Below are positions 1 to 64,000 of a stretch of DNA of 64,000 nt, piece after piece. Under the pieces are notes generated by a model that was not told the DNA's origin, did not search any database, and saw nothing but the letters and a program-made list of their open reading frames with translations. The stretch comes from Pasteurellaceae bacterium (lineage in GTDB: Bacteria > Pseudomonadota > Gammaproteobacteria > Enterobacterales > Pasteurellaceae): the NCBI GenBank assembly GCA_030527795.1, contig JAUNAB010000003.1, forward strand, positions 53,959 to 117,958, written 5' to 3'. The stretch's first letter is position 1; the number at the start of each line of letters is the position of its first letter. A program made the position numbers and the translations under genes.

Positions 1-527
1 GCTAAGAGTTCAGGTACGCCGACAAAAAACGCAATAGAAGAGTCTTTTAATAGAGAAGTAAACATATTTCCTATGCTCGGTAAGGCATTGACAAAGGCTT
101 GCGGTAAGATAATGTGTTGGTAGATTTTAATGGCACTTAATCCCATCGCACTGCCTGCTTCTTTTTGACCGCGGTCAACTGACTCTAATCCCGCACGGAA
201 AATTTCGGCTAAATAAGCGGAATATTTTAATGCAAAGCAAATAATTGCAGCACTGATTGCGGGCAAACTTTTTAGTACGGGAAGCATTTGAGGCAGCCCA
301 TAATAGACGATAAATAATAAAACAACTGAGGGCATTCCACGAAATAAAGAAATATAAAACGCGAGCAGTTGGTCTAAAATCGCAATGTGCCGTACGCGTA
401 ACAAAGCGATCGTCAAACCCAATAGAATTGCGATTAAAATGGATACAATCGCAATGTATAAGGTTGTGGGAAGGTAACCGATAATCTGCGGGAAGACATC
501 CAAAAAGTAGGCAAAATCAAAATTCAT
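1..527 (-). CDS. Amino-acid ABC transporter permease (HisM/GlnP family). The gene runs off the window start, so the C-terminus is missing.
   Basis: The reverse-complement frame starts with ATG at 525-527 and reads MNFDFAYFLDVFPQIIGYLPTTLYIAIVSILIAILLG...NMFTSLLKDSSIAFFVGVPELL, a typical polar amino-acid permease EAA-loop protein. It was not in the ORF track and I translated it by hand. Confidence 0.6.
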   Translation of the reverse strand, partial: MNFDFAYFLDVFPQIIGYLPTTLYIAIVSILIAILLGLTIALLRVRHIAILDQLLAFYISLFRGMPSVVLLFIVYYGLPQMLPVLKSLPAISAAIICFALKYSAYLAEIFRAGLESVDRGQKEAGSAMGLSAIKIYQHIILPQAFVNALPSIGNMFTSLLKDSSIAFFVGVPELL

Positions 528-551
528 AACGCTATTCCTATTGTGTGGGCG

Positions 552-595
552 AAAACCGCGGTTAAAAAAACGCGTGGATTTTTTACCGCGGTTTT
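552..595. terminator. Inverted USS-like pair (aaaaccgcggttaaaaaaacgcgtggattttttaccgcggtttt). It is an intercistronic hairpin between the substrate-binding-protein and permease genes.
   Basis: Inverted repeat with A/T-run flanks, seen directly in the sequence. Confidence 0.5.
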
Positions 596-602
596 GGCTC
601 AA

Positions 603-1406
603 TTATTGCTCTGGTGTAGTGATATCTTCACCATAGTATTTTTCAGATAAGGCTTTAATTGTGCCGTTTTGTTTGAGTTTAGTGAGGGCTTGATCAAATT
701 GCTCCCGTAGCTGTTGCCCACGAGCATTACGTGCAAATGGATAAGCTACAGCTTCCATCACTAAGGGTTTCCCGACTAATTTAAACGGCAGATTACTGCG
801 TTTCATTTCTGCTAACAAAATTGGTTTTGAATTGATATAGGCATCAACGCGTTTATAAACTAAATCGTACATCGCACCATCACGGGTTTCATAGGTTTTT
901 ATTGTGACTTCATTGTTCGGGAACACTTTTTTCAGAATATTCAAATGGTTTGAACCTAATACGCCAGAGATCATTTTACCTTTTAAATCGTTATAATCAC
1001 GAATATTTTCATTCTCATTGTGCGTAACAAGTTGACTACCATAATAGCTATAGGGTTGAGTGAAATCATATTTCGCTTTACGTGCTTCCGTTACCGCAAC
1101 GGCATTCGCAACGGTATCAAGACGTTCAGCATCAAGTTGCCCCATTAGCCCTGCAAATTCAATTGTTATCCATTCCACTTTATAGCCCAGTTCTTTGGCG
1201 ATGGCTTCGGTGGTTTCTACATCAAAACCCACTAATTTTCCATCTTGTTTAAACCCGTTTGGATAACCTTGCCCTGTGGAGCCGATATGTAGCACTTTTT
1301 CAGCTTGAGCTGAATTATCGGCGTTATTTGGTGCTTGCTTATCGCAAGCGGTTAAGATTGTCGTGATAAGTAATGCACTGATTAATGTGAGTTTTTTTAC
1401 GGTCAT
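603..1406 (-). CDS. Periplasmic amino-acid-binding lipoprotein (family 3 solute-binding protein) of an ABC transporter
   Basis: N-terminal signal peptide with lipobox LTAC. The translation resembles cystine/polar amino-acid binding proteins. Confidence 0.7.
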   Translation of the reverse strand: MTVKKLTLISALLITTILTACDKQAPNNADNSAQAEKVLHIGSTGQGYPNGFKQDGKLVGFDVETTEAIAKELGYKVEWITIEFAGLMGQLDAERLDTVANAVAVTEARKAKYDFTQPYSYYGSQLVTHNENENIRDYNDLKGKMISGVLGSNHLNILKKVFPNNEVTIKTYETRDGAMYDLVYKRVDAYINSKPILLAEMKRSNLPFKLVGKPLVMEAVAYPFARNARGQQLREQFDQALTKLKQNGTIKALSEKYYGEDITTPEQ

Positions 1407-1430
1407 AATGAGGTTCCTTCTTTTTAAATG

Positions 1431-1952
1431 TTAAGATGAATGTGTAAATTGCCACAGTTGAAATAACGCAGGATCTAAGATCTTGCGGTAATAAATTGTT
1501 GTGTGATCCGCGGTCAAATTTACGCGTGAAATTTCAGTAAATCCGTTCTTTTGATAAAACCTGTTGAGCCAAGGATGATTTTCCGCGGTGCCTAATGTCA
1601 CAAAAGGCAGATTAAACTGTGCAAGTAAAATATGCTGTTCTAGCCAAGTAAGCAGTTTTTTTGCCAAGCCTTGATGAGCAAAATCGGGATCCGTTGCAAA
1701 CCAGCCAATATGTGGCACGCCATAAGGTCCAGGATTGTTTCCCCAAGGCAAACGTAAACTAATGGTACAAATAGGGTTATCTTGTGCAAAAACTCCATAC
1801 ACTAAATTGGTTTGAATATGCTGTTCAATCAGTGCTAAATTGGCATCTGCAGCGGCAAAATAGATCCCCAATTTGACAACTGGGGCATAAGCTCGATGTA
1901 GCAATTGCTGATATGGCAGTTTGTCGCTTAAAGTAATACGGCGAATATGCAT
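1431..1952 (-). CDS. GNAT-family N-acetyltransferase
   Basis: 173 aa with a GNAT-like C-terminal motif (RFYQKNGFTEI). It sits 2 nt downstream of the lyase gene, so it is probably translationally coupled to it. Confidence 0.5.
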   Translation of the reverse strand: MHIRRITLSDKLPYQQLLHRAYAPVVKLGIYFAAADANLALIEQHIQTNLVYGVFAQDNPICTISLRLPWGNNPGPYGVPHIGWFATDPDFAHQGLAKKLLTWLEQHILLAQFNLPFVTLGTAENHPWLNRFYQKNGFTEISRVNLTADHTTIYYRKILDPALFQLWQFTHSS

Positions 1953-1954
1953 TG

Positions 1955-3319
1955 TTACTCCAATAATCCTGATTGTTCAGCAGCTTGAATGACTTGATCG
2001 ACTTTTTGCGGTGCGTTACCTAAATAATTCTCAGGTTTTAACCAGTCATTTAAATCTTGTTCACGGATAACTTGCGATAATGTCGGGTGTTCAATCAACA
2101 CTTGCTTAAAGAGGCGATTTTGCTCAAAGGATTGCATTGCACATTCATAAACCAAATGGTGAGCCGTTTGTTTACCTAAACGTTTACCTAGCTCAAACAT
2201 CACTTTCTCAGATAACAGCAAGCCATTTTGCATTGCTAAATTATTGAGCATTTGTTGTTGATTAACCTTAATTCCACGTAGAATATTGAGTGCAATTTGC
2301 AACTGTGCAGCGATGTATAAATTAATTTCAGGCAGTGCGATCCATTCAGCTCGCCAGCTCATTGCATCCCGTTCGTGTTCTACTTTCATTGATTCGTGAA
2401 TTAACGCAACACTTTTTAATAATGGTGGGGTCAAACTGGCTAACCCTTCTAGTGCAGCAGGATTACGTTTGTGTGGCATTGTTGATGAACCAATTTTCCC
2501 CGCACTAAATGGCTCTTCAATTTCATTAATTTCTGTACGCATAAGGTTATAAAACTCATTGCCAATTTTACCTAGCGTGCCACTAATTAATGCAATCACT
2601 GACGCATATTCTGAAAAGCGATCACGTGCAGATTGCCAGCCAATGTTGGGCGTATTTAAACCTAATTTTTGTAAGGTTCTTTGCTCAATCTCAGGACCTT
2701 GTGAGCCAAAAGAGGCATAGGTACAGATTGCTCCACTGATATTGCCAACTAGCACTCGTGCTTTAATTTCTTTTAAGCGTGCGAGATGGCGAATAAATTC
2801 ATCGAGCCAAACTGCGATTTTAAATCCAAAGGTGGTGGGGAGCGCTTGCATTCCGTGAGTACGTCCTACCATGGGTAAATATTGATATTGTTTAGCAAGT
2901 TTTTTAAGTTCTAAGGCGATTAAATGGGTATCTCGTTCAATAATGGTAAAGGCTTGTTTTAATTGCAGCATTGTTCCCGTATCAACAATATCTTGAGTTG
3001 TCGGTCCATAATGCACAAATTCGCCCGCGCTACCGCATTGATGCTGTAAGGCATTAATTGTTGCCATAAAAGAATGTTTTAACTGAGCAATTTCTTGTGC
3101 TATATCACTTAAATTAAATTGGCTTGGATCTGCGGCTTGCGTAATTTGTTGTGCTGCTTCAGCAGGAATAACCCCCAATTCTGCTTCGGCTTGTGCTAAG
3201 GCAACCTCAACATCAATATGCTTACGTAAGCGATTTGTTTCAGACCATATTTCACGCATTTCTTCGGTACTAAAGTTATTACCGAGCGTGAGAAAATCAA
3301 TAATATGTGCTGCCATCAC
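1955..3319 (-). CDS. Class II fumarase/aspartase-superfamily lyase (adenylosuccinate lyase / 3-carboxymuconate cycloisomerase PcaB-like)
   Basis: Carries the superfamily signature GSSTMPHKRNP. The N-terminus resembles PcaB/PurB-family proteins. It is distinct from ArgH, which is encoded elsewhere in the window. Confidence 0.65.
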   Translation of the reverse strand: MMAAHIIDFLTLGNNFSTEEMREIWSETNRLRKHIDVEVALAQAEAELGVIPAEAAQQITQAADPSQFNLSDIAQEIAQLKHSFMATINALQHQCGSAGEFVHYGPTTQDIVDTGTMLQLKQAFTIIERDTHLIALELKKLAKQYQYLPMVGRTHGMQALPTTFGFKIAVWLDEFIRHLARLKEIKARVLVGNISGAICTYASFGSQGPEIEQRTLQKLGLNTPNIGWQSARDRFSEYASVIALISGTLGKIGNEFYNLMRTEINEIEEPFSAGKIGSSTMPHKRNPAALEGLASLTPPLLKSVALIHESMKVEHERDAMSWRAEWIALPEINLYIAAQLQIALNILRGIKVNQQQMLNNLAMQNGLLLSEKVMFELGKRLGKQTAHHLVYECAMQSFEQNRLFKQVLIEHPTLSQVIREQDLNDWLKPENYLGNAPQKVDQVIQAAEQSGLLE

Positions 3320-3483
3320 TACCTCAAATTAGATTATGTTTTAGTAAACTGTAGAAATTCTAAGAAGGTTTCTAATAGAAAACCAATAACCTTTTTGATT
3401 AATATATAGCTTTTTGGAATATATATTATTTTTGAGTGGATTTAGAGAATAAAAAATCGGAAAGAGAAAGATAAGAGATAAAT

Positions 3484-3512
3484 AAAAAACCCGACATAAG
3501 TCGGGTTTTTTT
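3484..3512 (-). terminator. Rho-independent terminator of the rpsF-priB-rpsR-rplI operon
   Basis: aaaaaacccgacataagtcgggttttttt: a GC stem followed by a T-run, directly after the rplI stop. Confidence 0.7.
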
Positions 3513-3523
3513 ACGAATAGAAA

Positions 3524-3973
3524 TTATTCAGCAACAACGATAACGTTTAATGATGCGAATACTTCACCGTGTAATTGGAATTTCACGTCGTGGTCGCCTA
3601 AGGTACGAATTGGACCTGTAGGTAAACGCACTTCGCTTTTTGAAATTTCAACACCTGCTTTAGTTACTGCATCGGCTACATCACGTGTAGTGATTGAACC
3701 GAATAAACGTCCTTCGTCACCTGCTTTAGACGCGATAGTTACGCTTTCTAATGCAGTAAGTTGTGCTGCACGAGCTTGAGCCGCAGCTAAAGATGCTGCA
3801 ACTTTTGCTTCTAATTCAGCACGACGTGCTTCAAAGTGTTCAATATTTGCTTTGGTTGCCATAACTGCTTTCCCTTGTGGGATTAAGAAGTTACGTGCGA
3901 AACCTGATTTTACATTCACTTGGTCACCAACGTTACCTAAGTGAACAATTTTGTCTAAAAGAATGATTTGCAT
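3524..3973 (-). CDS. rplI: 50S ribosomal protein L9
   Basis: [37 protein letters not shown] is a typical L9 N-terminus. Confidence 0.95.
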
Positions 3974-3989
3974 TACCGTATCTCCTTAA

Positions 3990-4229
<240 letters not shown>

Positions 4230-4577
4230 CTAATCTATAAATTCGATTTGCTCGGCGTGCAAAACTAATTGGCTTAAACCGTTAGAGGTTTTATGAGAAC
4301 TTAAAAAGCCCTGTACCAATAATTTACAACCGACCGTAATGCTTTGAGTTTTTTGCTTAAATTGATTGCCACTCATTTGTATTGGCATTTTACACCAAGC
4401 TTGGCGTGAAAATCCTGCTTCATTTTGTTCGGAACGATGTTCTAAATAGAATCGGCAGTGTGCAATACCATTTGGGCTTTGCGTGAATTTCGGCAAATCG
4501 GCAACAGTACCAATGAGCGAAACACGGTTATCAATGCGTAAATTACTCTTCAGCATCCTCAAAATCGTTGTTTTCAA
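4230..4577 (-). CDS. priB: Primosomal replication protein N (PriB)
   Basis: SSB-like fold sequence located between rpsF and rpsR, as in the conserved operon. Confidence 0.85.
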
Positions 4578-4920
4578 CTTCAGCTGAAGCGCGACGTTCG
4601 TCTTTCGCTTTAACCATTGGGGACGCTTCTGTTACGGCGTGCTTAGTATGAATGATGATGTTACGAAGAACGGCATCATTATAACGGAATGTTGTTTCTA
4701 GCTCGTCGATGACTTTCTGAGGCGCTTCTACATTCATAAGCACATAATGTGCTTTGTGTAATTTGTTGATTGGGTAAGCTAATTGACGACGACCCCAATC
4801 TTCTAGGCGATGAATTTGACCGCCAGCTTCTTTTACAGAACCTGTGTAGCGTTCAATCATACCTGGTACTTGCTCGCTTTGGTCCGGGTGAACCATAAAC
4901 ACGATTTCGTAGTGACGCAT
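4543..4920 (-). CDS. rpsF: 30S ribosomal protein S6
   Basis: [25 protein letters not shown] is the S6 N-terminus, followed by an acidic C-terminal tail. Confidence 0.95.
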
Positions 4921-5059
4921 TACTGCTCCTTACGGGTTAATCAGCCTCCGACTGTTGATCCAACCACTGATCTGCGGAAGCAAGGAACGAAAATTAAATG
5001 TGGTTGCAAGGGGCGAATTATACAGGGGTTTGTGATGATACGCAATAAGAAATTATTGA

Positions 5060-5100
5060 AAACCGCGGTTGTAAATTAAGGCATTTTTTAGCCGCGGTTT
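5060..5100 (-). terminator. USS-like inverted pair downstream of argH (aaccgcggttgtaaattaaggcattttttagccgcggttt)
   Basis: Inverted repeat with a T-run. Another copy, gaccgcggtg, overlaps the argH stop codon. Confidence 0.5.
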
Positions 5101-5139
5101 GTGGAATATGGAGAGATTTGTCGTAAAAATAAGCGAATT

Positions 5140-6528
5140 TTAGACCGCGGTGTTGATGTTAAAACGCATTTTAGCCGCTTGAATCGCTTCAGCTACACGC
5201 AATGGCGAGACTCCGCCTTTTGCACAGCGTTTATCCAAACAAGATTGAAGCGATAAAATCGGATAAACGTCGTCATCAATGACATCGCTAAATTGGCGGA
5301 ATTCAGCCACGCTAAGATTTTCTAAACCTTTATGTACGCTGATCGCATAGACCACGGTTTCGCCAACAATGTGATGCGAATCACGGAATGGTACGCCTTT
5401 GGCAACGAGATAATCGGCTAATTCCGTTGCATTAGAATAGCCTTTTAAGGCAGCTTCGCGGGTGCGTTCAACATTGACTTTAATGTCTTCAAGCACAAAA
5501 CTTGCCATCGTTAAGCAGGCCTGCCAAGTATCGAGTGCATCAAAAATCCCTTCTTTGTCTTCTTGCATATCCTTGTTATAGGCAAGTGGTAAGCCTTTTA
5601 AAGTGATTAACATTCCTGTCAGTGAACCAATCACACGCCCTGCTTTACCGCGGATCAATTCGCAAGCGTCAGGGTTTTTCTTCTGTGGCATTAATGATGA
5701 ACCTGAGGTCACGCGGTCGGATAATTCCACAAAATCCGCTTCACCGCTATTAAAAATGATCATATCTTCTGCGAAACGGGATAAATGTGCCATACTGAGC
5801 GATGCGATGGAAAGCAGTTCAATAATATGATCGCGGTCGGATACGCTGTCTAAACTGTTATTTGTGGCACTGCTGAATCCGAGATCTTGAGCAAGCTTAT
5901 CGCGATCAATCGGGTATGCGGTACCTGCTAATGCACCACTGCCTAATGGGCAAGTGTTCATTCGTTGATAAGCATCTTGTAAACGGCTGTAATCGCGATT
6001 GAGCATTTCTACATAAGCCATACACCAATGAGCAAAACTAATGGGTTGTGCACGTTGTAAATGTGTATAACCTGGCATTACCGCATCTTGCGTATTTTCC
6101 GCGGTTTCTGTTAATTTGATTTGTAATTGGCGAATGCAGTTCTGTAATTCAAGGGCTTGTTCACGGCACCAAATTTTAATATCAACGGCGACTTGATCGT
6201 TACGGCTACGCCCAGTGTGTAATTTTTTACCTAAGTTGCCAACTTTGTCGATAAGTTTACTTTCTACCCAGCTATGAATATCTTCTGCATCATCTTGCAA
6301 AATACCTTGCGGATGCGAGCGTACTTCAAGGAGTAATTCATTGAGTGCTTGTTCAAGTTGTTGTTGTTCATCCTGTGTGAGTACGTTTACACTCACTAAT
6401 GCTTTAGACCAACCGATTGAGCCGATAATGTCTTGCTCAGCTAAGCGATAGTCAAAGCGTAATGAATCATTAAAGTCTTTAAATTTTTTGTCTGCCGCTT
6501 GTGTAAAGCGACCGCCCCAAAGTGCCAT
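5140..6528 (-). CDS. argH: Argininosuccinate lyase
   Basis: [29 protein letters not shown]... and the [11 protein letters not shown] signature. Confidence 0.95.
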
Positions 6529-6894
6529 AGCATATCCTTACCATTAAGAATGAGTATTATCTATTTGATTATTTATGCTATTATTGTGCATAAATATTAA
6601 ATTTGCAATTATTTTTTATACTATTTCAAATTTATCTTTTTAATTTAAAAATCATTATCATTTTTTAGTGTAAATCTATATTATTATCTTAAATGATCGT
6701 TTGAAATTATACTAAATCAGGATTTTTATTGAATTTTATTTAAATTTAAAATAATTTTATTGATATTTATCTAATTGATAAAAAAATTATGGTTTTTCTG
6801 AAAAAAGTAGTTGCTATTTCCTAACTTTTTGTTGCATAGTGTTTTCGAGGTCAAATTGACCGACTATTATTTTAATATTGCAAACATTTCATAA

Positions 6895-8274
<1,380 letters not shown>

Positions 8275-8303
8275 TTAATCTCACTGATTAACGTCAGCAT
8301 AAC

Positions 8304-8337
8304 CGCCCTAATCGCAAACCATTAGGGCGTTTTTTTA
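8304..8337 (+). terminator. gdhA rho-independent terminator
   Basis: cgccctaatcgcaaaccattagggcgttttttt. Confidence 0.7.
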
Positions 8338-8464
8338 TGTTTATAACCTAAAAGTAAGAGATAGATCATTTTTATCTTATAATCTTTGGTAAATATATTG
8401 AATTTTATCTAATTATCGTGTTAAATCGGTATAGATTGTAAGGTTTTTTAGAAAGGTTGTTAAT

Positions 8465-9307
8465 ATGTGTCAATTATTGGGAATGAATTGCAATACGCCA
8501 ACGGATATTGTGTTTTCATTTGAAGGATTCCGACGGCGTGCGGGATTAACGGATAGTCATTCTGACGGTTTTGGTATTGCTTTTTTTGAAGGCAAGGGCG
8601 TGCGAGTGTTTCGTGATAATAAGGCTGCCCATTCTTCGCCGATTGCAGATTGCGTAAAGCAATATAAGATCAAATCCCTTAACGTGATTGCCCATATTCG
8701 CAAAGCGACTCAAGGTCTTGTAACCATTGAGAATACTCACCCTTTTATGCGTGAAATTTGGGGCGAAAATTGGGTTTTTGCTCATAATGGTAACCTAAAA
8801 TCTTTGCCTGATATGTCCGATAGCCTTTGCCAACCGATTGGTTCTACTGATTCCGAAACGGCATTTTGCTATATGGCGGAACAATTAAAAAATCATTTTC
8901 GTAAAAAGCCGAGCGAAGATCAAATTTTTGAGAAAATTCAACAGTTTGCACAAGGATTATCACAACGTGGCACCTTTAACTTTTTATTATCTAATGGCGA
9001 ATGGCTGATTGCACATTGTTCTACTAATTTACATTATGTGACACGCAAAGCCCCTTTTGGCTTGGCACAACGGGTTGACGATGATGGCGTAATTGATTTT
9101 AATGATTATGCCAAAGAAGGCGATAAAATTACTATTGTTTCAACCTTCCCCCTCACAAAAAATGAAAAGTGGACCAAAATGGAACACGGCGGGTTAGTGT
9201 TTTTCAAAGATGGCGATAAAATTAAGGAAATTATTGGAGAATACAAAGAAATGGAAGATGACGGTACACTTGGCGACGCTAAATTGGGTTCATTAGGGAC
9301 GAAATAA
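8465..9307 (+). CDS. yafJ: Class II (Ntn) glutamine amidotransferase, YafJ-like
   Basis: MCQLLGMNCNTPTDIVFSFEGF... has a Cys2 nucleophile and is similar along its length to E. coli YafJ. Confidence 0.8.
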   Translation: MCQLLGMNCNTPTDIVFSFEGFRRRAGLTDSHSDGFGIAFFEGKGVRVFRDNKAAHSSPIADCVKQYKIKSLNVIAHIRKATQGLVTIENTHPFMREIWGENWVFAHNGNLKSLPDMSDSLCQPIGSTDSETAFCYMAEQLKNHFRKKPSEDQIFEKIQQFAQGLSQRGTFNFLLSNGEWLIAHCSTNLHYVTRKAPFGLAQRVDDDGVIDFNDYAKEGDKITIVSTFPLTKNEKWTKMEHGGLVFFKDGDKIKEIIGEYKEMEDDGTLGDAKLGSLGTK

Positions 9308-9556
9308 TTTTTTCTTTTTTCTCAGGAAAACCGCGGTCAAAAATTTAAACGTTTTTTTGACCGCGGTTTTTTTATAACTTATTGCCAAAAGATGGCGACA
9401 AGATTCGGGAAATTATTGGTGAACATAAAGAAATGGAAGATGACGGTATACTTGGCGATGCTAAATTGGGTTCATTAGAGATGAAATAATTTTTCTTTTT
9501 TCTCAGGAAAACCGCGGTCAAAAATTTAGACGTTTTTTGACCGCAGTTTTTTATAA
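9196..9556. repeat. Tandem direct duplication of about 180 bp. It copies the last roughly 35 codons of yafJ, its stop codon and the USS-pair terminator. Copy 1 is about 9196-9377 and copy 2 about 9378-9556.
   Basis: The two copies are about 90% identical by eye (gatggcgataaaattaaggaaattattggagaatacaaagaaatggaagatgacggtacacttggcgacgctaaattgggttcattagggacgaaataa... against gatggcgacaagattcgggaaattattggtgaacataaagaaatggaagatgacggtatacttggcgatgctaaattgggttcattagagatgaaataa...). Each is followed by the pair aaaaccgcggtcaaaaattta(a/g)acgtttttttgaccgc(g/a)gtttttt. Confidence 0.85.
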
Positions 9557-9607
9557 TTTGTTGTAAAAATATGCAAAATTTTCTTGCTGAATCTTTACAG
9601 CATAACT

Positions 9608-9626
9608 AAAAATCGTTATCATCATC
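9608..9626 (+). promoter_or_regulatory. Candidate Fur box upstream of the TonB-dependent receptor gene
   Basis: aaaaatcgTTATCATCATC matches about 14 of 19 positions of the reverse complement of the Fur consensus GATAATGATAATCATTATC. It lies about 60 bp upstream of the receptor start. Confidence 0.35.
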
Positions 9627-9686
9627 AACATTGCTTTTGCTGTACTTTTTTACTCGCTTTTTTATTCATCACAGAGGAACCAACCT

Positions 9687-11984
9687 ATGCGCAAAACTTG
9701 TGCGTTCCAACATTGTGATCGCGTTATGATCACCTCAAAATATTCCCATTTATTCAAATTTAATGCCGTTTTACTTGCACTATGTTCTGTTTCGGGTTTA
9801 GCTAATGCTGAGTTATCAAGCACTGAAACAAATACAAGTGAGAGCTTAGAGCAAATTGATGTATCAAGCCAAGCTGAAGATCGTTCAACAACGGAAGGAT
9901 CAGGTTCTTATACTACTGATCGAATGAATACCGCAATTGGTCTGCCATTGTCTATTCGTGAAACGCCACAATCTGTGAGCGTAGTGAGTAATAAATTAAT
10001 TAAAGATTTGAACTATACGGATTTAGAAACAGCCTTGAGTTACACCGCAGGGATTTATGTCACAAAAGAATCTGGGCGTTCTCGTTTGCAATCTCGCGGA
10101 TTTTATATTGATAATATTCAAGAAGATGGCGTGGCTAATGGCATATCTAGTTCAAATATGCAACGTGGTGTGATTGGATTTTCAAAAGAATCGTCCGATA
10201 TGGCGTTTTATGATCGGGTTGAAGTATTGCGTGGTGTCGCAGGGTTATCTCAATCAAATGGCGATCCTGGTGGTACGGTCAATTTGTTACGTAAGAAACC
10301 GACAAAATATTTCCAAGCAAATGGATCAATTTCGGCAGGAAGTTGGGATAATTATCGTAATGTAGTTGATGCATCTGGTCCGCTAAATGAGGCTGGAACA
10401 GTACGTGGGCGTTTAATTGGTGTTTTGGCTAAAACAGGTGAAGAGAAGCAAAATAGTGCCGGTAATCGCCGTGCAGTAATGGGGGTGTTAGAGTTTGATG
10501 TTACCGATCATACCTTATTAACGGTGGGTGCACTTTATCAGCGTTCTCGTGGATTATATGATATATATGGTGTGCCTGTATATCAAACAGATGGTACAAC
10601 CAAATCAGCCTTAAATTTATCGCGTAAGGCCTATCTTGGTACGGATTGGTCGAGAGAAATTTTAGAAAAAGTAAATACGTTTGCTGAATTTGAGCATCGC
10701 TTTAATCAAGATTGGAAAGCCTCTGTAAAATTTAATTATACTCATTCTAATGCGCATTTAGTCTATGGTGCTATTGGTGGCTCGAATCCGTATAATCCCG
10801 CAACTAAAAGCCATTCTTTACGTCGTTATCGTTATGATAATGGCAGTGATGAAGTTGCATTTAAAATGGAACTTAATGGTAAATATGAGCTGTTTGGGCA
10901 AAAACACGATTTATTCTTCAATCTTAGCGGTTCAAAAGAGAAATTTTCTAATTTAGAAAAACGTACCGCAGATTTATATGGATATGGGCTAGATTTTGAC
11001 CGCGGATCTGTGGCTGAACCTAATTGGGATGATTCATCAGTGTTAACTTATAATGATGATTATCGCTCTAATATTTATAAAAAAGCCGTAACATTAGGAA
11101 CACGTTATAATTTTAATGATAGTTGGCATTTATTGATTGGTGGGCGTTATTCACAAGTTAAATATAATCGTTGGCTGGATGATCTTTTAGCTAATGAGCC
11201 TTATCGTTATAAGGTGTTAAAGCGTCAAAAATTTGTGCCTTATGCTGGTTTAACTTGGGATTATTTACCGCAACATTCTTGGTATTTAAGCTATGCTGAA
11301 ATATTTAAACCGCAGTCAACTACGCGTTCTGATGGCTCATATCTTGAACCGATTGTAGGAAGCAATATTGAAACGGGTTTGAAATCTGAGTTCTTAGATG
11401 GTCGCTTAAATGCATCATTGGCGTTATTCCAAGTTATTCAAAAAAATAGAGCAATGACTGATCCAAACAATAGCTTATACTCTATTGCACAAGGTCGTGT
11501 ACGTACACGGGGTATGGATGTTGAGCTTTCAGGTGCATTGAGCGATAACTTACAAATTTTAGCGGGTTACACTTATAGCCGTAGTATTTATTTAGAACAA
11601 GAACGAACATCAAGCAGCGTTGATTATAGTAAAGGTGCATTAGCAAATCGCTATACGCCGAGACACGTTGTTCGTCTTTATGCTTCTTATAATTTACCAG
11701 ACCAATGGAATAAATGGACAGTGGGGGCAGGTATGCGTTATCAAAGCCAAGTAAGTTCAATTTATAGAAGTTCAATGGTTTATTATGTTCCACCACAAGG
11801 CGGTTACACCCTTTGGGATGCGAATATTGCGTATCAAATTAATAAACATATGGATGTCAATTTATCCGTGAAAAATATTACTGATAAGAAATATTGGCAA
11901 AATACCAGTAACCGTGTAGCAGGAATGAATAACTATTATGGCGAAGGTCGCAATGCAACCTTAACATTCAACTGGAACTTCTAA
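9687..11984 (+). CDS. TonB-dependent outer-membrane receptor (YddB-like)
   Basis: It has a signal peptide (alternative start MITSKY at 9726), a plug domain (ETPQSVSVVS...), a beta-barrel region and a C-terminal ...TLTFNWNF ending in aromatic Phe. Confidence 0.85.
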   Translation: MRKTCAFQHCDRVMITSKYSHLFKFNAVLLALCSVSGLANAELSSTETNTSESLEQIDVSSQAEDRSTTEGSGSYTTDRMNTAIGLPLSIRETPQSVSVVSNKLIKDLNYTDLETALSYTAGIYVTKESGRSRLQSRGFYIDNIQEDGVANGISSSNMQRGVIGFSKESSDMAFYDRVEVLRGVAGLSQSNGDPGGTVNLLRKKPTKYFQANGSISAGSWDNYRNVVDASGPLNEAGTVRGRLIGVLAKTGEEKQNSAGNRRAVMGVLEFDVTDHTLLTVGALYQRSRGLYDIYGVPVYQTDGTTKSALNLSRKAYLGTDWSREILEKVNTFAEFEHRFNQDWKASVKFNYTHSNAHLVYGAIGGSNPYNPATKSHSLRRYRYDNGSDEVAFKMELNGKYELFGQKHDLFFNLSGSKEKFSNLEKRTADLYGYGLDFDRGSVAEPNWDDSSVLTYNDDYRSNIYKKAVTLGTRYNFNDSWHLLIGGRYSQVKYNRWLDDLLANEPYRYKVLKRQKFVPYAGLTWDYLPQHSWYLSYAEIFKPQSTTRSDGSYLEPIVGSNIETGLKSEFLDGRLNASLALFQVIQKNRAMTDPNNSLYSIAQGRVRTRGMDVELSGALSDNLQILAGYTYSRSIYLEQERTSSSVDYSKGALANRYTPRHVVRLYASYNLPDQWNKWTVGAGMRYQSQVSSIYRSSMVYYVPPQGGYTLWDANIAYQINKHMDVNLSVKNITDKKYWQNTSNRVAGMNNYYGEGRNATLTFNWNF

Positions 11985-11998
11985 CCCCACTTATCTTA

Positions 11999-12035
11999 AC
12001 CGCACTTGCTCAATACTGAAACAAGTGCGGTTTTA
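11999..12035 (+). terminator. Hin-type USS inverted pair (aaccgcacttg...caagtgcggtttt) between the receptor and ABC genes
   Basis: AAGTGCGGT core on both arms followed by a T-run. Confidence 0.6.
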
Positions 12036-12050
12036 TTTTGATGATTAACG

Positions 12051-13721
12051 ATGAACACCCTTTCTCAATTTATTCAATTAATTCGTCCTTATTGGTTACG
12101 CCCTAAACAGTGGTTGGCGTGGTTGCTCTTGTTCGGTACTTTGAGTGCGAGCTTGGCGATTGTGCAAATTAGTGTGTTAATTAATGAATGGAATAAAGCC
12201 TTTTATGATGCCTTGACTGCTTTTCAAACTGAACTTATTTTGCCATTAATGTGGCAATATTTGGGCTATATTGCCATTGTGGTGTTATTGATTACCGCGG
12301 GCAATTGGTTGCGTAAATTATTGCTTATCCGTTGGCGTACCCATTTAACCCGTGAGCTAGAACAGCAATGGCTAGTTCGGCATCGTTTATATGGCATAGC
12401 AAAACAGCAGATTGTAGATAACCCCGATCAACGTATTACACAAGATAGCTATTTGTTAGCGGAGAAAAGTATTGATTTGGTGAAATACTTTTGTATGAAC
12501 GTGGCGAAGATCATCGCATTCGTGGGGATTTTATGGCAACTTTCAGGTATTCAGCACATTCAATTGGGCGGTATTGAATTGACAATTCAGGGCTATTTAG
12601 TTTGGTTAGCATTGATTTACACAGCAATTTGTAGCTTATTAACCCATGGTATTGGGCGTAAATTAAAGCCGTTAAATGTTGAGAAAGAGAAAGCCGAAGC
12701 AACCTATCGGAGTAGTTTAATTCGCATTAATGATAACGCAGAGCAAATTGCGTTTTATGATGGAGAGAAAACGGAGCAACAACGTTTGATTGCCCATTTC
12801 AACCACATTGTACGCAACTGGCACGCCTTAATGGCACGGGAGTTTAAGTTGGAATCCTTTAGTGCCGCCTATTTACGCATTACGATGCTCATTCCAGTTT
12901 TTGCTGTATTGCCATTGTATTTAATCAAAGCGATTACCTTTGGGGCAATGATGCAAGCCCGCTCGGCATTTAGTTCGGTGCAAGATGGATTTGGTTGGTT
13001 TATGGATTTTTATAAACAGATTATGGAATGGGCGGCGGCGGTGCAACGATTGAGTGAATTTAAACAATCCCTTAATGCGTTAACGAAAAATGAAAACGCG
13101 ATCATTCAGCAGGGGCAACAGTTACAATGTGAGCAGGTGCAAGCCTATTTATCGCCTACACAACCTCTATTTCAGCCCGTAAATTTACGTTTAATGCCAG
13201 GGCAATGGTTACAGTTGCAAGGGGATAGTGGCGTGGGGAAAAGCACCTTTTTGCGAATTTTAGCTGGACTATGGCAAGATTATCAAGGAACAGTTATTTT
13301 ACCCGTGGGCAAAATATGCTTTGTTCCGCAAAAAGCCTATTTAGCCAAAGATCGTTTGGCAAATGTGTTGTGCTATCCGCAAACCGCGGTCAAAAATGCT
13401 GCCGTTTTTTGCCGTATTTTGACCGCGGTAGGCTTGCCACATTTAATTGATGAACTTGAACAAGAAAAAGATTGGGGGCAAGTTTTATCTGGGGGAGAGC
13501 AACAACGCATTGCCTTTGCTCGTTTGTTACTCAATCAGCCCGATTTTATTTGTATGGATGAAAGCACTAATCAGCTTGATATTTTATCGGCACGTTATTT
13601 GTTAAACTTACTACGCCAAATGCTGCCAAATTGCACCTTGATTGCGATTACACATCAACCTGAGTTGAACGAACTCTTTGAGCAACAAGTAGAATTAATA
13701 AAAATCAGCGAAGGGACGTGA
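12051..13721 (+). CDS. Fused permease-ATPase ABC transporter of the YddA/SbmA-BacA family
   Basis: N-terminal multi-TM SbmA-like domain, Walker A GDSGVGKST and ABC signature LSGGEQQRIAFARLL. Being adjacent to a TonB receptor mirrors E. coli yddA-yddB. Confidence 0.75.
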   Translation: MNTLSQFIQLIRPYWLRPKQWLAWLLLFGTLSASLAIVQISVLINEWNKAFYDALTAFQTELILPLMWQYLGYIAIVVLLITAGNWLRKLLLIRWRTHLTRELEQQWLVRHRLYGIAKQQIVDNPDQRITQDSYLLAEKSIDLVKYFCMNVAKIIAFVGILWQLSGIQHIQLGGIELTIQGYLVWLALIYTAICSLLTHGIGRKLKPLNVEKEKAEATYRSSLIRINDNAEQIAFYDGEKTEQQRLIAHFNHIVRNWHALMAREFKLESFSAAYLRITMLIPVFAVLPLYLIKAITFGAMMQARSAFSSVQDGFGWFMDFYKQIMEWAAAVQRLSEFKQSLNALTKNENAIIQQGQQLQCEQVQAYLSPTQPLFQPVNLRLMPGQWLQLQGDSGVGKSTFLRILAGLWQDYQGTVILPVGKICFVPQKAYLAKDRLANVLCYPQTAVKNAAVFCRILTAVGLPHLIDELEQEKDWGQVLSGGEQQRIAFARLLLNQPDFICMDESTNQLDILSARYLLNLLRQMLPNCTLIAITHQPELNELFEQQVELIKISEGT

Positions 13722-13764
13722 AACTTGCTATAATCGCCCTTCCTATGATTAACGATGGAAGAGT

Positions 13765-14631
13765 ATGAAACAATTAAGCTATTGGCAACGCGTGAAAGTT
13801 GCTTTTCAATATGTAATGCCCCAACAGTATTTAACCCAGTTGGCAGGTTGGTTTGCAAAACAAAAATGGGGCAAAGTTACCCATTTTGTGATTAAGCTAT
13901 TTGCACAAAAATATAAAGTGGATATGCGTGAAGCGAAATTAGAACAATATAGCGATTATGCTAGTTTTAACGAGTTTTTTATCCGCGAGTTAAAAGAGGG
14001 CGTACGTCCGATTGATGATAATCCAAACACGCTTTGCCAGCCAGCAGATGGGCGAATCAGCCAATGCGGTCGCATTGATGAAGAATTATTATTGCAAGCG
14101 AAAGGGCATTTTTTTAGCCTAAGCGATTTATTGGCCAATGATCAAGAATTAGTTGATACCTTTAAAAACGGCACTTTCGCCACCACTTATCTTTCACCGC
14201 GCGATTATCATCGTGTGCATATGCCTTGTGATGGCACATTGCGTAAGATGTTATATGTGTCTGGTGAATTGTTCTCGGTTAACCCTTTTCTCGCTGAACA
14301 CGTTCCAAATTTATTTGCACGCAATGAACGCGTGATTTGTGTATTTGATACAGCATTTGGACCAATGGTACAAATTCTGGTTGGAGCAACTATTACCGCA
14401 AGTATCAGCGTGCAATGGGAAGGGGTGATTAATCCACCGCGGTCGCAAGAGATAAAAACTTGGGATTATGATGGTTCAATTAAATTGGAGAAAGGTGCAC
14501 AAATGGGGGCATTCCAATTAGGTTCAACCGTAATTAATCTTTTCGTGAAAGATGCGGTTCAGTTAGCGGAGCAGTTAACTGTGGATACGGTAACTAAAGT
14601 GGGCGAGATCCTTGCTCAAGGTTCTAAATAA
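13765..14631 (+). CDS. psd: Phosphatidylserine decarboxylase proenzyme
   Basis: [17 protein letters not shown]... and the conserved LGST self-cleavage motif ([13 protein letters not shown]). Confidence 0.9.
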
Positions 14632-14645
14632 TAAAAGGAAACAAA

Positions 14646-15278
14646 ATGACAAAACAATTTTTTGAACAAATTCAATTAGAAACCACTCAAGCTAAAGGTG
14701 GCTATGGCGTGGGTTTACAAATTGGGCAACAATTAGTAGATAGCGGTTTGGATGTGAAGCCTGAAGCGGTGGCAAAAGGCATCTACGATATGTTAAATGG
14801 CAACAAACCTGCGATTGACTTTAATGAAGTGACAAGTGCGTTACAAACTTTGCAACAACAAGCACAACAGGCTCAGCAAGCACAATTTAAAGCGATTGCA
14901 GAAGCAGGCGAAGCCTATCTTGCAGATAATGCACAAAAAGATGGGGTAACGGTGACGGATAGCGGTTTACAATATGAAATTTTGACTAAAGGTGAGGGGA
15001 AAGTGCCAACACGCAATGATAAAGTGCGTGTGCATTATACGGGTGAATTAATTGATGGCACCGTATTTGATAGCTCTGTTGCTCGTGGTCAACCAGCCGA
15101 ATTCCCTGTTACTGGCGTGATTGCGGGCTGGGTTGAAGCATTGCAATTAATGCCTGTTGGTTCAAAATGGCGTTTAACCATTCCATCTAACTTAGCTTAT
15201 GGTGAACGTGGTGCAGGTGCCTCTATTCCGCCATTTAGCACATTAGTCTTTGAAGTAGAATTGCTTGATATCGTTTAA
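14646..15278 (+). CDS. fklB: FKBP-type peptidyl-prolyl cis-trans isomerase
   Basis: The C-terminal FKBP domain reads [37 protein letters not shown]. Confidence 0.85.
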
Positions 15279-15305
15279 TCAGCGTTAATAATTAATAAAT
15301 AAGAC

Positions 15306-15352
15306 TAAAAAACCGCGGTCAAAAAAACGTTTGAATTTTTGACCGCGGTTTT
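15306..15352. terminator. Bidirectional USS-like pair terminator between convergent fklB and oapB
   Basis: aaaaaaccgcggtcaaaaaaacgtttgaatttttgaccgcggtttt. Confidence 0.65.
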
Positions 15353-15354
15353 AT

Positions 15355-15759
15355 TTATGGCTGTTTTACGCAATTTTCTGCGAGAACCACGCCAACGATG
15401 GTGGACAGTTTACCCGTATAATTTTGCATTTCCCATTGCCAATGAATGTTGGTGTATTTCTTTCCAATTTCAGCAACGGTTGGCCGCAATTTTTCGCTGA
15501 TATTGGCATAGGTTAATGTCAGCACTTCGGCTGTTTTATTCTTGCTATTTTTGCGTACAACTTGTACCACTTTTACTTCTTTATGATCGTGACAACGATA
15601 TCGGGTTGTCACGCCTTTTTGTGTCGTTTTCTCTAAGTCTTGCACAGTTTGTGCTTTCACACGATTGTGTTCGGTTTCAAGCGGTTTGACTTCAACAACA
15701 CAAGCATTTAATGAACAGATTGCCAATAAATGACAGACAAGAAAAGTGGTACGTTTCAA
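15355..15759 (-). CDS. oapB: Opacity-associated lipoprotein OapB
   Basis: 134 aa with a lipobox LNAC. It lies immediately downstream of oapA, as in H. influenzae. Confidence 0.7.
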   Translation of the reverse strand: MKRTTFLVCHLLAICSLNACVVEVKPLETEHNRVKAQTVQDLEKTTQKGVTTRYRCHDHKEVKVVQVVRKNSKNKTAEVLTLTYANISEKLRPTVAEIGKKYTNIHWQWEMQNYTGKLSTIVGVVLAENCVKQP

Positions 15760-15769
15760 ATTTTAGTCC

Positions 15770-17263
15770 TTATTTGCTGTATTTATAAGTGCCGTCCGCT
15801 TGGCGAATAAAGGTTTCGCCTGTTGGTAAGCGCATTGTGCTAACACGACCTTCACCATTTAGGCTCACTTGGACTTTGTCGCCAGCTTTGAAATTGCTTA
15901 ATGCGTTGCCTACACCATTCGCTTTGGTCATTGCATTGACATCACGGATATCCAATTTATTATCACGGAATACTTGGAATAAACTGGTGCTAGCAGGTAC
16001 TGTCAAGGTTTTACTACTCACGCTTTGGCTAGTTTTTGCAGGCTCAACTGTATTGGCAGGTGAAGCCGATTGAACTGGTGCTTGGCTATGCACTGTCGCA
16101 GGTTTGGCATCCACAACTGGTACGCCTGTTGTTTTTACAGGAGGCGTTGTTTTAGCTGGTGCAGTCTGTGCTTTGACTAACGTTGGTGCAGGTTTCGCTT
16201 TAACTTGCTCTACTTTTTGTATTTTAGCTTCCTCAGTTTTCGCTTCTGCTTTCACGTTGTTTGAACGTTGTGCAGCAAGATGTTCACGTGCTTTTTCTTG
16301 CTGTTCTTTTAACATTGCGGCGTGGGCTTCTTTTGCTTCACGCACTTTTTCTGCATTACGACGTTCAGCATCAACATCACGAGCTGGAGTTTTGTTCGTG
16401 TTAATTGTGCTATTGTCGGTGCTATTCTCAGTTAAAGCTTGCGTCACATCACTTGGTGATTTAATGCTTTCAACGGGTGCCGTAGTGTTTGACGTTGGTG
16501 CAACAGGTTGTTGTGCTGTGACCGCGGTCTGTGTTGAATTTGAATTTTCATTAGTTTGTTGATCTGCTTGAGCGGTGCTTGTCGTTGATTGTGGCGTTAC
16601 AATGTTTGCACTATCCGCATTTTCAACAGGTTTATTTGGATCGAGTGATTGGAATTCAATCGGCATTGGATTGCTATTATTAGCTTGTTGGTAGTCATTA
16701 ACTGTATCTGAACTTGGTTTTAACCACCAAAGCCCAAGTAATGCTAAGACGACAACTGCCAAAACAATAAATAAACGACGATGTTTTGGCGGAAGTTTTT
16801 GCATTGCTGCCCAATTTTCTGGATTTTTCATTTTTACTTTATTTGTGGCACTATCTTTTGCACTGCTTGATTCAGGAATAATCCGTTCAGGCTTAACGGG
16901 TTCAGCTGGGGCACTTTCTACTTTCTGCGTTTGAGCTGCATTTGCGTTTGTTTGAGCCGTTGCCATTCCTGCTGTTGTGGCACTGGTTGCCGTTGCACTG
17001 ACATTTTCCACAACGGTTTGGGATGCTTGCGAAGAAGTTGTTGCTGACGTTTGAACGCTAGACTGCGGCGTAGTGTTGTCGGTTGTGCCAAATGTTGGTT
17101 CTTTACGAATATGGAACGGGGTTGGTTCATTGTATTCTTTACGACCAAAGAAACCTTTGGCTTTTTCTAGCACATCAGGTTTGATAGGTTTGTTGAGTGA
17201 AATATCTTGTAAATCAAGATCTAATTCATTCTGTGATGGTTTATTTTCAGGATTATTATCCAC
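15770..17263 (-). CDS. oapA: Opacity-associated protein OapA (YtfB homolog)
   Basis: N-terminal cytoplasmic region, a single TM (RRLFIVLAVVVLALLGLWWL), a long low-complexity S/T/A/Q-rich linker and a C-terminal OapA domain. Confidence 0.8.
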   Translation of the reverse strand: MDNNPENKPSQNELDLDLQDISLNKPIKPDVLEKAKGFFGRKEYNEPTPFHIRKEPTFGTTDNTTPQSSVQTSATTSSQASQTVVENVSATATSATTAGMATAQTNANAAQTQKVESAPAEPVKPERIIPESSSAKDSATNKVKMKNPENWAAMQKLPPKHRRLFIVLAVVVLALLGLWWLKPSSDTVNDYQQANNSNPMPIEFQSLDPNKPVENADSANIVTPQSTTSTAQADQQTNENSNSTQTAVTAQQPVAPTSNTTAPVESIKSPSDVTQALTENSTDNSTINTNKTPARDVDAERRNAEKVREAKEAHAAMLKEQQEKAREHLAAQRSNNVKAEAKTEEAKIQKVEQVKAKPAPTLVKAQTAPAKTTPPVKTTGVPVVDAKPATVHSQAPVQSASPANTVEPAKTSQSVSSKTLTVPASTSLFQVFRDNKLDIRDVNAMTKANGVGNALSNFKAGDKVQVSLNGEGRVSTMRLPTGETFIRQADGTYKYSK

Positions 17264-17367
17264 GATATACCTCTAAACTAAGCGATTTAACTGATTAAAC
17301 CGCGGTTGAAAATAACGTGATTTTTGACCGCGGTTGGACTAAAAATTTCAAGGGCGAAAAATTGCCA

Positions 17368-18402
17368 CTATTTTATAAGATCTTGTGCATTATATAAAGT
17401 TTTATTCGGTTCATTTGCTATTTCTCTTGCTAATTTTGGCACCAAATACCCTGAAGTTAGGGCTTGTAATTCTTGATAGATTGCCGCTGCATCGTGATCA
17501 GGAATGAAAAAATGGCTTGCACCTTCAACTTTATCGAGCAAATGTAAATAATAAGGGAGAATACCCGTCTCAAATAATTTATCGCTTAGCTGTTTTAAGG
17601 TTAACGCATTGTCATTAACCCCTTTGAGTAGCACAGATTGGTTAAGCAAGGTAATGCCGTGTTCTTTTAATTTTTGCATGGCTTGAGCTAATAGGGGGTC
17701 GATCTCATTGGCGTGATTAATATGCGTAACAACAACCGTGGCTAAACGGCTATTGGCAAGCAGTTGGCATAGATCATTAGTAATACGTTGTGGGATCACA
17801 ACGGGCAAACGGGTGTGGATACGCAAGCGTTTTAAATGGGGAATATTTTCAAGTTCAGCAATTAACCACGCTAGTTCGTGATCTTTTGCCATTAAAGGAT
17901 CGCCACCAGAAAAAATCACTTCTTCAATTTCGGAACGGCTTGCAATATACGAGAGTGCTTGTTGCCAATTGGTTTTATTTCCCTTGTTATCAGAATAGGG
18001 AAAATGACGGCGAAAGCAATAACGGCAATTAATGGCACAACCCCCTTTGACCATTAACAGCAGTCTGTTGTGGTATTTGTGTAGCACATTTGGTGCTGCG
18101 GTGTGTTGTTCTTCTAGTGGATCTTGGGTAAAACCATCAGCAAGGATAAATTCATTTTGCGATGTCATCACTTGCAAAAAAAGGGGATCTTGTGGATTGC
18201 CTTTTTCCATTTTATCAATAAAAGGTTGTGGCACTCGCATTGCAAATAAACGGCGAGCGGCAAGATCATTGGCAAAGTTTTCTAGGGGTAAATTTAATTT
18301 TTCTAAGAGTTTTTTCGGATCTGAGACAGAATTTGCAAGAATTTCTAGCCAATTAGCTTCTCTAATTAGGGTATTTTGAGTTAAAATGCTCACTTTTATC
18401 AA
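17368..18402 (-). CDS. epmB: EF-P beta-lysylation radical-SAM protein (lysine 2,3-aminomutase-like)
   Basis: [11 protein letters not shown] radical SAM motif. It is collinear with E. coli EpmB/YjeK and divergent from efp. Confidence 0.9.
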
Positions 18403-18428
18403 CTAGCTCTATCAAAATTGAGGATAAT

Positions 18429-18995
18429 ATGGCTACATATACTACCAGTGATTTCAAACCAGGTCTAAAATTTATGCAAGATGGCGAACCTTGCGTTATC
18501 GTAGAAAATGAATTTGTTAAACCAGGTAAAGGACAAGCATTTACCCGCACACGTATTCGTAAATTAATTTCAGGCAAAGTACTAGACGTTAACTTTAAAT
18601 CAGGCACATCTGTTGAAGCGGCGGATGTGATGGATCTTAACTTAAACTATTCTTACAAAGATGAAGCATTCTGGTATTTTATGCACCCAGAAACCTTTGA
18701 ACAATATTCCGCCGATGCCAAAGCGATTGGCGATGCAGAAAAATGGTTGCTTGATCAAGCTGAATGTATCGTAACTTTATGGAATGGTACGCCGATCTCA
18801 ATTACTCCACCAAATTTCGTTGAATTAGAAATCGTTGATACGGATCCAGGTTTGAAAGGGGATACTGCAGGAACAGGTGGCAAACCTGCGACATTAAGCA
18901 CGGGTGCGGTGGTAAAAGTGCCACTTTTCGTTCAAATTGGCGAAGTGATTAAGGTTGATACCCGCTCTGGTGAATACGTTTCTCGTGTAAAATAA
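18429..18995 (+). CDS. efp: Elongation factor P
   Basis: [46 protein letters not shown]. Confidence 0.95.
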
Positions 18996-19054
18996 TTTTG
19001 TAAATTGGCGCACTTTTTAAGGGCGCTAATTTTTTCTCTTATTTAGAAAATATT

Positions 19055-20701
19055 ATGGAATATATTGTTCTTGCCTTATTAAGCCTAACGGCATTCATCT
19101 TTATTTATAATTCGCATTATAAATGGACGTATTTATTTGCGATTTCATTATTTGCACTCTTTTTTGGTTTAATGTTAATGCTAAGTGCGCAATGGCAACG
19201 AGCATTAAATTTTAGTGCAGTATTATTTATTATTTTGATGCTCTTCCACCGTTTAAAAATTCATTATTATAAGCAACCGTTGTTGATTTCTGATTTTTGG
19301 CTTTCTTTTGATCCGCGGAATTGGGAAACGTTATTGCATTATAAAGGGGCATTATATGGCGTGATTGGATTATTTGCACTGTTAGGCTATGGTGTTATGG
19401 GGTGGTCATCCGCGGAAAGTTTACCTTCTTGGGTACGATTAGCTGGATTTACGCTGATGTTCATTGCTGGCTATTTGATAGTGCATTACAGTAAAAATCC
19501 CGATGCAATTAAAGTATGGCTTGACTCTTTGCCTGATGATGGGCGAGATGTGTTCTTAAATATTCCGATATCTTGTCGTGGTGTATGGTTTAAAGTGCCT
19601 GAGTTTACTGGCGATTCAGACTATTTTAGGCAAAAAATGGCAACCCTTTCAGCTTACCCAATCAGTGAGCAAAAGCCCGATATCGTGGCGTTTTTATGCG
19701 AATCTACCTGTAATCCGCATCAATTTGATCTAAAAAATGCAATGTTGCCGCCATTGGCAATGTTTGAATCTCAGTCAAATTGCTTATTTCATAGCCCTTT
19801 GCGTGTGCATACTTATGCAGGGGCAACGTGGATGTCTGAATTCGCTTTTTTAGGTGGCGTGCCGTCCACAGATTTTGGGGCAATGGCAAGCTCCGTTTTT
19901 TATTCTGTCGCACCGCATTTACGTGTGAGTTTTCTCAAAAGTTTACAAGCTCAAGGATATTACTGCGTGGCACTTTCTCCTTTTACCAAGGGAAATTACA
20001 ATGCCAAACAAGCCTATGATCACCTTGGTATTGATTTAATGCTACAACCACAAGATTTAGGTTATCCTGCACCGAAGGGCAAAAATCTATGGCATATTAG
20101 TAGTCAAGAAATGGTTGATTACGCGAAACAAATCCTTGAGCGAAAAAGTATTCCTGCATTGGCACAATTTGATAAACCGTTATTTGTGTATGTGTTAACG
20201 ATGCGTGAACACGGGCCTTATCAGCACAATGTTGCAGACACTTATCAAATCGCACAATCAGGCTTTAATGCACTGGCAACCAGTGAAATTAATGATTATA
20301 TCAATCGCCTTGTAGATTTAGATAAAGCGATAACGGATTTGGACGATTACTTACAACAGCGGAATCAACCCTATGTGTTTGCCTATTTTGGCGATCATCA
20401 AGTTGGATTAGGTGGGCAAATGATGCCAATGAAATATACCTATCCACAACCCAATTATGTCACGCAATTTACAGTGCGTTCTAATCTCAATAATGGATTT
20501 TCTCAACAACAATCTTTTATTGATTTAGCACAAGCTGGTGGCGTAATACTCGAAATCGCGGGCATAAAAACCGATGAATTTATGCAGGCAAATATCGCAA
20601 TGCGTAAACTCAGCAAATATGGTTTGCAAGATTGTGATGATCCTACATTATTAAATAGCTACCGCCATTATCTTTATACGGATTTAAAAATAGTACAATA
20701 A
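19055..20701 (+). CDS. Membrane-anchored alkaline-phosphatase-superfamily enzyme, either a phosphoethanolamine/phosphoglycerol transferase or an LTA-synthase-like sulfatase-family protein
   Basis: About 5 N-terminal TM helices and then a soluble domain of about 400 aa with FLCEST and YFGDHQ motifs. These are reminiscent of the nucleophile and metal-binding DH motifs of EptA/LtaS/sulfatases. Confidence 0.5.
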   Translation: MEYIVLALLSLTAFIFIYNSHYKWTYLFAISLFALFFGLMLMLSAQWQRALNFSAVLFIILMLFHRLKIHYYKQPLLISDFWLSFDPRNWETLLHYKGALYGVIGLFALLGYGVMGWSSAESLPSWVRLAGFTLMFIAGYLIVHYSKNPDAIKVWLDSLPDDGRDVFLNIPISCRGVWFKVPEFTGDSDYFRQKMATLSAYPISEQKPDIVAFLCESTCNPHQFDLKNAMLPPLAMFESQSNCLFHSPLRVHTYAGATWMSEFAFLGGVPSTDFGAMASSVFYSVAPHLRVSFLKSLQAQGYYCVALSPFTKGNYNAKQAYDHLGIDLMLQPQDLGYPAPKGKNLWHISSQEMVDYAKQILERKSIPALAQFDKPLFVYVLTMREHGPYQHNVADTYQIAQSGFNALATSEINDYINRLVDLDKAITDLDDYLQQRNQPYVFAYFGDHQVGLGGQMMPMKYTYPQPNYVTQFTVRSNLNNGFSQQQSFIDLAQAGGVILEIAGIKTDEFMQANIAMRKLSKYGLQDCDDPTLLNSYRHYLYTDLKIVQ

Positions 20702-20717
20702 TTAAAAAACAAAGGAA

Positions 20718-20757
20718 TTTTAGACCGCGGTTTTGGGGATAAACCGCGGTCTAAAAT
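20718..20757. terminator. USS-like inverted pair (ttttagaccgcggttttggggataaaccgcggtctaaaat), bidirectional
   Basis: Inverted repeat lying between convergent genes. Confidence 0.55.
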
Positions 20758-20789
20758 TTATAATTATGTTTGTATAAAAATCTATGGTA

Positions 20790-21650
20790 TTAAAACAGTT
20801 CTAATGCTTTTGCGACAATATCTTGCGCTGTGAGTTGATAAGTTTTCATCAGAAAATCTAACGTGCCAACTTGCCCATAATGCCCGTTAATTCCTATTCG
20901 ACGCATTGGGGTTGGACAGTTTTCAGCTAAAACTTCAGCGACAGCAGAACCTAATCCATTCTGGATACTGTGGTTTTCACAAGTGATAATCCGACCTGTG
21001 CGTTTTGCATAATCAATAACACATTGAGTATCCAGTGGTTTTAATGTGAACATATCAATGACTGTAGCATCAATGCCTTGCTTGGATAGGATTTCTGCAG
21101 CATTTAATGCTTCTGCCACCATAATGCCATTAGCTATTAACGTTATGTCCTTGCCTTCGCGTAATATTTTTGCTTTACCAATAGTGAATTGTTCATTTTC
21201 GTCATAAATTTTAACTGCATTTTTTCGGATCATACGAATCCAGTAAAAACCCTTTAAGGTAACTAACTGAGGAATCAATTTTCTCATCATTGTGCCATCG
21301 GTAATTTCTAACACATTTGAGTGAGTTAGACCACGGACAATTCCCATATCTTCAAAAGACATATGTGTGCCACCATTGTGTAATGCGGTTACCCCCGCAT
21401 CTGAAGCAATAACTTTTACATTATTTGCTTGGTAATCAACCGACATAAATAATTGGTCCAAACAGCGACGACTCGCAAAGGCAGAAAAAGAATGGAAAAA
21501 AGGGATATGCCCTGCAAGTGATAAACCAGAAGCCATTCCAACGACATTTGCTTCCATTATTCCACAATTAATTACTTGATTTGGCAATAATTTCTGAACT
21601 TTATCCATTGTGACACAACTCATTAAATCAGCATCAAGTTCAATCACCAA
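20790..21650 (-). CDS. Transketolase, C-terminal (pyrimidine-binding) subunit of a split transketolase
   Basis: The translation carries transketolase Pyr and C-terminal domain motifs (GIMEANVVGMASGLS...). Confidence 0.8.
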   Translation of the reverse strand: MVIELDADLMSCVTMDKVQKLLPNQVINCGIMEANVVGMASGLSLAGHIPFFHSFSAFASRRCLDQLFMSVDYQANNVKVIASDAGVTALHNGGTHMSFEDMGIVRGLTHSNVLEITDGTMMRKLIPQLVTLKGFYWIRMIRKNAVKIYDENEQFTIGKAKILREGKDITLIANGIMVAEALNAAEILSKQGIDATVIDMFTLKPLDTQCVIDYAKRTGRIITCENHSIQNGLGSAVAEVLAENCPTPMRRIGINGHYGQVGTLDFLMKTYQLTAQDIVAKALELF

Positions 21651-21713
21651 TGGGTTTTCTCCATTTCTTTTTGTAAGCTCTCAGCGTAAATCTGGCGTAA
21701 CTCTTTTTCATCT

Positions 21714-22541
21714 TTACTCAACATATTTTGCCTCCAATTTATTCATTGCTTGTTCAATTTCTACAAGACTTTGTTGATTAAGCCGTAAATGATGGCAATT
21801 TTTTTGTGCTTCTAAGTAGTCTATACCTTGTCCTTTCTTAGAATGTAAGATCACAACTAATGGCATGTTTTGTTGCCGAGAAGATAGTGTGGAAACTAAT
21901 TTCCCTATATCTGTTGCTTGTACTTCTGCTACTTGAAATCCGAAAGCAGTAAATTTTGCATTAAGATCAAATGGATTAATAATGTCAACAAGATCGCCAT
22001 CAAGTTGCTGTTTGTTATAATCAATAATAATAGTTAGGTTAGTTAATTTCCGATGTGCAATAAATTGGAATGCTTCCCAACATTGCCCTTCATTAAGCTC
22101 GCCATTGCCGGCAATACAAAAAGTCCTATTTGGCATTGAGCGTAATTGGTGTGAAAGTGCTATTCCTGCGGCTATTGATATTCCTTGTCCAAGAGAACCT
22201 GTTGTCGCATCAATACCATTCGTTTTAAGTCTATCAGGGTGACTAGGTAGTGATGTGCCATTTTGATTAAGTGTCAATAGCTGTTCAACTGGAAAGAATC
22301 CTTTTAGAGCAAGTGTAGCATAGAGAGCAGGGCCTCCATGCCCTTTTGATAGTACAAAATAATCTCTCTCTTTCCATTATGCGTTATTTGGGTCAATGTT
22401 CATTACTTTGCCATATAACACTGCAAGAACTTCAACAATGGATAAACTTCCACCAAAATGACCGAAACCAAGGTGAACCAAGGATTTGAGAGTGTGTATC
22501 CGAATATCATTAGCAAATTTTTCTAAATATAAATATTGCAT
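21714..22541 (-). pseudogene. Transketolase N-terminal (TPP-binding) subunit gene interrupted by an in-frame TAA at 22377-22379
   Basis: ATG at 22539-22541 gives MQYLYLEKFANDIRIHTLKSLVHLGFGHFGGSLSIVEVLAVLYGKVMNIDPNNA, then TAA. The same frame continues WKERDYFVLSKGHGGPALYATLALKGF... into the ORF-track fragment 21714..22277. Together they give the expected N-subunit of about 276 aa. Confidence 0.7.
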
Positions 22542-22552
22542 AGTCGTTAACC

Positions 22553-23901
22553 CTAGTTTGATTGAACTGGTTTTTTTGTATAGTTATAAACAACAAGGAG
22601 TGCAAAAATCGCAATTATAATCCCCATAATGACATCTTTAGATAAGTATTGTGCCATATAACCAAGTACAATACCTACTCCACCAAAATCGGCATCAGAG
22701 AATGTAGTGTTAGCAAAACCGAGATGTCCAAGTACAGGAAGCAAAAAGACTGGGAGAAATGTAATTAGTAACCCATGTGCAAATGCACCGATCATTGCTC
22801 CACGACGTACGCCCGTTGCATTACCAAATACTCCAGCTGTGGCGCCGCAGAAGAAGTGCGGGGCAACTCCCAGTAGAATAAGTACCCAATTTAATTGACC
22901 TAGCAAAGCTAATCCTACAATTCCACCAACAAAGCTCGCGAGGAAACCTACTAATACTGCATTTGGTGCGTAAGGGAATACGATTGGGCAGTCTAATGCT
23001 GGTTTTGCATCGGGAACTAATTTTTCTGAAATTCCAGTAAAGGCAGGGACAATTTCAGCTAAAATTAAGCGTACGCCTTGTAAAATAATAAACACACCGG
23101 CGGCAAAAGTAATAGCTTGAATAAGAGCAAAGACAAGATAATTTTGACCGTTACTCAGACTTTCAACATAAGTTTGCCCTGAAGCAATGGCGAGAACAAA
23201 ATAAATGATCATCATTGTGATTGATATGGATACGGAACTATCACGTAAGAAACTAAGATTTTTAGGTAGATCCATTTCCTCTGTTGATTTTGAATTTTTC
23301 CCAACAACTTGTCCAATTACCGCGGACAAAATATAACCTAATGTACCAAAATGGCCGAAAGCAACATCATTACTACCCGTTACTTTTGCCATATAACGAT
23401 GAATAATGGCGGGGAAAAATGCCATAACTAAACCTAAAGTAAGCGAGCCAACAAAAACAAGTTGTACGCCTTCAAATCCAATGACAGTAAGAATAATACC
23501 AATCATACAAGCCATATAAAATGTATGATGGCCCGTTAAAAAGATATATTTTAAGCGAGTAAAGCGGGCAATAATAATATTAGCAAGCATTCCAAATGCC
23601 ATAATGAGAACCGTAGCTGTACCATATTTCTCAATTGCCATTGAAACGATAGCCTCATTGTTTGGAATGATACCCTGAACATTAAATGCATGTTCAAACA
23701 TACCTCCAAGTGGATTTAGTGAACCAACTAATACACCTGCACCACCGCCTAAAACAATAAAGCCTAAAATAGTTTTGATTGTTCCTTTTATTACGTCAGG
23801 TAATGGTTTTTTTGTAATAACAAACCTATTAAGGCGATTAAGCCAACTAAAACAGAAGGAACTTTTAAAATATCAAGAATAAAGAAAAGGAATGTGTTCA
23901 T
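22553..23901 (-). pseudogene. PTS ascorbate-family IIC permease (UlaA/SgaT-like) with a -1 frameshift in a poly-A(7) run (top-strand T7 at 23807-23813)
   Basis: ATG at 23899-23901 gives MNTFLFFILDILKVPSVLVGLIALIGLLLQK, which then terminates. With 8 A's the frame would continue KPLPDVIKGTIKTILGF...GGMFEHAF, matching UlaA (IIKGTIKTIIGF) and joining ORF 22553..23701. Confidence 0.65.
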
Positions 23902-23910
23902 TTTATTCTC

Positions 23911-24183
23911 CTAATGAGATTCGAAATAGTCTGTAAGTTTTTGCTCAAATTCAGTAACGCTTACAATATTTTTAATAATAACAATTTTTTCGGTTGGAAG
24001 ACTTGAACTGCTCGCAATATCTTTCGCCATAACGAAAATATCAGCATCAGTTGGCGTAACTGATGCTAAATCAGTATGATTGACTTCAGCTTCTCGATTT
24101 AAGTTTTTTAATGCTTTCTTAATGTTCATTTCCATCATAAAGCTACTACCTAAACCAGAACCACAAACTGCCATAATTTTCAT
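23911..24183 (-). CDS. PTS ascorbate-family IIB component (UlaB/SgaB-like)
   Basis: MKIMAVCGSGLGSSFMM... contains the phosphocysteine loop of lactose/ascorbate-type IIB proteins. Confidence 0.8.
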   Translation of the reverse strand: MKIMAVCGSGLGSSFMMEMNIKKALKNLNREAEVNHTDLASVTPTDADIFVMAKDIASSSSLPTEKIVIIKNIVSVTEFEQKLTDYFESH

Positions 24184-24265
24184 CGTAAACTCCTGTTGTT
24201 GATTAGTTTTTAAGTTTTAAAACAATTCAAGGAGAATTGTTTAATTGCTATACAGTGTAAAAACG

Positions 24266-24317
24266 AATGTTACCGCTATCAATATTGAAAAATAAGAATT
24301 ATGATAGCGGTAACATT
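24266..24317. promoter_or_regulatory. Perfect 16 bp inverted repeat (aatgttaccgctatca N20 tgatagcggtaacatt) in the divergent ulaB-like / lacI-family promoter region. It is a candidate operator pair.
   Basis: Seen directly. Each arm, TGATAGCGGTAACA, is itself an imperfect LacI-type palindrome (TG..A.CG.T..CA). Confidence 0.5.
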
Positions 24318-24406
24318 TTTAATGTTTGGTTGTTTAAAATATAAGCAGAAAATGCAAAATAAAATTGTATAATAGCAAACTATATGAATGATTATGGAAC
24401 TATACG

Positions 24407-25426
24407 ATGAATGAGATGGTAAATCGTAGCCGAAGAACATCAGGACGTGTCACTCTAGCTGATGTAGCAAAATTTGTTGGTGTTGGACAAATGACAGTTT
24501 CTCGTACATTGCGAACACCCGAGATGGTTTCGGAACCTTTACGTGAACGTATTATTACCGCAGTAGAACAATTAGGTTACGTTCCAAATTTTTCTGCTCG
24601 TCAATTAGCCTCAGCAAGCTCTCAAAATTTAGTGGTAGTAACCAATAGTATTATCTCAAGTGAAAATAATTTAATTCTTTCTGCATTAAACAAAGAGTTA
24701 TCAGAATTAGAATTACAAATCGTTATTTTAGTGGCTGATAGAGAGCATTGGTTACATGAATTAATTAATCATTCTCCCCAAGCGATAATTTTACTTAATA
24801 TTAATTGCCCGATAAAAGCAGTGAAGTGGATTAAGAAAAGTGGAATTCCAACTGTTGAGATTGGCGCAAAACAAGTTACACCGATTAATTTGAATGTTGG
24901 AATTGATAGTAAAATTGCTATGAAAACAATGATTAATTTTCTTATTAAGAAAGGTTATCAGGAAATTGGGTTATTAACCGCTAAACAAGAACTATCTATT
25001 TTCCAACAATATTTAGAAAGTTGGCATACTACATTATTATCTCAACATATTAACCCACAACTGATTTACCATATTGCTGAACCTGTTTCATTTTCTGCGG
25101 GAGCAAAACTTTTTGCTGATGCAATGCTTGCTTGGGGAAAAATTGATGCGCTTGTTTTTATTTCTGATGAACTTGCATGTGGTGCACTTTATGAAGCACA
25201 ACGGAGAAAAATTCGAGTACCACAAGATATTGCGATAGTAAGTTTGGGTGGTTTGGACGTTGGCTCTGTTTGTTATCCTCGTTTAACAACAATTGAAATT
25301 GCTTATGAGAAGATGGGAAAACAAGCAGGACACCTCTTATTAAAAATGTTACAAGGTGAGAATTTATCTGAACAAGAACGCATTATTGATGTGCCAGTTA
25401 AATTGATTGAACGAGATAGTGCATAA
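24407..25426 (+). CDS. LacI-family transcriptional regulator
   Basis: N-terminal HTH (LADVAKFVGVGQMTVSRTL) followed by a periplasmic-binding-protein-like sugar-binding domain. Confidence 0.85.
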   Translation: MNEMVNRSRRTSGRVTLADVAKFVGVGQMTVSRTLRTPEMVSEPLRERIITAVEQLGYVPNFSARQLASASSQNLVVVTNSIISSENNLILSALNKELSELELQIVILVADREHWLHELINHSPQAIILLNINCPIKAVKWIKKSGIPTVEIGAKQVTPINLNVGIDSKIAMKTMINFLIKKGYQEIGLLTAKQELSIFQQYLESWHTTLLSQHINPQLIYHIAEPVSFSAGAKLFADAMLAWGKIDALVFISDELACGALYEAQRRKIRVPQDIAIVSLGGLDVGSVCYPRLTTIEIAYEKMGKQAGHLLLKMLQGENLSEQERIIDVPVKLIERDSA

Positions 25427-25507
25427 TATTAATATCGTTTTAAGATTATGCTAACGAATATCCTTGCTTTCCTACTTCATAAATGCCACACTTACTCTAA
25501 TTTTTAG

Positions 25508-27976
25508 ATGATAAAAAGTGTTATGACAAATAAGAGAATAAAGAAAAAGCAAAAAACATTAACCGAATTACACGATCCCAATTATCAACAAGAACTGCAA
25601 AAATACGACAATCCTGTCCCTAGCCGCGAATTTATCTTAAAAATTATCCGCGAACATAACGCACCAATGTCACGTCAAGATATTACTCAATATTTTGCTA
25701 TTAATGATGAAGACCGTTTGGAAGCAATGCGTCGTCGTTTGCGGGCAATGGAAAATGATGGACAGCTGGTTTTTACGAAACGTAAGTGTTATGCCTTGCC
25801 TGAGAAGTTGGATTTGATTAAAGGTACAGTCATTGGTCATCGCGATGGATATGGTTTTTTGCAAGTAGAAGGCAAAGTTTCAGAGAAAAATGAAGATTGG
25901 TTTATTCCGAATAACCAAATGCAACGCGTAATGCACGGTGATTTTGTGTTAGCTCAAGCGAGCGGTATTGATCGCAAAGGGCGGCGTGAAGTGCGGATTG
26001 TTCGGGCGTTGGAAAATCGGAAAAAGCAGTTGGTTGGTCGTTTCTTTTTGGAAGAAGGGATTGGCTATGTGGTGCCTGATGATAGCCGAATAAGCCGTGA
26101 TATTTTAATTCCAAATGAATACCGATTGGGCGCACGAATGGGGCAAGTTGTGGTGGTGGAACTGAAACCACGCAATGCAACCTTTAGCCAACCTGTGGGT
26201 ATGATTACGGAAATTTTGGGCGATAATATGGCACAGGGAATGGAAGTTGAAATCGCTTTGCGGAATTATGATATTCCGCACACATTTCCTGATGCGGTGC
26301 AAAAATATGTAAAACGTTTTAGTGAAGATGTTCCAGAACAAGCTAAAGTGGGGCGAGTAGATTTACGTCAATTACCTTTAATGACCATTGATGGCGAAGA
26401 TGCACGTGATTTTGATGATGCGATACATTGCCGTGCTGAAAATGGCGGTTGGCGATTGTGGGTTGCGATTGCGGATGTGAGTTATTATGTGCGTTTACAT
26501 AGCGCCCTTGATAGTGAAGCTCATTCACGGGGAAATTCGGTTTATTTTCCAAATCGTGTGGTGCCAATGTTACCAGAGGTTTTATCTAACGGTTTATGTT
26601 CGTTAAATCCGCAGGTAGATCGTTTGTGTATGGTTTGTGAAATGCAAATTTCAAGCGACGGGGTGATGCAAGATTACCAATTTTATGAAGCAGTAATGAA
26701 CTCACACGCCCGTTTAACTTACACCAAAGTTGCTCAAATCTTAGCGGATGATGAACAACTTAAGCAACGTTATAATGGATTAGTTCCGCATTTGCGTGAA
26801 TTACATACACTTTATCAAGCATTGCTCAATGCACGTCACCAACGTGGTGCGATTGATTTTGAAACCATCGAGAGCAAATTTGTGTTTAACACAATGGGGC
26901 GGATTGAACGCATTGAACCTGTGGTGCGTAACGATGCACACCGCATTATTGAAGAATGTATGATCTTAGCCAATATCGCCGCAGCACGTTTTGTTGAAAA
27001 ACACAATGAGCCAGCGTTATATCGTATTCACGCGATGCCGAATGAAGAAAAATTAACCTCATTCCGTGCATTTTTAAGTGAATGTGGGTTAAGTTTAGGG
27101 GGCGGTCATAAACCAACCACTAAGGATTATGCTGAACTGTTAGACAAAGTGCGTTTACGCCCTGATCACGAATTAATTAAAACAATGTTGCTACGTTCTT
27201 TGAGTCAAGCCGTATATAGCCCTGATAATATTGGGCATTTTGGCTTGGCGTTAAGTGAATATGCACATTTTACCTCGCCTATTCGCCGTTATCCTGATTT
27301 AACCTTGCACCGTTCAATTAAATATTTGCTTGCGAAAGAACAGGGGGCAAAACGCAAAACCACCGATGGCGGTGGGTATCATTACAGCTTGGACGAAATG
27401 GATTTACTTGGCGATCATTGTTCGCAAACGGAACGCCGAGCTGACGAGGCTACGCGAGATGTGGCGGATTGGCTAAAATGTGAATTTATGCAAGATCAAG
27501 TGGGGAATGAATTTAGCGGCGTGATTTCATCGGTAACGGGCTTTGGATTATTCGTCCGTTTAGATGATTTATTTATTGACGGTTTAGTGCATATTTCAAA
27601 TTTAGCCAATGATTATTATCAATTTGATGTTGCTAAACAGCGTCTAATTGGCGAGAACAGCGGAATGGTTTATCGGTTGGGCGATAAGGTAAATATCCGT
27701 GTTGTAGCAGTGAGCTTAGAACAGCGTCAACTTGATTTTGCGTTAATTGGCAGTGAACGTCAGCCTCGTCGAGTGGGAAAAACGCAAAAGAATAAAGCAA
27801 AAGCCCAAACAAAAGCGGATAGCAAAAAAACGAAGGCAAAAAAGACCGCGGTTTCGACGAGAAGAAAGAAAACCGCGGTCAAAAAAAGCGTTGAATTTCA
27901 AGAAAAAGCACCCAAAGCCAAGCAATCAAAACGCGGTAAAAGCGAGAATCAAAAAACTAAAAAGAGAACAAAATGA
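25508..27976 (+). CDS. rnr: Ribonuclease R
   Basis: HTH, cold-shock, RNB and S1 domains, then a C-terminal Lys-rich tail. The start could instead be the downstream ATG at 25523. Confidence 0.9.
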
Positions 27977-28710
27977 GTGAAAATATTTATGGCATTCACG
28001 CCGTTAATTCAATTTTAGCCAATGCACCTGAGCGGTTAATTGAAGTGTTTGCGTTAAAGGGGCGTGAAGATAAACGCTTGCAAGCGGTACTCAATGAATT
28101 ACACCAGTTAGGCATTAGCGTGCAATTTTTAAATCGCCAAACGCTCGACAAAAAAGCCGATGGCGAAGTGCATCAAGGGATTATCGCACGCGTGCAGCCA
28201 GCCAAAGAGCTAAATGAAAACGATTTAGCCCAAATTCTAGCAACGCAACCACATCCCTTGTTGCTGGTGCTTGATGGCGTGACTGATCCGCATAATTTGG
28301 GGGCTTGTTTGCGTACCGCTGATGCGGCGGGCGTCAGTGCCGTGATCGTGCCGCGTGACAAATCAGCACAACTAACTGCGACTGCACGTAAAGTCGCTTG
28401 TGGTGCAGCAGAAACCGTGCCATTAATTCGGGTGACGAATTTGGCTCGCACCTTGCGAGATCTGCAACAAAATCATCAAATCTGGGTGGTGGGAACGGCA
28501 GGTGAAGCGACGGAAACTCTTTATCAAAGCCAATTAACAGGGGCGATTGCCTTGGTGATGGGGGCGGAAGGCGAAGGAATGCGTCGTTTAACGCGTGAGC
28601 ATTGCGATCAGTTAATCAGTATCCCGATGGTGGGATCGGTTTCGTCATTAAATGTTTCCGTTGCAACGGGCATTTGTTTATTTGAAATCGTGCGACAACG
28701 CCAGTTGTAG
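27973..28710 (+). CDS. rlmB: 23S rRNA (Gm2251) 2'-O-methyltransferase
   Basis: [22 protein letters not shown]... of the SpoU family. It overlaps the rnr stop, as in E. coli rnr-rlmB. Confidence 0.9.
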
Positions 28711-28722
28711 CATATAAATATA

Positions 28723-28750
28723 AAAAGCGAATGGGATATTCGCTTTTTTA
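28723..28750. terminator. Bidirectional terminator (aaaagcgaatgggatattcgctttttt)
   Basis: Stem-loop with T/A runs between convergent rlmB and ygfA. Confidence 0.7.
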
Positions 28751-28761
28751 TTGGCTCAAGA

Positions 28762-29334
28762 TTAGGCTACTAAGATTTGAGCCAAAGGAATATCCCAACT
28801 TTCAATTGGAAGCTGATCAAGTTGTTGGCAACGGTGTGCTAACCCAACGGGGATAAAGTGTTTTTGTTGCCAATTTTGCAACGTGCGATCATAAAATCCG
28901 CCGCCCATTCCTAATCGATTACCCTGTCTATCAAACGCAACTAAAGGGGTGAAAATGATATCTAACTCATTGCAAGGTACTACATTGCGTACATCTAGCT
29001 GCGGTTCAAGAATACCAAATTCGTTTTTAATCAGCGTCGTGTGGGGATGATAAGCTAAGAAGAGCAAATTTCCGCGGCTAAATGGGTGTAACACAGGTAG
29101 GAACACCGTTTTATTGCGTTGCCAAAGTTGTTCAATCAGCGGTTGTGTGGAAATTTCGGAATCAAAGGATAAATATAACGCAATCCGTTGAGCTTGGCGT
29201 TGCTCAATAAGTGCTAAGGCTTGTTGACTAATGGATTGAGCAGCTTGTTGCTGCGAAACCGCGGACAAATTTTGTCTTGCTTTTCGGATTTGTTGACGAA
29301 TTTGTTGGCGTTGTTGAGAGATTGTGTTCATCAC
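28762..29334 (-). CDS. ygfA: 5-formyltetrahydrofolate cyclo-ligase family protein
   Basis: 5-FCL family sequence lying immediately downstream of ssrS, as in E. coli. Confidence 0.75.
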   Translation of the reverse strand: MMNTISQQRQQIRQQIRKARQNLSAVSQQQAAQSISQQALALIEQRQAQRIALYLSFDSEISTQPLIEQLWQRNKTVFLPVLHPFSRGNLLFLAYHPHTTLIKNEFGILEPQLDVRNVVPCNELDIIFTPLVAFDRQGNRLGMGGGFYDRTLQNWQQKHFIPVGLAHRCQQLDQLPIESWDIPLAQILVA

Positions 29335-29342
29335 ATCATATT

Positions 29343-29527
29343 GAAAACCCCCGAGATGCCGTTATGAGTGGTCGGTCCTTGAACCCGAAGATTCAAGGGA
29401 ATCGGTTATAATCATTTTTAGGCTTCTTAGCTAAACTAAGCTTGCACACCAATAATATAGAGAACCAATTCAAAATAGATTAGTATCGGCTCAGGGACGT
29501 AACCCATCGCGAACATCTCAGGAATAA
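29343..29527 (-). ncRNA. ssrS: 6S RNA
   Basis: The reverse complement reads ...TATTCCTGAGATGTTCGCGATGGGTTACGTCCCTGAGCCGATA...TTGAATCTTCGGGTTCAAGGACCGACCACTCATAACGGCATCTCGGGGGTTTTC. This matches the E. coli 6S RNA 5' and 3' arms and the central-bubble organisation, in the zapA-ssrS-ygfA context. Confidence 0.85.
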
Positions 29528-29585
29528 AGTTATACTAACGGAAAATTGATCCATTGACTAGCAAAAATTCGTTCTTTTACGGCAA

Positions 29586-29921
29586 TTATTGAATTTCATA
29601 GTTCGTTTGCTGATTTGTTAAACCAGAAATACTCTCTAAAGTGCTAGCCAGTTGAGCTAATTGTGTTTTTAACACAGTTTCGGTTGTTTGCGTTTTTTTC
29701 TGCTCTTGCATTAATTCAAAGCTCAAATTGAGTGCCACGATGCTTAATGCACGATCAACTTGCAAAATCCCCGTACGTTCCTTCATTTCATTGACGCGAG
29801 CGTCAAGGATTTTTGCTGCTTCGCGTAAGGCATCGTGTTGTTCTTCTGGGCAATTTAAACGCACAACTTGTCCTAAAAAATTTAATTCCACGGTTTTTGA
29901 TGTCATATCTTTACCATTCAT
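29586..29921 (-). CDS. zapA: Cell division protein ZapA
   Basis: ...VELNFLGQVVRLNCPEEQHDALREAAKILDARV matches E. coli ZapA. Confidence 0.9.
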   Translation of the reverse strand: MNGKDMTSKTVELNFLGQVVRLNCPEEQHDALREAAKILDARVNEMKERTGILQVDRALSIVALNLSFELMQEQKKTQTTETVLKTQLAQLASTLESISGLTNQQTNYEIQ

Positions 29922-30021
29922 TTATTATTTTGGATTATTATGCCATACAAAAATTTTTTCGCTACTGTTCTCACCCTGAAATCTGCTAAAATGGTGATAA
30001 CTTATCAAAAAGGAAAGGTCT

Positions 30022-30579
30022 ATGATTTCTTACTCAATGCTTAATCAACAACTTGCCAATGCAGATATTGGTTTGACCGCGGCTGAATTACAGGGTTTTT
30101 TAAGTGGTTTACTTTGTGGCGGGGTCAATGATCAAAGTTGGCAACCCTTACTTTATCAATTCACCAATGATGACCACGCTTATCCCACCGCGTTGCTTAA
30201 TCAAGTGGCTGAAATATATCAGCAACTCAAACAGCAGTTTGAGGATGTAGAAAGTTTTTCCTTTGAATTATTATTGCCCGATGATGACGATGTTTATCAA
30301 CGAGCTGATGCGTTGTCTGAATGGGCAAATCATTTTTTACTTGCATTAGGATTGTCACAGCCACAACTTGATAAACAAACAGGCGAGATTGGCGAAGGGA
30401 TTGATGATTTGCAAGACATTTGCCAACTTGGCTATGATGAGCAAGACAATAAAGAAGAATTAAGCGAAGCATTAGAAGAAGTGATTGAATATGTTCGCAC
30501 CTTAGCTACATTGTTTTATACACATTTTAATCCGCCGCAAAATGCTCATTCGCAAGCGGATCAACCTACATTACATTAG
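30022..30579 (+). CDS. ygfB: UPF0149-family protein YgfB
   Basis: Acidic protein in the conserved position upstream of pepP. Confidence 0.7.
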
Positions 30580-30588
30580 GAGCAAAAA

Positions 30589-31914
30589 ATGGACTTATCT
30601 TACTTAGCCGCTATTCCCGATACTGAATTTGCTCAACGCCGTGAACGCGTGTTTGCTCAAATGCAAGATAACTGTGCGTTAATTGTCTTTTCAGCCCAAG
30701 AGCAAACGCGTAATAATGATTGTGCTTATCCGTTTCGTCAAGATAGCTATTTTTGGTATTTGACAGGCTTTAATGAACCAAATTCGGTGTTGGTACTGAT
30801 TAAATCGGCGAATAATCATCAACAAATTATGTTTGTTCGTCCTTCCGATCCGTTAATGGAAACGTGGAATGGACGCCGTTTAGGAGTGGATAACACGCCG
30901 AGCAAATTAGGGATGGATCAGGCATTTTCTATTGACGATTTTCCCATTGCCATCAAAAAAATGATGAAAAATTTGACCGCGGTTTATTATGCCAAAGGCA
31001 TTCAACATTGGGGCGATCAGCTGTTTGAACAGCATCTTTTCTATTTCCGTAATCAGTTGGATTGGCGTCCGATTTTAGATGAAATGCGAGTCATTAAATC
31101 TCAGCCTGAAATTGCGTTGATGCAACAAGCTGGGCAAATTACGGCTCTTGCACATATTCGTGCGATGCAACAAACCCGCCCGAACCGTTTTGAATATGAA
31201 ATCGAACATGAAATTTTATATGAATTTGCTCGTCACGGCGCACGTTATGCGTCTTATAACAGTATTATTGCTGGGGGCGATAATGCCTGTATTTTGCATT
31301 ACACAGAAAACGATCAAGTATTAAAAGACGGTGAATTAGTGCTGATTGATGCGGGTTGTGAATTTGCGATGTATGCGGGCGATATTACGCGAACATTCCC
31401 TGTGAATGGCAAATTCAGCCAAGCACAACGTGAGATTTATGAAATTGTGTTGCAGGCTCAAAAGCGTGCGATTGAATTATTAGTGGTTGGCGGTTCTATT
31501 CAACGGGCGAATGAGGAAGTCGTACGAATTAAGGTTGAAGGTTTGGTGCGTTTGGGTATTTTGCAAGGCGATGTGGAGCAACTGATTCAGGATAATGCAA
31601 TTCGCCAATTTTATATGCACGGTTTAGGGCATTGGTTAGGATTGGATGTTCACGATGTGGGATCGTATAGCAAAGATGCACATAACAATAATCGCAACAG
31701 TAAAATCCGCAATCGCCCGTTAGAAGTGGGAATGGTGGTTACCGTTGAACCTGGGCTATATATTGCAGAAAATGCCGATGTTCCCGCGCAATACAAAGGG
31801 ATTGGCGTGCGAATTGAAGATGATATTTTGATTACAGATTACGGCAATAAAAATTTAACCAGTGCGGTACCAAAGGAAATTGCCGATATTGAACAGTTGA
31901 TGGCAAGCCGTTAA
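30589..31914 (+). CDS. pepP: Xaa-Pro aminopeptidase
   Basis: N-terminal creatinase-like domain plus a C-terminal M24 domain (HGLGHWLGLDVHD). Confidence 0.9.
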   Translation: MDLSYLAAIPDTEFAQRRERVFAQMQDNCALIVFSAQEQTRNNDCAYPFRQDSYFWYLTGFNEPNSVLVLIKSANNHQQIMFVRPSDPLMETWNGRRLGVDNTPSKLGMDQAFSIDDFPIAIKKMMKNLTAVYYAKGIQHWGDQLFEQHLFYFRNQLDWRPILDEMRVIKSQPEIALMQQAGQITALAHIRAMQQTRPNRFEYEIEHEILYEFARHGARYASYNSIIAGGDNACILHYTENDQVLKDGELVLIDAGCEFAMYAGDITRTFPVNGKFSQAQREIYEIVLQAQKRAIELLVVGGSIQRANEEVVRIKVEGLVRLGILQGDVEQLIQDNAIRQFYMHGLGHWLGLDVHDVGSYSKDAHNNNRNSKIRNRPLEVGMVVTVEPGLYIAENADVPAQYKGIGVRIEDDILITDYGNKNLTSAVPKEIADIEQLMASR

Positions 31915-31954
31915 TCTGCAAGATGAAAGATCAAGGTTGCAATAGGGGAGAGTA

Positions 31955-33154
31955 ATGGAACATATTGATTATGATGTCATTATTGTTGGGGGGGCGATGT
32001 CAGGGGCAACCCTTGCTTTGGCGTTAAACGCACAAAGCCAAGCGAAGATGCGTATTGCCGTGGTGGAAAAGCACTTTCCCAAATTGGATGAACAAACGGG
32101 GTTTAATGCACGTTGTATTGCGTTATCTCACGGCAGTTGCGAACGCTTTGCACAAATTCAAACCAACAATCATAATTTATGGCAACAAATCGCTTCCTTT
32201 GCGACACCGATTAAGCAAATTCATGTGTCAGATCAAGGTCATTCTGGTATTGTTGAATTTCAAGCGAGCGAGTTTGATTTACCGCAACTTGGTGCGGTCG
32301 TTGAATTAAGCCAAATGGGCAATATGCTTTTACAACTAATTCAGCAAACCCCCAATATTGACTATCTTTGTCCTGTGCAAATTGCTGATATTCAAGTAAG
32401 CCAAACCGCTGTTCAGGTGCAACTCACGGATCAACGTGTGTTGTTTGCACCCTTGGTCATTGGAGCAGATGGTAATCAATCACAAGTGGCCAGTGCCTTT
32501 AATATTGAGCAAAAAATAGTCCGCGATTATCAACAAAGTGCGATTATTGCCAATGTGCAAGTGCAACAAGCACACGAAAATCGTGCCTTTGAACGTTTTA
32601 CTGCACAAGGTCCGTTAGCCTTATTGCCAATGGAGAATAATTTAATGTCGTTGGTGTGGTGTGTGGCAGATCCTGACCCGATAATGAGGTTAGATGATCT
32701 GCAATTTCTTGAACGACTACAACAGCAATTCGGTTGGCGATTAGGGAAATTACAACAGGTCGGTAAACGTTTTGCTTACCCCTTAAAACTAACTTCTGCA
32801 GATAGCTATATTGCTCATCGTTGTGCTTTGGTTGGTAACGCTGCACAAACTTTGCATCCTATTGCTGGACAAGGGTTTAATTTAGGCATTCGCGATGTGA
32901 TGGCGTTAGCACAAGTGTTAGGGCAGGCTTATGCCAATGGCGATGATCTTGGGTCATATCACACCTTACAAGGTTATCAACAAGTACGCGAATCAGATCA
33001 ACAACACATTATCGGTTTAACGGACGGCTTGGTTTCACTTTTTGCCAATCAGTTATTGCCATTACAAATTGTACGCAACGTAGGTTTAATCAGTTTAGCG
33101 CAAAGCAAAATTTTACGACAATGGTTTGCTAAACCAACATTAGGATGGGTGTAA
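31955..33154 (+). CDS. ubiH: 2-octaprenyl-6-methoxyphenol hydroxylase (FAD-dependent)
   Basis: DVIIVGGAMSGATLALAL FAD-binding motif and the conserved order ubiH-ubiI. Confidence 0.85.
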   Translation: MEHIDYDVIIVGGAMSGATLALALNAQSQAKMRIAVVEKHFPKLDEQTGFNARCIALSHGSCERFAQIQTNNHNLWQQIASFATPIKQIHVSDQGHSGIVEFQASEFDLPQLGAVVELSQMGNMLLQLIQQTPNIDYLCPVQIADIQVSQTAVQVQLTDQRVLFAPLVIGADGNQSQVASAFNIEQKIVRDYQQSAIIANVQVQQAHENRAFERFTAQGPLALLPMENNLMSLVWCVADPDPIMRLDDLQFLERLQQQFGWRLGKLQQVGKRFAYPLKLTSADSYIAHRCALVGNAAQTLHPIAGQGFNLGIRDVMALAQVLGQAYANGDDLGSYHTLQGYQQVRESDQQHIIGLTDGLVSLFANQLLPLQIVRNVGLISLAQSKILRQWFAKPTLGWV

Positions 33155-34317
33155 TGAAACATTTTGATCTCGTGATTATCGGTGCTGGTATGGTTGGACT
33201 GGCATTAGCGGCTCAGTTAAAAAACAGTTCGTTGAATATTGCCTTGATAGAACAGGCAGAGCCACATATTCCCCCTGAACAGATCAGTTATCGCGTCAGT
33301 GCGTTAAATTTAGCTAGCGAGAAACTTCTGCGTGATGTTGGTTCGTGGCAACACATAAACCGAGCAACGCCTTATCAAACAATGAAGGTTTGGGAGCAAG
33401 ATAGTTTTGCGAAAATTGACTTTGATGGACAATCACTTGGGCGTGATCATCTTGGACATATCGTAGAAAATCACCTTATTCAACGTGCCCTTTGGCAACA
33501 AGTTGAGCAACAGAATAATGCCCAAATTTATTTTGGCGTGCCACAGCAAGTTGCGGTGAACGAGAATCACGCAATGTTGATCTTACAAAATGGCACGATG
33601 CTGACGAGCAAACTGATTGTTGGAGCAGATGGCGCGCATTCTTGGCTACGCAAACAAGCTGATATTCCGCTGACTTTTCGTGATTATGGGCATTACGCAC
33701 TGGTGTGTAATGTGCAAACGGACGAACCTCATCAACATTGCTCGCGTCAAATTTTTTCGCCTGATAGCGTATTAGCCTTTTTACCCTTACATCAAGCCAA
33801 TCTTTGTTCAATCGTGTGGTCGCTACCGCCCGAACAGGCACAAGCGTTAAAAGTGATGGACGACAACGAATTTAATAAAATGTTAAGCGTAGCATTTGAT
33901 CAACAGCTAGGACGTTGCCAAGTTCAAACTGAACGCCAAATTTATCCGCTAACGGCACGTTATGCCCGTAATTTTGCTCAACCGCGAATTGCATTGATCG
34001 GCGATGCTGCCCACACCATTCATCCTTTAGCAGGGCTTGGCGTTAATCTTGGTTTTCAAGATGCCATCCTTCTTGCCGAGCAACTTGAACAATATCATCA
34101 GCAAGCCTTGGATATCGGGCTATATCGTCATTTACGTTATTTTGAACGTCAACGCAAAACGGAAGCCGTCAAATATCTTCTCGCAATGCAAGGATTGAAA
34201 GACCTTTTCAGCGGTGATAATCCCGTGAAGAAATTGATCCGCGGTATTGGACTAACGGCAACTAATCAGCTAGAAATCGTTAAAGATCAATTTATAAAAC
34301 AGGCTTTGGGGCTATAA
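33154..34317 (+). CDS. ubiI: 2-octaprenylphenol hydroxylase (UbiI/VisC)
   Basis: MKHFDLVIIGAGMVGLALAAQL. The ATG overlaps the ubiH stop (TAATG). The ORF track's alternative start is 33145. Confidence 0.85.
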   Translation: MKHFDLVIIGAGMVGLALAAQLKNSSLNIALIEQAEPHIPPEQISYRVSALNLASEKLLRDVGSWQHINRATPYQTMKVWEQDSFAKIDFDGQSLGRDHLGHIVENHLIQRALWQQVEQQNNAQIYFGVPQQVAVNENHAMLILQNGTMLTSKLIVGADGAHSWLRKQADIPLTFRDYGHYALVCNVQTDEPHQHCSRQIFSPDSVLAFLPLHQANLCSIVWSLPPEQAQALKVMDDNEFNKMLSVAFDQQLGRCQVQTERQIYPLTARYARNFAQPRIALIGDAAHTIHPLAGLGVNLGFQDAILLAEQLEQYHQQALDIGLYRHLRYFERQRKTEAVKYLLAMQGLKDLFSGDNPVKKLIRGIGLTATNQLEIVKDQFIKQALGL

Positions 34318-34358
34318 ACCACGGTCAAAATTTCGTTCGTTTTTTTGAGCGCGGTTTT
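34317..34358 (+). terminator. Degenerate USS-like pair terminator (aaccacggtcaaaatttcgttcgtttttttgagcgcggtttt)
   Basis: Inverted repeat with a T-run after ubiI. Confidence 0.55.
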
Positions 34359-34470
34359 GTGCCAATAACCCCACATTATTTCCATTTCATTGACAATCTT
34401 TCAACAATTTGTATATTTATCAAATATTATTAAATGATTACAATACTCCCACATTAAACATTGAGGAGAA

Positions 34471-35166
34471 ATGAATATGTTACAAATTCGTAGAGCAAAT
34501 GAACGTGGACAAGTTAATCACGGTTGGCTTAATGCAAATCACAGTTTTTCATTTGGGCGTTATTATGATCCGAATTGGATGGGATTTTCAGATTTACGTG
34601 TGATAAATGAAGATCGCATTGCACCAAACAAGGGGTTTGGTATGCACCCACACGACAATATGGAAATTTTGACTTATGTGCTAAGTGGTTGCATTGAGCA
34701 TCAAGATAGTATGGGAAATATTGAACAAGTGCCTGCGGGGGAATTTCAGATTATGTCTGCGGGCAGCGGGGTGTATCATTCCGAGGTTAATCCAAGTGAT
34801 CGTGATACGTTGCATTTGTATCAAATATGGATTTTGCCGAATGAGCAAAATATTGCGCCACGCTATGCTCAACGGGCTTTCCCAGATCAAATTGGTGGCA
34901 CATTGATTTTATCGCCTAATGCACAACAGGGATCGTTTAAGGTTTATCAAGATATGTATTTATGGCGTTATCAATATGATGCTCAGCAACAGGTGGAAAT
35001 TGCACTTAATCCACAACGCGCTTATTGGTTGCAAGTGGTGAAAGGGGAATTATCAGTGAATGGTGTTGTATTGAATGAAAGTGATGCCTTGGCATTTCGC
35101 CAAGAAACCTTGGCACAGATCACGACATCAACACAAACGGAATTTCTGTTATTTGATTTAGCGTAA
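34471..35166 (+). CDS. Pirin-family protein (YhhW-like quercetinase)
   Basis: Cupin motifs HPHDNMEILTYVLSG and SGVYHSE. Confidence 0.85.
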   Translation: MNMLQIRRANERGQVNHGWLNANHSFSFGRYYDPNWMGFSDLRVINEDRIAPNKGFGMHPHDNMEILTYVLSGCIEHQDSMGNIEQVPAGEFQIMSAGSGVYHSEVNPSDRDTLHLYQIWILPNEQNIAPRYAQRAFPDQIGGTLILSPNAQQGSFKVYQDMYLWRYQYDAQQQVEIALNPQRAYWLQVVKGELSVNGVVLNESDALAFRQETLAQITTSTQTEFLLFDLA

Positions 35167-35170
35167 CGAG

Positions 35171-35210
35171 GTTACCGCGGTCAAAATTTAACGCGTTTTT
35201 GACCGCGGTA
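35171..35210. terminator. Bidirectional USS-like pair (ttaccgcggtcaaaatttaacgcgtttttgaccgcggtaa)
   Basis: Lies between the convergent pirin gene and deoD. Confidence 0.6.
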
Positions 35211-35217
35211 ATGGGGA

Positions 35218-35934
35218 TTATTGTTGATCGCCGATTAATACGGATTCTAATGCGATTTCAATCATTTCATTGAAGGTTAATTGACGTTCTTCTGAAGTGG
35301 TTTGTTCACCACTGCGAATGTGATCGGATACGGTACAAATGGCTAATGCTTTGGCACCAAATTCGGCAGCAACACCATAAATTCCCGCAGCTTCCATTTC
35401 AACGCCTAAGATGCCATATTTTTCCATTACATCAAACATTTGTGGATCGGGCGTATAGAATAAATCGGCAGAAAATAAATTGCCTACACGCACGTTAACG
35501 CCTTTTTGTTTTGCAGCTTGTACTGCAGCTTGCGTCATTTCAAAATCAGCGATTGCTGCAAAATCGTTGTCTTTAAAGCGAATTCGGTTAACTTTTGAAT
35601 CGGTACAAGCCCCTAATCCAATCACGACATCACGCAATTTCACATCTGAACGTACTGCACCACAAGATCCAACGCGAATAATTTTTTGCACGCCATATTC
35701 AGTGATTAATTCTTTCGCATAAATTGAACAAGAAGGGATACCCATTCCGTGACCCATCACAGAAACTCGGCGGCCTTTGTAAAAACCTGTATAACCAAGC
35801 ATATTGCGAACATCTGTCACTTGTGTTGCCTGTTCTAAAAAGGTTTCGGCAATGTATTTGGCACGAAGTGGATCGCCTGGCATTAATACTACATCAGCAA
35901 ATGCCCCTGCGGGTGCGTTGATATGTGGAGTCAT
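35218..35934 (-). CDS. deoD: Purine nucleoside phosphorylase
   Basis: [33 protein letters not shown]. Confidence 0.95.
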
Positions 35935-36026
35935 AGTTCAGTCCTCTTTTATGTATGATTAAATTGATAGAAAAAACACCACGAGAAATGTGGTGTTTAG
36001 TTTTCATTAATTATAGCGGATTTTAT

Positions 36027-37271
36027 TTATAATGTAACGCCACTTAATTCAATAAATAAGCCTGCGATTGTTGCACTTAATAGGTTAGATAATGAACCTG
36101 CGATAACCGCACGGATACCCATACTTGCAATGTCGCCACGGCGATTTGGTGCCATACCGCCTAAGCCACCAATTAAGATCGCGATTGAACTGAAGTTAGC
36201 AAAACCACAAAGTGCAAAAGTAATAATAGCTTTGGTTTTTTCGCTTAAAATCATTGGTGCATCTGGAGTTAAATATTTCGCTAATTCTTGGTAACCCACG
36301 AATTCATTAATCGCTAATTTAAAACCGATCATTTGTCCTGCAATCGCAGATTCATTCCAAGGCACACCAATTACCCAAGCTAATGGCTTGAAGATCCAAC
36401 CGAAAATTAAGCCTAATGATAAATCTGGTAAGTCAAACCAACCACCGATACCGCCTAAGATACCATTGATTAATGCGATTAAGGCAACGAATGCAATTAA
36501 CATCGCACCAACGTTTAAGGCTAAGTGCATACCTGCGCCTGCGCCTGCTGCCGCTGCATCTAAAACGTTAGCGGGTTTTTCATCATCTTCAGCTTGTTTA
36601 ATGTCATCATTAAATTTTTCAGTTTGTGGATGCATTAATTTCGCGAATAATAGACCGCCTGGTGCCGCCATAAATGATGCGGCGATAAGATAAGGTAATG
36701 GGACACCCATTCCTGCGTAACCCGCCATTACTGCACCTGCGATTGATGCTAAACCACCACACATAATCGCAAATAACTCAGATTGGGTCATTTTGCTAAT
36801 GTAAGGTTTAACGATTAATGGTGCTTCAGTTTGACCAACGAAGATGTTTGCTGCGGCAGACATGGATTCTGCACGTGAGGTGCGTAATAATTTTTGTAAT
36901 CCACCACCGATAATTTTAATTACCCATTGCATTACACCAACGTAATATAAAACAGAAATTAGAGCAGAGAAGAATACGATAGTTGGTAGTACTTTCACCG
37001 CAAAAATGAAACCTGCATTGCCTTGTGCTAAACCACCAAATACAAAGTCAATCCCTTCATTTCCATAGGAAATAACTTTACTTACGCCATTACTCACCCA
37101 TTCAAGGGCTTCACGTCCAGCAGGCACATATAAAATCAATGCACCGATTAATATTTGGATTGCAAGGGCACCAAAAACAGTACGGAAATTGACCGCTTTA
37201 CGGTTGTTAGAAAGAAGATAAGCGATACCGAGTAATACAACGATACCTAAAAGACTAATTAGAACAGACAT
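36027..37271 (-). CDS. nupC: Concentrative nucleoside transporter (NupC family)
   Basis: Collinear with E. coli NupC. A terminator hairpin lies at about 35968-36000. Confidence 0.9.
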
Positions 37272-37436
37272 ATATGAACCTCAGTGAAAAAATTTTGCCA
37301 AGTTTACAAAAGTTCGCCAAAATTTACCATAATTTATTATAGCTTTTTCATAAATAAACGTTTGCGTCCATATATTATTCAATTTTATCTAAATAAAAGG
37401 GGCATAATGCCCCTTTTTCTCTATTTGCTAAAATGA

Positions 37437-39491
37437 TTATTTAACTCGATCGCCTGCTTTTGCACCTTGATCCACATCTAATAAGAAAAGATCTGAACCG
37501 CCCGTTCCTGCGGATAAAATCATCCCTTCCGATAGACCAAATTTCATTTTGCGTGGAGCGAGATTAGCCACAACAATCACATTACGCCCGATCAATTTTT
37601 CAGGTTCAGGGTACGCCGCTTTAATTCCCGAAAAAACTTGGCGAGTTTCATTACCTAAATCTAAGATAAATTTTAACAATTTATTGCTTTCAGGTACGGC
37701 TTCGCAACTAATCACTTTTGCGATGCGTAAATCCAATTTAGCAAATTCATCAATGCTAATTTCAGGTTCAATAGGTTCAATTTCTGCATCAGAAACAACG
37801 TTATTTTTGACCGCGGTATTACTCTGATTTTGGCTAATTTGGGCATTTTCAGCTTTGGAGGCTTCAATCATTGTGTCAATTTGTTTGCTATCAAGGCGAT
37901 TAAATAAGGCTTTAAATGGTGCGATTGAGTGAGCAAGAAGCGGATGAGTTAAATTATCCCAAGTCAATTCACTTTGTAAGAACGCTTCTGCACGTTCAGC
38001 AAGTTGCGGTAATACAGGTTTTAAGTAGCCCATTAATACGCGGAATAATTGAATACCCATTGAGCAAACACGTTGTAATTCATCCTCTTTCCCTTCTTGT
38101 TTAGCCAATACCCAAGGGGCTTTATCATCAATATATTTATTGGCTTTGTCGGTCAATGCCATAATATCACGCACCGCTTTGCCGAATTCACGATTTTCGT
38201 AATATTGTGCGATTTGTTCTGCTTGAGCAGTAAATTCATTAAATAGAGCTGAGTCATCTAATTCTGCTGAAAGTTTGCCGTCAAAACGTTTTTGGATAAA
38301 CCCTGCATTACGTGATGCGAGATTGACTAATTTATTGACAATATCCGTATTGACACGTTGGACAAAATCATCAAGATTTAAATCTAAATCATCAATTTTA
38401 TGGCTTAATTTTGCCGCATAATAGTAACGTAAGCATTCAGGATCGAGATGTTTTAAATAAGTCGCCGCTTGAATGAATGTGCCACGGGATTTTGACATTT
38501 TCTCGCCATTAACAGTAACATAGCCGTGAACAAACACATTGGTTGGTTTGCGAAGTGATGCTCCGTCTAACATTGCAGGCCAAAATAAGCTGTGGAAATA
38601 CATAATATCTTTACCGATAAAATGATAAAGCTCCGTTGGGCTTTCTTTTTGCCAGAAGTGGTTAAAGTCAATGTCGCCACGTTTGTTACATAAATTTTTA
38701 AACGATGCCATATAACCGATAGGTGCATCAAGCCAAACATAAAAATATTTATTCGGTTGATCGGGAATTTCAAAACCAAAATAAGGGGCATCACGGGAAA
38801 TATCCCATTGTTGCAAGCCAGCTTCAAACCATTCTTGCATTTTATTTGCCACTTCTGTTTGCAAACTGCCTGAACGAATCCACTCTTTTAACATTGGTTC
38901 AAAGGTCGGCAAATCAAAAAAGAAATGTTCACTTTCTTTGAGAATTGGCGTTGCCCCCGATACCGCGGATCGTGGGTTAATCAATTCCATTGGGCTATAT
39001 GTTGCGGCACAGACTTCACAGTTGTCACCGTACTGATCAGGTGCTTTACATTTTGGACAAGTGCCTTTGACGAAACGATCGGGTAAAAACATCCCTTTTT
39101 CTGGATCGTAGAGTTGTGAAATGGTTCGGCTTTTGATAAACCCATTGGTTTTTAATTGGCGATAAATTGCTTGAGAAAGTTCCAAATTTTCTGTGCTGTG
39201 CGTGGAATGATAATTATCAAAGCTGATATTAAATCCACGGAAATCTGCATAATGGCTTTGTTGCACTTCGGCGATAAGTTGCTCTGGTGTGATGCCCATT
39301 TGATCGGCTTTAAGCATAATGGGCGTGCCGTGCGCATCATCCGCACAGACAAAATAAATTTCATTGCCACGCATACGTTGAAAGCGTACCCAAATATCGG
39401 CTTGAATATGTTCGAGCATATGCCCTAAGTGGATTGGACCATTGGCATAGGGTAACGCACAGGTAACCAAAATTTGACGTGAATGAGACAT
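37437..39491 (-). CDS. metG: Methionyl-tRNA synthetase
   Basis: HIGH motif ([14 protein letters not shown]), KMSKS and a C-terminal EMAP/tRNA-binding domain. A terminator hairpin aaaaggggcataatgcccctttttc lies at about 37398-37424. Confidence 0.95.
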
Positions 39492-39705
39492 AAGATAAAC
39501 CTATAAAAGAAATAAAAATAATGCCGTATATTAACCTATCAACGGTATTTTTTCTAGTTTAACCATTTTTTGCTTAACAATAAATTTTAGTCGCGGTTAT
39601 AATAGTTCATAAATACCCAATTAATTTACTCAGTTATAATGAACTTGCTCTTAAAATAAGGATAAGTCAGTAATTAAGTGAGAAATAAAATATAAAGGAC
39701 AGTTT

Positions 39706-40818
39706 ATGGCAATCCATTTTTCAGCCAATTTAAGTGCTGAACAGCAAACAACGATCACTCAACTTTTCCAAACTTTTCAACACCCTAGCTTACAAAAAGA
39801 TTTAATTGCGTTAAATGCGGTCAAAAAAGTTGAAAAAGGTGGCAATACTTTACGCATTGAAATCACAATGCCATTTGCGTGGAATACAGGATTTGAACAA
39901 TTAAAACAAGCCGTTAGTGATAAGTTACAACAAATAGCAGATTGTACCGAAATTAAATGGCACTTAACCTATCAAATTGCGACTTTAAAACGTGCGAATG
40001 CACATCCTGCGGTAAAAGGAGTAAAAAATATTATTGCTGTTACTTCAGGCAAAGGTGGAGTTGGTAAATCCAGTGTAACGGTGAATTTAGCCTTAGCATT
40101 ACAAGCTCAAGGAGCGAGAGTCGGAATTTTAGACGCGGATATTTATGGCCCTTCCATTCCGCATATGCTTGGCGTGCCTAATGAACGTCCGACTTCGCCC
40201 GACAATCAACATATTGTGCCAATTCAAGCCCACGGTTTGTTTGCTAATTCTATTGGTTTTTTAATGGAAGCCGATAATGCAACCATTTGGCGTGGCCCAA
40301 TGGCCAGTAGTGCATTAAGCCAGTTACTAAATGAAACCTTATGGCCCGATTTAGATTATTTAGTGATTGATATGCCACCAGGAACGGGCGATATTCAGTT
40401 AACTCTATCACAACAAATTCCCGTAACTGGTGCGGTTGTCGTCACTACGCCACAAGATATTGCCTTGCTTGATGCGATTAAAGGGATCGCAATGTTCAAC
40501 AAAGTGAAGGTACCCGTTTTGGGAATTATTGAAAATATGTCAATGCATATTTGTAGCCATTGTGGTCATCAGGAAGCGATTTTTGGCACAGGCGGTGCGG
40601 AGAAAATTGCACAGAAATATCAGGTGGACGTTATTGGGCAGTTGCCACTTCATCTGCGTTTACGCCAAGATCTTGATCAAGGCGTACCGACCGTAGTTGC
40701 TGCCCCAGACCACGAAATTTCACACGCCTTTTTACAATTAGCGGAAAAAGTCGCCACCGAATTGTATTGGCAGGGTTCGGTTATTCCAAGCGAAATTTTA
40801 TTCCGTGAAGTCAAATAA
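39706..40818 (+). CDS. apbC: Fe-S cluster carrier ATPase ApbC/Mrp
   Basis: Walker A GKGGVGKSS and a C-terminal CxxC. It is divergent from metG, as in E. coli. Confidence 0.9.
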   Translation: MAIHFSANLSAEQQTTITQLFQTFQHPSLQKDLIALNAVKKVEKGGNTLRIEITMPFAWNTGFEQLKQAVSDKLQQIADCTEIKWHLTYQIATLKRANAHPAVKGVKNIIAVTSGKGGVGKSSVTVNLALALQAQGARVGILDADIYGPSIPHMLGVPNERPTSPDNQHIVPIQAHGLFANSIGFLMEADNATIWRGPMASSALSQLLNETLWPDLDYLVIDMPPGTGDIQLTLSQQIPVTGAVVVTTPQDIALLDAIKGIAMFNKVKVPVLGIIENMSMHICSHCGHQEAIFGTGGAEKIAQKYQVDVIGQLPLHLRLRQDLDQGVPTVVAAPDHEISHAFLQLAEKVATELYWQGSVIPSEILFREVK

Positions 40819-40841
40819 AGGGAAGTGAGCCGATTGTTCTC

Positions 40842-40883
40842 AACCCGCGGTCAAAAAATTCAGCGTTTTTTTGACCGCGGTAA
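40842..40883 (+). terminator. USS-like pair terminator after apbC
   Basis: aacccgcggtcaaaaaattcagcgtttttttgaccgcggtaa. Confidence 0.6.
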
Positions 40884-40973
40884 GCGGTATTTATCCCATT
40901 TTCTGCTATAAATTGGCAGCAAAATAAGCTATAATCAAGGAATATTGTATTATCATTATTTTAAGGAATTAGC

Positions 40974-41435
40974 GTGACGACTGAAAATAGACCTGCGCGT
41001 ATCATTGAAGCCAGTGAGATTATGACATTATTACCACACCGTTATCCATTTTTATTAGTTGATCGTGTGGTGGATTATCAGGAAGGTGAATGGTTGAAAG
41101 CCATTAAAAATGTCAGCGTAAATGAGCCTTGTTTTACAGGACATTTTCCTGAACAGCCTGTTTTCCCTGGAGTATTGATTTTAGAAGCGATGGCGCAAGC
41201 AACAGGTGTACTTGCTTGTAAAACCTATCGTCCATTAGAGAATGAACTTTATTATTTTGCGGCGATTGATAATGCCCGTTTCCGCCGCCCAGTTTTTCCT
41301 GGCGACCGAATGGAATTAGAAGTCCGCTTTATGGCTGAACGCCGTGGTGTTACCCGTTTTTCTGGCGTGGCAACTGTAGATGGCAAAGTGGTTTGTGAAG
41401 CGGAATTAATGTGTGCACGTCGTGCAAAACAATAA
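40974..41435 (+). CDS. fabZ: 3-hydroxyacyl-ACP dehydratase
   Basis: [14 protein letters not shown]...[10 protein letters not shown] matches FabZ. Confidence 0.95.
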
Positions 41436-41453
41436 GACAAATAAGGAAGAACT

Positions 41454-42242
41454 ATGATTCACCCAAGTGCAAAAATTCATCCCACTGCGATAGTGGAAGA
41501 AGGGGCGATTATCGCTGAGAACGTGGTAATTGGTCCGTTTTGTCTTGTTGGTGCGCAAGTTGAAATTGGTAAAGGCACCGTGTTACATTCGCATATCGTG
41601 GTGAAAGGTATCACGAAAATTAGCGAAGATAACCAAATTTTCCAAGGCGCAAGCATTGGTGAAGTGAACCAAGATTTAAAATATCAAGGTGAGCCAACGC
41701 AAGTTATTATTGGCTCGCGTAATCGCATTCGTGAGCATGTTACGATTCACCGTGGTACCGTACAAGGCGGTGGTATTACGCAGATCGGAGATGATAATTT
41801 GTTTATGGTTAATGTACACGTTGCTCACGACTGCCAAATTAAAAATCGTTGTATTTTAGCAAATAACGCGACTCTAGCAGGTCACGTTGAACTTGATGAT
41901 TTTGTGATTGTTGGCGGTATGTCTGCCATTCATCAATTCGTGATTATTGGTGCACACGTGATGTTAGGCGGTGGTTCAATGGTAAGCCAAGATGTGCCAC
42001 CTTATGTGATGGCACAAGGCAATCACGCTCGCCCTTTTGGTGTGAATATTGAAGGCTTAAAACGTCGCGGTTTTGATAAAGCAACTTTGCACACCATTCG
42101 CAATGTGTATAAATTGATCTATCGTAGCGAACGCACACTAGATGATGTGATGCCCGAAATTGAGCAACTTGCTGAAAAAGAATCAGCAATTAGCTTTTTC
42201 GTGGAATTTTTTAAACGTTCAACCCGCGGTATTATTCGCTAA
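41454..42242 (+). CDS. lpxA: UDP-N-acetylglucosamine acyltransferase
   Basis: Hexapeptide-repeat LpxA starting [20 protein letters not shown]. Confidence 0.95.
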
Positions 42243-42313
42243 TACTGCACGTTTGGAATGAAGGATTATCCAATAACCGCGTTTTACCGCGGTTATTTTT
42301 TTGAGAGTTTTTT

Positions 42314-43504
42314 ATGAGTGAAATAGCAAAACAACCCCGTCAACATTCTCCTTTAATTGCTGTTGTTGCAGGGGAAGTGTCGGGCGATATTTTGGGGGCA
42401 GGGCTAATCCGTGCGTTGAAAATACGTTATCCAAATGCCCGTTTTATTGGTATTGCAGGTGAACAAATGATCGCTGAAGGTTGCGAAACCTTAGTGGATA
42501 TGGAAGCGTTATCAGTGATGGGCTTAGTGGAAGTGCTAAAACACTTGCCACGTTTATTAAAAATTCGCAAGCAGCTTATTCAAACAATGTTGCGAGAAAG
42601 ACCTGATATTTTTATTGGAATTGACGCCCCTGATTTTAATTTATATGTTGAACAACAACTGAAAAAATCAGGGATTAAAACCATTCATTATGTCAGCCCA
42701 TCAGTATGGGCGTGGCGACAAGGGCGTGTGCATAAAATTGCGGCGGCAACGGATTTAGTATTAGCCTTTTTGCCATTTGAAAAAGCATTTTATGATCGTT
42801 TTAATGTACCTTGCCGTTTTATCGGGCATACGATGGCAGACGCGATTGCGTTAAAACCTAATCGTAATGAAGCTTGCCAGCTACTGAAACTTGATTCAAA
42901 CCAACGTTACCTTGCGATTTTAGTGGGGAGTCGTGCATCAGAACTGACCTTTTTAGCCGAACCTTTTTTACAAACCGCATTATTGCTCAAACAACGTTAT
43001 CCCGATTTGCAATTTTTATTACCAATGGTCAATGAAAAACGTCGGCAACAGTTTGAACAAATTAAAGCAAAAATTGCCCCCGAGTTAGATCTGATTTTGC
43101 TCAACGGTCAAGCTCGCCAAGCGATGATTGTTGCGGAAGCCACTTTACTTGCCTCAGGTACCTCATCACTAGAAGCAATGCTATGTAAATCGCCAATGGT
43201 GGTGGGCTATAAAATGAAATCAACTACGTATTTCTTGGCTAAGCGTTTAGTGAAAACGCCTTATATTTCATTGCCTAACTTATTAGCCAATGAAATGCTA
43301 GTGCCTGAAATGATCCAACAAGATTGTGAACCGCAGAAACTAGCAGAATTATTAAGCCAATATCTCGCACAAGATGAAATAGCACAGGAACAGCGATCTC
43401 GTTTATTACAACGCTTTACTGAGTTACATCAGCAAATACAATGTAATGCAGATGAACAAGCCGCACAAGCGGTTGTGGATGTTTTAGAAGGGAAGACGGT
43501 ATGA
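42314..43504 (+). CDS. lpxB: Lipid-A-disaccharide synthase
   Basis: Collinear with LpxB in the conserved fabZ-lpxA-lpxB-rnhB order. A hairpin, ataaccgcgttttaccgcggttattttt, lies at 42272-42300 between lpxA and lpxB. Confidence 0.9.
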
Positions 43505-44118
43505 CGGGATTCGTGTATCCTAAACAAGTGGGATTAATTGCGGGCGTTGATGAAGTAGGGCGTGGGCCATTAATCGGGGCAGTGGTAACTGCAGCAGTAA
43601 TTTTAGACCCTAATCAACCGATTTTGGGCTTAGCCGATAGCAAAAAGTTAACGGAAAAAAAACGGCTTTCTTTAGCAGAAGAAATTAAACAAAAAGCATT
43701 ATGTTGGGCGTTAGGTCGTGCGGAAGCCGATGAAATTGATCGGTTAAATATTTTGCACGCCAGTTTGTTAGCAATGCAACGTGCGGTAGATAATTTGACA
43801 ATTTCGCCTGATTTTGTGTTAGTTGATGGCAACAAAATTCCGCCTAATTTGGCAATGCCCGCAAAAGCGGTGGTAAAAGGCGACAGTTTAGTTGCTGAAA
43901 TCAGTGCGGCATCAATTTTGGCAAAAGTTGCACGAGATCAAGAAATGATCGAGTTAGATAAGCATTATCCACAATATGCATTTGCACAGCATAAAGGTTA
44001 CCCAACCCAATTACATTTAGAAAAACTTGCTCAATTTGGTGCGTTGCCTGAACATCGGCGAAGTTTTGCCCCTGTACGCAAAATAATCGAATTGACAACG
44101 ATAGCGTATAACCTTTAG
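43501..44118 (+). CDS. rnhB: Ribonuclease HII
   Basis: [19 protein letters not shown] is the RNase HII active-site region. Confidence 0.95.
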
Positions 44119-44156
44119 AGTATTAGGCAATTTGCTCAAGCAATTAGGAGTGTGAA

Positions 44157-46016
44157 ATGGCGTTTCCATTACTATCGTATTTACAAACCCCGCTGTTTTG
44201 GGTTGTAGCTTTTTTATATACCGCGGTCATTTTATTTATTCAAAATAAAATTCGGATGGACGTCATTGCGTTATTGGTAATGCTAGCCTTTAGCCTAAGC
44301 GGTATTTTGAATATAGAGGAAATCTTTGCGGGCTTTAGCGATCCGAACATTATTTTAATTGCGTTATTATTTGTCGTTGGCGAAGGGCTAGTTCGCACAG
44401 GTGTCGCCTACCAAGTCAGCGAATGGTTGATGCGAGTGGCAGGCAAAAGCGAAACCAAAGTCTTGATTTTACTAATGCTTGCTGTTGCAACCTTAGGTTC
44501 ATTTATGAGTTCAACGGGCGTGGTGGCAATTTTTATTCCTGTAGTGGTGGCGATTTGCCGTCAAATGAACATCCCAGCTAAACGCTTAATGATGCCACTC
44601 AGTGTCGCAGGCTTAATCAGCGGTATGATGACACTAATTGCTACTGCACCCAATCTCGTGGTGAATGCCGCATTGATACAGGGTGCAAACACTAAATTGA
44701 GCTTCTTTTCTTTTACCCCCATTGGGGCATTAATTTTAGCCGCGGGCATTATTTATATGCTCCTAACTCGCCGTTGGTTGAGTGCCGATAGTGAAGAGCA
44801 ACAAGACAATGGCTATGATTATTCCATTAATGATTTAATTGAAGAATACTGCTTGCAACAACGTGTGAAGCGATTAGTGGTGCGTACGGGTTCGCCATTT
44901 ATTAGGCAACCTGTTGAAGAACTGCATTTACGCTCGCATTATGGCATTAATATTGTGGCAATTGAGCGTTGGAAGCGCTTCCGCCCTATCTTTATGGCAA
45001 TGTCATTAGGCAAACGTGAAATTCGCGAAAAAGATATTTTACTCACGGATATTAGTAATCCTGAATTTGACCTAGCGGAATTTTGTCAAGCAAATTTACT
45101 TGAACCCGCAGAAATTCGTAGTGCGAATTTTGGTGAACAAGCAAAATCAATCGGGCTAGTGGAAGTCACCCCCGTGCCAGACAGCACAAGTATCGGGCAA
45201 AGTGTTACCCAACTGCGTTTTCGTTCCCATTATGGTTTGAACGTGGTCGGGTTGAAACGCAATAACGAAGTGTTAAGCGGTGCGATTTTAGATGAGCCCA
45301 TCAAATTGGGCGATTTATTGCTCGTGATTGGTGATTGGAAACTTATCCGCGAAATGCGTGATCAGAGTAAAAAATTCTTTATGCTCAACTATCCCAGCGA
45401 AATTGAAAAAGCCGTGCCAGCACGAAGCCAAGCAATGCACGCCTTATTTTCGGTGTTGGTAATGGTGGGGTTGATGGTCAGTGGGCTAGTGCCTAATGTC
45501 ATCGCTGCCCTGTTTGCCTGTATTTTAATGGGCAAATTCCGTTGTATTGACGGCAAAAGCGCCTACGCGAGTATTCATTGGCCTAGCCTCATTCTCATTA
45601 TCGGAATGATGCCGTTTTCCATCGCATTGCAAAAAACGGGCGGCGTGGATTTAATCGTCAACCAAATGTTGCAAATTGTTGGCGGATGGGATGTTCATTT
45701 GATTTTAATGAGTTTATTCTTACTGGTGGCATTAGTGGGGCTATTTATTTCCAATACTGCAACAGCAATTTTAACCGCTCCCATCGCCATTACAATGGCA
45801 CACAAATTGCATTTCGCCCCCGAACCCTTTGCAATGGTGGTGGCGATTGCGGCCTCCGCTGCCTTTATTACCCCGATTTCCTCGCCCGTGAACACAATGG
45901 TGCTAGGACCAGGCAATTATAAATTTGCTGATTTCGTCAAAAATGGCGTGCCGTTTACCTTGATCGTAATGTTGATCAGCGTGTTGATTATCCCATTGCT
46001 GTTGCCACTCAATTAA
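44157..46016 (+). CDS. Anion permease with two central TrkA-C (RCK-C) domains, YfbS-like of the SLC13/DASS superfamily
   Basis: Multi-TM N- and C-terminal halves flanking a cytoplasmic insert that carries duplicated RCK-C-like segments. Confidence 0.7.
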   Translation: MAFPLLSYLQTPLFWVVAFLYTAVILFIQNKIRMDVIALLVMLAFSLSGILNIEEIFAGFSDPNIILIALLFVVGEGLVRTGVAYQVSEWLMRVAGKSETKVLILLMLAVATLGSFMSSTGVVAIFIPVVVAICRQMNIPAKRLMMPLSVAGLISGMMTLIATAPNLVVNAALIQGANTKLSFFSFTPIGALILAAGIIYMLLTRRWLSADSEEQQDNGYDYSINDLIEEYCLQQRVKRLVVRTGSPFIRQPVEELHLRSHYGINIVAIERWKRFRPIFMAMSLGKREIREKDILLTDISNPEFDLAEFCQANLLEPAEIRSANFGEQAKSIGLVEVTPVPDSTSIGQSVTQLRFRSHYGLNVVGLKRNNEVLSGAILDEPIKLGDLLLVIGDWKLIREMRDQSKKFFMLNYPSEIEKAVPARSQAMHALFSVLVMVGLMVSGLVPNVIAALFACILMGKFRCIDGKSAYASIHWPSLILIIGMMPFSIALQKTGGVDLIVNQMLQIVGGWDVHLILMSLFLLVALVGLFISNTATAILTAPIAITMAHKLHFAPEPFAMVVAIAASAAFITPISSPVNTMVLGPGNYKFADFVKNGVPFTLIVMLISVLIIPLLLPLN

Positions 46017-46473
46017 GCCAGTATTCTGTAATAGTTGCACAAAGATTTAACTAATTAAAAATTGATACCAATAAGATTTCCTTATTAAAAGGTCAAAATA
46101 GCTGAATAAAAAAACAATTTTCAAGGAGTAAAAATATAAATACTACAGTAAAGTACCTTTCAAAATATATACTCAAAATAGTTTTAGTGAATGATTTCTC
46201 ATTCTGCAATAAAACAATGTACTATGGGTATAACTTCTCAGTCAATCATGGAACTACATCCAAATTGTATTTTTATATTATAAAAAGCATTGTAGAGTGA
46301 TTTCAACGCTTTTCTATCGTATTTTTTTATCTAAAATGAATTCTCATTTTGCTTTCTGCGTTAGATTTAAGATAAGCAATGGCATTAAATAAACTACTTT
46401 TGTTGCAGTAAGTTCTTTGCTACTTTATAGGTATCTTATTTTTTGCTAGAAAAAAGATAATGATAACACTGTT

Positions 46474-47010
46474 TTAATCTTGTAACATCAATGCTTTCAA
46501 ATATTGAAACACTTCACGATAAGCTTTCGGCGTTTTGTTTTGCGCTTTTTCTTTTTGTGCAGCCCGAATAAGATTGCGTAACTGTTGGCGATCCGCTTGT
46601 GGATAGTCATCAAACAAATTGGATAACAGGCTATCGCCTTGTTCAATTAATTCATCACGCAACAGCTCTAATTTGTGTAACATCGCTTGCTGTTGATTAT
46701 GTTTATTTTCCAATTTATCCAAGGCTTCTTGAATGGAATCCGTATCTATATTGCGTAATAATTTACCAATATATTGTAACTGACGGCGTTTGGCTTCTTT
46801 TTGCACCCGCTGTGCGAGAGCAATCGCATCACGCAAGTTTTCATCTAACGGGATTTTCGCTAAATTCGTTGGGGTCAACTCAACTAATTTACTTCCAAGT
46901 TGTTTTAAGGCTTCTGCATCACGCTTAATTTCACTTTTACTTACCCACAAAATCTCTTCCGCTTCGCCCGTATCCCAATCTATTTCAGGCTTTTTCCCGC
47001 GTTTTTTCAT
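46474..47010 (-). CDS. yjgA: Ribosome-associated protein YjgA (DUF615/DarP)
   Basis: [39 protein letters not shown]. It is divergent from pmbA, as in E. coli. Confidence 0.85.
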
Positions 47011-47095
47011 TTCCTTTCCTTTAATCTAAACACTTTGCGCCATTTTAGCATATAGGATAGAATGCCCCAAATTTATCTGATAACAAGGTAAGACG

Positions 47096-48460
47096 ATGAA
47101 ACAAGCTAAGCAATACGATGATGCAACAATATTGTTAAAACAACAGGAACAGGAATTACGATCCGCGGTCAGTTTAGCCGTAGAAACGGCTCAACAAGCA
47201 GGTGCCAGTGCGGAAGTGTCGGTAACGAAAGTCAGCGGACTTTCCGTTTCTGCCCGTTTGCAGGAAGTGGAAAATGTTGAATTTACCAATGATGGTGCAT
47301 TGGGTATTTCTGTTTACATTGGACAGCAAAAAGGGAATGCGTCCACTTCAGACTTAAGCCCACAGGCGATTAAAAATGCCGTTCAAGCCGCACTTGCTAT
47401 TGCGAAATATACCTCACCTGATGATTGCACGGGCTTAGCCGAACGTGGACTAATGGCATTTGATGCACCTGATTTAGATCTCTATCATTCTGCTGATGTT
47501 GATGTGGATCGAGCTTTAGATTTAGCCTTACAAACGGAAAAATTTGCATTAGAAACAGATCAGCGGATCACGAACAGCGAAGGGGCATCTTTTAATTCAC
47601 ACCAAGGCGTGCGGGTATATGGTAACAGCTATGGAATGTTGCAAAGCTATTTATCTAGCCGATATTCACTGTCTTGCTCAGTGATTGGGAGCAGCGGAGA
47701 ACAGCTCGAACGAGATTACGAATACAGTGTTGCACGGAATCTCAATCAATTAGCCAAGCCAGAATGGATTGGTCGCCACGCCGCAGAAAAAACGCTATCA
47801 CACTTAAATCCACAAAAACTTGCCACCCAACAAGCACCAGTGATCTTTTTAAATGATGTTGCAACAGGTTTATTAGGTCATTTTGCGGCGGCAATTAGTG
47901 GCGGCAGTTTATATCGCAAATCGAGCTTTTTATTAGACAGTTTAGACACCCAAATTTTACCTGACTGGTTTCAAATTAGTGAACACCCACATTTACTCGG
48001 TGGCTTAGCCTCCACTCCTTTTGATAGCGAAGGCGTACGAACAACGACACGCGAAATTGTTCAGCAAGGAAGATTACAAACTTATCTCTTAACGAGCTAT
48101 AGTGCACGTAAGCTCGGTATGCAAAGCACAGGGCACGCAGGCGGAATTCACAACTGGTTAGTCAAACCTAACTTAACAGGCGGACTTGATGCTCTCTTAC
48201 GCCAAATGAGAACAGGTTTACTGGTAACGGATTTAATGGGGCAGGGGATCAATATGGTCACAGGTGATTATTCACGTGGAGCGTCAGGTTTTTGGGTTGA
48301 GAATGGCAAAATTCAATATCCAGTGGCAGAAATCACAATTGCTGGCAATCTAAAATCCCTATATCAGCACATTATCGCCGTTTCAGATGATATTGAACAT
48401 CGCTCAAATATTCAAACAGGTTCTATTTTGTTAGAACAAATGAAAATTTCAGGCAATTAA
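47096..48460 (+). CDS. pmbA: Metalloprotease PmbA (TldE)
   Basis: Collinear with E. coli PmbA. Confidence 0.9.
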
Positions 48461-48484
48461 TTTTATAAATGATAATAATTCCTA

Positions 48485-48512
48485 TTGACATCTCATTTTG
48501 CTCTGTTAGAAT
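48485..48512 (+). promoter_or_regulatory. Near-consensus sigma70 promoter (TTGACA, 16 bp spacer, TAGAAT)
   Basis: Seen directly: ttgacatctcattttgctctgttagaat. Confidence 0.55.
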
Positions 48513-48518
48513 GCATTC

Positions 48519-48609
48519 ATCTGTTAAGGCATAGATAGCTCCGACAGGTAGAGTAAAAGTAAATTCGTTAGGGTATAGAAGACCGGTGTCATACGCATCG
48601 GTCTTTTTT
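48519..48609 (+). ncRNA. Candidate small RNA or leader of about 90 nt, ending in an intrinsic terminator (gaccggtgtcatacgcatcggtcttttttt)
   Basis: The promoter sits 60-70 nt upstream of an 8 bp GC-rich stem followed by a U-run. There is no ORF. It is located between pmbA and hpt. Confidence 0.4.
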
Positions 48610-48661
48610 TATTGAAATGAATTGGTTATACTGTTGAGCCAACTTCCTTTGGATAAATTGT

Positions 48662-49201
48662 ATGAAAAAACATCATATTGAACCCCTTATTAACGAAACA
48701 CAAGTTCGCACACGCATTGCTGAACTTGGCCGTGAAATTAGTGCCTATTATCAACCCCATCATATTGATAAATTAATTGTCGTGGGATTATTACGTGGCT
48801 CATTTATGTTTATGGCAGATTTAGTCCGTGCGATCAATTTGCCGATTGAAATTGAATTTATGACCACATCAAGCTATGGCAACGATATGATGAGCAATCA
48901 TGATGTTCGTATCAGCAAAGACTTAGACGGCGACATTAAAGGCGAACACGTTTTAATTGTTGAAGACATTATTGACACAGGCTACACACTGCAAAAAGTG
49001 CGTGAAATTCTCAATTTACGCGAACCGCAATCGTTGCGGATCTGCACCCTATTAGACAAACCTTCTCGCCGTGAAGTGGACGTGCCTGTTGAATGGGTTG
49101 GCTTTGCCATTCCCGATGAATTTGTTGTTGGTTACGGCATTGATTATGCACAACGCTACCGTGAATTAGGTTACATTGGCAAAGTCGTGTTAGACGACTA
49201 A
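48662..49201 (+). CDS. hpt: Hypoxanthine phosphoribosyltransferase
   Basis: PRPP-binding motif [14 protein letters not shown]. Confidence 0.95.
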
Positions 49202-49218
49202 AACGCCCATTTTTTCAT

Positions 49219-49267
49219 AAAACCGCGGTCAAAAATTCAATCGTTTTTTTGACCGCGGTTTTTTTAT
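49219..49267. terminator. Bidirectional USS-like pair (aaaaccgcggtcaaaaattcaatcgtttttttgaccgcggttttttt)
   Basis: Lies between convergent hpt and ypfJ. Confidence 0.65.
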
Positions 49268-49275
49268 CTTATTGC

Positions 49276-50112
49276 TTAATTACTCGCAAAGGTATTACAT
49301 TGTTTCGGATCGCCTGATTGCAAGCCACGTTTAAACCAAGCTAAACGTTGGGCGGAAGTGCCGTGCGTGAAGCTATCTGGAACAACATAACCTTGCCCAC
49401 GTTTTTGTAGCCGATCATCACCCACCGACTCCGCCGCATTGAAGGCTTCTTCCAAATCGCCCGTTTCCAATAACCCATTTTTATTGGCTTGATAGCCCCA
49501 AACACCAGCAAAGCAATCAGCCTGTAATTCCAATTTAACCGATAACGCATTAGCTTGACTGCGATTTTTTTGCTGTAACGCAGAAACCTGTGGCAAAATG
49601 CCGAGTAAGTTTTGTACGTGATGCCCCACTTCGTGTGCGATCACATAAGCGAATGCCGTATCGCCAGCCGCCCCTAATTTATTTTTCATATCCGCATAAA
49701 ATGAAAGATCTAAATACACTTTATGATCATTTGGACAATAAAATGGTCCCATTGCCGATTGCCCTGTTCCACAAGCAGTAGGCGTTGCACCATCATATAG
49801 CACCATTGTCGGTGCACTATAACGTTGACCATTTTTGGCAAAATAGCTTTGCCAAGTATTTTCGGTTTCTGCCAACACAACTCGTGATAAACTATTAAGC
49901 TGTTGTTCTTCTTGCGTGCTTAAACTGGATTGTTGTCCACCTGTCGTTCCGCCTGATCCCACTAATGCCGAGAGATCTACACCGTAGTAAGCCCCTACCA
50001 ACAACACAATAAACCCAAGAATCCCCGTTGTTTTTTTACCGCCACCCGAATAATTTCCACTTGAACGGCGATCTTCTACATTTGTACTTTCACGTCTGCC
50101 TTGCCAACGCAT
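49276..50112 (-). CDS. ypfJ: Putative zinc metallopeptidase YpfJ
   Basis: HEVGHHVQ zinc motif, N-terminal TM and collinearity with E. coli YpfJ. Confidence 0.85.
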
Positions 50113-50243
50113 AATTTTCCTTACTGCTTAACTAATAACGATCGTCTATTTTACCCGAAAACCAAAATATTCATAGACATTTGATGCTAATTTGGCTAGT
50201 CTTAGCGCACCTAGTTTAATCACAGGAATGTAAGGAGAAAAAA

Positions 50244-50690
50244 ATGGGCTTATTTGATTTTGTTGGCGATATCGGCAAAAAAATCTTCTCTAAAAAAGAG
50301 GAAGCATCTGAAGCAGTAACAAACCACATTGCAGAAGATAATCCAGGCGTTGAAAATGTACAAGTTACCGTTGATGATGACGGTGTGGCAAAACTTGAAG
50401 GGGCAGCCGCATCCGCCAGTGCATTAGAAAAAGCCATTTTAATGGCCGGCAATATCGCAGGTATTCGTTCAGTCAATGTTGATTCGGTGACTGTCGCAAA
50501 CGGTGAAACCGTCGCAAGTGATGATGAATTTTATGTGATTCAAAAAGGCGATACCCTTTGGAAAATCGCAGAGAAAACCTACGGCAATGGAGCAAAATAT
50601 ACTGCGATCGTTGATGCAAATAAAGAAGTCATCAAAGATGCAGATAAAATTTTCCCTGGGCAAAAAATTCGTTTACCAAAATCGCTCTAA
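50244..50690 (+). CDS. BON-LysM potassium-binding protein (Kbp/YgaU-like)
   Basis: MGLFDFVGDIGKKIF..., BON region, then LysM (YVIQKGDTLWKIAEKTYGNGAKYTAI). Confidence 0.85.
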   Translation: MGLFDFVGDIGKKIFSKKEEASEAVTNHIAEDNPGVENVQVTVDDDGVAKLEGAAASASALEKAILMAGNIAGIRSVNVDSVTVANGETVASDDEFYVIQKGDTLWKIAEKTYGNGAKYTAIVDANKEVIKDADKIFPGQKIRLPKSL

Positions 50691-50700
50691 TAATTTAACG

Positions 50701-50747
50701 AAAACCGCGGTCAAAAAAGCTTTTGAAATTTTGACCGCGTTTTTTTT
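50701..50747 (+). terminator. USS-like pair terminator (aaaaccgcggtcaaaaaagcttttgaaattttgaccgcgttttttt)
   Basis: Inverted repeat with a T-run. Confidence 0.6.
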
Positions 50748-50904
50748 ATTAGCAATTTAAACGATTAAGAAACAGACAAGTGTCGGTTTTCTATGCACAT
50801 TTACTCGACTGATGCCGTTTATCCGTGTATAATTCGACAGTTTATAATCATTCTCGTGTTCGGTGTAAGCGTTCGCCGAGTGCAAATTCAATTTGAGGTA
50901 ACAA

Positions 50905-52200
50905 ATGACAACTATTGAAACAACTCAAGGTCTTGAACGTCGTGTAAATATCACCGTTCCAGCTGATACCGTAGAAAAAGCGGTTCGTGAAGAATTAAAA
51001 CGTGTTGCAAAAAATGCACGCATTGATGGTTTCCGCAAAGGCCACGTGCCAGCACATATCGTTGAACAACGTTTTGGCGCACAAGTTCGTCAAGATGTGT
51101 TAAACGATTTATTACCTCGCCACTTTTTTGATTTAATGTTTAAAGAAAAAGTGAATTTAGCAGGTCGCCCAACTTTCAGCGTAGAAAACTATGAAGAAGG
51201 CAAAGATTTAGCTTTTAGTGCGACATTTGAAGTGTATCCAGAAGTTGAATTAAAAGGTTTAGATCAAATTAAAGTAGAAAAACCTATTGTTGAAATTACA
51301 GAAGCTGACATTGATAAAATGATCGAAGTGTTACGTAAACAACAAGCAACTTGGAAAGAAACGACGGCAGCGGCAAAAGCAGACGATCGTGTCGTTATTG
51401 ATTTCGTAGGTTCTGTTGATGGCGAAGAATTTGAAGGCGGTAAAGCGTCAGATTTCGTTTTAGCAATGGGACAAGGTCGTATGATCCCAGGTTTTGAAGA
51501 AGGGATCGTAGGTCATAAAGCGGGTGAGCAATTTGATATTGATGTGACTTTCCCTGCGGAATACCATTCTGAAAACTTAAAAGGAAAAGCAGCAAAATTT
51601 GCTATTACCTTGAAAAAAGTTGAAGAAATGGAATTACCTGAATTAACCGATCAATTCGTGGCGAAATTTGGTCCAACAACTAAAACCGTCGCCGACTTGC
51701 GTGCTGAAATCAGCAAAAATATGAACCGCGAGTTGAAAAATGCGTTAACTGCACGTATTAAACAACAAGTGATTGACGGTTTAATTGAACAAAATAATAT
51801 TGATGTGCCAAATGCCGCGGTAGAAGAAGAAATTGAAACGTTACGTGCTCAAGCAGTACAACGTTTCGGTGGAAACGCACAACAAGCTGCACAATTACCA
51901 AGCGAATTATTTGCTGATCAAGCAAAACGCCGTGTACAAGTCGGTTTATTGTTTAGCGAAGTGATCAAATCAAACGAATTAAGTGTAGATGAAGATCGCG
52001 TAAAAGCAATGATTGAAGAAATCGCATCGGCTTATGAACAACCAACAGAAGTTGTTGAATATTACAGCAAAAATAAAGAATTAAGCAATAATATTCGCAA
52101 CGTAGTATTAGAAGAGCAAGCGGTTGACGCTATCCTTGCGAAAGCACAGGTTAGTGAAAAATCTGCAACTTTTGATGAAATTATGAATCCACAAGCGTAA
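50905..52200 (+). CDS. tig: Trigger factor
   Basis: 431 aa, collinear with Tig. A terminator, aaaaccctgtttattgaacggggttttttt, lies at 52225-52254. Confidence 0.95.
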
Positions 52201-52352
52201 TTTCACCGATTCATTCAAACACACAAAACCCTGTTTATTGAACGGGGTTTTTTTATAAATAGCTGAAAGCTAAAAGATAGGGCGATTTTCTCGTTGGGGA
52301 AAGTAGGCTTTTCAGGTAAAATAATTCCATTATTGATAACAAGAGGTACATT

Positions 52353-52934
52353 ATGTCCGTTATTCCTATGGTTGTTGAGCAAACCTCGCGTGGCGAGCGT
52401 TCATACGACATTTATTCGCGATTATTAAAAGAACGCGTTATTTTCTTAAGTGGTGAAGTAGAAGATCGTATGGCGAATTTAATTGTCGCTCAATTACTCT
52501 TTTTAGAATCAGAAGATCCAGATAAAGATATTAATATTTACATTAACTCGCCAGGTGGTTCTGTCACCGCGGGTATGGCAATCTACGATACGATGCAATT
52601 TATCAAACCTGACGTACGCACATTATGTATCGGACAAGCTTGTTCAATGGGCGCATTTTTATTAGCTGGCGGTGCTGCGGGCAAACGAGCGGCATTACCC
52701 AATGCGCGCGTAATGATTCATCAACCCTTAGGTGGTTTCCGCGGGCAAGCATCGGATATTCAAATTCACGCACAAGAAATTTTGAAAATTAAACATACCT
52801 TAAATGAACGCTTAGCCTTCCATACAGGGCAATCCATTGAACGTATTGAAAAAGATACCGATCGCGATAACTTTATGTCAGCACAAGAAGCCAAAGATTA
52901 TGGCTTAGTTGACAATGTATTAGTCAAACGCTAG
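52353..52934 (+). CDS. clpP: ATP-dependent Clp protease proteolytic subunit
   Basis: The GQACSMGA region contains the catalytic Ser. Confidence 0.95.
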
Positions 52935-52944
52935 GAATTGATAA

Positions 52945-54174
52945 ATGACAGATGAACAAGATAAAAAATGTACCCTATGTGGTCAATCGCAAGATGATGT
53001 TGGGCATTTAATCGCGGGGGTAAATGGTTATGTTTGTGATAGATGTATTGAAGAATGTCATCACTTATTACATAGTGAACCAGAGCAAATAGAAGGTGAA
53101 AACAAACCTGTTGAAAAATTGCCAACCCCACACGAAATCCGTGCGCATTTAGATGACTATGTTATCGGGCAAGATTACGCCAAAAAAGTATTAGCTGTTG
53201 CGGTATATAATCACTACAAACGCTTACGTAGTGAAACACAAACCAATGATGTGGAATTAGGCAAAAGTAATATTTTGCTTATTGGACCAACAGGTAGCGG
53301 AAAAACTCTATTAGCACAAACTATGGCACGTATGTTAAATGTACCTTTTGCAATGGCTGATGCGACCACCTTAACGGAAGCAGGCTATGTTGGCGAAGAT
53401 GTAGAGAACGTGATCCAAAAATTATTGCAAAACTGCGATTACGACACGGAAAAAGCGGAGCAAGGTATCATCTATATTGATGAGATTGATAAAATTACGC
53501 GTAAATCAGATAACCCATCGCTGACACGTGATGTGTCAGGGGAAGGTGTACAACAAGCTTTGTTAAAATTAATTGAAGGCACCGTTGCTTCAGTTCCGCC
53601 ACAAGGTGGGCGTAAGCATCCACAACAAGAAATGCTACGGGTTGATACATCAAAAATTCTGTTTATTTGTGGTGGTGCCTTTGCAGGCTTAGATAAAATC
53701 GTGCAAAAACGGATTCACGTTGGTAGCGGTATTGGCTTTGACGCGGAAGTGAAGGGCGAACAAGATGAACTCAGTTTAAGCCAGTTATTTAAACAAATTG
53801 AAACTGAAGATTTGATTAAATACGGTCTCATTCCTGAATTCATTGGCCGTTTACCCGTTGTCGCCCCATTAAGCGAACTCGATGAAGCGGCGCTCATTCA
53901 GATTTTAACTGAACCGAAAAATGCCTTAACAAAACAATATCAGGCACTTTTCGCCCTAGAAGACGTTGAGCTAGAATTTACACCAGAATCTCTCACAGCA
54001 ATGGCGAAAAAAGCACAAGCTCGTAAAACGGGTGCGCGTGGTTTACGTTCTATTGTGGAAAATGCGTTATTAGAAACAATGTACGATCTCCCGTCATTGC
54101 CTGATTTACGCAAAGTAATTGTGACAGAACAAGTGATTACGGAGCAAAAAGCCCCGACCTTAGAATATAAATAA
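52945..54174 (+). CDS. clpX: ATP-dependent Clp protease ATP-binding subunit ClpX
   Basis: Zn-finger CTLCGQ...CDRC and Walker A GPTGSGKT. Confidence 0.95.
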
Positions 54175-54198
54175 TCATCACAGCTTTCATTCTTAACA

Positions 54199-54232
54199 AA
54201 AAACCGCGGTCAAAAAAGACCGCGGTTTTTCT
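54199..54232 (+). terminator. USS-like pair terminator after clpX (aaaaaaccgcggtcaaaaaagaccgcggtttttc)
   Basis: Inverted repeat. Confidence 0.6.
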
Positions 54233-54564
54233 TCTATTTATAGAAGATCAAATTTAATAATTCACTATAAAAAGTGAATGTTTCTCATTTAAGGTATGAA
54301 TGCTATTATTCAATCTAAATAAAGAAGGCCCTATTATACTTTGTTCTAATAACCCTTTAATTAACCACAAGGCAAATTTACTTAATGTATTCAAAGAATT
54401 CTGAGTGATATTTCTCAAGAAAAATTATAAAACTGATCTAAAATACCTTCTATCGTTATTAACAAACGAATGAGTAAAGTACATCGGACGTTTATTAAAT
54501 TAATAATATCAGAGTAATAATATTGAACTTGTTCTTTTTATAGCTAAACATTGCCTAAGTATAA

Positions 54565-54603
54565 GAAAAACGCACCATTCAATCTAAAATGGTGCGTTTT
54601 TTA
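54565..54603 (-). terminator. Terminator downstream of the protein E gene (aaaaacgcaccattcaatctaaaatggtgcgtttttt)
   Basis: A 9 bp stem followed by a T-run. Confidence 0.65.
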
Positions 54604-54614
54604 ATAGATTTTAA

Positions 54615-55079
54615 TTAGTGATTCACAAAATTCGCACAAATCACTTGCGCCACAGTACCTAAACTGGAATTAGGTTGCAACGTGACATTGCGTTGGCTCT
54701 GCCACTTCGGTGTATATACCGCACCCGTTCCCCAAAATTCAGAATAATAATCTAAGCCTGTATGAGTGAGCTTCCAATCACTGCAATTCAGCACTTTATG
54801 TTCACGAATTGAATGACTAACCAATTTATTGTCCTGATAAATTCGTTTTCCGTTATTTAAATTAATAACTGTATCAAAATTAACTAAATTCTTATGCTCA
54901 TTTTCCGCCCAAATGGATGTTGTATCCACATAGTATTGCGTTACTGGTGACAAACGAATAAACCCTGCCTGCACCTTTTTCGGTGGATCGAGTGGCACAT
55001 TTGGCAAATTATTCATTGATGATGAACAAGCTGATAACAGTGCAACTGCGCCAACTGTATAGAGGATTTTTGCTTTCAT
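54615..55079 (-). CDS. pe: Surface adhesin lipoprotein, Protein E (PE) homolog
   Basis: Likely start MKAKILYTVGAVALLSAC (lipobox) with an AAGGAG RBS. Motifs GFIRL, QYYVDTTSIWAEN, NFDTVINL, KVLNC, FWG and AQVICANF match H. influenzae PE. Confidence 0.75.
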   Translation of the reverse strand: MKAKILYTVGAVALLSACSSSMNNLPNVPLDPPKKVQAGFIRLSPVTQYYVDTTSIWAENEHKNLVNFDTVINLNNGKRIYQDNKLVSHSIREHKVLNCSDWKLTHTGLDYYSEFWGTGAVYTPKWQSQRNVTLQPNSSLGTVAQVICANFVNH

Positions 55080-55176
55080 TTTCAGCTCCTTAAGCCAAAT
55101 AGCAATTTGACTGATTAAAACACTAAGCAACGCTATTATCGCATATTTTATCAATCTACTCTATGTTTTATAAAAT

Positions 55177-55220
55177 AAAACCGCGGATCAAAATTCAATC
55201 ATTTTTTGACCGCGGTTTAA
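55177..55220. terminator. USS-like pair (aaaaccgcggatcaaaattcaatcattttttgaccgcggttt)
   Basis: Inverted repeat lying between the pe start region and the ffh end. Confidence 0.55.
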
Positions 55221-55237
55221 AACAGAAAATGGAAGGA

Positions 55238-56626
55238 CTAACGTTTAAACATCCCGCCTAATCCGCCCAGGGCACCGAGTCCACCGCCCATCATACCTTT
55301 CATTCCACGCATCATTTTCGCCATACCACCGCTACGCATTTTTTTCATCATCCGTTGCATTTCATCAAACTGCTTTAATAGTTTATTCACATCTTGCACT
55401 TGCGTACCTGAACCTAATGCAATACGGCGACGACGCGATCCCTTGATAATATCAGGATTTGCTCGCTCTTTTAAGGTCATTGAATTGATGATCGCTTCCA
55501 TTTTTACGAACATTTTATCATCAACTTTATTTTTCACGTGATCGGGCAAATTTTTTGCCCCTGGTAATTTGTCAAGCATTGACATCATACCGCCCATTTT
55601 CTTCATTTCAATTAACTGTTCACGGAAATCTTCAAGGGTAAAATTATCCCCTTGCTTAAATTTCTGTGCCATTTTTTCAGCTTTCTCTTTATCAACAGAA
55701 CGTTCAAGATCTTCAATTAAAGAAAGCACATCGCCCATACCTAAAATACGAGAAGCAATGCGATCAGGATAAAATGGCTCTAAGGCATCCGTTTTTTCGC
55801 CAACCCCAAGGAATTTAATCGGCTTGCCTGTGATCTGACGAATAGATAACGCTGCCCCACCACGAGCATCACCATCTACTTTGGTTAAAATCACCCCAGT
55901 CAACGGCAAAGCTTCATTGAAAGCTTTCGCCGTATTTGCCGCATCTTGCCCCGTCATTGCATCAACAGTAAATAAGGTTTCAATCGGGTTAAGTACGTGG
56001 TGAATTTGTTGGATCTCTGCCATCATCTCACTATCAACGTGTAAGCGCCCCGCGGTATCCACGATCAATACATCATAAAACTTTAATTTCGCTTCACTTA
56101 ACGCGTGTTGCACAATCTCCACTGGGGATTGTTGCACATTGGATGGGAAAAAATCCACGCCGACATTTTGAGCCAGAGTTTCTAATTGTTTAATCGCAGC
56201 AGGGCGATAAACGTCCGCAGACACCACTAACACTTTCTTTTTATGGCGTTCACGCAAAAACTTCGCTAATTTCCCTACGCTTGTGGTTTTCCCTGCTCCT
56301 TGTAATCCAGCCATTAAAATGACCGCGGGCGGTTGTGTCGCTAAATTTAAACTCTCATTCGCTTCGCCCATCGCTTTTTCAAGTTCGGCCTGCACAATCT
56401 TAACGAATTCTTGGCCTGGCGTAAGGCTTTTATTCACCTCCACACCAATCGCGCGTTCTTTCACATTATTAATAAATTCACGCACTACTGGCAACGCCAC
56501 ATCCGCTTCAAGCAATGCCATTCGCACTTCACGCAGAGTTTCTTTAATATTTTCTTCGCTTAATCGCCCTTTACCGCTGATATTACGCAGGGTTTTTGAC
56601 AGACGATCGGACAAATTCTCAAACAT
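55238..56626 (-). CDS. ffh: Signal recognition particle protein Ffh
   Basis: MFENLSDRLSKTLRNISGKGRLSE..., an SRP54 N/G domain and a Met-rich M domain. The start is taken at the 8th codon of the ORF-track ORF. Confidence 0.95.
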   Translation of the reverse strand: MFENLSDRLSKTLRNISGKGRLSEENIKETLREVRMALLEADVALPVVREFINNVKERAIGVEVNKSLTPGQEFVKIVQAELEKAMGEANESLNLATQPPAVILMAGLQGAGKTTSVGKLAKFLRERHKKKVLVVSADVYRPAAIKQLETLAQNVGVDFFPSNVQQSPVEIVQHALSEAKLKFYDVLIVDTAGRLHVDSEMMAEIQQIHHVLNPIETLFTVDAMTGQDAANTAKAFNEALPLTGVILTKVDGDARGGAALSIRQITGKPIKFLGVGEKTDALEPFYPDRIASRILGMGDVLSLIEDLERSVDKEKAEKMAQKFKQGDNFTLEDFREQLIEMKKMGGMMSMLDKLPGAKNLPDHVKNKVDDKMFVKMEAIINSMTLKERANPDIIKGSRRRRIALGSGTQVQDVNKLLKQFDEMQRMMKKMRSGGMAKMMRGMKGMMGGGLGALGGLGGMFKR

Positions 56627-56782
56627 AATCTTCTCACTTTCACACAAAATATAGCAACATTATACTGGAATAATCGCTTTTTTTCATTATTTGATATTTT
56701 TTATCGGGATCGGTAAAATATTGAAACTAACAAGCACACAAATCATTCAATACAAACCATCATCTTAATTTGAGATCACATT

Positions 56783-57565
56783 ATGTCATTCGCTATTTTT
56801 GCTATGTTGTTTTACGTCATTGCCTTGTTGTTGCTTAGCCCAATGTTAGTCAAAGTGCAAACCGCGGAAAAATTTAAACGGGATAAATCGGTCTTTTTGC
56901 TCACCGCGTTTATTGCGTTATGTCTGCACTTAATTAATTTACTTGATCTCTCCGCACAAAATGGTGACGGCATTAGCATTATGCAAGCCAGTTCTTTCGT
57001 TAGCTTAATTATGGCGCTCATTTCCACTTTTGCAGTATTATGCCGAGTTCGCACCCTTTGGACACTATTGCCCATTATGTACGGTTTTGCGTTAATCAAT
57101 GTGGCATTTGCCACTTTTTTACCACATCAACGACTCGCACAACATCACGATCTCTTTTTCCATATTGTACTATCATTAGTTTCCTACGCAGTTTGCTTTA
57201 TTGCGATGCTATACAGTATTCAAATTTATTGGATTGAGCGCCGCTTAAAACGCAAAAAAATAACCTTTTCCCCTTTGATGCCACCATTAATGCTCGCAGA
57301 ACGCCATTTTTTCCGCGTACTTTTCAGTGGTGAAATATTATTAACCGCCACGCTGATTTCAGGAGCATTTGTCCTTGTTGATTACGGTTCTGCACATAAT
57401 ATTCAAAAAGCGTTATTCACATTCTTTGCATGGTTAGTCTTTGGTCAACTATTAATCGGGCGTTGGAAATGGCATTGGAATGGACAAAAAATGGTTAGCT
57501 ATTGCGTTTCAGGAATGATCCTTTTAAGCATTGGCTATGCCATTAGCCGTGCAATGCTGACTTAA
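56783..57565 (+). CDS. ypjD: Inner-membrane protein YpjD (cytochrome c assembly CcsA-like family)
   Basis: A multi-TM protein of 260 aa, divergent from ffh as in E. coli. Confidence 0.75.
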   Translation: MSFAIFAMLFYVIALLLLSPMLVKVQTAEKFKRDKSVFLLTAFIALCLHLINLLDLSAQNGDGISIMQASSFVSLIMALISTFAVLCRVRTLWTLLPIMYGFALINVAFATFLPHQRLAQHHDLFFHIVLSLVSYAVCFIAMLYSIQIYWIERRLKRKKITFSPLMPPLMLAERHFFRVLFSGEILLTATLISGAFVLVDYGSAHNIQKALFTFFAWLVFGQLLIGRWKWHWNGQKMVSYCVSGMILLSIGYAISRAMLT

Positions 57566-57629
57566 GCAAAAAACCGCTCAAACCACGGTCAAAAATAAGG
57601 CTGTTTTTTATAAACAGCCCCTAATCAGA

Positions 57630-58439
57630 TTAACTCTCGATTTCTTCTTTTTTCACTTCATTCCACAGCAAATCCATTTCCATTAACGACGATTGCTGAC
57701 AAGTTTTCCCCAGTGCTTTGAGTTTTTGCTCAACAGAACGAAAACGACGCTCAAATTTGTGATTCGCTTGTCGTAAACTTTCTTCAGCGGGGCAATGCAA
57801 ATGTCGGCTTAAATTCACCGTGGCAAATAATAAATCTCCCATTTCTTCATTCACTTTCACTTGATCTCGCTCAGGACGGTTTAATTCTTGTTTCACTTCA
57901 TCCAGTTCTTCTTCCACTTTCGCAATCACAGGAGCGATACTTTGCCAATCAAACCCGACTTTCGCACAGGCTTTTTGCAGTTTCTCTGCACGCATTAAAG
58001 CAGGAAATGCGTGCGGAACATTATCTAAAATTGACGTTTTAGGTTGAGTCTGCTGTTCTAATTCTTTCATCGCATTCCAATTTTGCAATGCTTCTTGCTC
58101 ATTTTCCGCGGTTTTATCTCCAAAGACATGAGGATGACGGCGAACAATTTTTTCTAACACGCCTGCAACCACATCATCAAACGTAAATTGATTCTTTTCC
58201 GCACTCAGCTGGCATAAAAAAACCACTTGCAAAAGTAAATCACCCAGCTCTTCTTTTAAATTATCCGTATTGCCTTGTTCAATCGCTTCAATAACTTCAT
58301 ACGTTTCTTCCACTAAACAAGGAATCATAGAATGAAAATTTTGTTTAATATCCCAAGGACAGCCTGTTTCAGGATCGCGCAACCGAGCTATCAACTGAAT
58401 AAATTGAGCAATATCACTGTTTTTAATTTGAGTATCCAT
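57630..58439 (-). CDS. mazG: Nucleoside triphosphate pyrophosphohydrolase MazG
   Basis: Two MazG EExxE/ELGDLL motifs. Confidence 0.9.
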
Positions 58440-58620
58440 AATTTTTCCTTATCTAAAAATGACACAATTATAAGTTTTTTATACTACTATTTCGTAAAAT
58501 TTAATTAATAATCCACAAAAGCTTTTCAGAAATGTGATCTAGTGCAACTTTTTTTCTAATTTAGGATGTTACTATACTTGCAACAGAGATAAGTTGAATT
58601 GATATAATAAGGAGCAGATT

Positions 58621-59046
58621 ATGTATAGACATGTGTTAGTTGCAATTGATCTTTCCGATGAAAGTTCAGTTTTACTCGATAAAGCTGTTCGTATAGCAAA
58701 ACGAAACGACGCAAAATTATCAATTATTCATGTAGATGTCAATTTTTCTGATCTTTATACAGGATTAATTGATGTGAATATGGCATCAATGCAAGATCGT
58801 ATTTCAACGGAAACCCAACAAGCATTAATTCAACTAGCTGAAACAGCAGGATACCCTGTAACTGAGAAACTCAGTGGAAGTGGCGATTTAGGTCAAGTAC
58901 TCTCTGATGCAATAGAACAATATGATGTAGATCTATTGGTAACGGGTCATCATCAAGATTTTTGGAGTAAATTGATGTCATCTACTCGTCAAGTTATGAA
59001 TACGATAACGATTGATATGTTAGTTGTACCGTTACGTGATGAATAA
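58621..59046 (+). CDS. uspA: Universal stress protein A
   Basis: Collinear with E. coli UspA (HILVAIDLS...[10 protein letters not shown]...[12 protein letters not shown]). Confidence 0.9.
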
Positions 59047-59076
59047 TTAAGCACTCAAAAAAATACTCAACTCTTT

Positions 59077-59114
59077 ACCGCACTTTTCATTGAGGAAAAT
59101 GGAAGTGCGGTTTT
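59077..59114 (+). terminator. Hin-type USS inverted pair terminator (taccgcacttttcattgaggaaaatggaagtgcggtttt)
   Basis: AAGTGCGGT core on both arms plus a T-run. Confidence 0.6.
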
Positions 59115-59227
59115 ACTTTTTATTTACGAATAATTGAATTAATTCAGCAAAAACTCGTTCTATAAAAGGCAAAAATATGTAACAATAGGACGGTATATTA
59201 TGAGAAATATAAACACAAGGTTTATTA

Positions 59228-61852
59228 ATGAAAACAACAGCTGAAATCAGACAGTCATTTTTAGATTTTTTTCATAGTAAAGGACATCAAATTGTCGCAA
59301 GTAGTTCACTTGTTCCAAATAATGATCCGACATTACTTTTTACAAATGCAGGAATGAATCAATTTAAAGATGTCTTTTTGGGAATAGATAAGCGCCCCTA
59401 TACGCGTGCAACAACCGCACAGCGTTGTGTACGAGCAGGCGGAAAGCATAACGATTTAGAAAATGTTGGTTATACTGCTCGCCATCATACTTTTTTTGAA
59501 ATGTTAGGTAACTTTAGTTTCGGGGATTATTTTAAACAAGATGCCATTCATTTTGCTTGGGAATATTTAACCTCATCGGCTTGGCTAGGCTTACCAAAAG
59601 AAAAACTTTGGGTTACCGTATATGAAACCGATGATGAAGCCTACAATATTTGGCATAATGAAATTGGTATCCCTAAAGAGCGGATTATTCGCATTGGCGA
59701 TAATAAAGGTTCAGCATACGCGTCAGATAACTTTTGGCAAATGGGTGATACGGGTCCATGTGGTCCTTGTACTGAAATATTCTACGATCATGGCGAGCAT
59801 ATTTGGGGAGGACCTCCAGGATCAGCAGAAGAAGATGGCGATCGCTATATTGAAATCTGGAATATCGTATTTATGCAATTCAATCGCCAATCTGATGGTA
59901 AAATGGAAAAATTACCAAAACCATCCGTTGATACAGGGATGGGATTAGAGCGTATTAGTGCAGTATTACAACATGTTAACTCTAACTACGATATTGATAT
60001 TTTTAAAAAATTAATCGCCAAAGCAAGTGAATTGACAGGCGAGAAAGATTTAACTAACAAATCTTTACGCGTAATTTCCGATCATATTCGTTCTTGTGCT
60101 TATTTAATCGCAGATGGAGTTATTCCTTCGAATGAAGGTCGCGGTTATGTATTAAGACGAATTATTCGTCGTGCTGTTAGACATGGGCATTTACTTGGAG
60201 CAAAAGAAACATTTTTCTATAAGTTAGTACCGACTCTCATTGATGTGATGGCAGAAGCGGGTCAAGAAATAAAAGAAAAACAAGCCAATGTAGAAAAACT
60301 CCTACGATTAGAAGAAGAACAATTTGCTCGCACCTTAGAACGTGGACTTGCACTATTAGATGACGAATTAGCCAGACTCAATAATAATCAACTTTCTGGC
60401 GAAATTATCTTTAAACTTTACGATACCTACGGTTTCCCGTTCGATTTGACCGCGGATGTTTGCCGTGAGCGCAATATTGATGTTGATGAAAATGGGTTTA
60501 ATCGTGAAATGGAACGCCAACGCACGCGGGCACAATCTGCAAGTCAATTTGGTATGGACTATAGTAATGTGATTCGTGTTGATGGTGCAACTAGCTTTAA
60601 CGGTTATACAAACACTGATGGCGAAGCGAAAGTCATCGCACTTTTCACTGATGGTATTTCAGTAGATCAAATTCATGCAGGTCAAAATGCGATTGTTATC
60701 TTGGATAATACTCCATTTTACGCAGAATCAGGGGGGCAAATTGGAGATAGTGGAGTCATTACAACAAACAGTATGACATTCACTGTCAATGATACACAAA
60801 AATATGGACAAATATTTGGCCATATTGGCGAATTAGTACAAGGAACTTTATCTGTTGGTCAAACAGTTAATACGGTTGTTGATGTTCAACGTCGTCAGAA
60901 AATATCCTTAAATCATAGTGCTACACATTTATTACATGCTGCTTTACGTCAAGTATTAGGAGATCATGTGGCACAGAAAGGATCATTAGTGAACGATCGT
61001 GCATTACGTTTTGACTTTGTTCAACATGAAGCTATTAGCAAGGCACAACTTGCTGAGATAGAACGTATAGTTAATTTCCATATTCGTGCCAACCACCCTA
61101 TCGTGACAGAAATAATGGAAATTGAAGCAGCTAAGGCAAAAGGAGCGATGGCATTATTTGGTGAAAAATATGGTGATACGGTACGTGTCGTTACTATGAG
61201 TGAGTTTTCTATCGAACTTTGTGGCGGTATTCACTCTCAACGTACAGGTGATATCGGATTATTTAAAATTGTATCAGAAAGTGCAGTTGCCTCAGGTATT
61301 CGTCGTGTCGAAGCCATGACAGGAGCGCAGGCTATCGAGCAAATTCAATATCAACAACATATTTTACAGCAAAGTGCAGATGTATTGAAATCAGAACCGT
61401 ATTTCTTGGTAGAGAAAATCCAACAATTACAAGAAAAATCGAAAAAAACTGAAAAAGAATTGCAACAGCTGAAAGAAAAGATCGCAATGGAAGCTGGTTC
61501 TAAACTCGCACAAACCGCGGAAAAAATTGGAAGTGTTTCTGTGATTGTGCAACAACTTGATGGCGTTGAAACAAAAGCATTACGAATAATAGTTGATGAT
61601 CTTAAAAACCAATTAGATTCAGCAGTTATTGCTTTTGCTTCTGCTATCGATGATAAAGTAAATTTAATTGTTGGTGTTACAAGCAATCTAACTTCAAAAG
61701 TGAAAGCTGGCGAGTTAGTAAATTTGATGGCACAGCAAGTTGGTGGCAAAGGCGGCGGACGTCCAGATATGGCGATGGCTGGTGGTTCTGAGCCAGAAAA
61801 CTTGCAAAATGCTTTAAACGCTTGTAATGAGTGGCTAAAAGCAAATTTATAA
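59228..61852 (+). CDS. alaS: Alanyl-tRNA synthetase
   Basis: 874 aa of class II aaRS. Confidence 0.95.
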
Positions 61853-61865
61853 ATTTTAGTCTTTT

Positions 61866-61935
61866 GCGGTAATCCACTGCTCTGTTTTTGTTTAGAGGAT
61901 GTATGCGCTCTGTGTTGTAGAGCCAGTGGATTACT
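61866..61935 (+). terminator. Large imperfect hairpin (about 15 bp stem gtaatccactgctct / agagccagtggattac) between alaS and csrA
   Basis: Seen directly. It is probably the alaS terminator and/or a csrA-leader structure. Confidence 0.4.
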
Positions 61936-62010
61936 TGTGTTTAACAAATAGATAGGGAAATTACAGACACTATAAGGATATTATTATCAATATAATGATG
62001 GGAGGTCTGT

Positions 62011-62196
62011 ATGCTAATATTAACCCGTAAAGTTGGTGAGAGTTTACTCATCGGTGACGATATTGCTATTACGATTTTAAATGTTCGTGGTAATCAAGTA
62101 AAAGTCGGGGTTAAGGCACCAAAAAATGTATCTGTTCATCGAGAAGAGATTTATCAACGGATTAAACAAGCCGAATCTGAAGAGACAGCGTCTTAA
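62011..62196 (+). CDS. csrA: Carbon storage regulator CsrA
   Basis: [51 protein letters not shown]. Confidence 0.95.
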
Positions 62197-62231
62197 GTTT
62201 GGAAATAAGTTAACAGAAGAGAAATGGAATT

Positions 62232-63596
62232 ATGAATAAATTAACCTGTTTTAAAGCCTATGATATTCGTGGTCAATTAGGTAGCGAGCTTAATGTTGAT
62301 ATTGCTTATCGCATTGGACGTGCTTTCGGACAATTCTTACAACCAAAGACAATTGTTGTTGGTGGCGATGTCCGTTTAACAAGTAAAGAGTTAAAAAGTG
62401 CAGTAACAAATGGATTACTTGATTCTGGTGTAAATGTTATTGATCTAGGAGAAGTTGGTACGGAAGAAGTTTATTTCGCTACCTCTTTCTTAGATGCAGA
62501 CGGCGGTATTGAGGTCACCGCGAGCCATAATCCAATAGATTACAATGGAATGAAGTTAGTTCGCAAAGGATCACGACCAATCAGCGCTGATACAGGTCTT
62601 GCGGAGATTCAAAAACTTGCGGAAGAAAATCATTTTCCGCAAGTCGCTCAACGTGGACATTATAAACAGCAATCAGTATTAGGTGACTATGTTGAACATT
62701 TGTTATCCTATATTAATCTGACTCATTTAAAACCAATGAAATTAGTGATTAATTCAGGTAATGGTGCAGCAGGTCATGTTATTGATGCTATCGAAGCTCA
62801 ATTTAAAGCAAGAGGCATGCCAGTAGAATTTGTAAAAATTCATAACAACCCAGATGGTACGTTTCCACATGGCATCCCTAATCCTATATTGCATGAAAAT
62901 CGTCAAGATACCATTGATGCAGTAATTGAACATAAAGCCGATATGGGAATTGCCTTTGATGGCGATTTTGATCGTTGTTTCTTATTTGATGAAAATGGTG
63001 GTTTTATCGAAGGCTATTATATTGTTGGTTTATTAGCTCAAGCATTTTTACAAAAACATAAAGGTGCAAAAATCATTTACGATCCACGTTTAACATGGAA
63101 TACCGTTAAATTGGTTGAAGAAAATGGTGGTGAAGCAGTTATGTCAAAATCAGGGCATGCTTTCATAAAAGAAAAAATGCGCGATGTTGATGCCATTTAT
63201 GGTGGTGAAATGAGTGCACATCATTATTTCCGTGATTTTTTCTATTGTGATAGTGGAATGATCCCTTGGTTATTAGTGATGGAACTGGTTTCTACCGCAG
63301 GGAAATCTTTAAGTGAACTCGTTAATAGCAGTATTGATACCTACCCTTCACCGGGAGAAATTAATAGCAAATTAACCGATGCTAAAGCCGCGATTGCTCG
63401 TGTCAGAGCAGCTTACGAAAAAGATGCACTGAATATTGATGAAATAGATGGGATTAGCATTGAATACCCAACTTGGCGTTTCAACTTGCGGAGTTCTAAT
63501 ACTGAACCCGTTGTTCGTCTTAATCTTGAAACTCGTGGTGATAAACAGTTAATGGTAGAAAAAACTGAAGAAATTTTGGCATTATTACGCCAATAA
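62232..63596 (+). CDS. manB: Phosphomannomutase/phosphoglucomutase
   Basis: TASHNP phosphoserine loop and collinearity with E. coli CpsG/ManB. Confidence 0.9.
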
Positions 63597-63662
63597 CTAT
63601 TGTCTCATAACTCATTGCATCTTTATTGGTGCAATCATTGTTGTAAAAATAAAGGAAATACA

Positions 63663-64000
63663 ATGAAAGTGATTATTCCTGTTGCTGGTCTTGGTACGAG
63701 AATGTTGCCAGCAACAAAAGCAATTCCAAAAGAAATGCTAACCTTAGTTGATAAGCCATTAATTCAATATATTGTAAATGAATGTATAGCTGCGGGAATG
63801 AAAGAAATTATCTTAGTAACCCACTCATCTAAAAATGCTATTGAAAACCACTTTGATACTTCATTTGAATTAGAAACAATGCTTGAAAAACGTGTAAAAC
63901 GTCAGCTATTGGACGAGATTCGTTCAATTTGTCCGAAAGATGTGACCATTATGCACGTTCGTCAAGGCAATGCTAAAGGGTTAGGGCACGCCGTGCTTTG
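63663..64000 (+). CDS. galU: UTP-glucose-1-phosphate uridylyltransferase (N-terminal part; the gene runs off the window end)
   Basis: [40 protein letters not shown]. Confidence 0.9.

Follow-up and report, generated by a model that had tools for sequence, protein, structure and literature searches.

A putative third dialect of the DNA uptake signal sequence in a Pasteurellaceae lineage

Distribution of the repeat in genes and intergenic regions

The window analyzed here is a 64-kb stretch of DNA from an uncultured Pasteurellaceae MAG, and it includes argH, epmB, ubiF, metG, lpxA, clpX, ffh and alaS. A short repeat centered on CCGCGG lies within and between these genes. CCGCGG was found 62 times in the window, against 7.47 ± 2.4 expected, and 57 of these sites contain the 7-mer ACCGCGG/CCGCGGT, of which the 40 to 45 copies counted in the initial annotation were an undercount. 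The full 8-mer ACCGCGGT is present 33 times, against 0.58 expected, and none of 100 shuffles reached this number, which bears out the earlier statement that base composition predicts few copies. The possibility, raised beforehand, that it is no commoner than other palindromic 8-mers does not hold in the window: among the 256 compared, the runner-up of the GC-rich ones occurs twice. The 9-bp core AACCGCGGT is present 26 times, and the strand balance of ACCGCGGT (15 plus versus 18 minus) shows no bias.

The 33 perfect copies of ACCGCGGT compare with 41 one-mismatch copies distributed over 24 possible sequences, so that perfect copies are far more numerous than by chance. A high perfect-to-mismatch ratio is a hallmark of uptake signal sequences (USSs) (PMC1626085), and ACCGCGGT displays it. 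The density in the window is approximately 1/kb for CCGCGG (0.97/kb, versus 0.05/kb in relatives) and approximately 0.5/kb for full cores, while that of the Hin-type USS in relatives is 0.7 to 1.0/kb. This agrees with the approximately 0.3 to 1 copy per kb of one short motif expected of a USS in Pasteurellaceae, the family of the host. In the approximately 82 kb examined in all for this species, 39 full cores were found.

More than half of the CCGCGG sites are genic (36 of 62, or 58%), the remaining 26 being intergenic; the repeat is therefore not confined to intergenic hairpins in the window; such confinement had been considered beforehand as evidence against a USS. Genic sites are mostly in phase 1, where ACC GCG GTC encodes T-A-V, and sit in variable protein segments such as the linkers and loops of MetG and PilB. 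The coordinates quoted in the initial annotation all proved correct. Copies inside or overlapping genes include the following, listed with one further single copy.

165–182: single copy flanked by TCAA on either side
5141–5165, minus strand: single oriented copy over the argH stop codon (ACC GCG GTC TAA), with the distal R+TTTTT tract
13381–13431 (cores 13384 and 13423): inverted pair inside an SbmA/BacA-like ABC transporter gene, in frame (PQTAVKNAAVFCRILTAVG); hairpin of −30.6 kcal/mol
27842–27886 (cores 27846 and 27873): two copies near the C terminus of RNase R, in its Lys-rich tail, at approximately residues 779 and 788
30965–30990, minus strand (core 30977): single oriented copy within pepP (NLTAVYYA), with a distal A+TTTTT tract
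37790–37826, minus strand (core 37811): single oriented copy in the variable metG linker (N-T-A-V-K-N), orthologous to the Hin USS of relatives
44221: single copy in an SLC13-type transporter gene
60450: single copy in alaS

The copy at 165–182 (position 169) lies beyond the range over which the repeat had been annotated. The ABC_tran domain is intact across the 13384/13423 pair, its residues 375 to 507 matching the whole profile, and the S1 domain of RNase R ends at residue 744, upstream of both motif copies.

Inverted pairs and oriented architecture

Folding energies of approximately 13 inverted pairs range from −14 to −31 kcal/mol, and their z scores from −3.3 to −8.3. Most are located 10 to 80 nt past stop codons, and several lie between convergent genes. 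The pairs and related hairpins are listed below, with folding energies and z scores where calculated.

550–595: inverted pair downstream of an amino-acid ABC binding-protein gene (minus strand, stop at 603); −22.9 kcal/mol, z −4.8
5058–5100: inverted pair downstream of argH (minus strand), second arm GCCGCGG; −14.2 kcal/mol, z −5.0
9325–9373: perfect inverted pair 24 nt past the stop of a yafJ-like amidotransferase gene, followed by a U-run; −27.4 kcal/mol, z −6.7
9505–9550: second copy of the 9325–9373 pair, in a 182-bp tandem duplication, distal arm decayed to GACCGCAG
15307–15352: inverted pair between convergent fklB and lipoprotein genes; −24.3 kcal/mol, z −5.3
17296–17337: inverted pair downstream of epmB (minus strand); −16.7 kcal/mol, z −4.3
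20716–20758: inverted pair, reverse then forward arm, between convergent sulfatase-family and transketolase-C genes; −28.3 kcal/mol, z −8.0
34313–34358: decayed pair (AACCACGGTCAAAA...TTTTTGAGCGCGGTTTT) at the ubiF stop
35172–35212: inverted pair between convergent pirin and deoD genes; −26.3 kcal/mol, z −4.1
40841–40884: inverted pair 27 nt past the apbC/mrp stop; −23.5 kcal/mol, z −4.2
42272–42297, plus strand: one-core hairpin (AACCGCG-TTTTA-CCGCGGTT) and T-run after lpxA
49217–49264: perfect inverted pair between convergent hpt and ypfJ; −25.9 kcal/mol, z −8.3
50699–50744: pair with decayed distal arm (GACCGCGTTTT) after a BON/LysM gene
54199–54230: tight inverted pair 30 nt past the clpX stop, with 13 pairs in the terminator scan; −22.3 kcal/mol, z −7.3
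55177–55219: inverted pair downstream of ffh (minus strand); −18.2 kcal/mol, z −4.4

The terminator scan found an 18-pair stem at 20716–20758, and the 182-bp tandem duplication is not present in strain L091. The pairs combine a stable GC hairpin with a following U-run after a stop codon, and from these features they are predicted to serve as rho-independent, often bidirectional, terminators. The claim that most copies occur as such pairs stands for strong copies, those with a good TCAAAAA flank (22 of 33 intergenic), but not for CCGCGG as a whole, given the genic majority described above. The modal core-to-core spacing of 28 to 30 bp would result from the overlap of two extended USSs, in which a single tract serves as distal T-tract for one core and as proximal A-tract for the opposite core.

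The oriented consensus of the motif is aaaACCGCGGTCAAAAA-N6-R-TTTTT, with AACCGCGGT-CAAAAA as its tag form. The core consensus A-ACC-GCGGT, with an invariant inner GCGG, fits ANNNGCGGT, the USS template valid across the Pasteurellaceae (PMC1626085, PMC12616744). Position-weight matrices made in this work revealed the register core-n-R-WWWWW-N6-R-WWWWW, which is identical in 245 Hin USSs of relatives. Thus, the new motif has the two AT-rich 3′ segments, approximately one helical turn apart, that are characteristic of USSs; the distal segment of the Apl USS was described previously (PMC1626085). The Apl distal motif TTTTGCAAA is absent from the flank of the new motif in the position-weight matrix, where a T-run is found instead. 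Of the 15 unpaired copies, which are mostly genic, 14 retain the distal purine R at +20 and 9 the W-tract (binomial P ∼0.05). The occurrence in both orientations, in variable genic segments, in preferred frames and as terminator-like inverted pairs also corresponds to the behavior of USSs.

Turnover from the Hin-type USS and lineage restriction

Known USS types were considered as candidates for the dominant repeat. A Hin-type USS was rejected, with only 4 copies of AAGTGCGGT (2 pairs) against 26 of AACCGCGGT and 33 of ACCGCGGT, and so was an Apl-type USS, with one ACAAGCGGT 9-mer, which is the chance level, and the distal TTTTGCAAA missing. The repeat had initially been regarded as closest to Apl, which is wrong: in register, AACCGCGGT has two mismatches to Hin AAGTGCGGT and three to Apl ACAAGCGGT. 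A closest match to Apl is also contradicted by the distal tract, which is a Hin-type T-run, and by MetG of the host, which groups with Hin-type taxa. The sequence GCGGTCAAA is also frequent after Hin cores.

Protein and DNA alignments of metG with Canicola, Histophilus, Aggregatibacter, Avibacterium and Caviibacterium showed that the five relatives have a Hin USS in the linker (AAAAGTGCGGT, K-S-A-V), versus AATACCGCGGT (N-T-A-V) here. Since the two motifs share the same register and the flanks are conserved, the metG copy arose by in-place conversion, through point substitutions that altered a Hin USS already at this site, as read from these alignments, and not by insertion. The pair that follows apbC is of the Hin type in Aggregatibacter and H. 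parainfluenzae and of the new type in this genome. In PilB, most relatives have K-C-G in a variable loop, which at the DNA level was confirmed to be a Hin USS in strain 22721_9_1, the closest relative; in the present lineage this position is altered, with a new-type copy 6 nt from it. As had been noted, only two Hin-type pairs are present in the window, and these are either relics of the older dialect or imported.

11996–12034 (cores 11999 and 12023): intact Hin-type inverted pair (ACCGCACTT...AAGTGCGGT and T-run) after a TonB-dependent receptor gene
59074–59114 (cores 59077 and 59103): intact Hin-type inverted pair after uspA

No copy of ACCGCGGT was found in 1.07 Mb from 55 other Pasteurellaceae, each of which is Hin- or Apl-type, and the motif is absent from 57 loci of other members of the family. 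The two nearest relatives are Hin-type, and the best MetG relative of the source has at most 84% identity. The dialect was seen in one lineage only, within which strains recovered from five other sequencing runs, at 99.6 to 99.7% identity (∼0.3% of sites differ), have the same motif cores. In the literature, we found no description of the AACCGCGGT motif.

The ampD-pilABCD-coaE locus of the same species, from the same samples, has intact pilA, pilB, pilC and pilD and carries three full new-type motifs and no Hin motif. A CRP-like site upstream of pilA is a weak match, and a type I hsdM gene adjoins the pil locus.

Interpretation and comparison with known systems

The repeat is probably the USS of this lineage, a third Pasteurellaceae dialect derived from Hin, with core AACCGCGGT versus AAGTGCGGT (Hin) and ACAAGCGGT (Apl). 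The initial reading of an undescribed USS-like dialect with shifted specificity is supported, at the sequence level, by the enrichment, the USS flanks and the placement, and is further backed by the lineage restriction, the new motif standing in for Hin USSs at orthologous positions, the surviving Hin pairs and the intact pilABCD. The switch from AAGTGCGGT to AACCGCGGT-CAAAAA most likely indicates that the uptake machinery now recognizes a different sequence.

In natural competence, a surface receptor associated with the type IV pilus would bind motif-bearing double-stranded DNA, with the inner GCGG(T) as its main contact and the AT tracts aiding the bending of DNA into the secretin. Fragments with AAACCGCGGTCAAAAA-type motifs would be preferentially taken up and recombined, and this biased uptake (“molecular drive”) would allow the motif to accumulate across the genome. 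In a Hin-type ancestor, receptor specificity may have been altered at core positions 3-4, from GT to CC, after which old Hin USSs would have been converted at their own sites or superseded by copies close by, with few relics remaining. Head-to-head pairs, forming hairpins followed by U-runs, would have gained a secondary use as terminators.

The motif could also be a fossil USS, whose copies persist as terminators and neutral codons in a lineage that lost competence. Decayed arms (9505–9550, 34313–34358, 50699–50744 and 57580) are consistent with this, and broken tkt-like and ulaA-like genes hint at gene decay; many USS-rich Pasteurellaceae strains transform poorly. We consider it unlikely, however, because the ratio of perfect to one-mismatch cores exceeds what decay leaves, the intact pil genes carry perfect motifs, and strains that have diverged by ∼0.3% show no variation in the cores. 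Somewhat less probable still is a lineage-specific REP/BIME- or MITE-like palindrome of approximately 46 bp, which would have multiplied through transposition or gene conversion and would provide terminators with no role in uptake. The modal spacing of the pairs, the resemblance of several of their loops (TTCAATCG, TTCAGCG, TTTAAACG) and the strain polymorphism of the 182-bp duplication that includes one pair would suit such an element, but the spacing is also that expected of two overlapping extended USSs. Moreover, the genic sites are in-frame half-sites or, once, a full pair, and the oriented 30-bp architecture of a USS is retained by most of the single copies. Similarity ends at the motif edge; neither terminal repeats nor target duplications nor shared flanks were found, and the metG copy arose by substitution.

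It is highly improbable that CCGCGG is the binding or target site of another sequence-specific protein, for example a regulator, a nucleoid protein or part of a restriction-modification system like that of SacII. The core, a perfect palindrome of 6 to 8 bp, is identical to the SacII site, and hsdM adjoins the pil locus, though type I sites are bipartite. Restriction sites are, however, usually avoided and not enriched approximately 20-fold, as CCGCGG is here over relatives; the conserved asymmetric 3′ extension (TCAAAAA-N6-R-TTTTT) in the Hin register has no counterpart in such targets, and the ∼1/kb density and intragenic placement are unlike those of operator sites.

As a USS dialect, the new motif most resembles the Hin USS (Haemophilus, Aggregatibacter, Pasteurella, Histophilus and Avibacterium), with which it shares the inner GCGGT and the preceding A-run, the n-R-WWWWW-N6-R-(T-rich) flanks in identical register, a frequency of approximately 0.5 to 1/kb with no strand bias, the terminator pairs, the variable coding segments, and the same metG and apbC-downstream sites. 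It differs at core positions 3-4, which are CC in the new motif and GT in Hin; CC makes ACCGCGGT a perfect palindrome, which places GCGGT on both strands. The proximal tract of the new motif is almost pure A (TCAAAAA), its coding frame gives T-A-V, whereas Hin gives S-A-V, T-A-L or K-C-G, and its pairs are mostly forward-then-reverse, unlike those of Hin. The Apl USS (Actinobacillus pleuropneumoniae, Mannheimia and Glaesserella), also a ANNNGCGGT dialect, shares GCGGT and a frequent following C, and its altered uptake preference was demonstrated experimentally (PMC1626085). The new motif has three core mismatches to it and lacks the distal segment AAAATTTTGCAAAT, and the host lies outside the Apl subclade.

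The DUS of Neisseriaceae, with 8 to 11 described variants around a CTG core, is likewise a set of lineage-specific forms that keep their inner core unchanged; the variants follow the phylogeny and frequently occur as pairs in terminators (PMC12616744; bioRxiv 10.1101/2025.10.24.684340). Its sequence is, however, unrelated, its receptor (ComP) is different, and it has no phased AT tracts. The REP/BIME elements of enterobacteria are also short GC-cored palindromes, abundant after genes and capable of forming hairpins, but they are strictly extragenic and RAYT-mobilized, whereas more than half of the copies of the new motif are genic and in frame, and its half-sites keep the oriented 30-bp architecture.

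Abundance and structure of the motif

The 64-kb window has 33 copies of the palindromic octamer ACCGCGGT against an expectation of 0.58, a count that none of 100 dinucleotide-preserving shuffles reached. For the hexamer CCGCGG, 62 copies were counted where 7.47 ± 2.4 are expected. The initial annotation had counted 40 to 45 copies of the heptamer core; the enrichment that it reported stands, but the number was too low, since 57 of the 62 CCGCGG sites carry the heptamer. The coordinates that it quoted are all correct. When all 256 palindromic octamers were compared within the window, the next GC-rich one reached 2 copies; for this stretch, that answers the refuting condition set by the initial annotation, a frequency no higher than that of other palindromic octamers. 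ACCGCGGT also heads the strand-collapsed families of 7- to 12-mers.

Oriented by their 3' flanks, 15 copies fall on the plus and 18 on the minus strand. In the oriented consensus, aaaACCGCGGTCAAAAA is followed by six bases free of constraint, then by a purine and five T-rich positions. Two types of uptake signal sequence (USS), with a global consensus ANNNGCGGT, have been described in the Pasteurellaceae, and the position-weight matrices built here from 245 Hin-type and 74 Apl-type USSs in the DNA of relatives agree with that description (PMC1626085). By these matrices the register of the new motif, core-n-R-WWWWW-N6-R-WWWWW, is identical to that of the Hin type, whereas the distal segment of the Apl type, aaaatTTTgCAaa, is unlike that of the new motif. 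The in-register nonamer AACCGCGGT has two mismatches to the Hin core AAGTGCGGT and three to the Apl core ACAAGCGGT, so that the earlier view of the motif as closest to Apl is unsupported; the shared GCGGT, within the palindromic ACCGCGGT, reads alike on either strand. A purine is found at +20 in 14 of the 15 unpaired copies, which are mostly genic, and at least four of the five following positions are A/T in 9 of them. This indicates that the distal tract is more than the second arm of a pair.

Placement in genes and at gene ends

According to the gene list made here, 26 of the CCGCGG sites are intergenic and 36 are genic, in a window with a non-coding share of about 13%. The genic copies mostly use the frame xCC GCG Gxx, in which the full core is translated as T-A-V, and they are located in variable segments such as the MetG linker, the RNase R tail, the low-complexity region of OapA and the PilB loop. 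About 13 inverted pairs are present, with a modal core spacing of 28-30 bp. The majority are located 10-80 nt past a stop codon, and several separate convergent genes.

Individual motif copies and pairs in the window
5141-5150: motif copy that provides the final codons and stop of argH (ACC GCG GTC TAA)
13384/13423: inverted pair inside an uninterrupted ABC_tran domain
rnr: two motif copies beyond the S1 domain
9505-9550: decayed pair
34313-34358: decayed pair
50699-50744: decayed pair
11996-12034: intact Hin-type pair, TonB-dependent receptor gene, ACCGCACTT...AAGTGCGGT plus T-run
59074-59114: intact Hin-type pair, uspA, same arrangement

A simple terminator scan recognised just 3 of the pairs, because its 8-nt loop limit ignores the A/T extensions of the stems. 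The pairs were instead folded directly, which gave energies of -14 to -31 kcal/mol and z-scores of -3.3 to -8.3. From sequence and folding, it is plausible that they act as intrinsic terminators, often bidirectional ones. At the TonB-dependent receptor gene and at uspA, it is the two Hin-type pairs that apparently serve as terminators; these pairs either survive from the ancestral dialect or came in with imported DNA.

Two local arrangements were also observed. The copy that ends argH is followed, 43-77 nt downstream, by a motif pair of its own standing. The 3' end of a yafJ-like amidotransferase gene and its motif-pair terminator lie in a 182-bp unit that is duplicated in tandem (9206-9387 and 9388-9568, about 89% identical); in the second copy the distal arm has decayed to GACCGCAG, and the strain in SRR24915843 apparently has one copy of the unit.

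Source lineage and orthologous sites in relatives

The proteins of the window correspond to MDO4626173-MDO4626220 (exact matches) of an uncultured metagenome-assembled genome (MAG) at NCBI. The window is matched at 100% identity by Logan assemblies of SRR24915844, and the strains in five further runs show 99.6-99.7% identity with every motif core conserved. An assembly artefact was considered and rejected, given this agreement of independent assemblies from six sequencing runs (99.6-100% identity). Compared with the strain in SRR28250216, the window strain has 1-nt deletions at 21655 and 23807 in addition to SNPs, and it carries broken copies of the transketolase-like (N and C halves) and ulaA-like PTS genes (20790-23701), whose open reading frames measure 286, 187 and 382 aa versus 311, 275 and 449 aa. 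These are either real pseudogenes or homopolymer errors.

Among 5.8 billion protein clusters no MetG lay above 84% and below 100% identity to that of the window, which sets the lineage apart at about the level of a genus. Several proteins of the MAG fall in 90%-level clusters that contain this species alone, and the MAG probably represents an undescribed genus. The top MetG matches are from Avibacterium, [Pasteurella] aerogenes, Caviibacterium, Canicola, Histophilus and strain 22721_9_1. In a single-gene neighbour-joining tree of MetG, the MAG falls among these taxa and apart from the Apl-type group, and the sampled taxa around it are all Hin-type ([P.] aerogenes being outside the sample).

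The 22-kb metG loci of 55 other Pasteurellaceae (1.07 Mb in total) contain no copy of ACCGCGGT, and their density of CCGCGG is 0.05 per kb versus 0.97 per kb in the window. All 55 genomes are clearly Hin- or Apl-type, both of the closest unnamed relatives (84% MetG identity) are Hin-type, and the Hin-type loci sampled carry 0.7-1.0 USS per kb.

At orthologous positions the new motif fills the niches of the Hin USS. The region downstream of apbC holds a Hin-USS pair in Aggregatibacter and H. parainfluenzae and a CCGCGG pair in the window. The MetG linker of Caviibacterium, Avibacterium, Aggregatibacter, Histophilus and Canicola contains AAAAGTGCGGT, translated as K-S-A-V; that of the window contains AATACCGCGGT, translated as N-T-A-V with the register unchanged. 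The flanks of this copy are near-identical to those of Canicola (...AAAATAACGxxGTTTCTGA), and the copy itself is a Hin USS that substitutions have changed in place. The variable loop of PilB is K-C-G in most relatives, being a Hin USS at the DNA level in strain 22721_9_1, the closest relative; this species has Q-C-N there, with a perfect new-type motif 6 nt downstream.

Uptake machinery and interpretation of the motif

A regular-expression search found no prepilin genes in the window or in the loci of the 55 relatives. The pil locus was reached from H. influenzae PilA through the pil operon of strain 22721_9_1 and its PilB homologues, which led to an ampD-pilA-pilB-pilC-pilD-coaE locus of this species in the same two samples (SRR24915843/44). 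The genes pilA, pilB, pilC and pilD are intact (148, 470, 409 and 232 aa), and the species therefore encodes the core of a competence type IV pilus. Three perfect AAAACCGCGGTCAAAAA motifs, complete with distal tract, lie in this locus, which has neither a Hin nor an Apl USS. In the closest relative, the pilA leader peptide includes a reverse Hin USS, AACCGCACTTC, read as N-R-T-S, and many other relatives have N-R-T-S or a close variant; in this species CCGCGG is found instead, giving F-A-R-G directly before FTLIEL (comparison of L124, 2344-2400, with L122, 6001-6030). Upstream of pilA there is TTTTTTACGATCATCATTCCAAAA (L124, about 2236-2260), where strain 22721_9_1 has TTTTGTGATGTTAATTCCAAAAA. 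It is a possible CRP/CRP-S site belonging to the competence regulon, a match too weak to serve as evidence, and a search of the window for the CRP-S pattern returned nothing useful. Directly beside ampD-pilABCD in this species are hsdM, which encodes a type I restriction-modification methylase, and a rhuM-family gene (L123, 477-3044).

On the evidence of one lineage and about 82 kb of its genome, from which function is inferred, we consider it likely that the motif represents a third USS dialect, which arose from the Hin type when receptor specificity shifted at core positions 3-4. The new dialect would have accumulated through biased uptake and recombination once that specificity had altered, and the pairs would secondarily have been put to use as terminators. 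The more specific proposal of a natural switch of the USS receptor inside the Hin subclade, to the perfectly palindromic core ACCGCGGT valid in both orientations, has in our judgement about an even chance of being correct.

A REP/MITE-like element would also be repeated and hairpin-forming, but this reading is contradicted by the in-frame genic copies, the orientation of single copies and the in-place conversion. No terminal repeats or shared flanks were found, and the similarity between copies stops at the motif edge. It is possible that the motif is a fossil USS and the lineage no longer competent, although the cores are sharp and pilABCD is intact. Operator and restriction-site readings were considered and rejected, given that a restriction or regulatory site comes without a mechanism of enrichment and leaves the asymmetric flanks unexplained.

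In open-access full text we found no description of the motif as a USS, its strings matching only primers and unrelated constructs. The paired motif had 3 matches in JGI metagenome contigs, all single hairpins in unrelated DNA of 62-67% GC, with no second carrier. Viral contigs gave 0 matches to the pair and 27 single-copy chance matches to a 15-mer, and thus no phage signal.

To our knowledge, Hin and Apl have been the sole Pasteurellaceae USS types recognised for two decades, and we know of no experimental proof of the USS receptor to date. If the third dialect is real, it offers a natural specificity variant useful for identifying that receptor, for which ComN/PpdA is a candidate. Since the nearest relatives (84% MetG identity) keep the Hin USS, comparing their surface and minor-pilin proteins with those of the MAG could reveal which residues, and hence which protein, recognise core positions 3-4. 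Exchange of DNA with neighbouring Pasteurellaceae of the same host would also be predicted to meet a barrier, and the site-by-site replacement of old USSs would be visible, which bears on the molecular-drive model of USS accumulation. Surveys from 2025, covering 150 and 177 complete genomes, know only two dialects in the family (PMC12616744; bioRxiv 10.1101/2025.10.24.684340). A third one would mean that uptake specificity can change among Hin-type taxa and not solely at the deep divergence of the Hin and Apl subclades.
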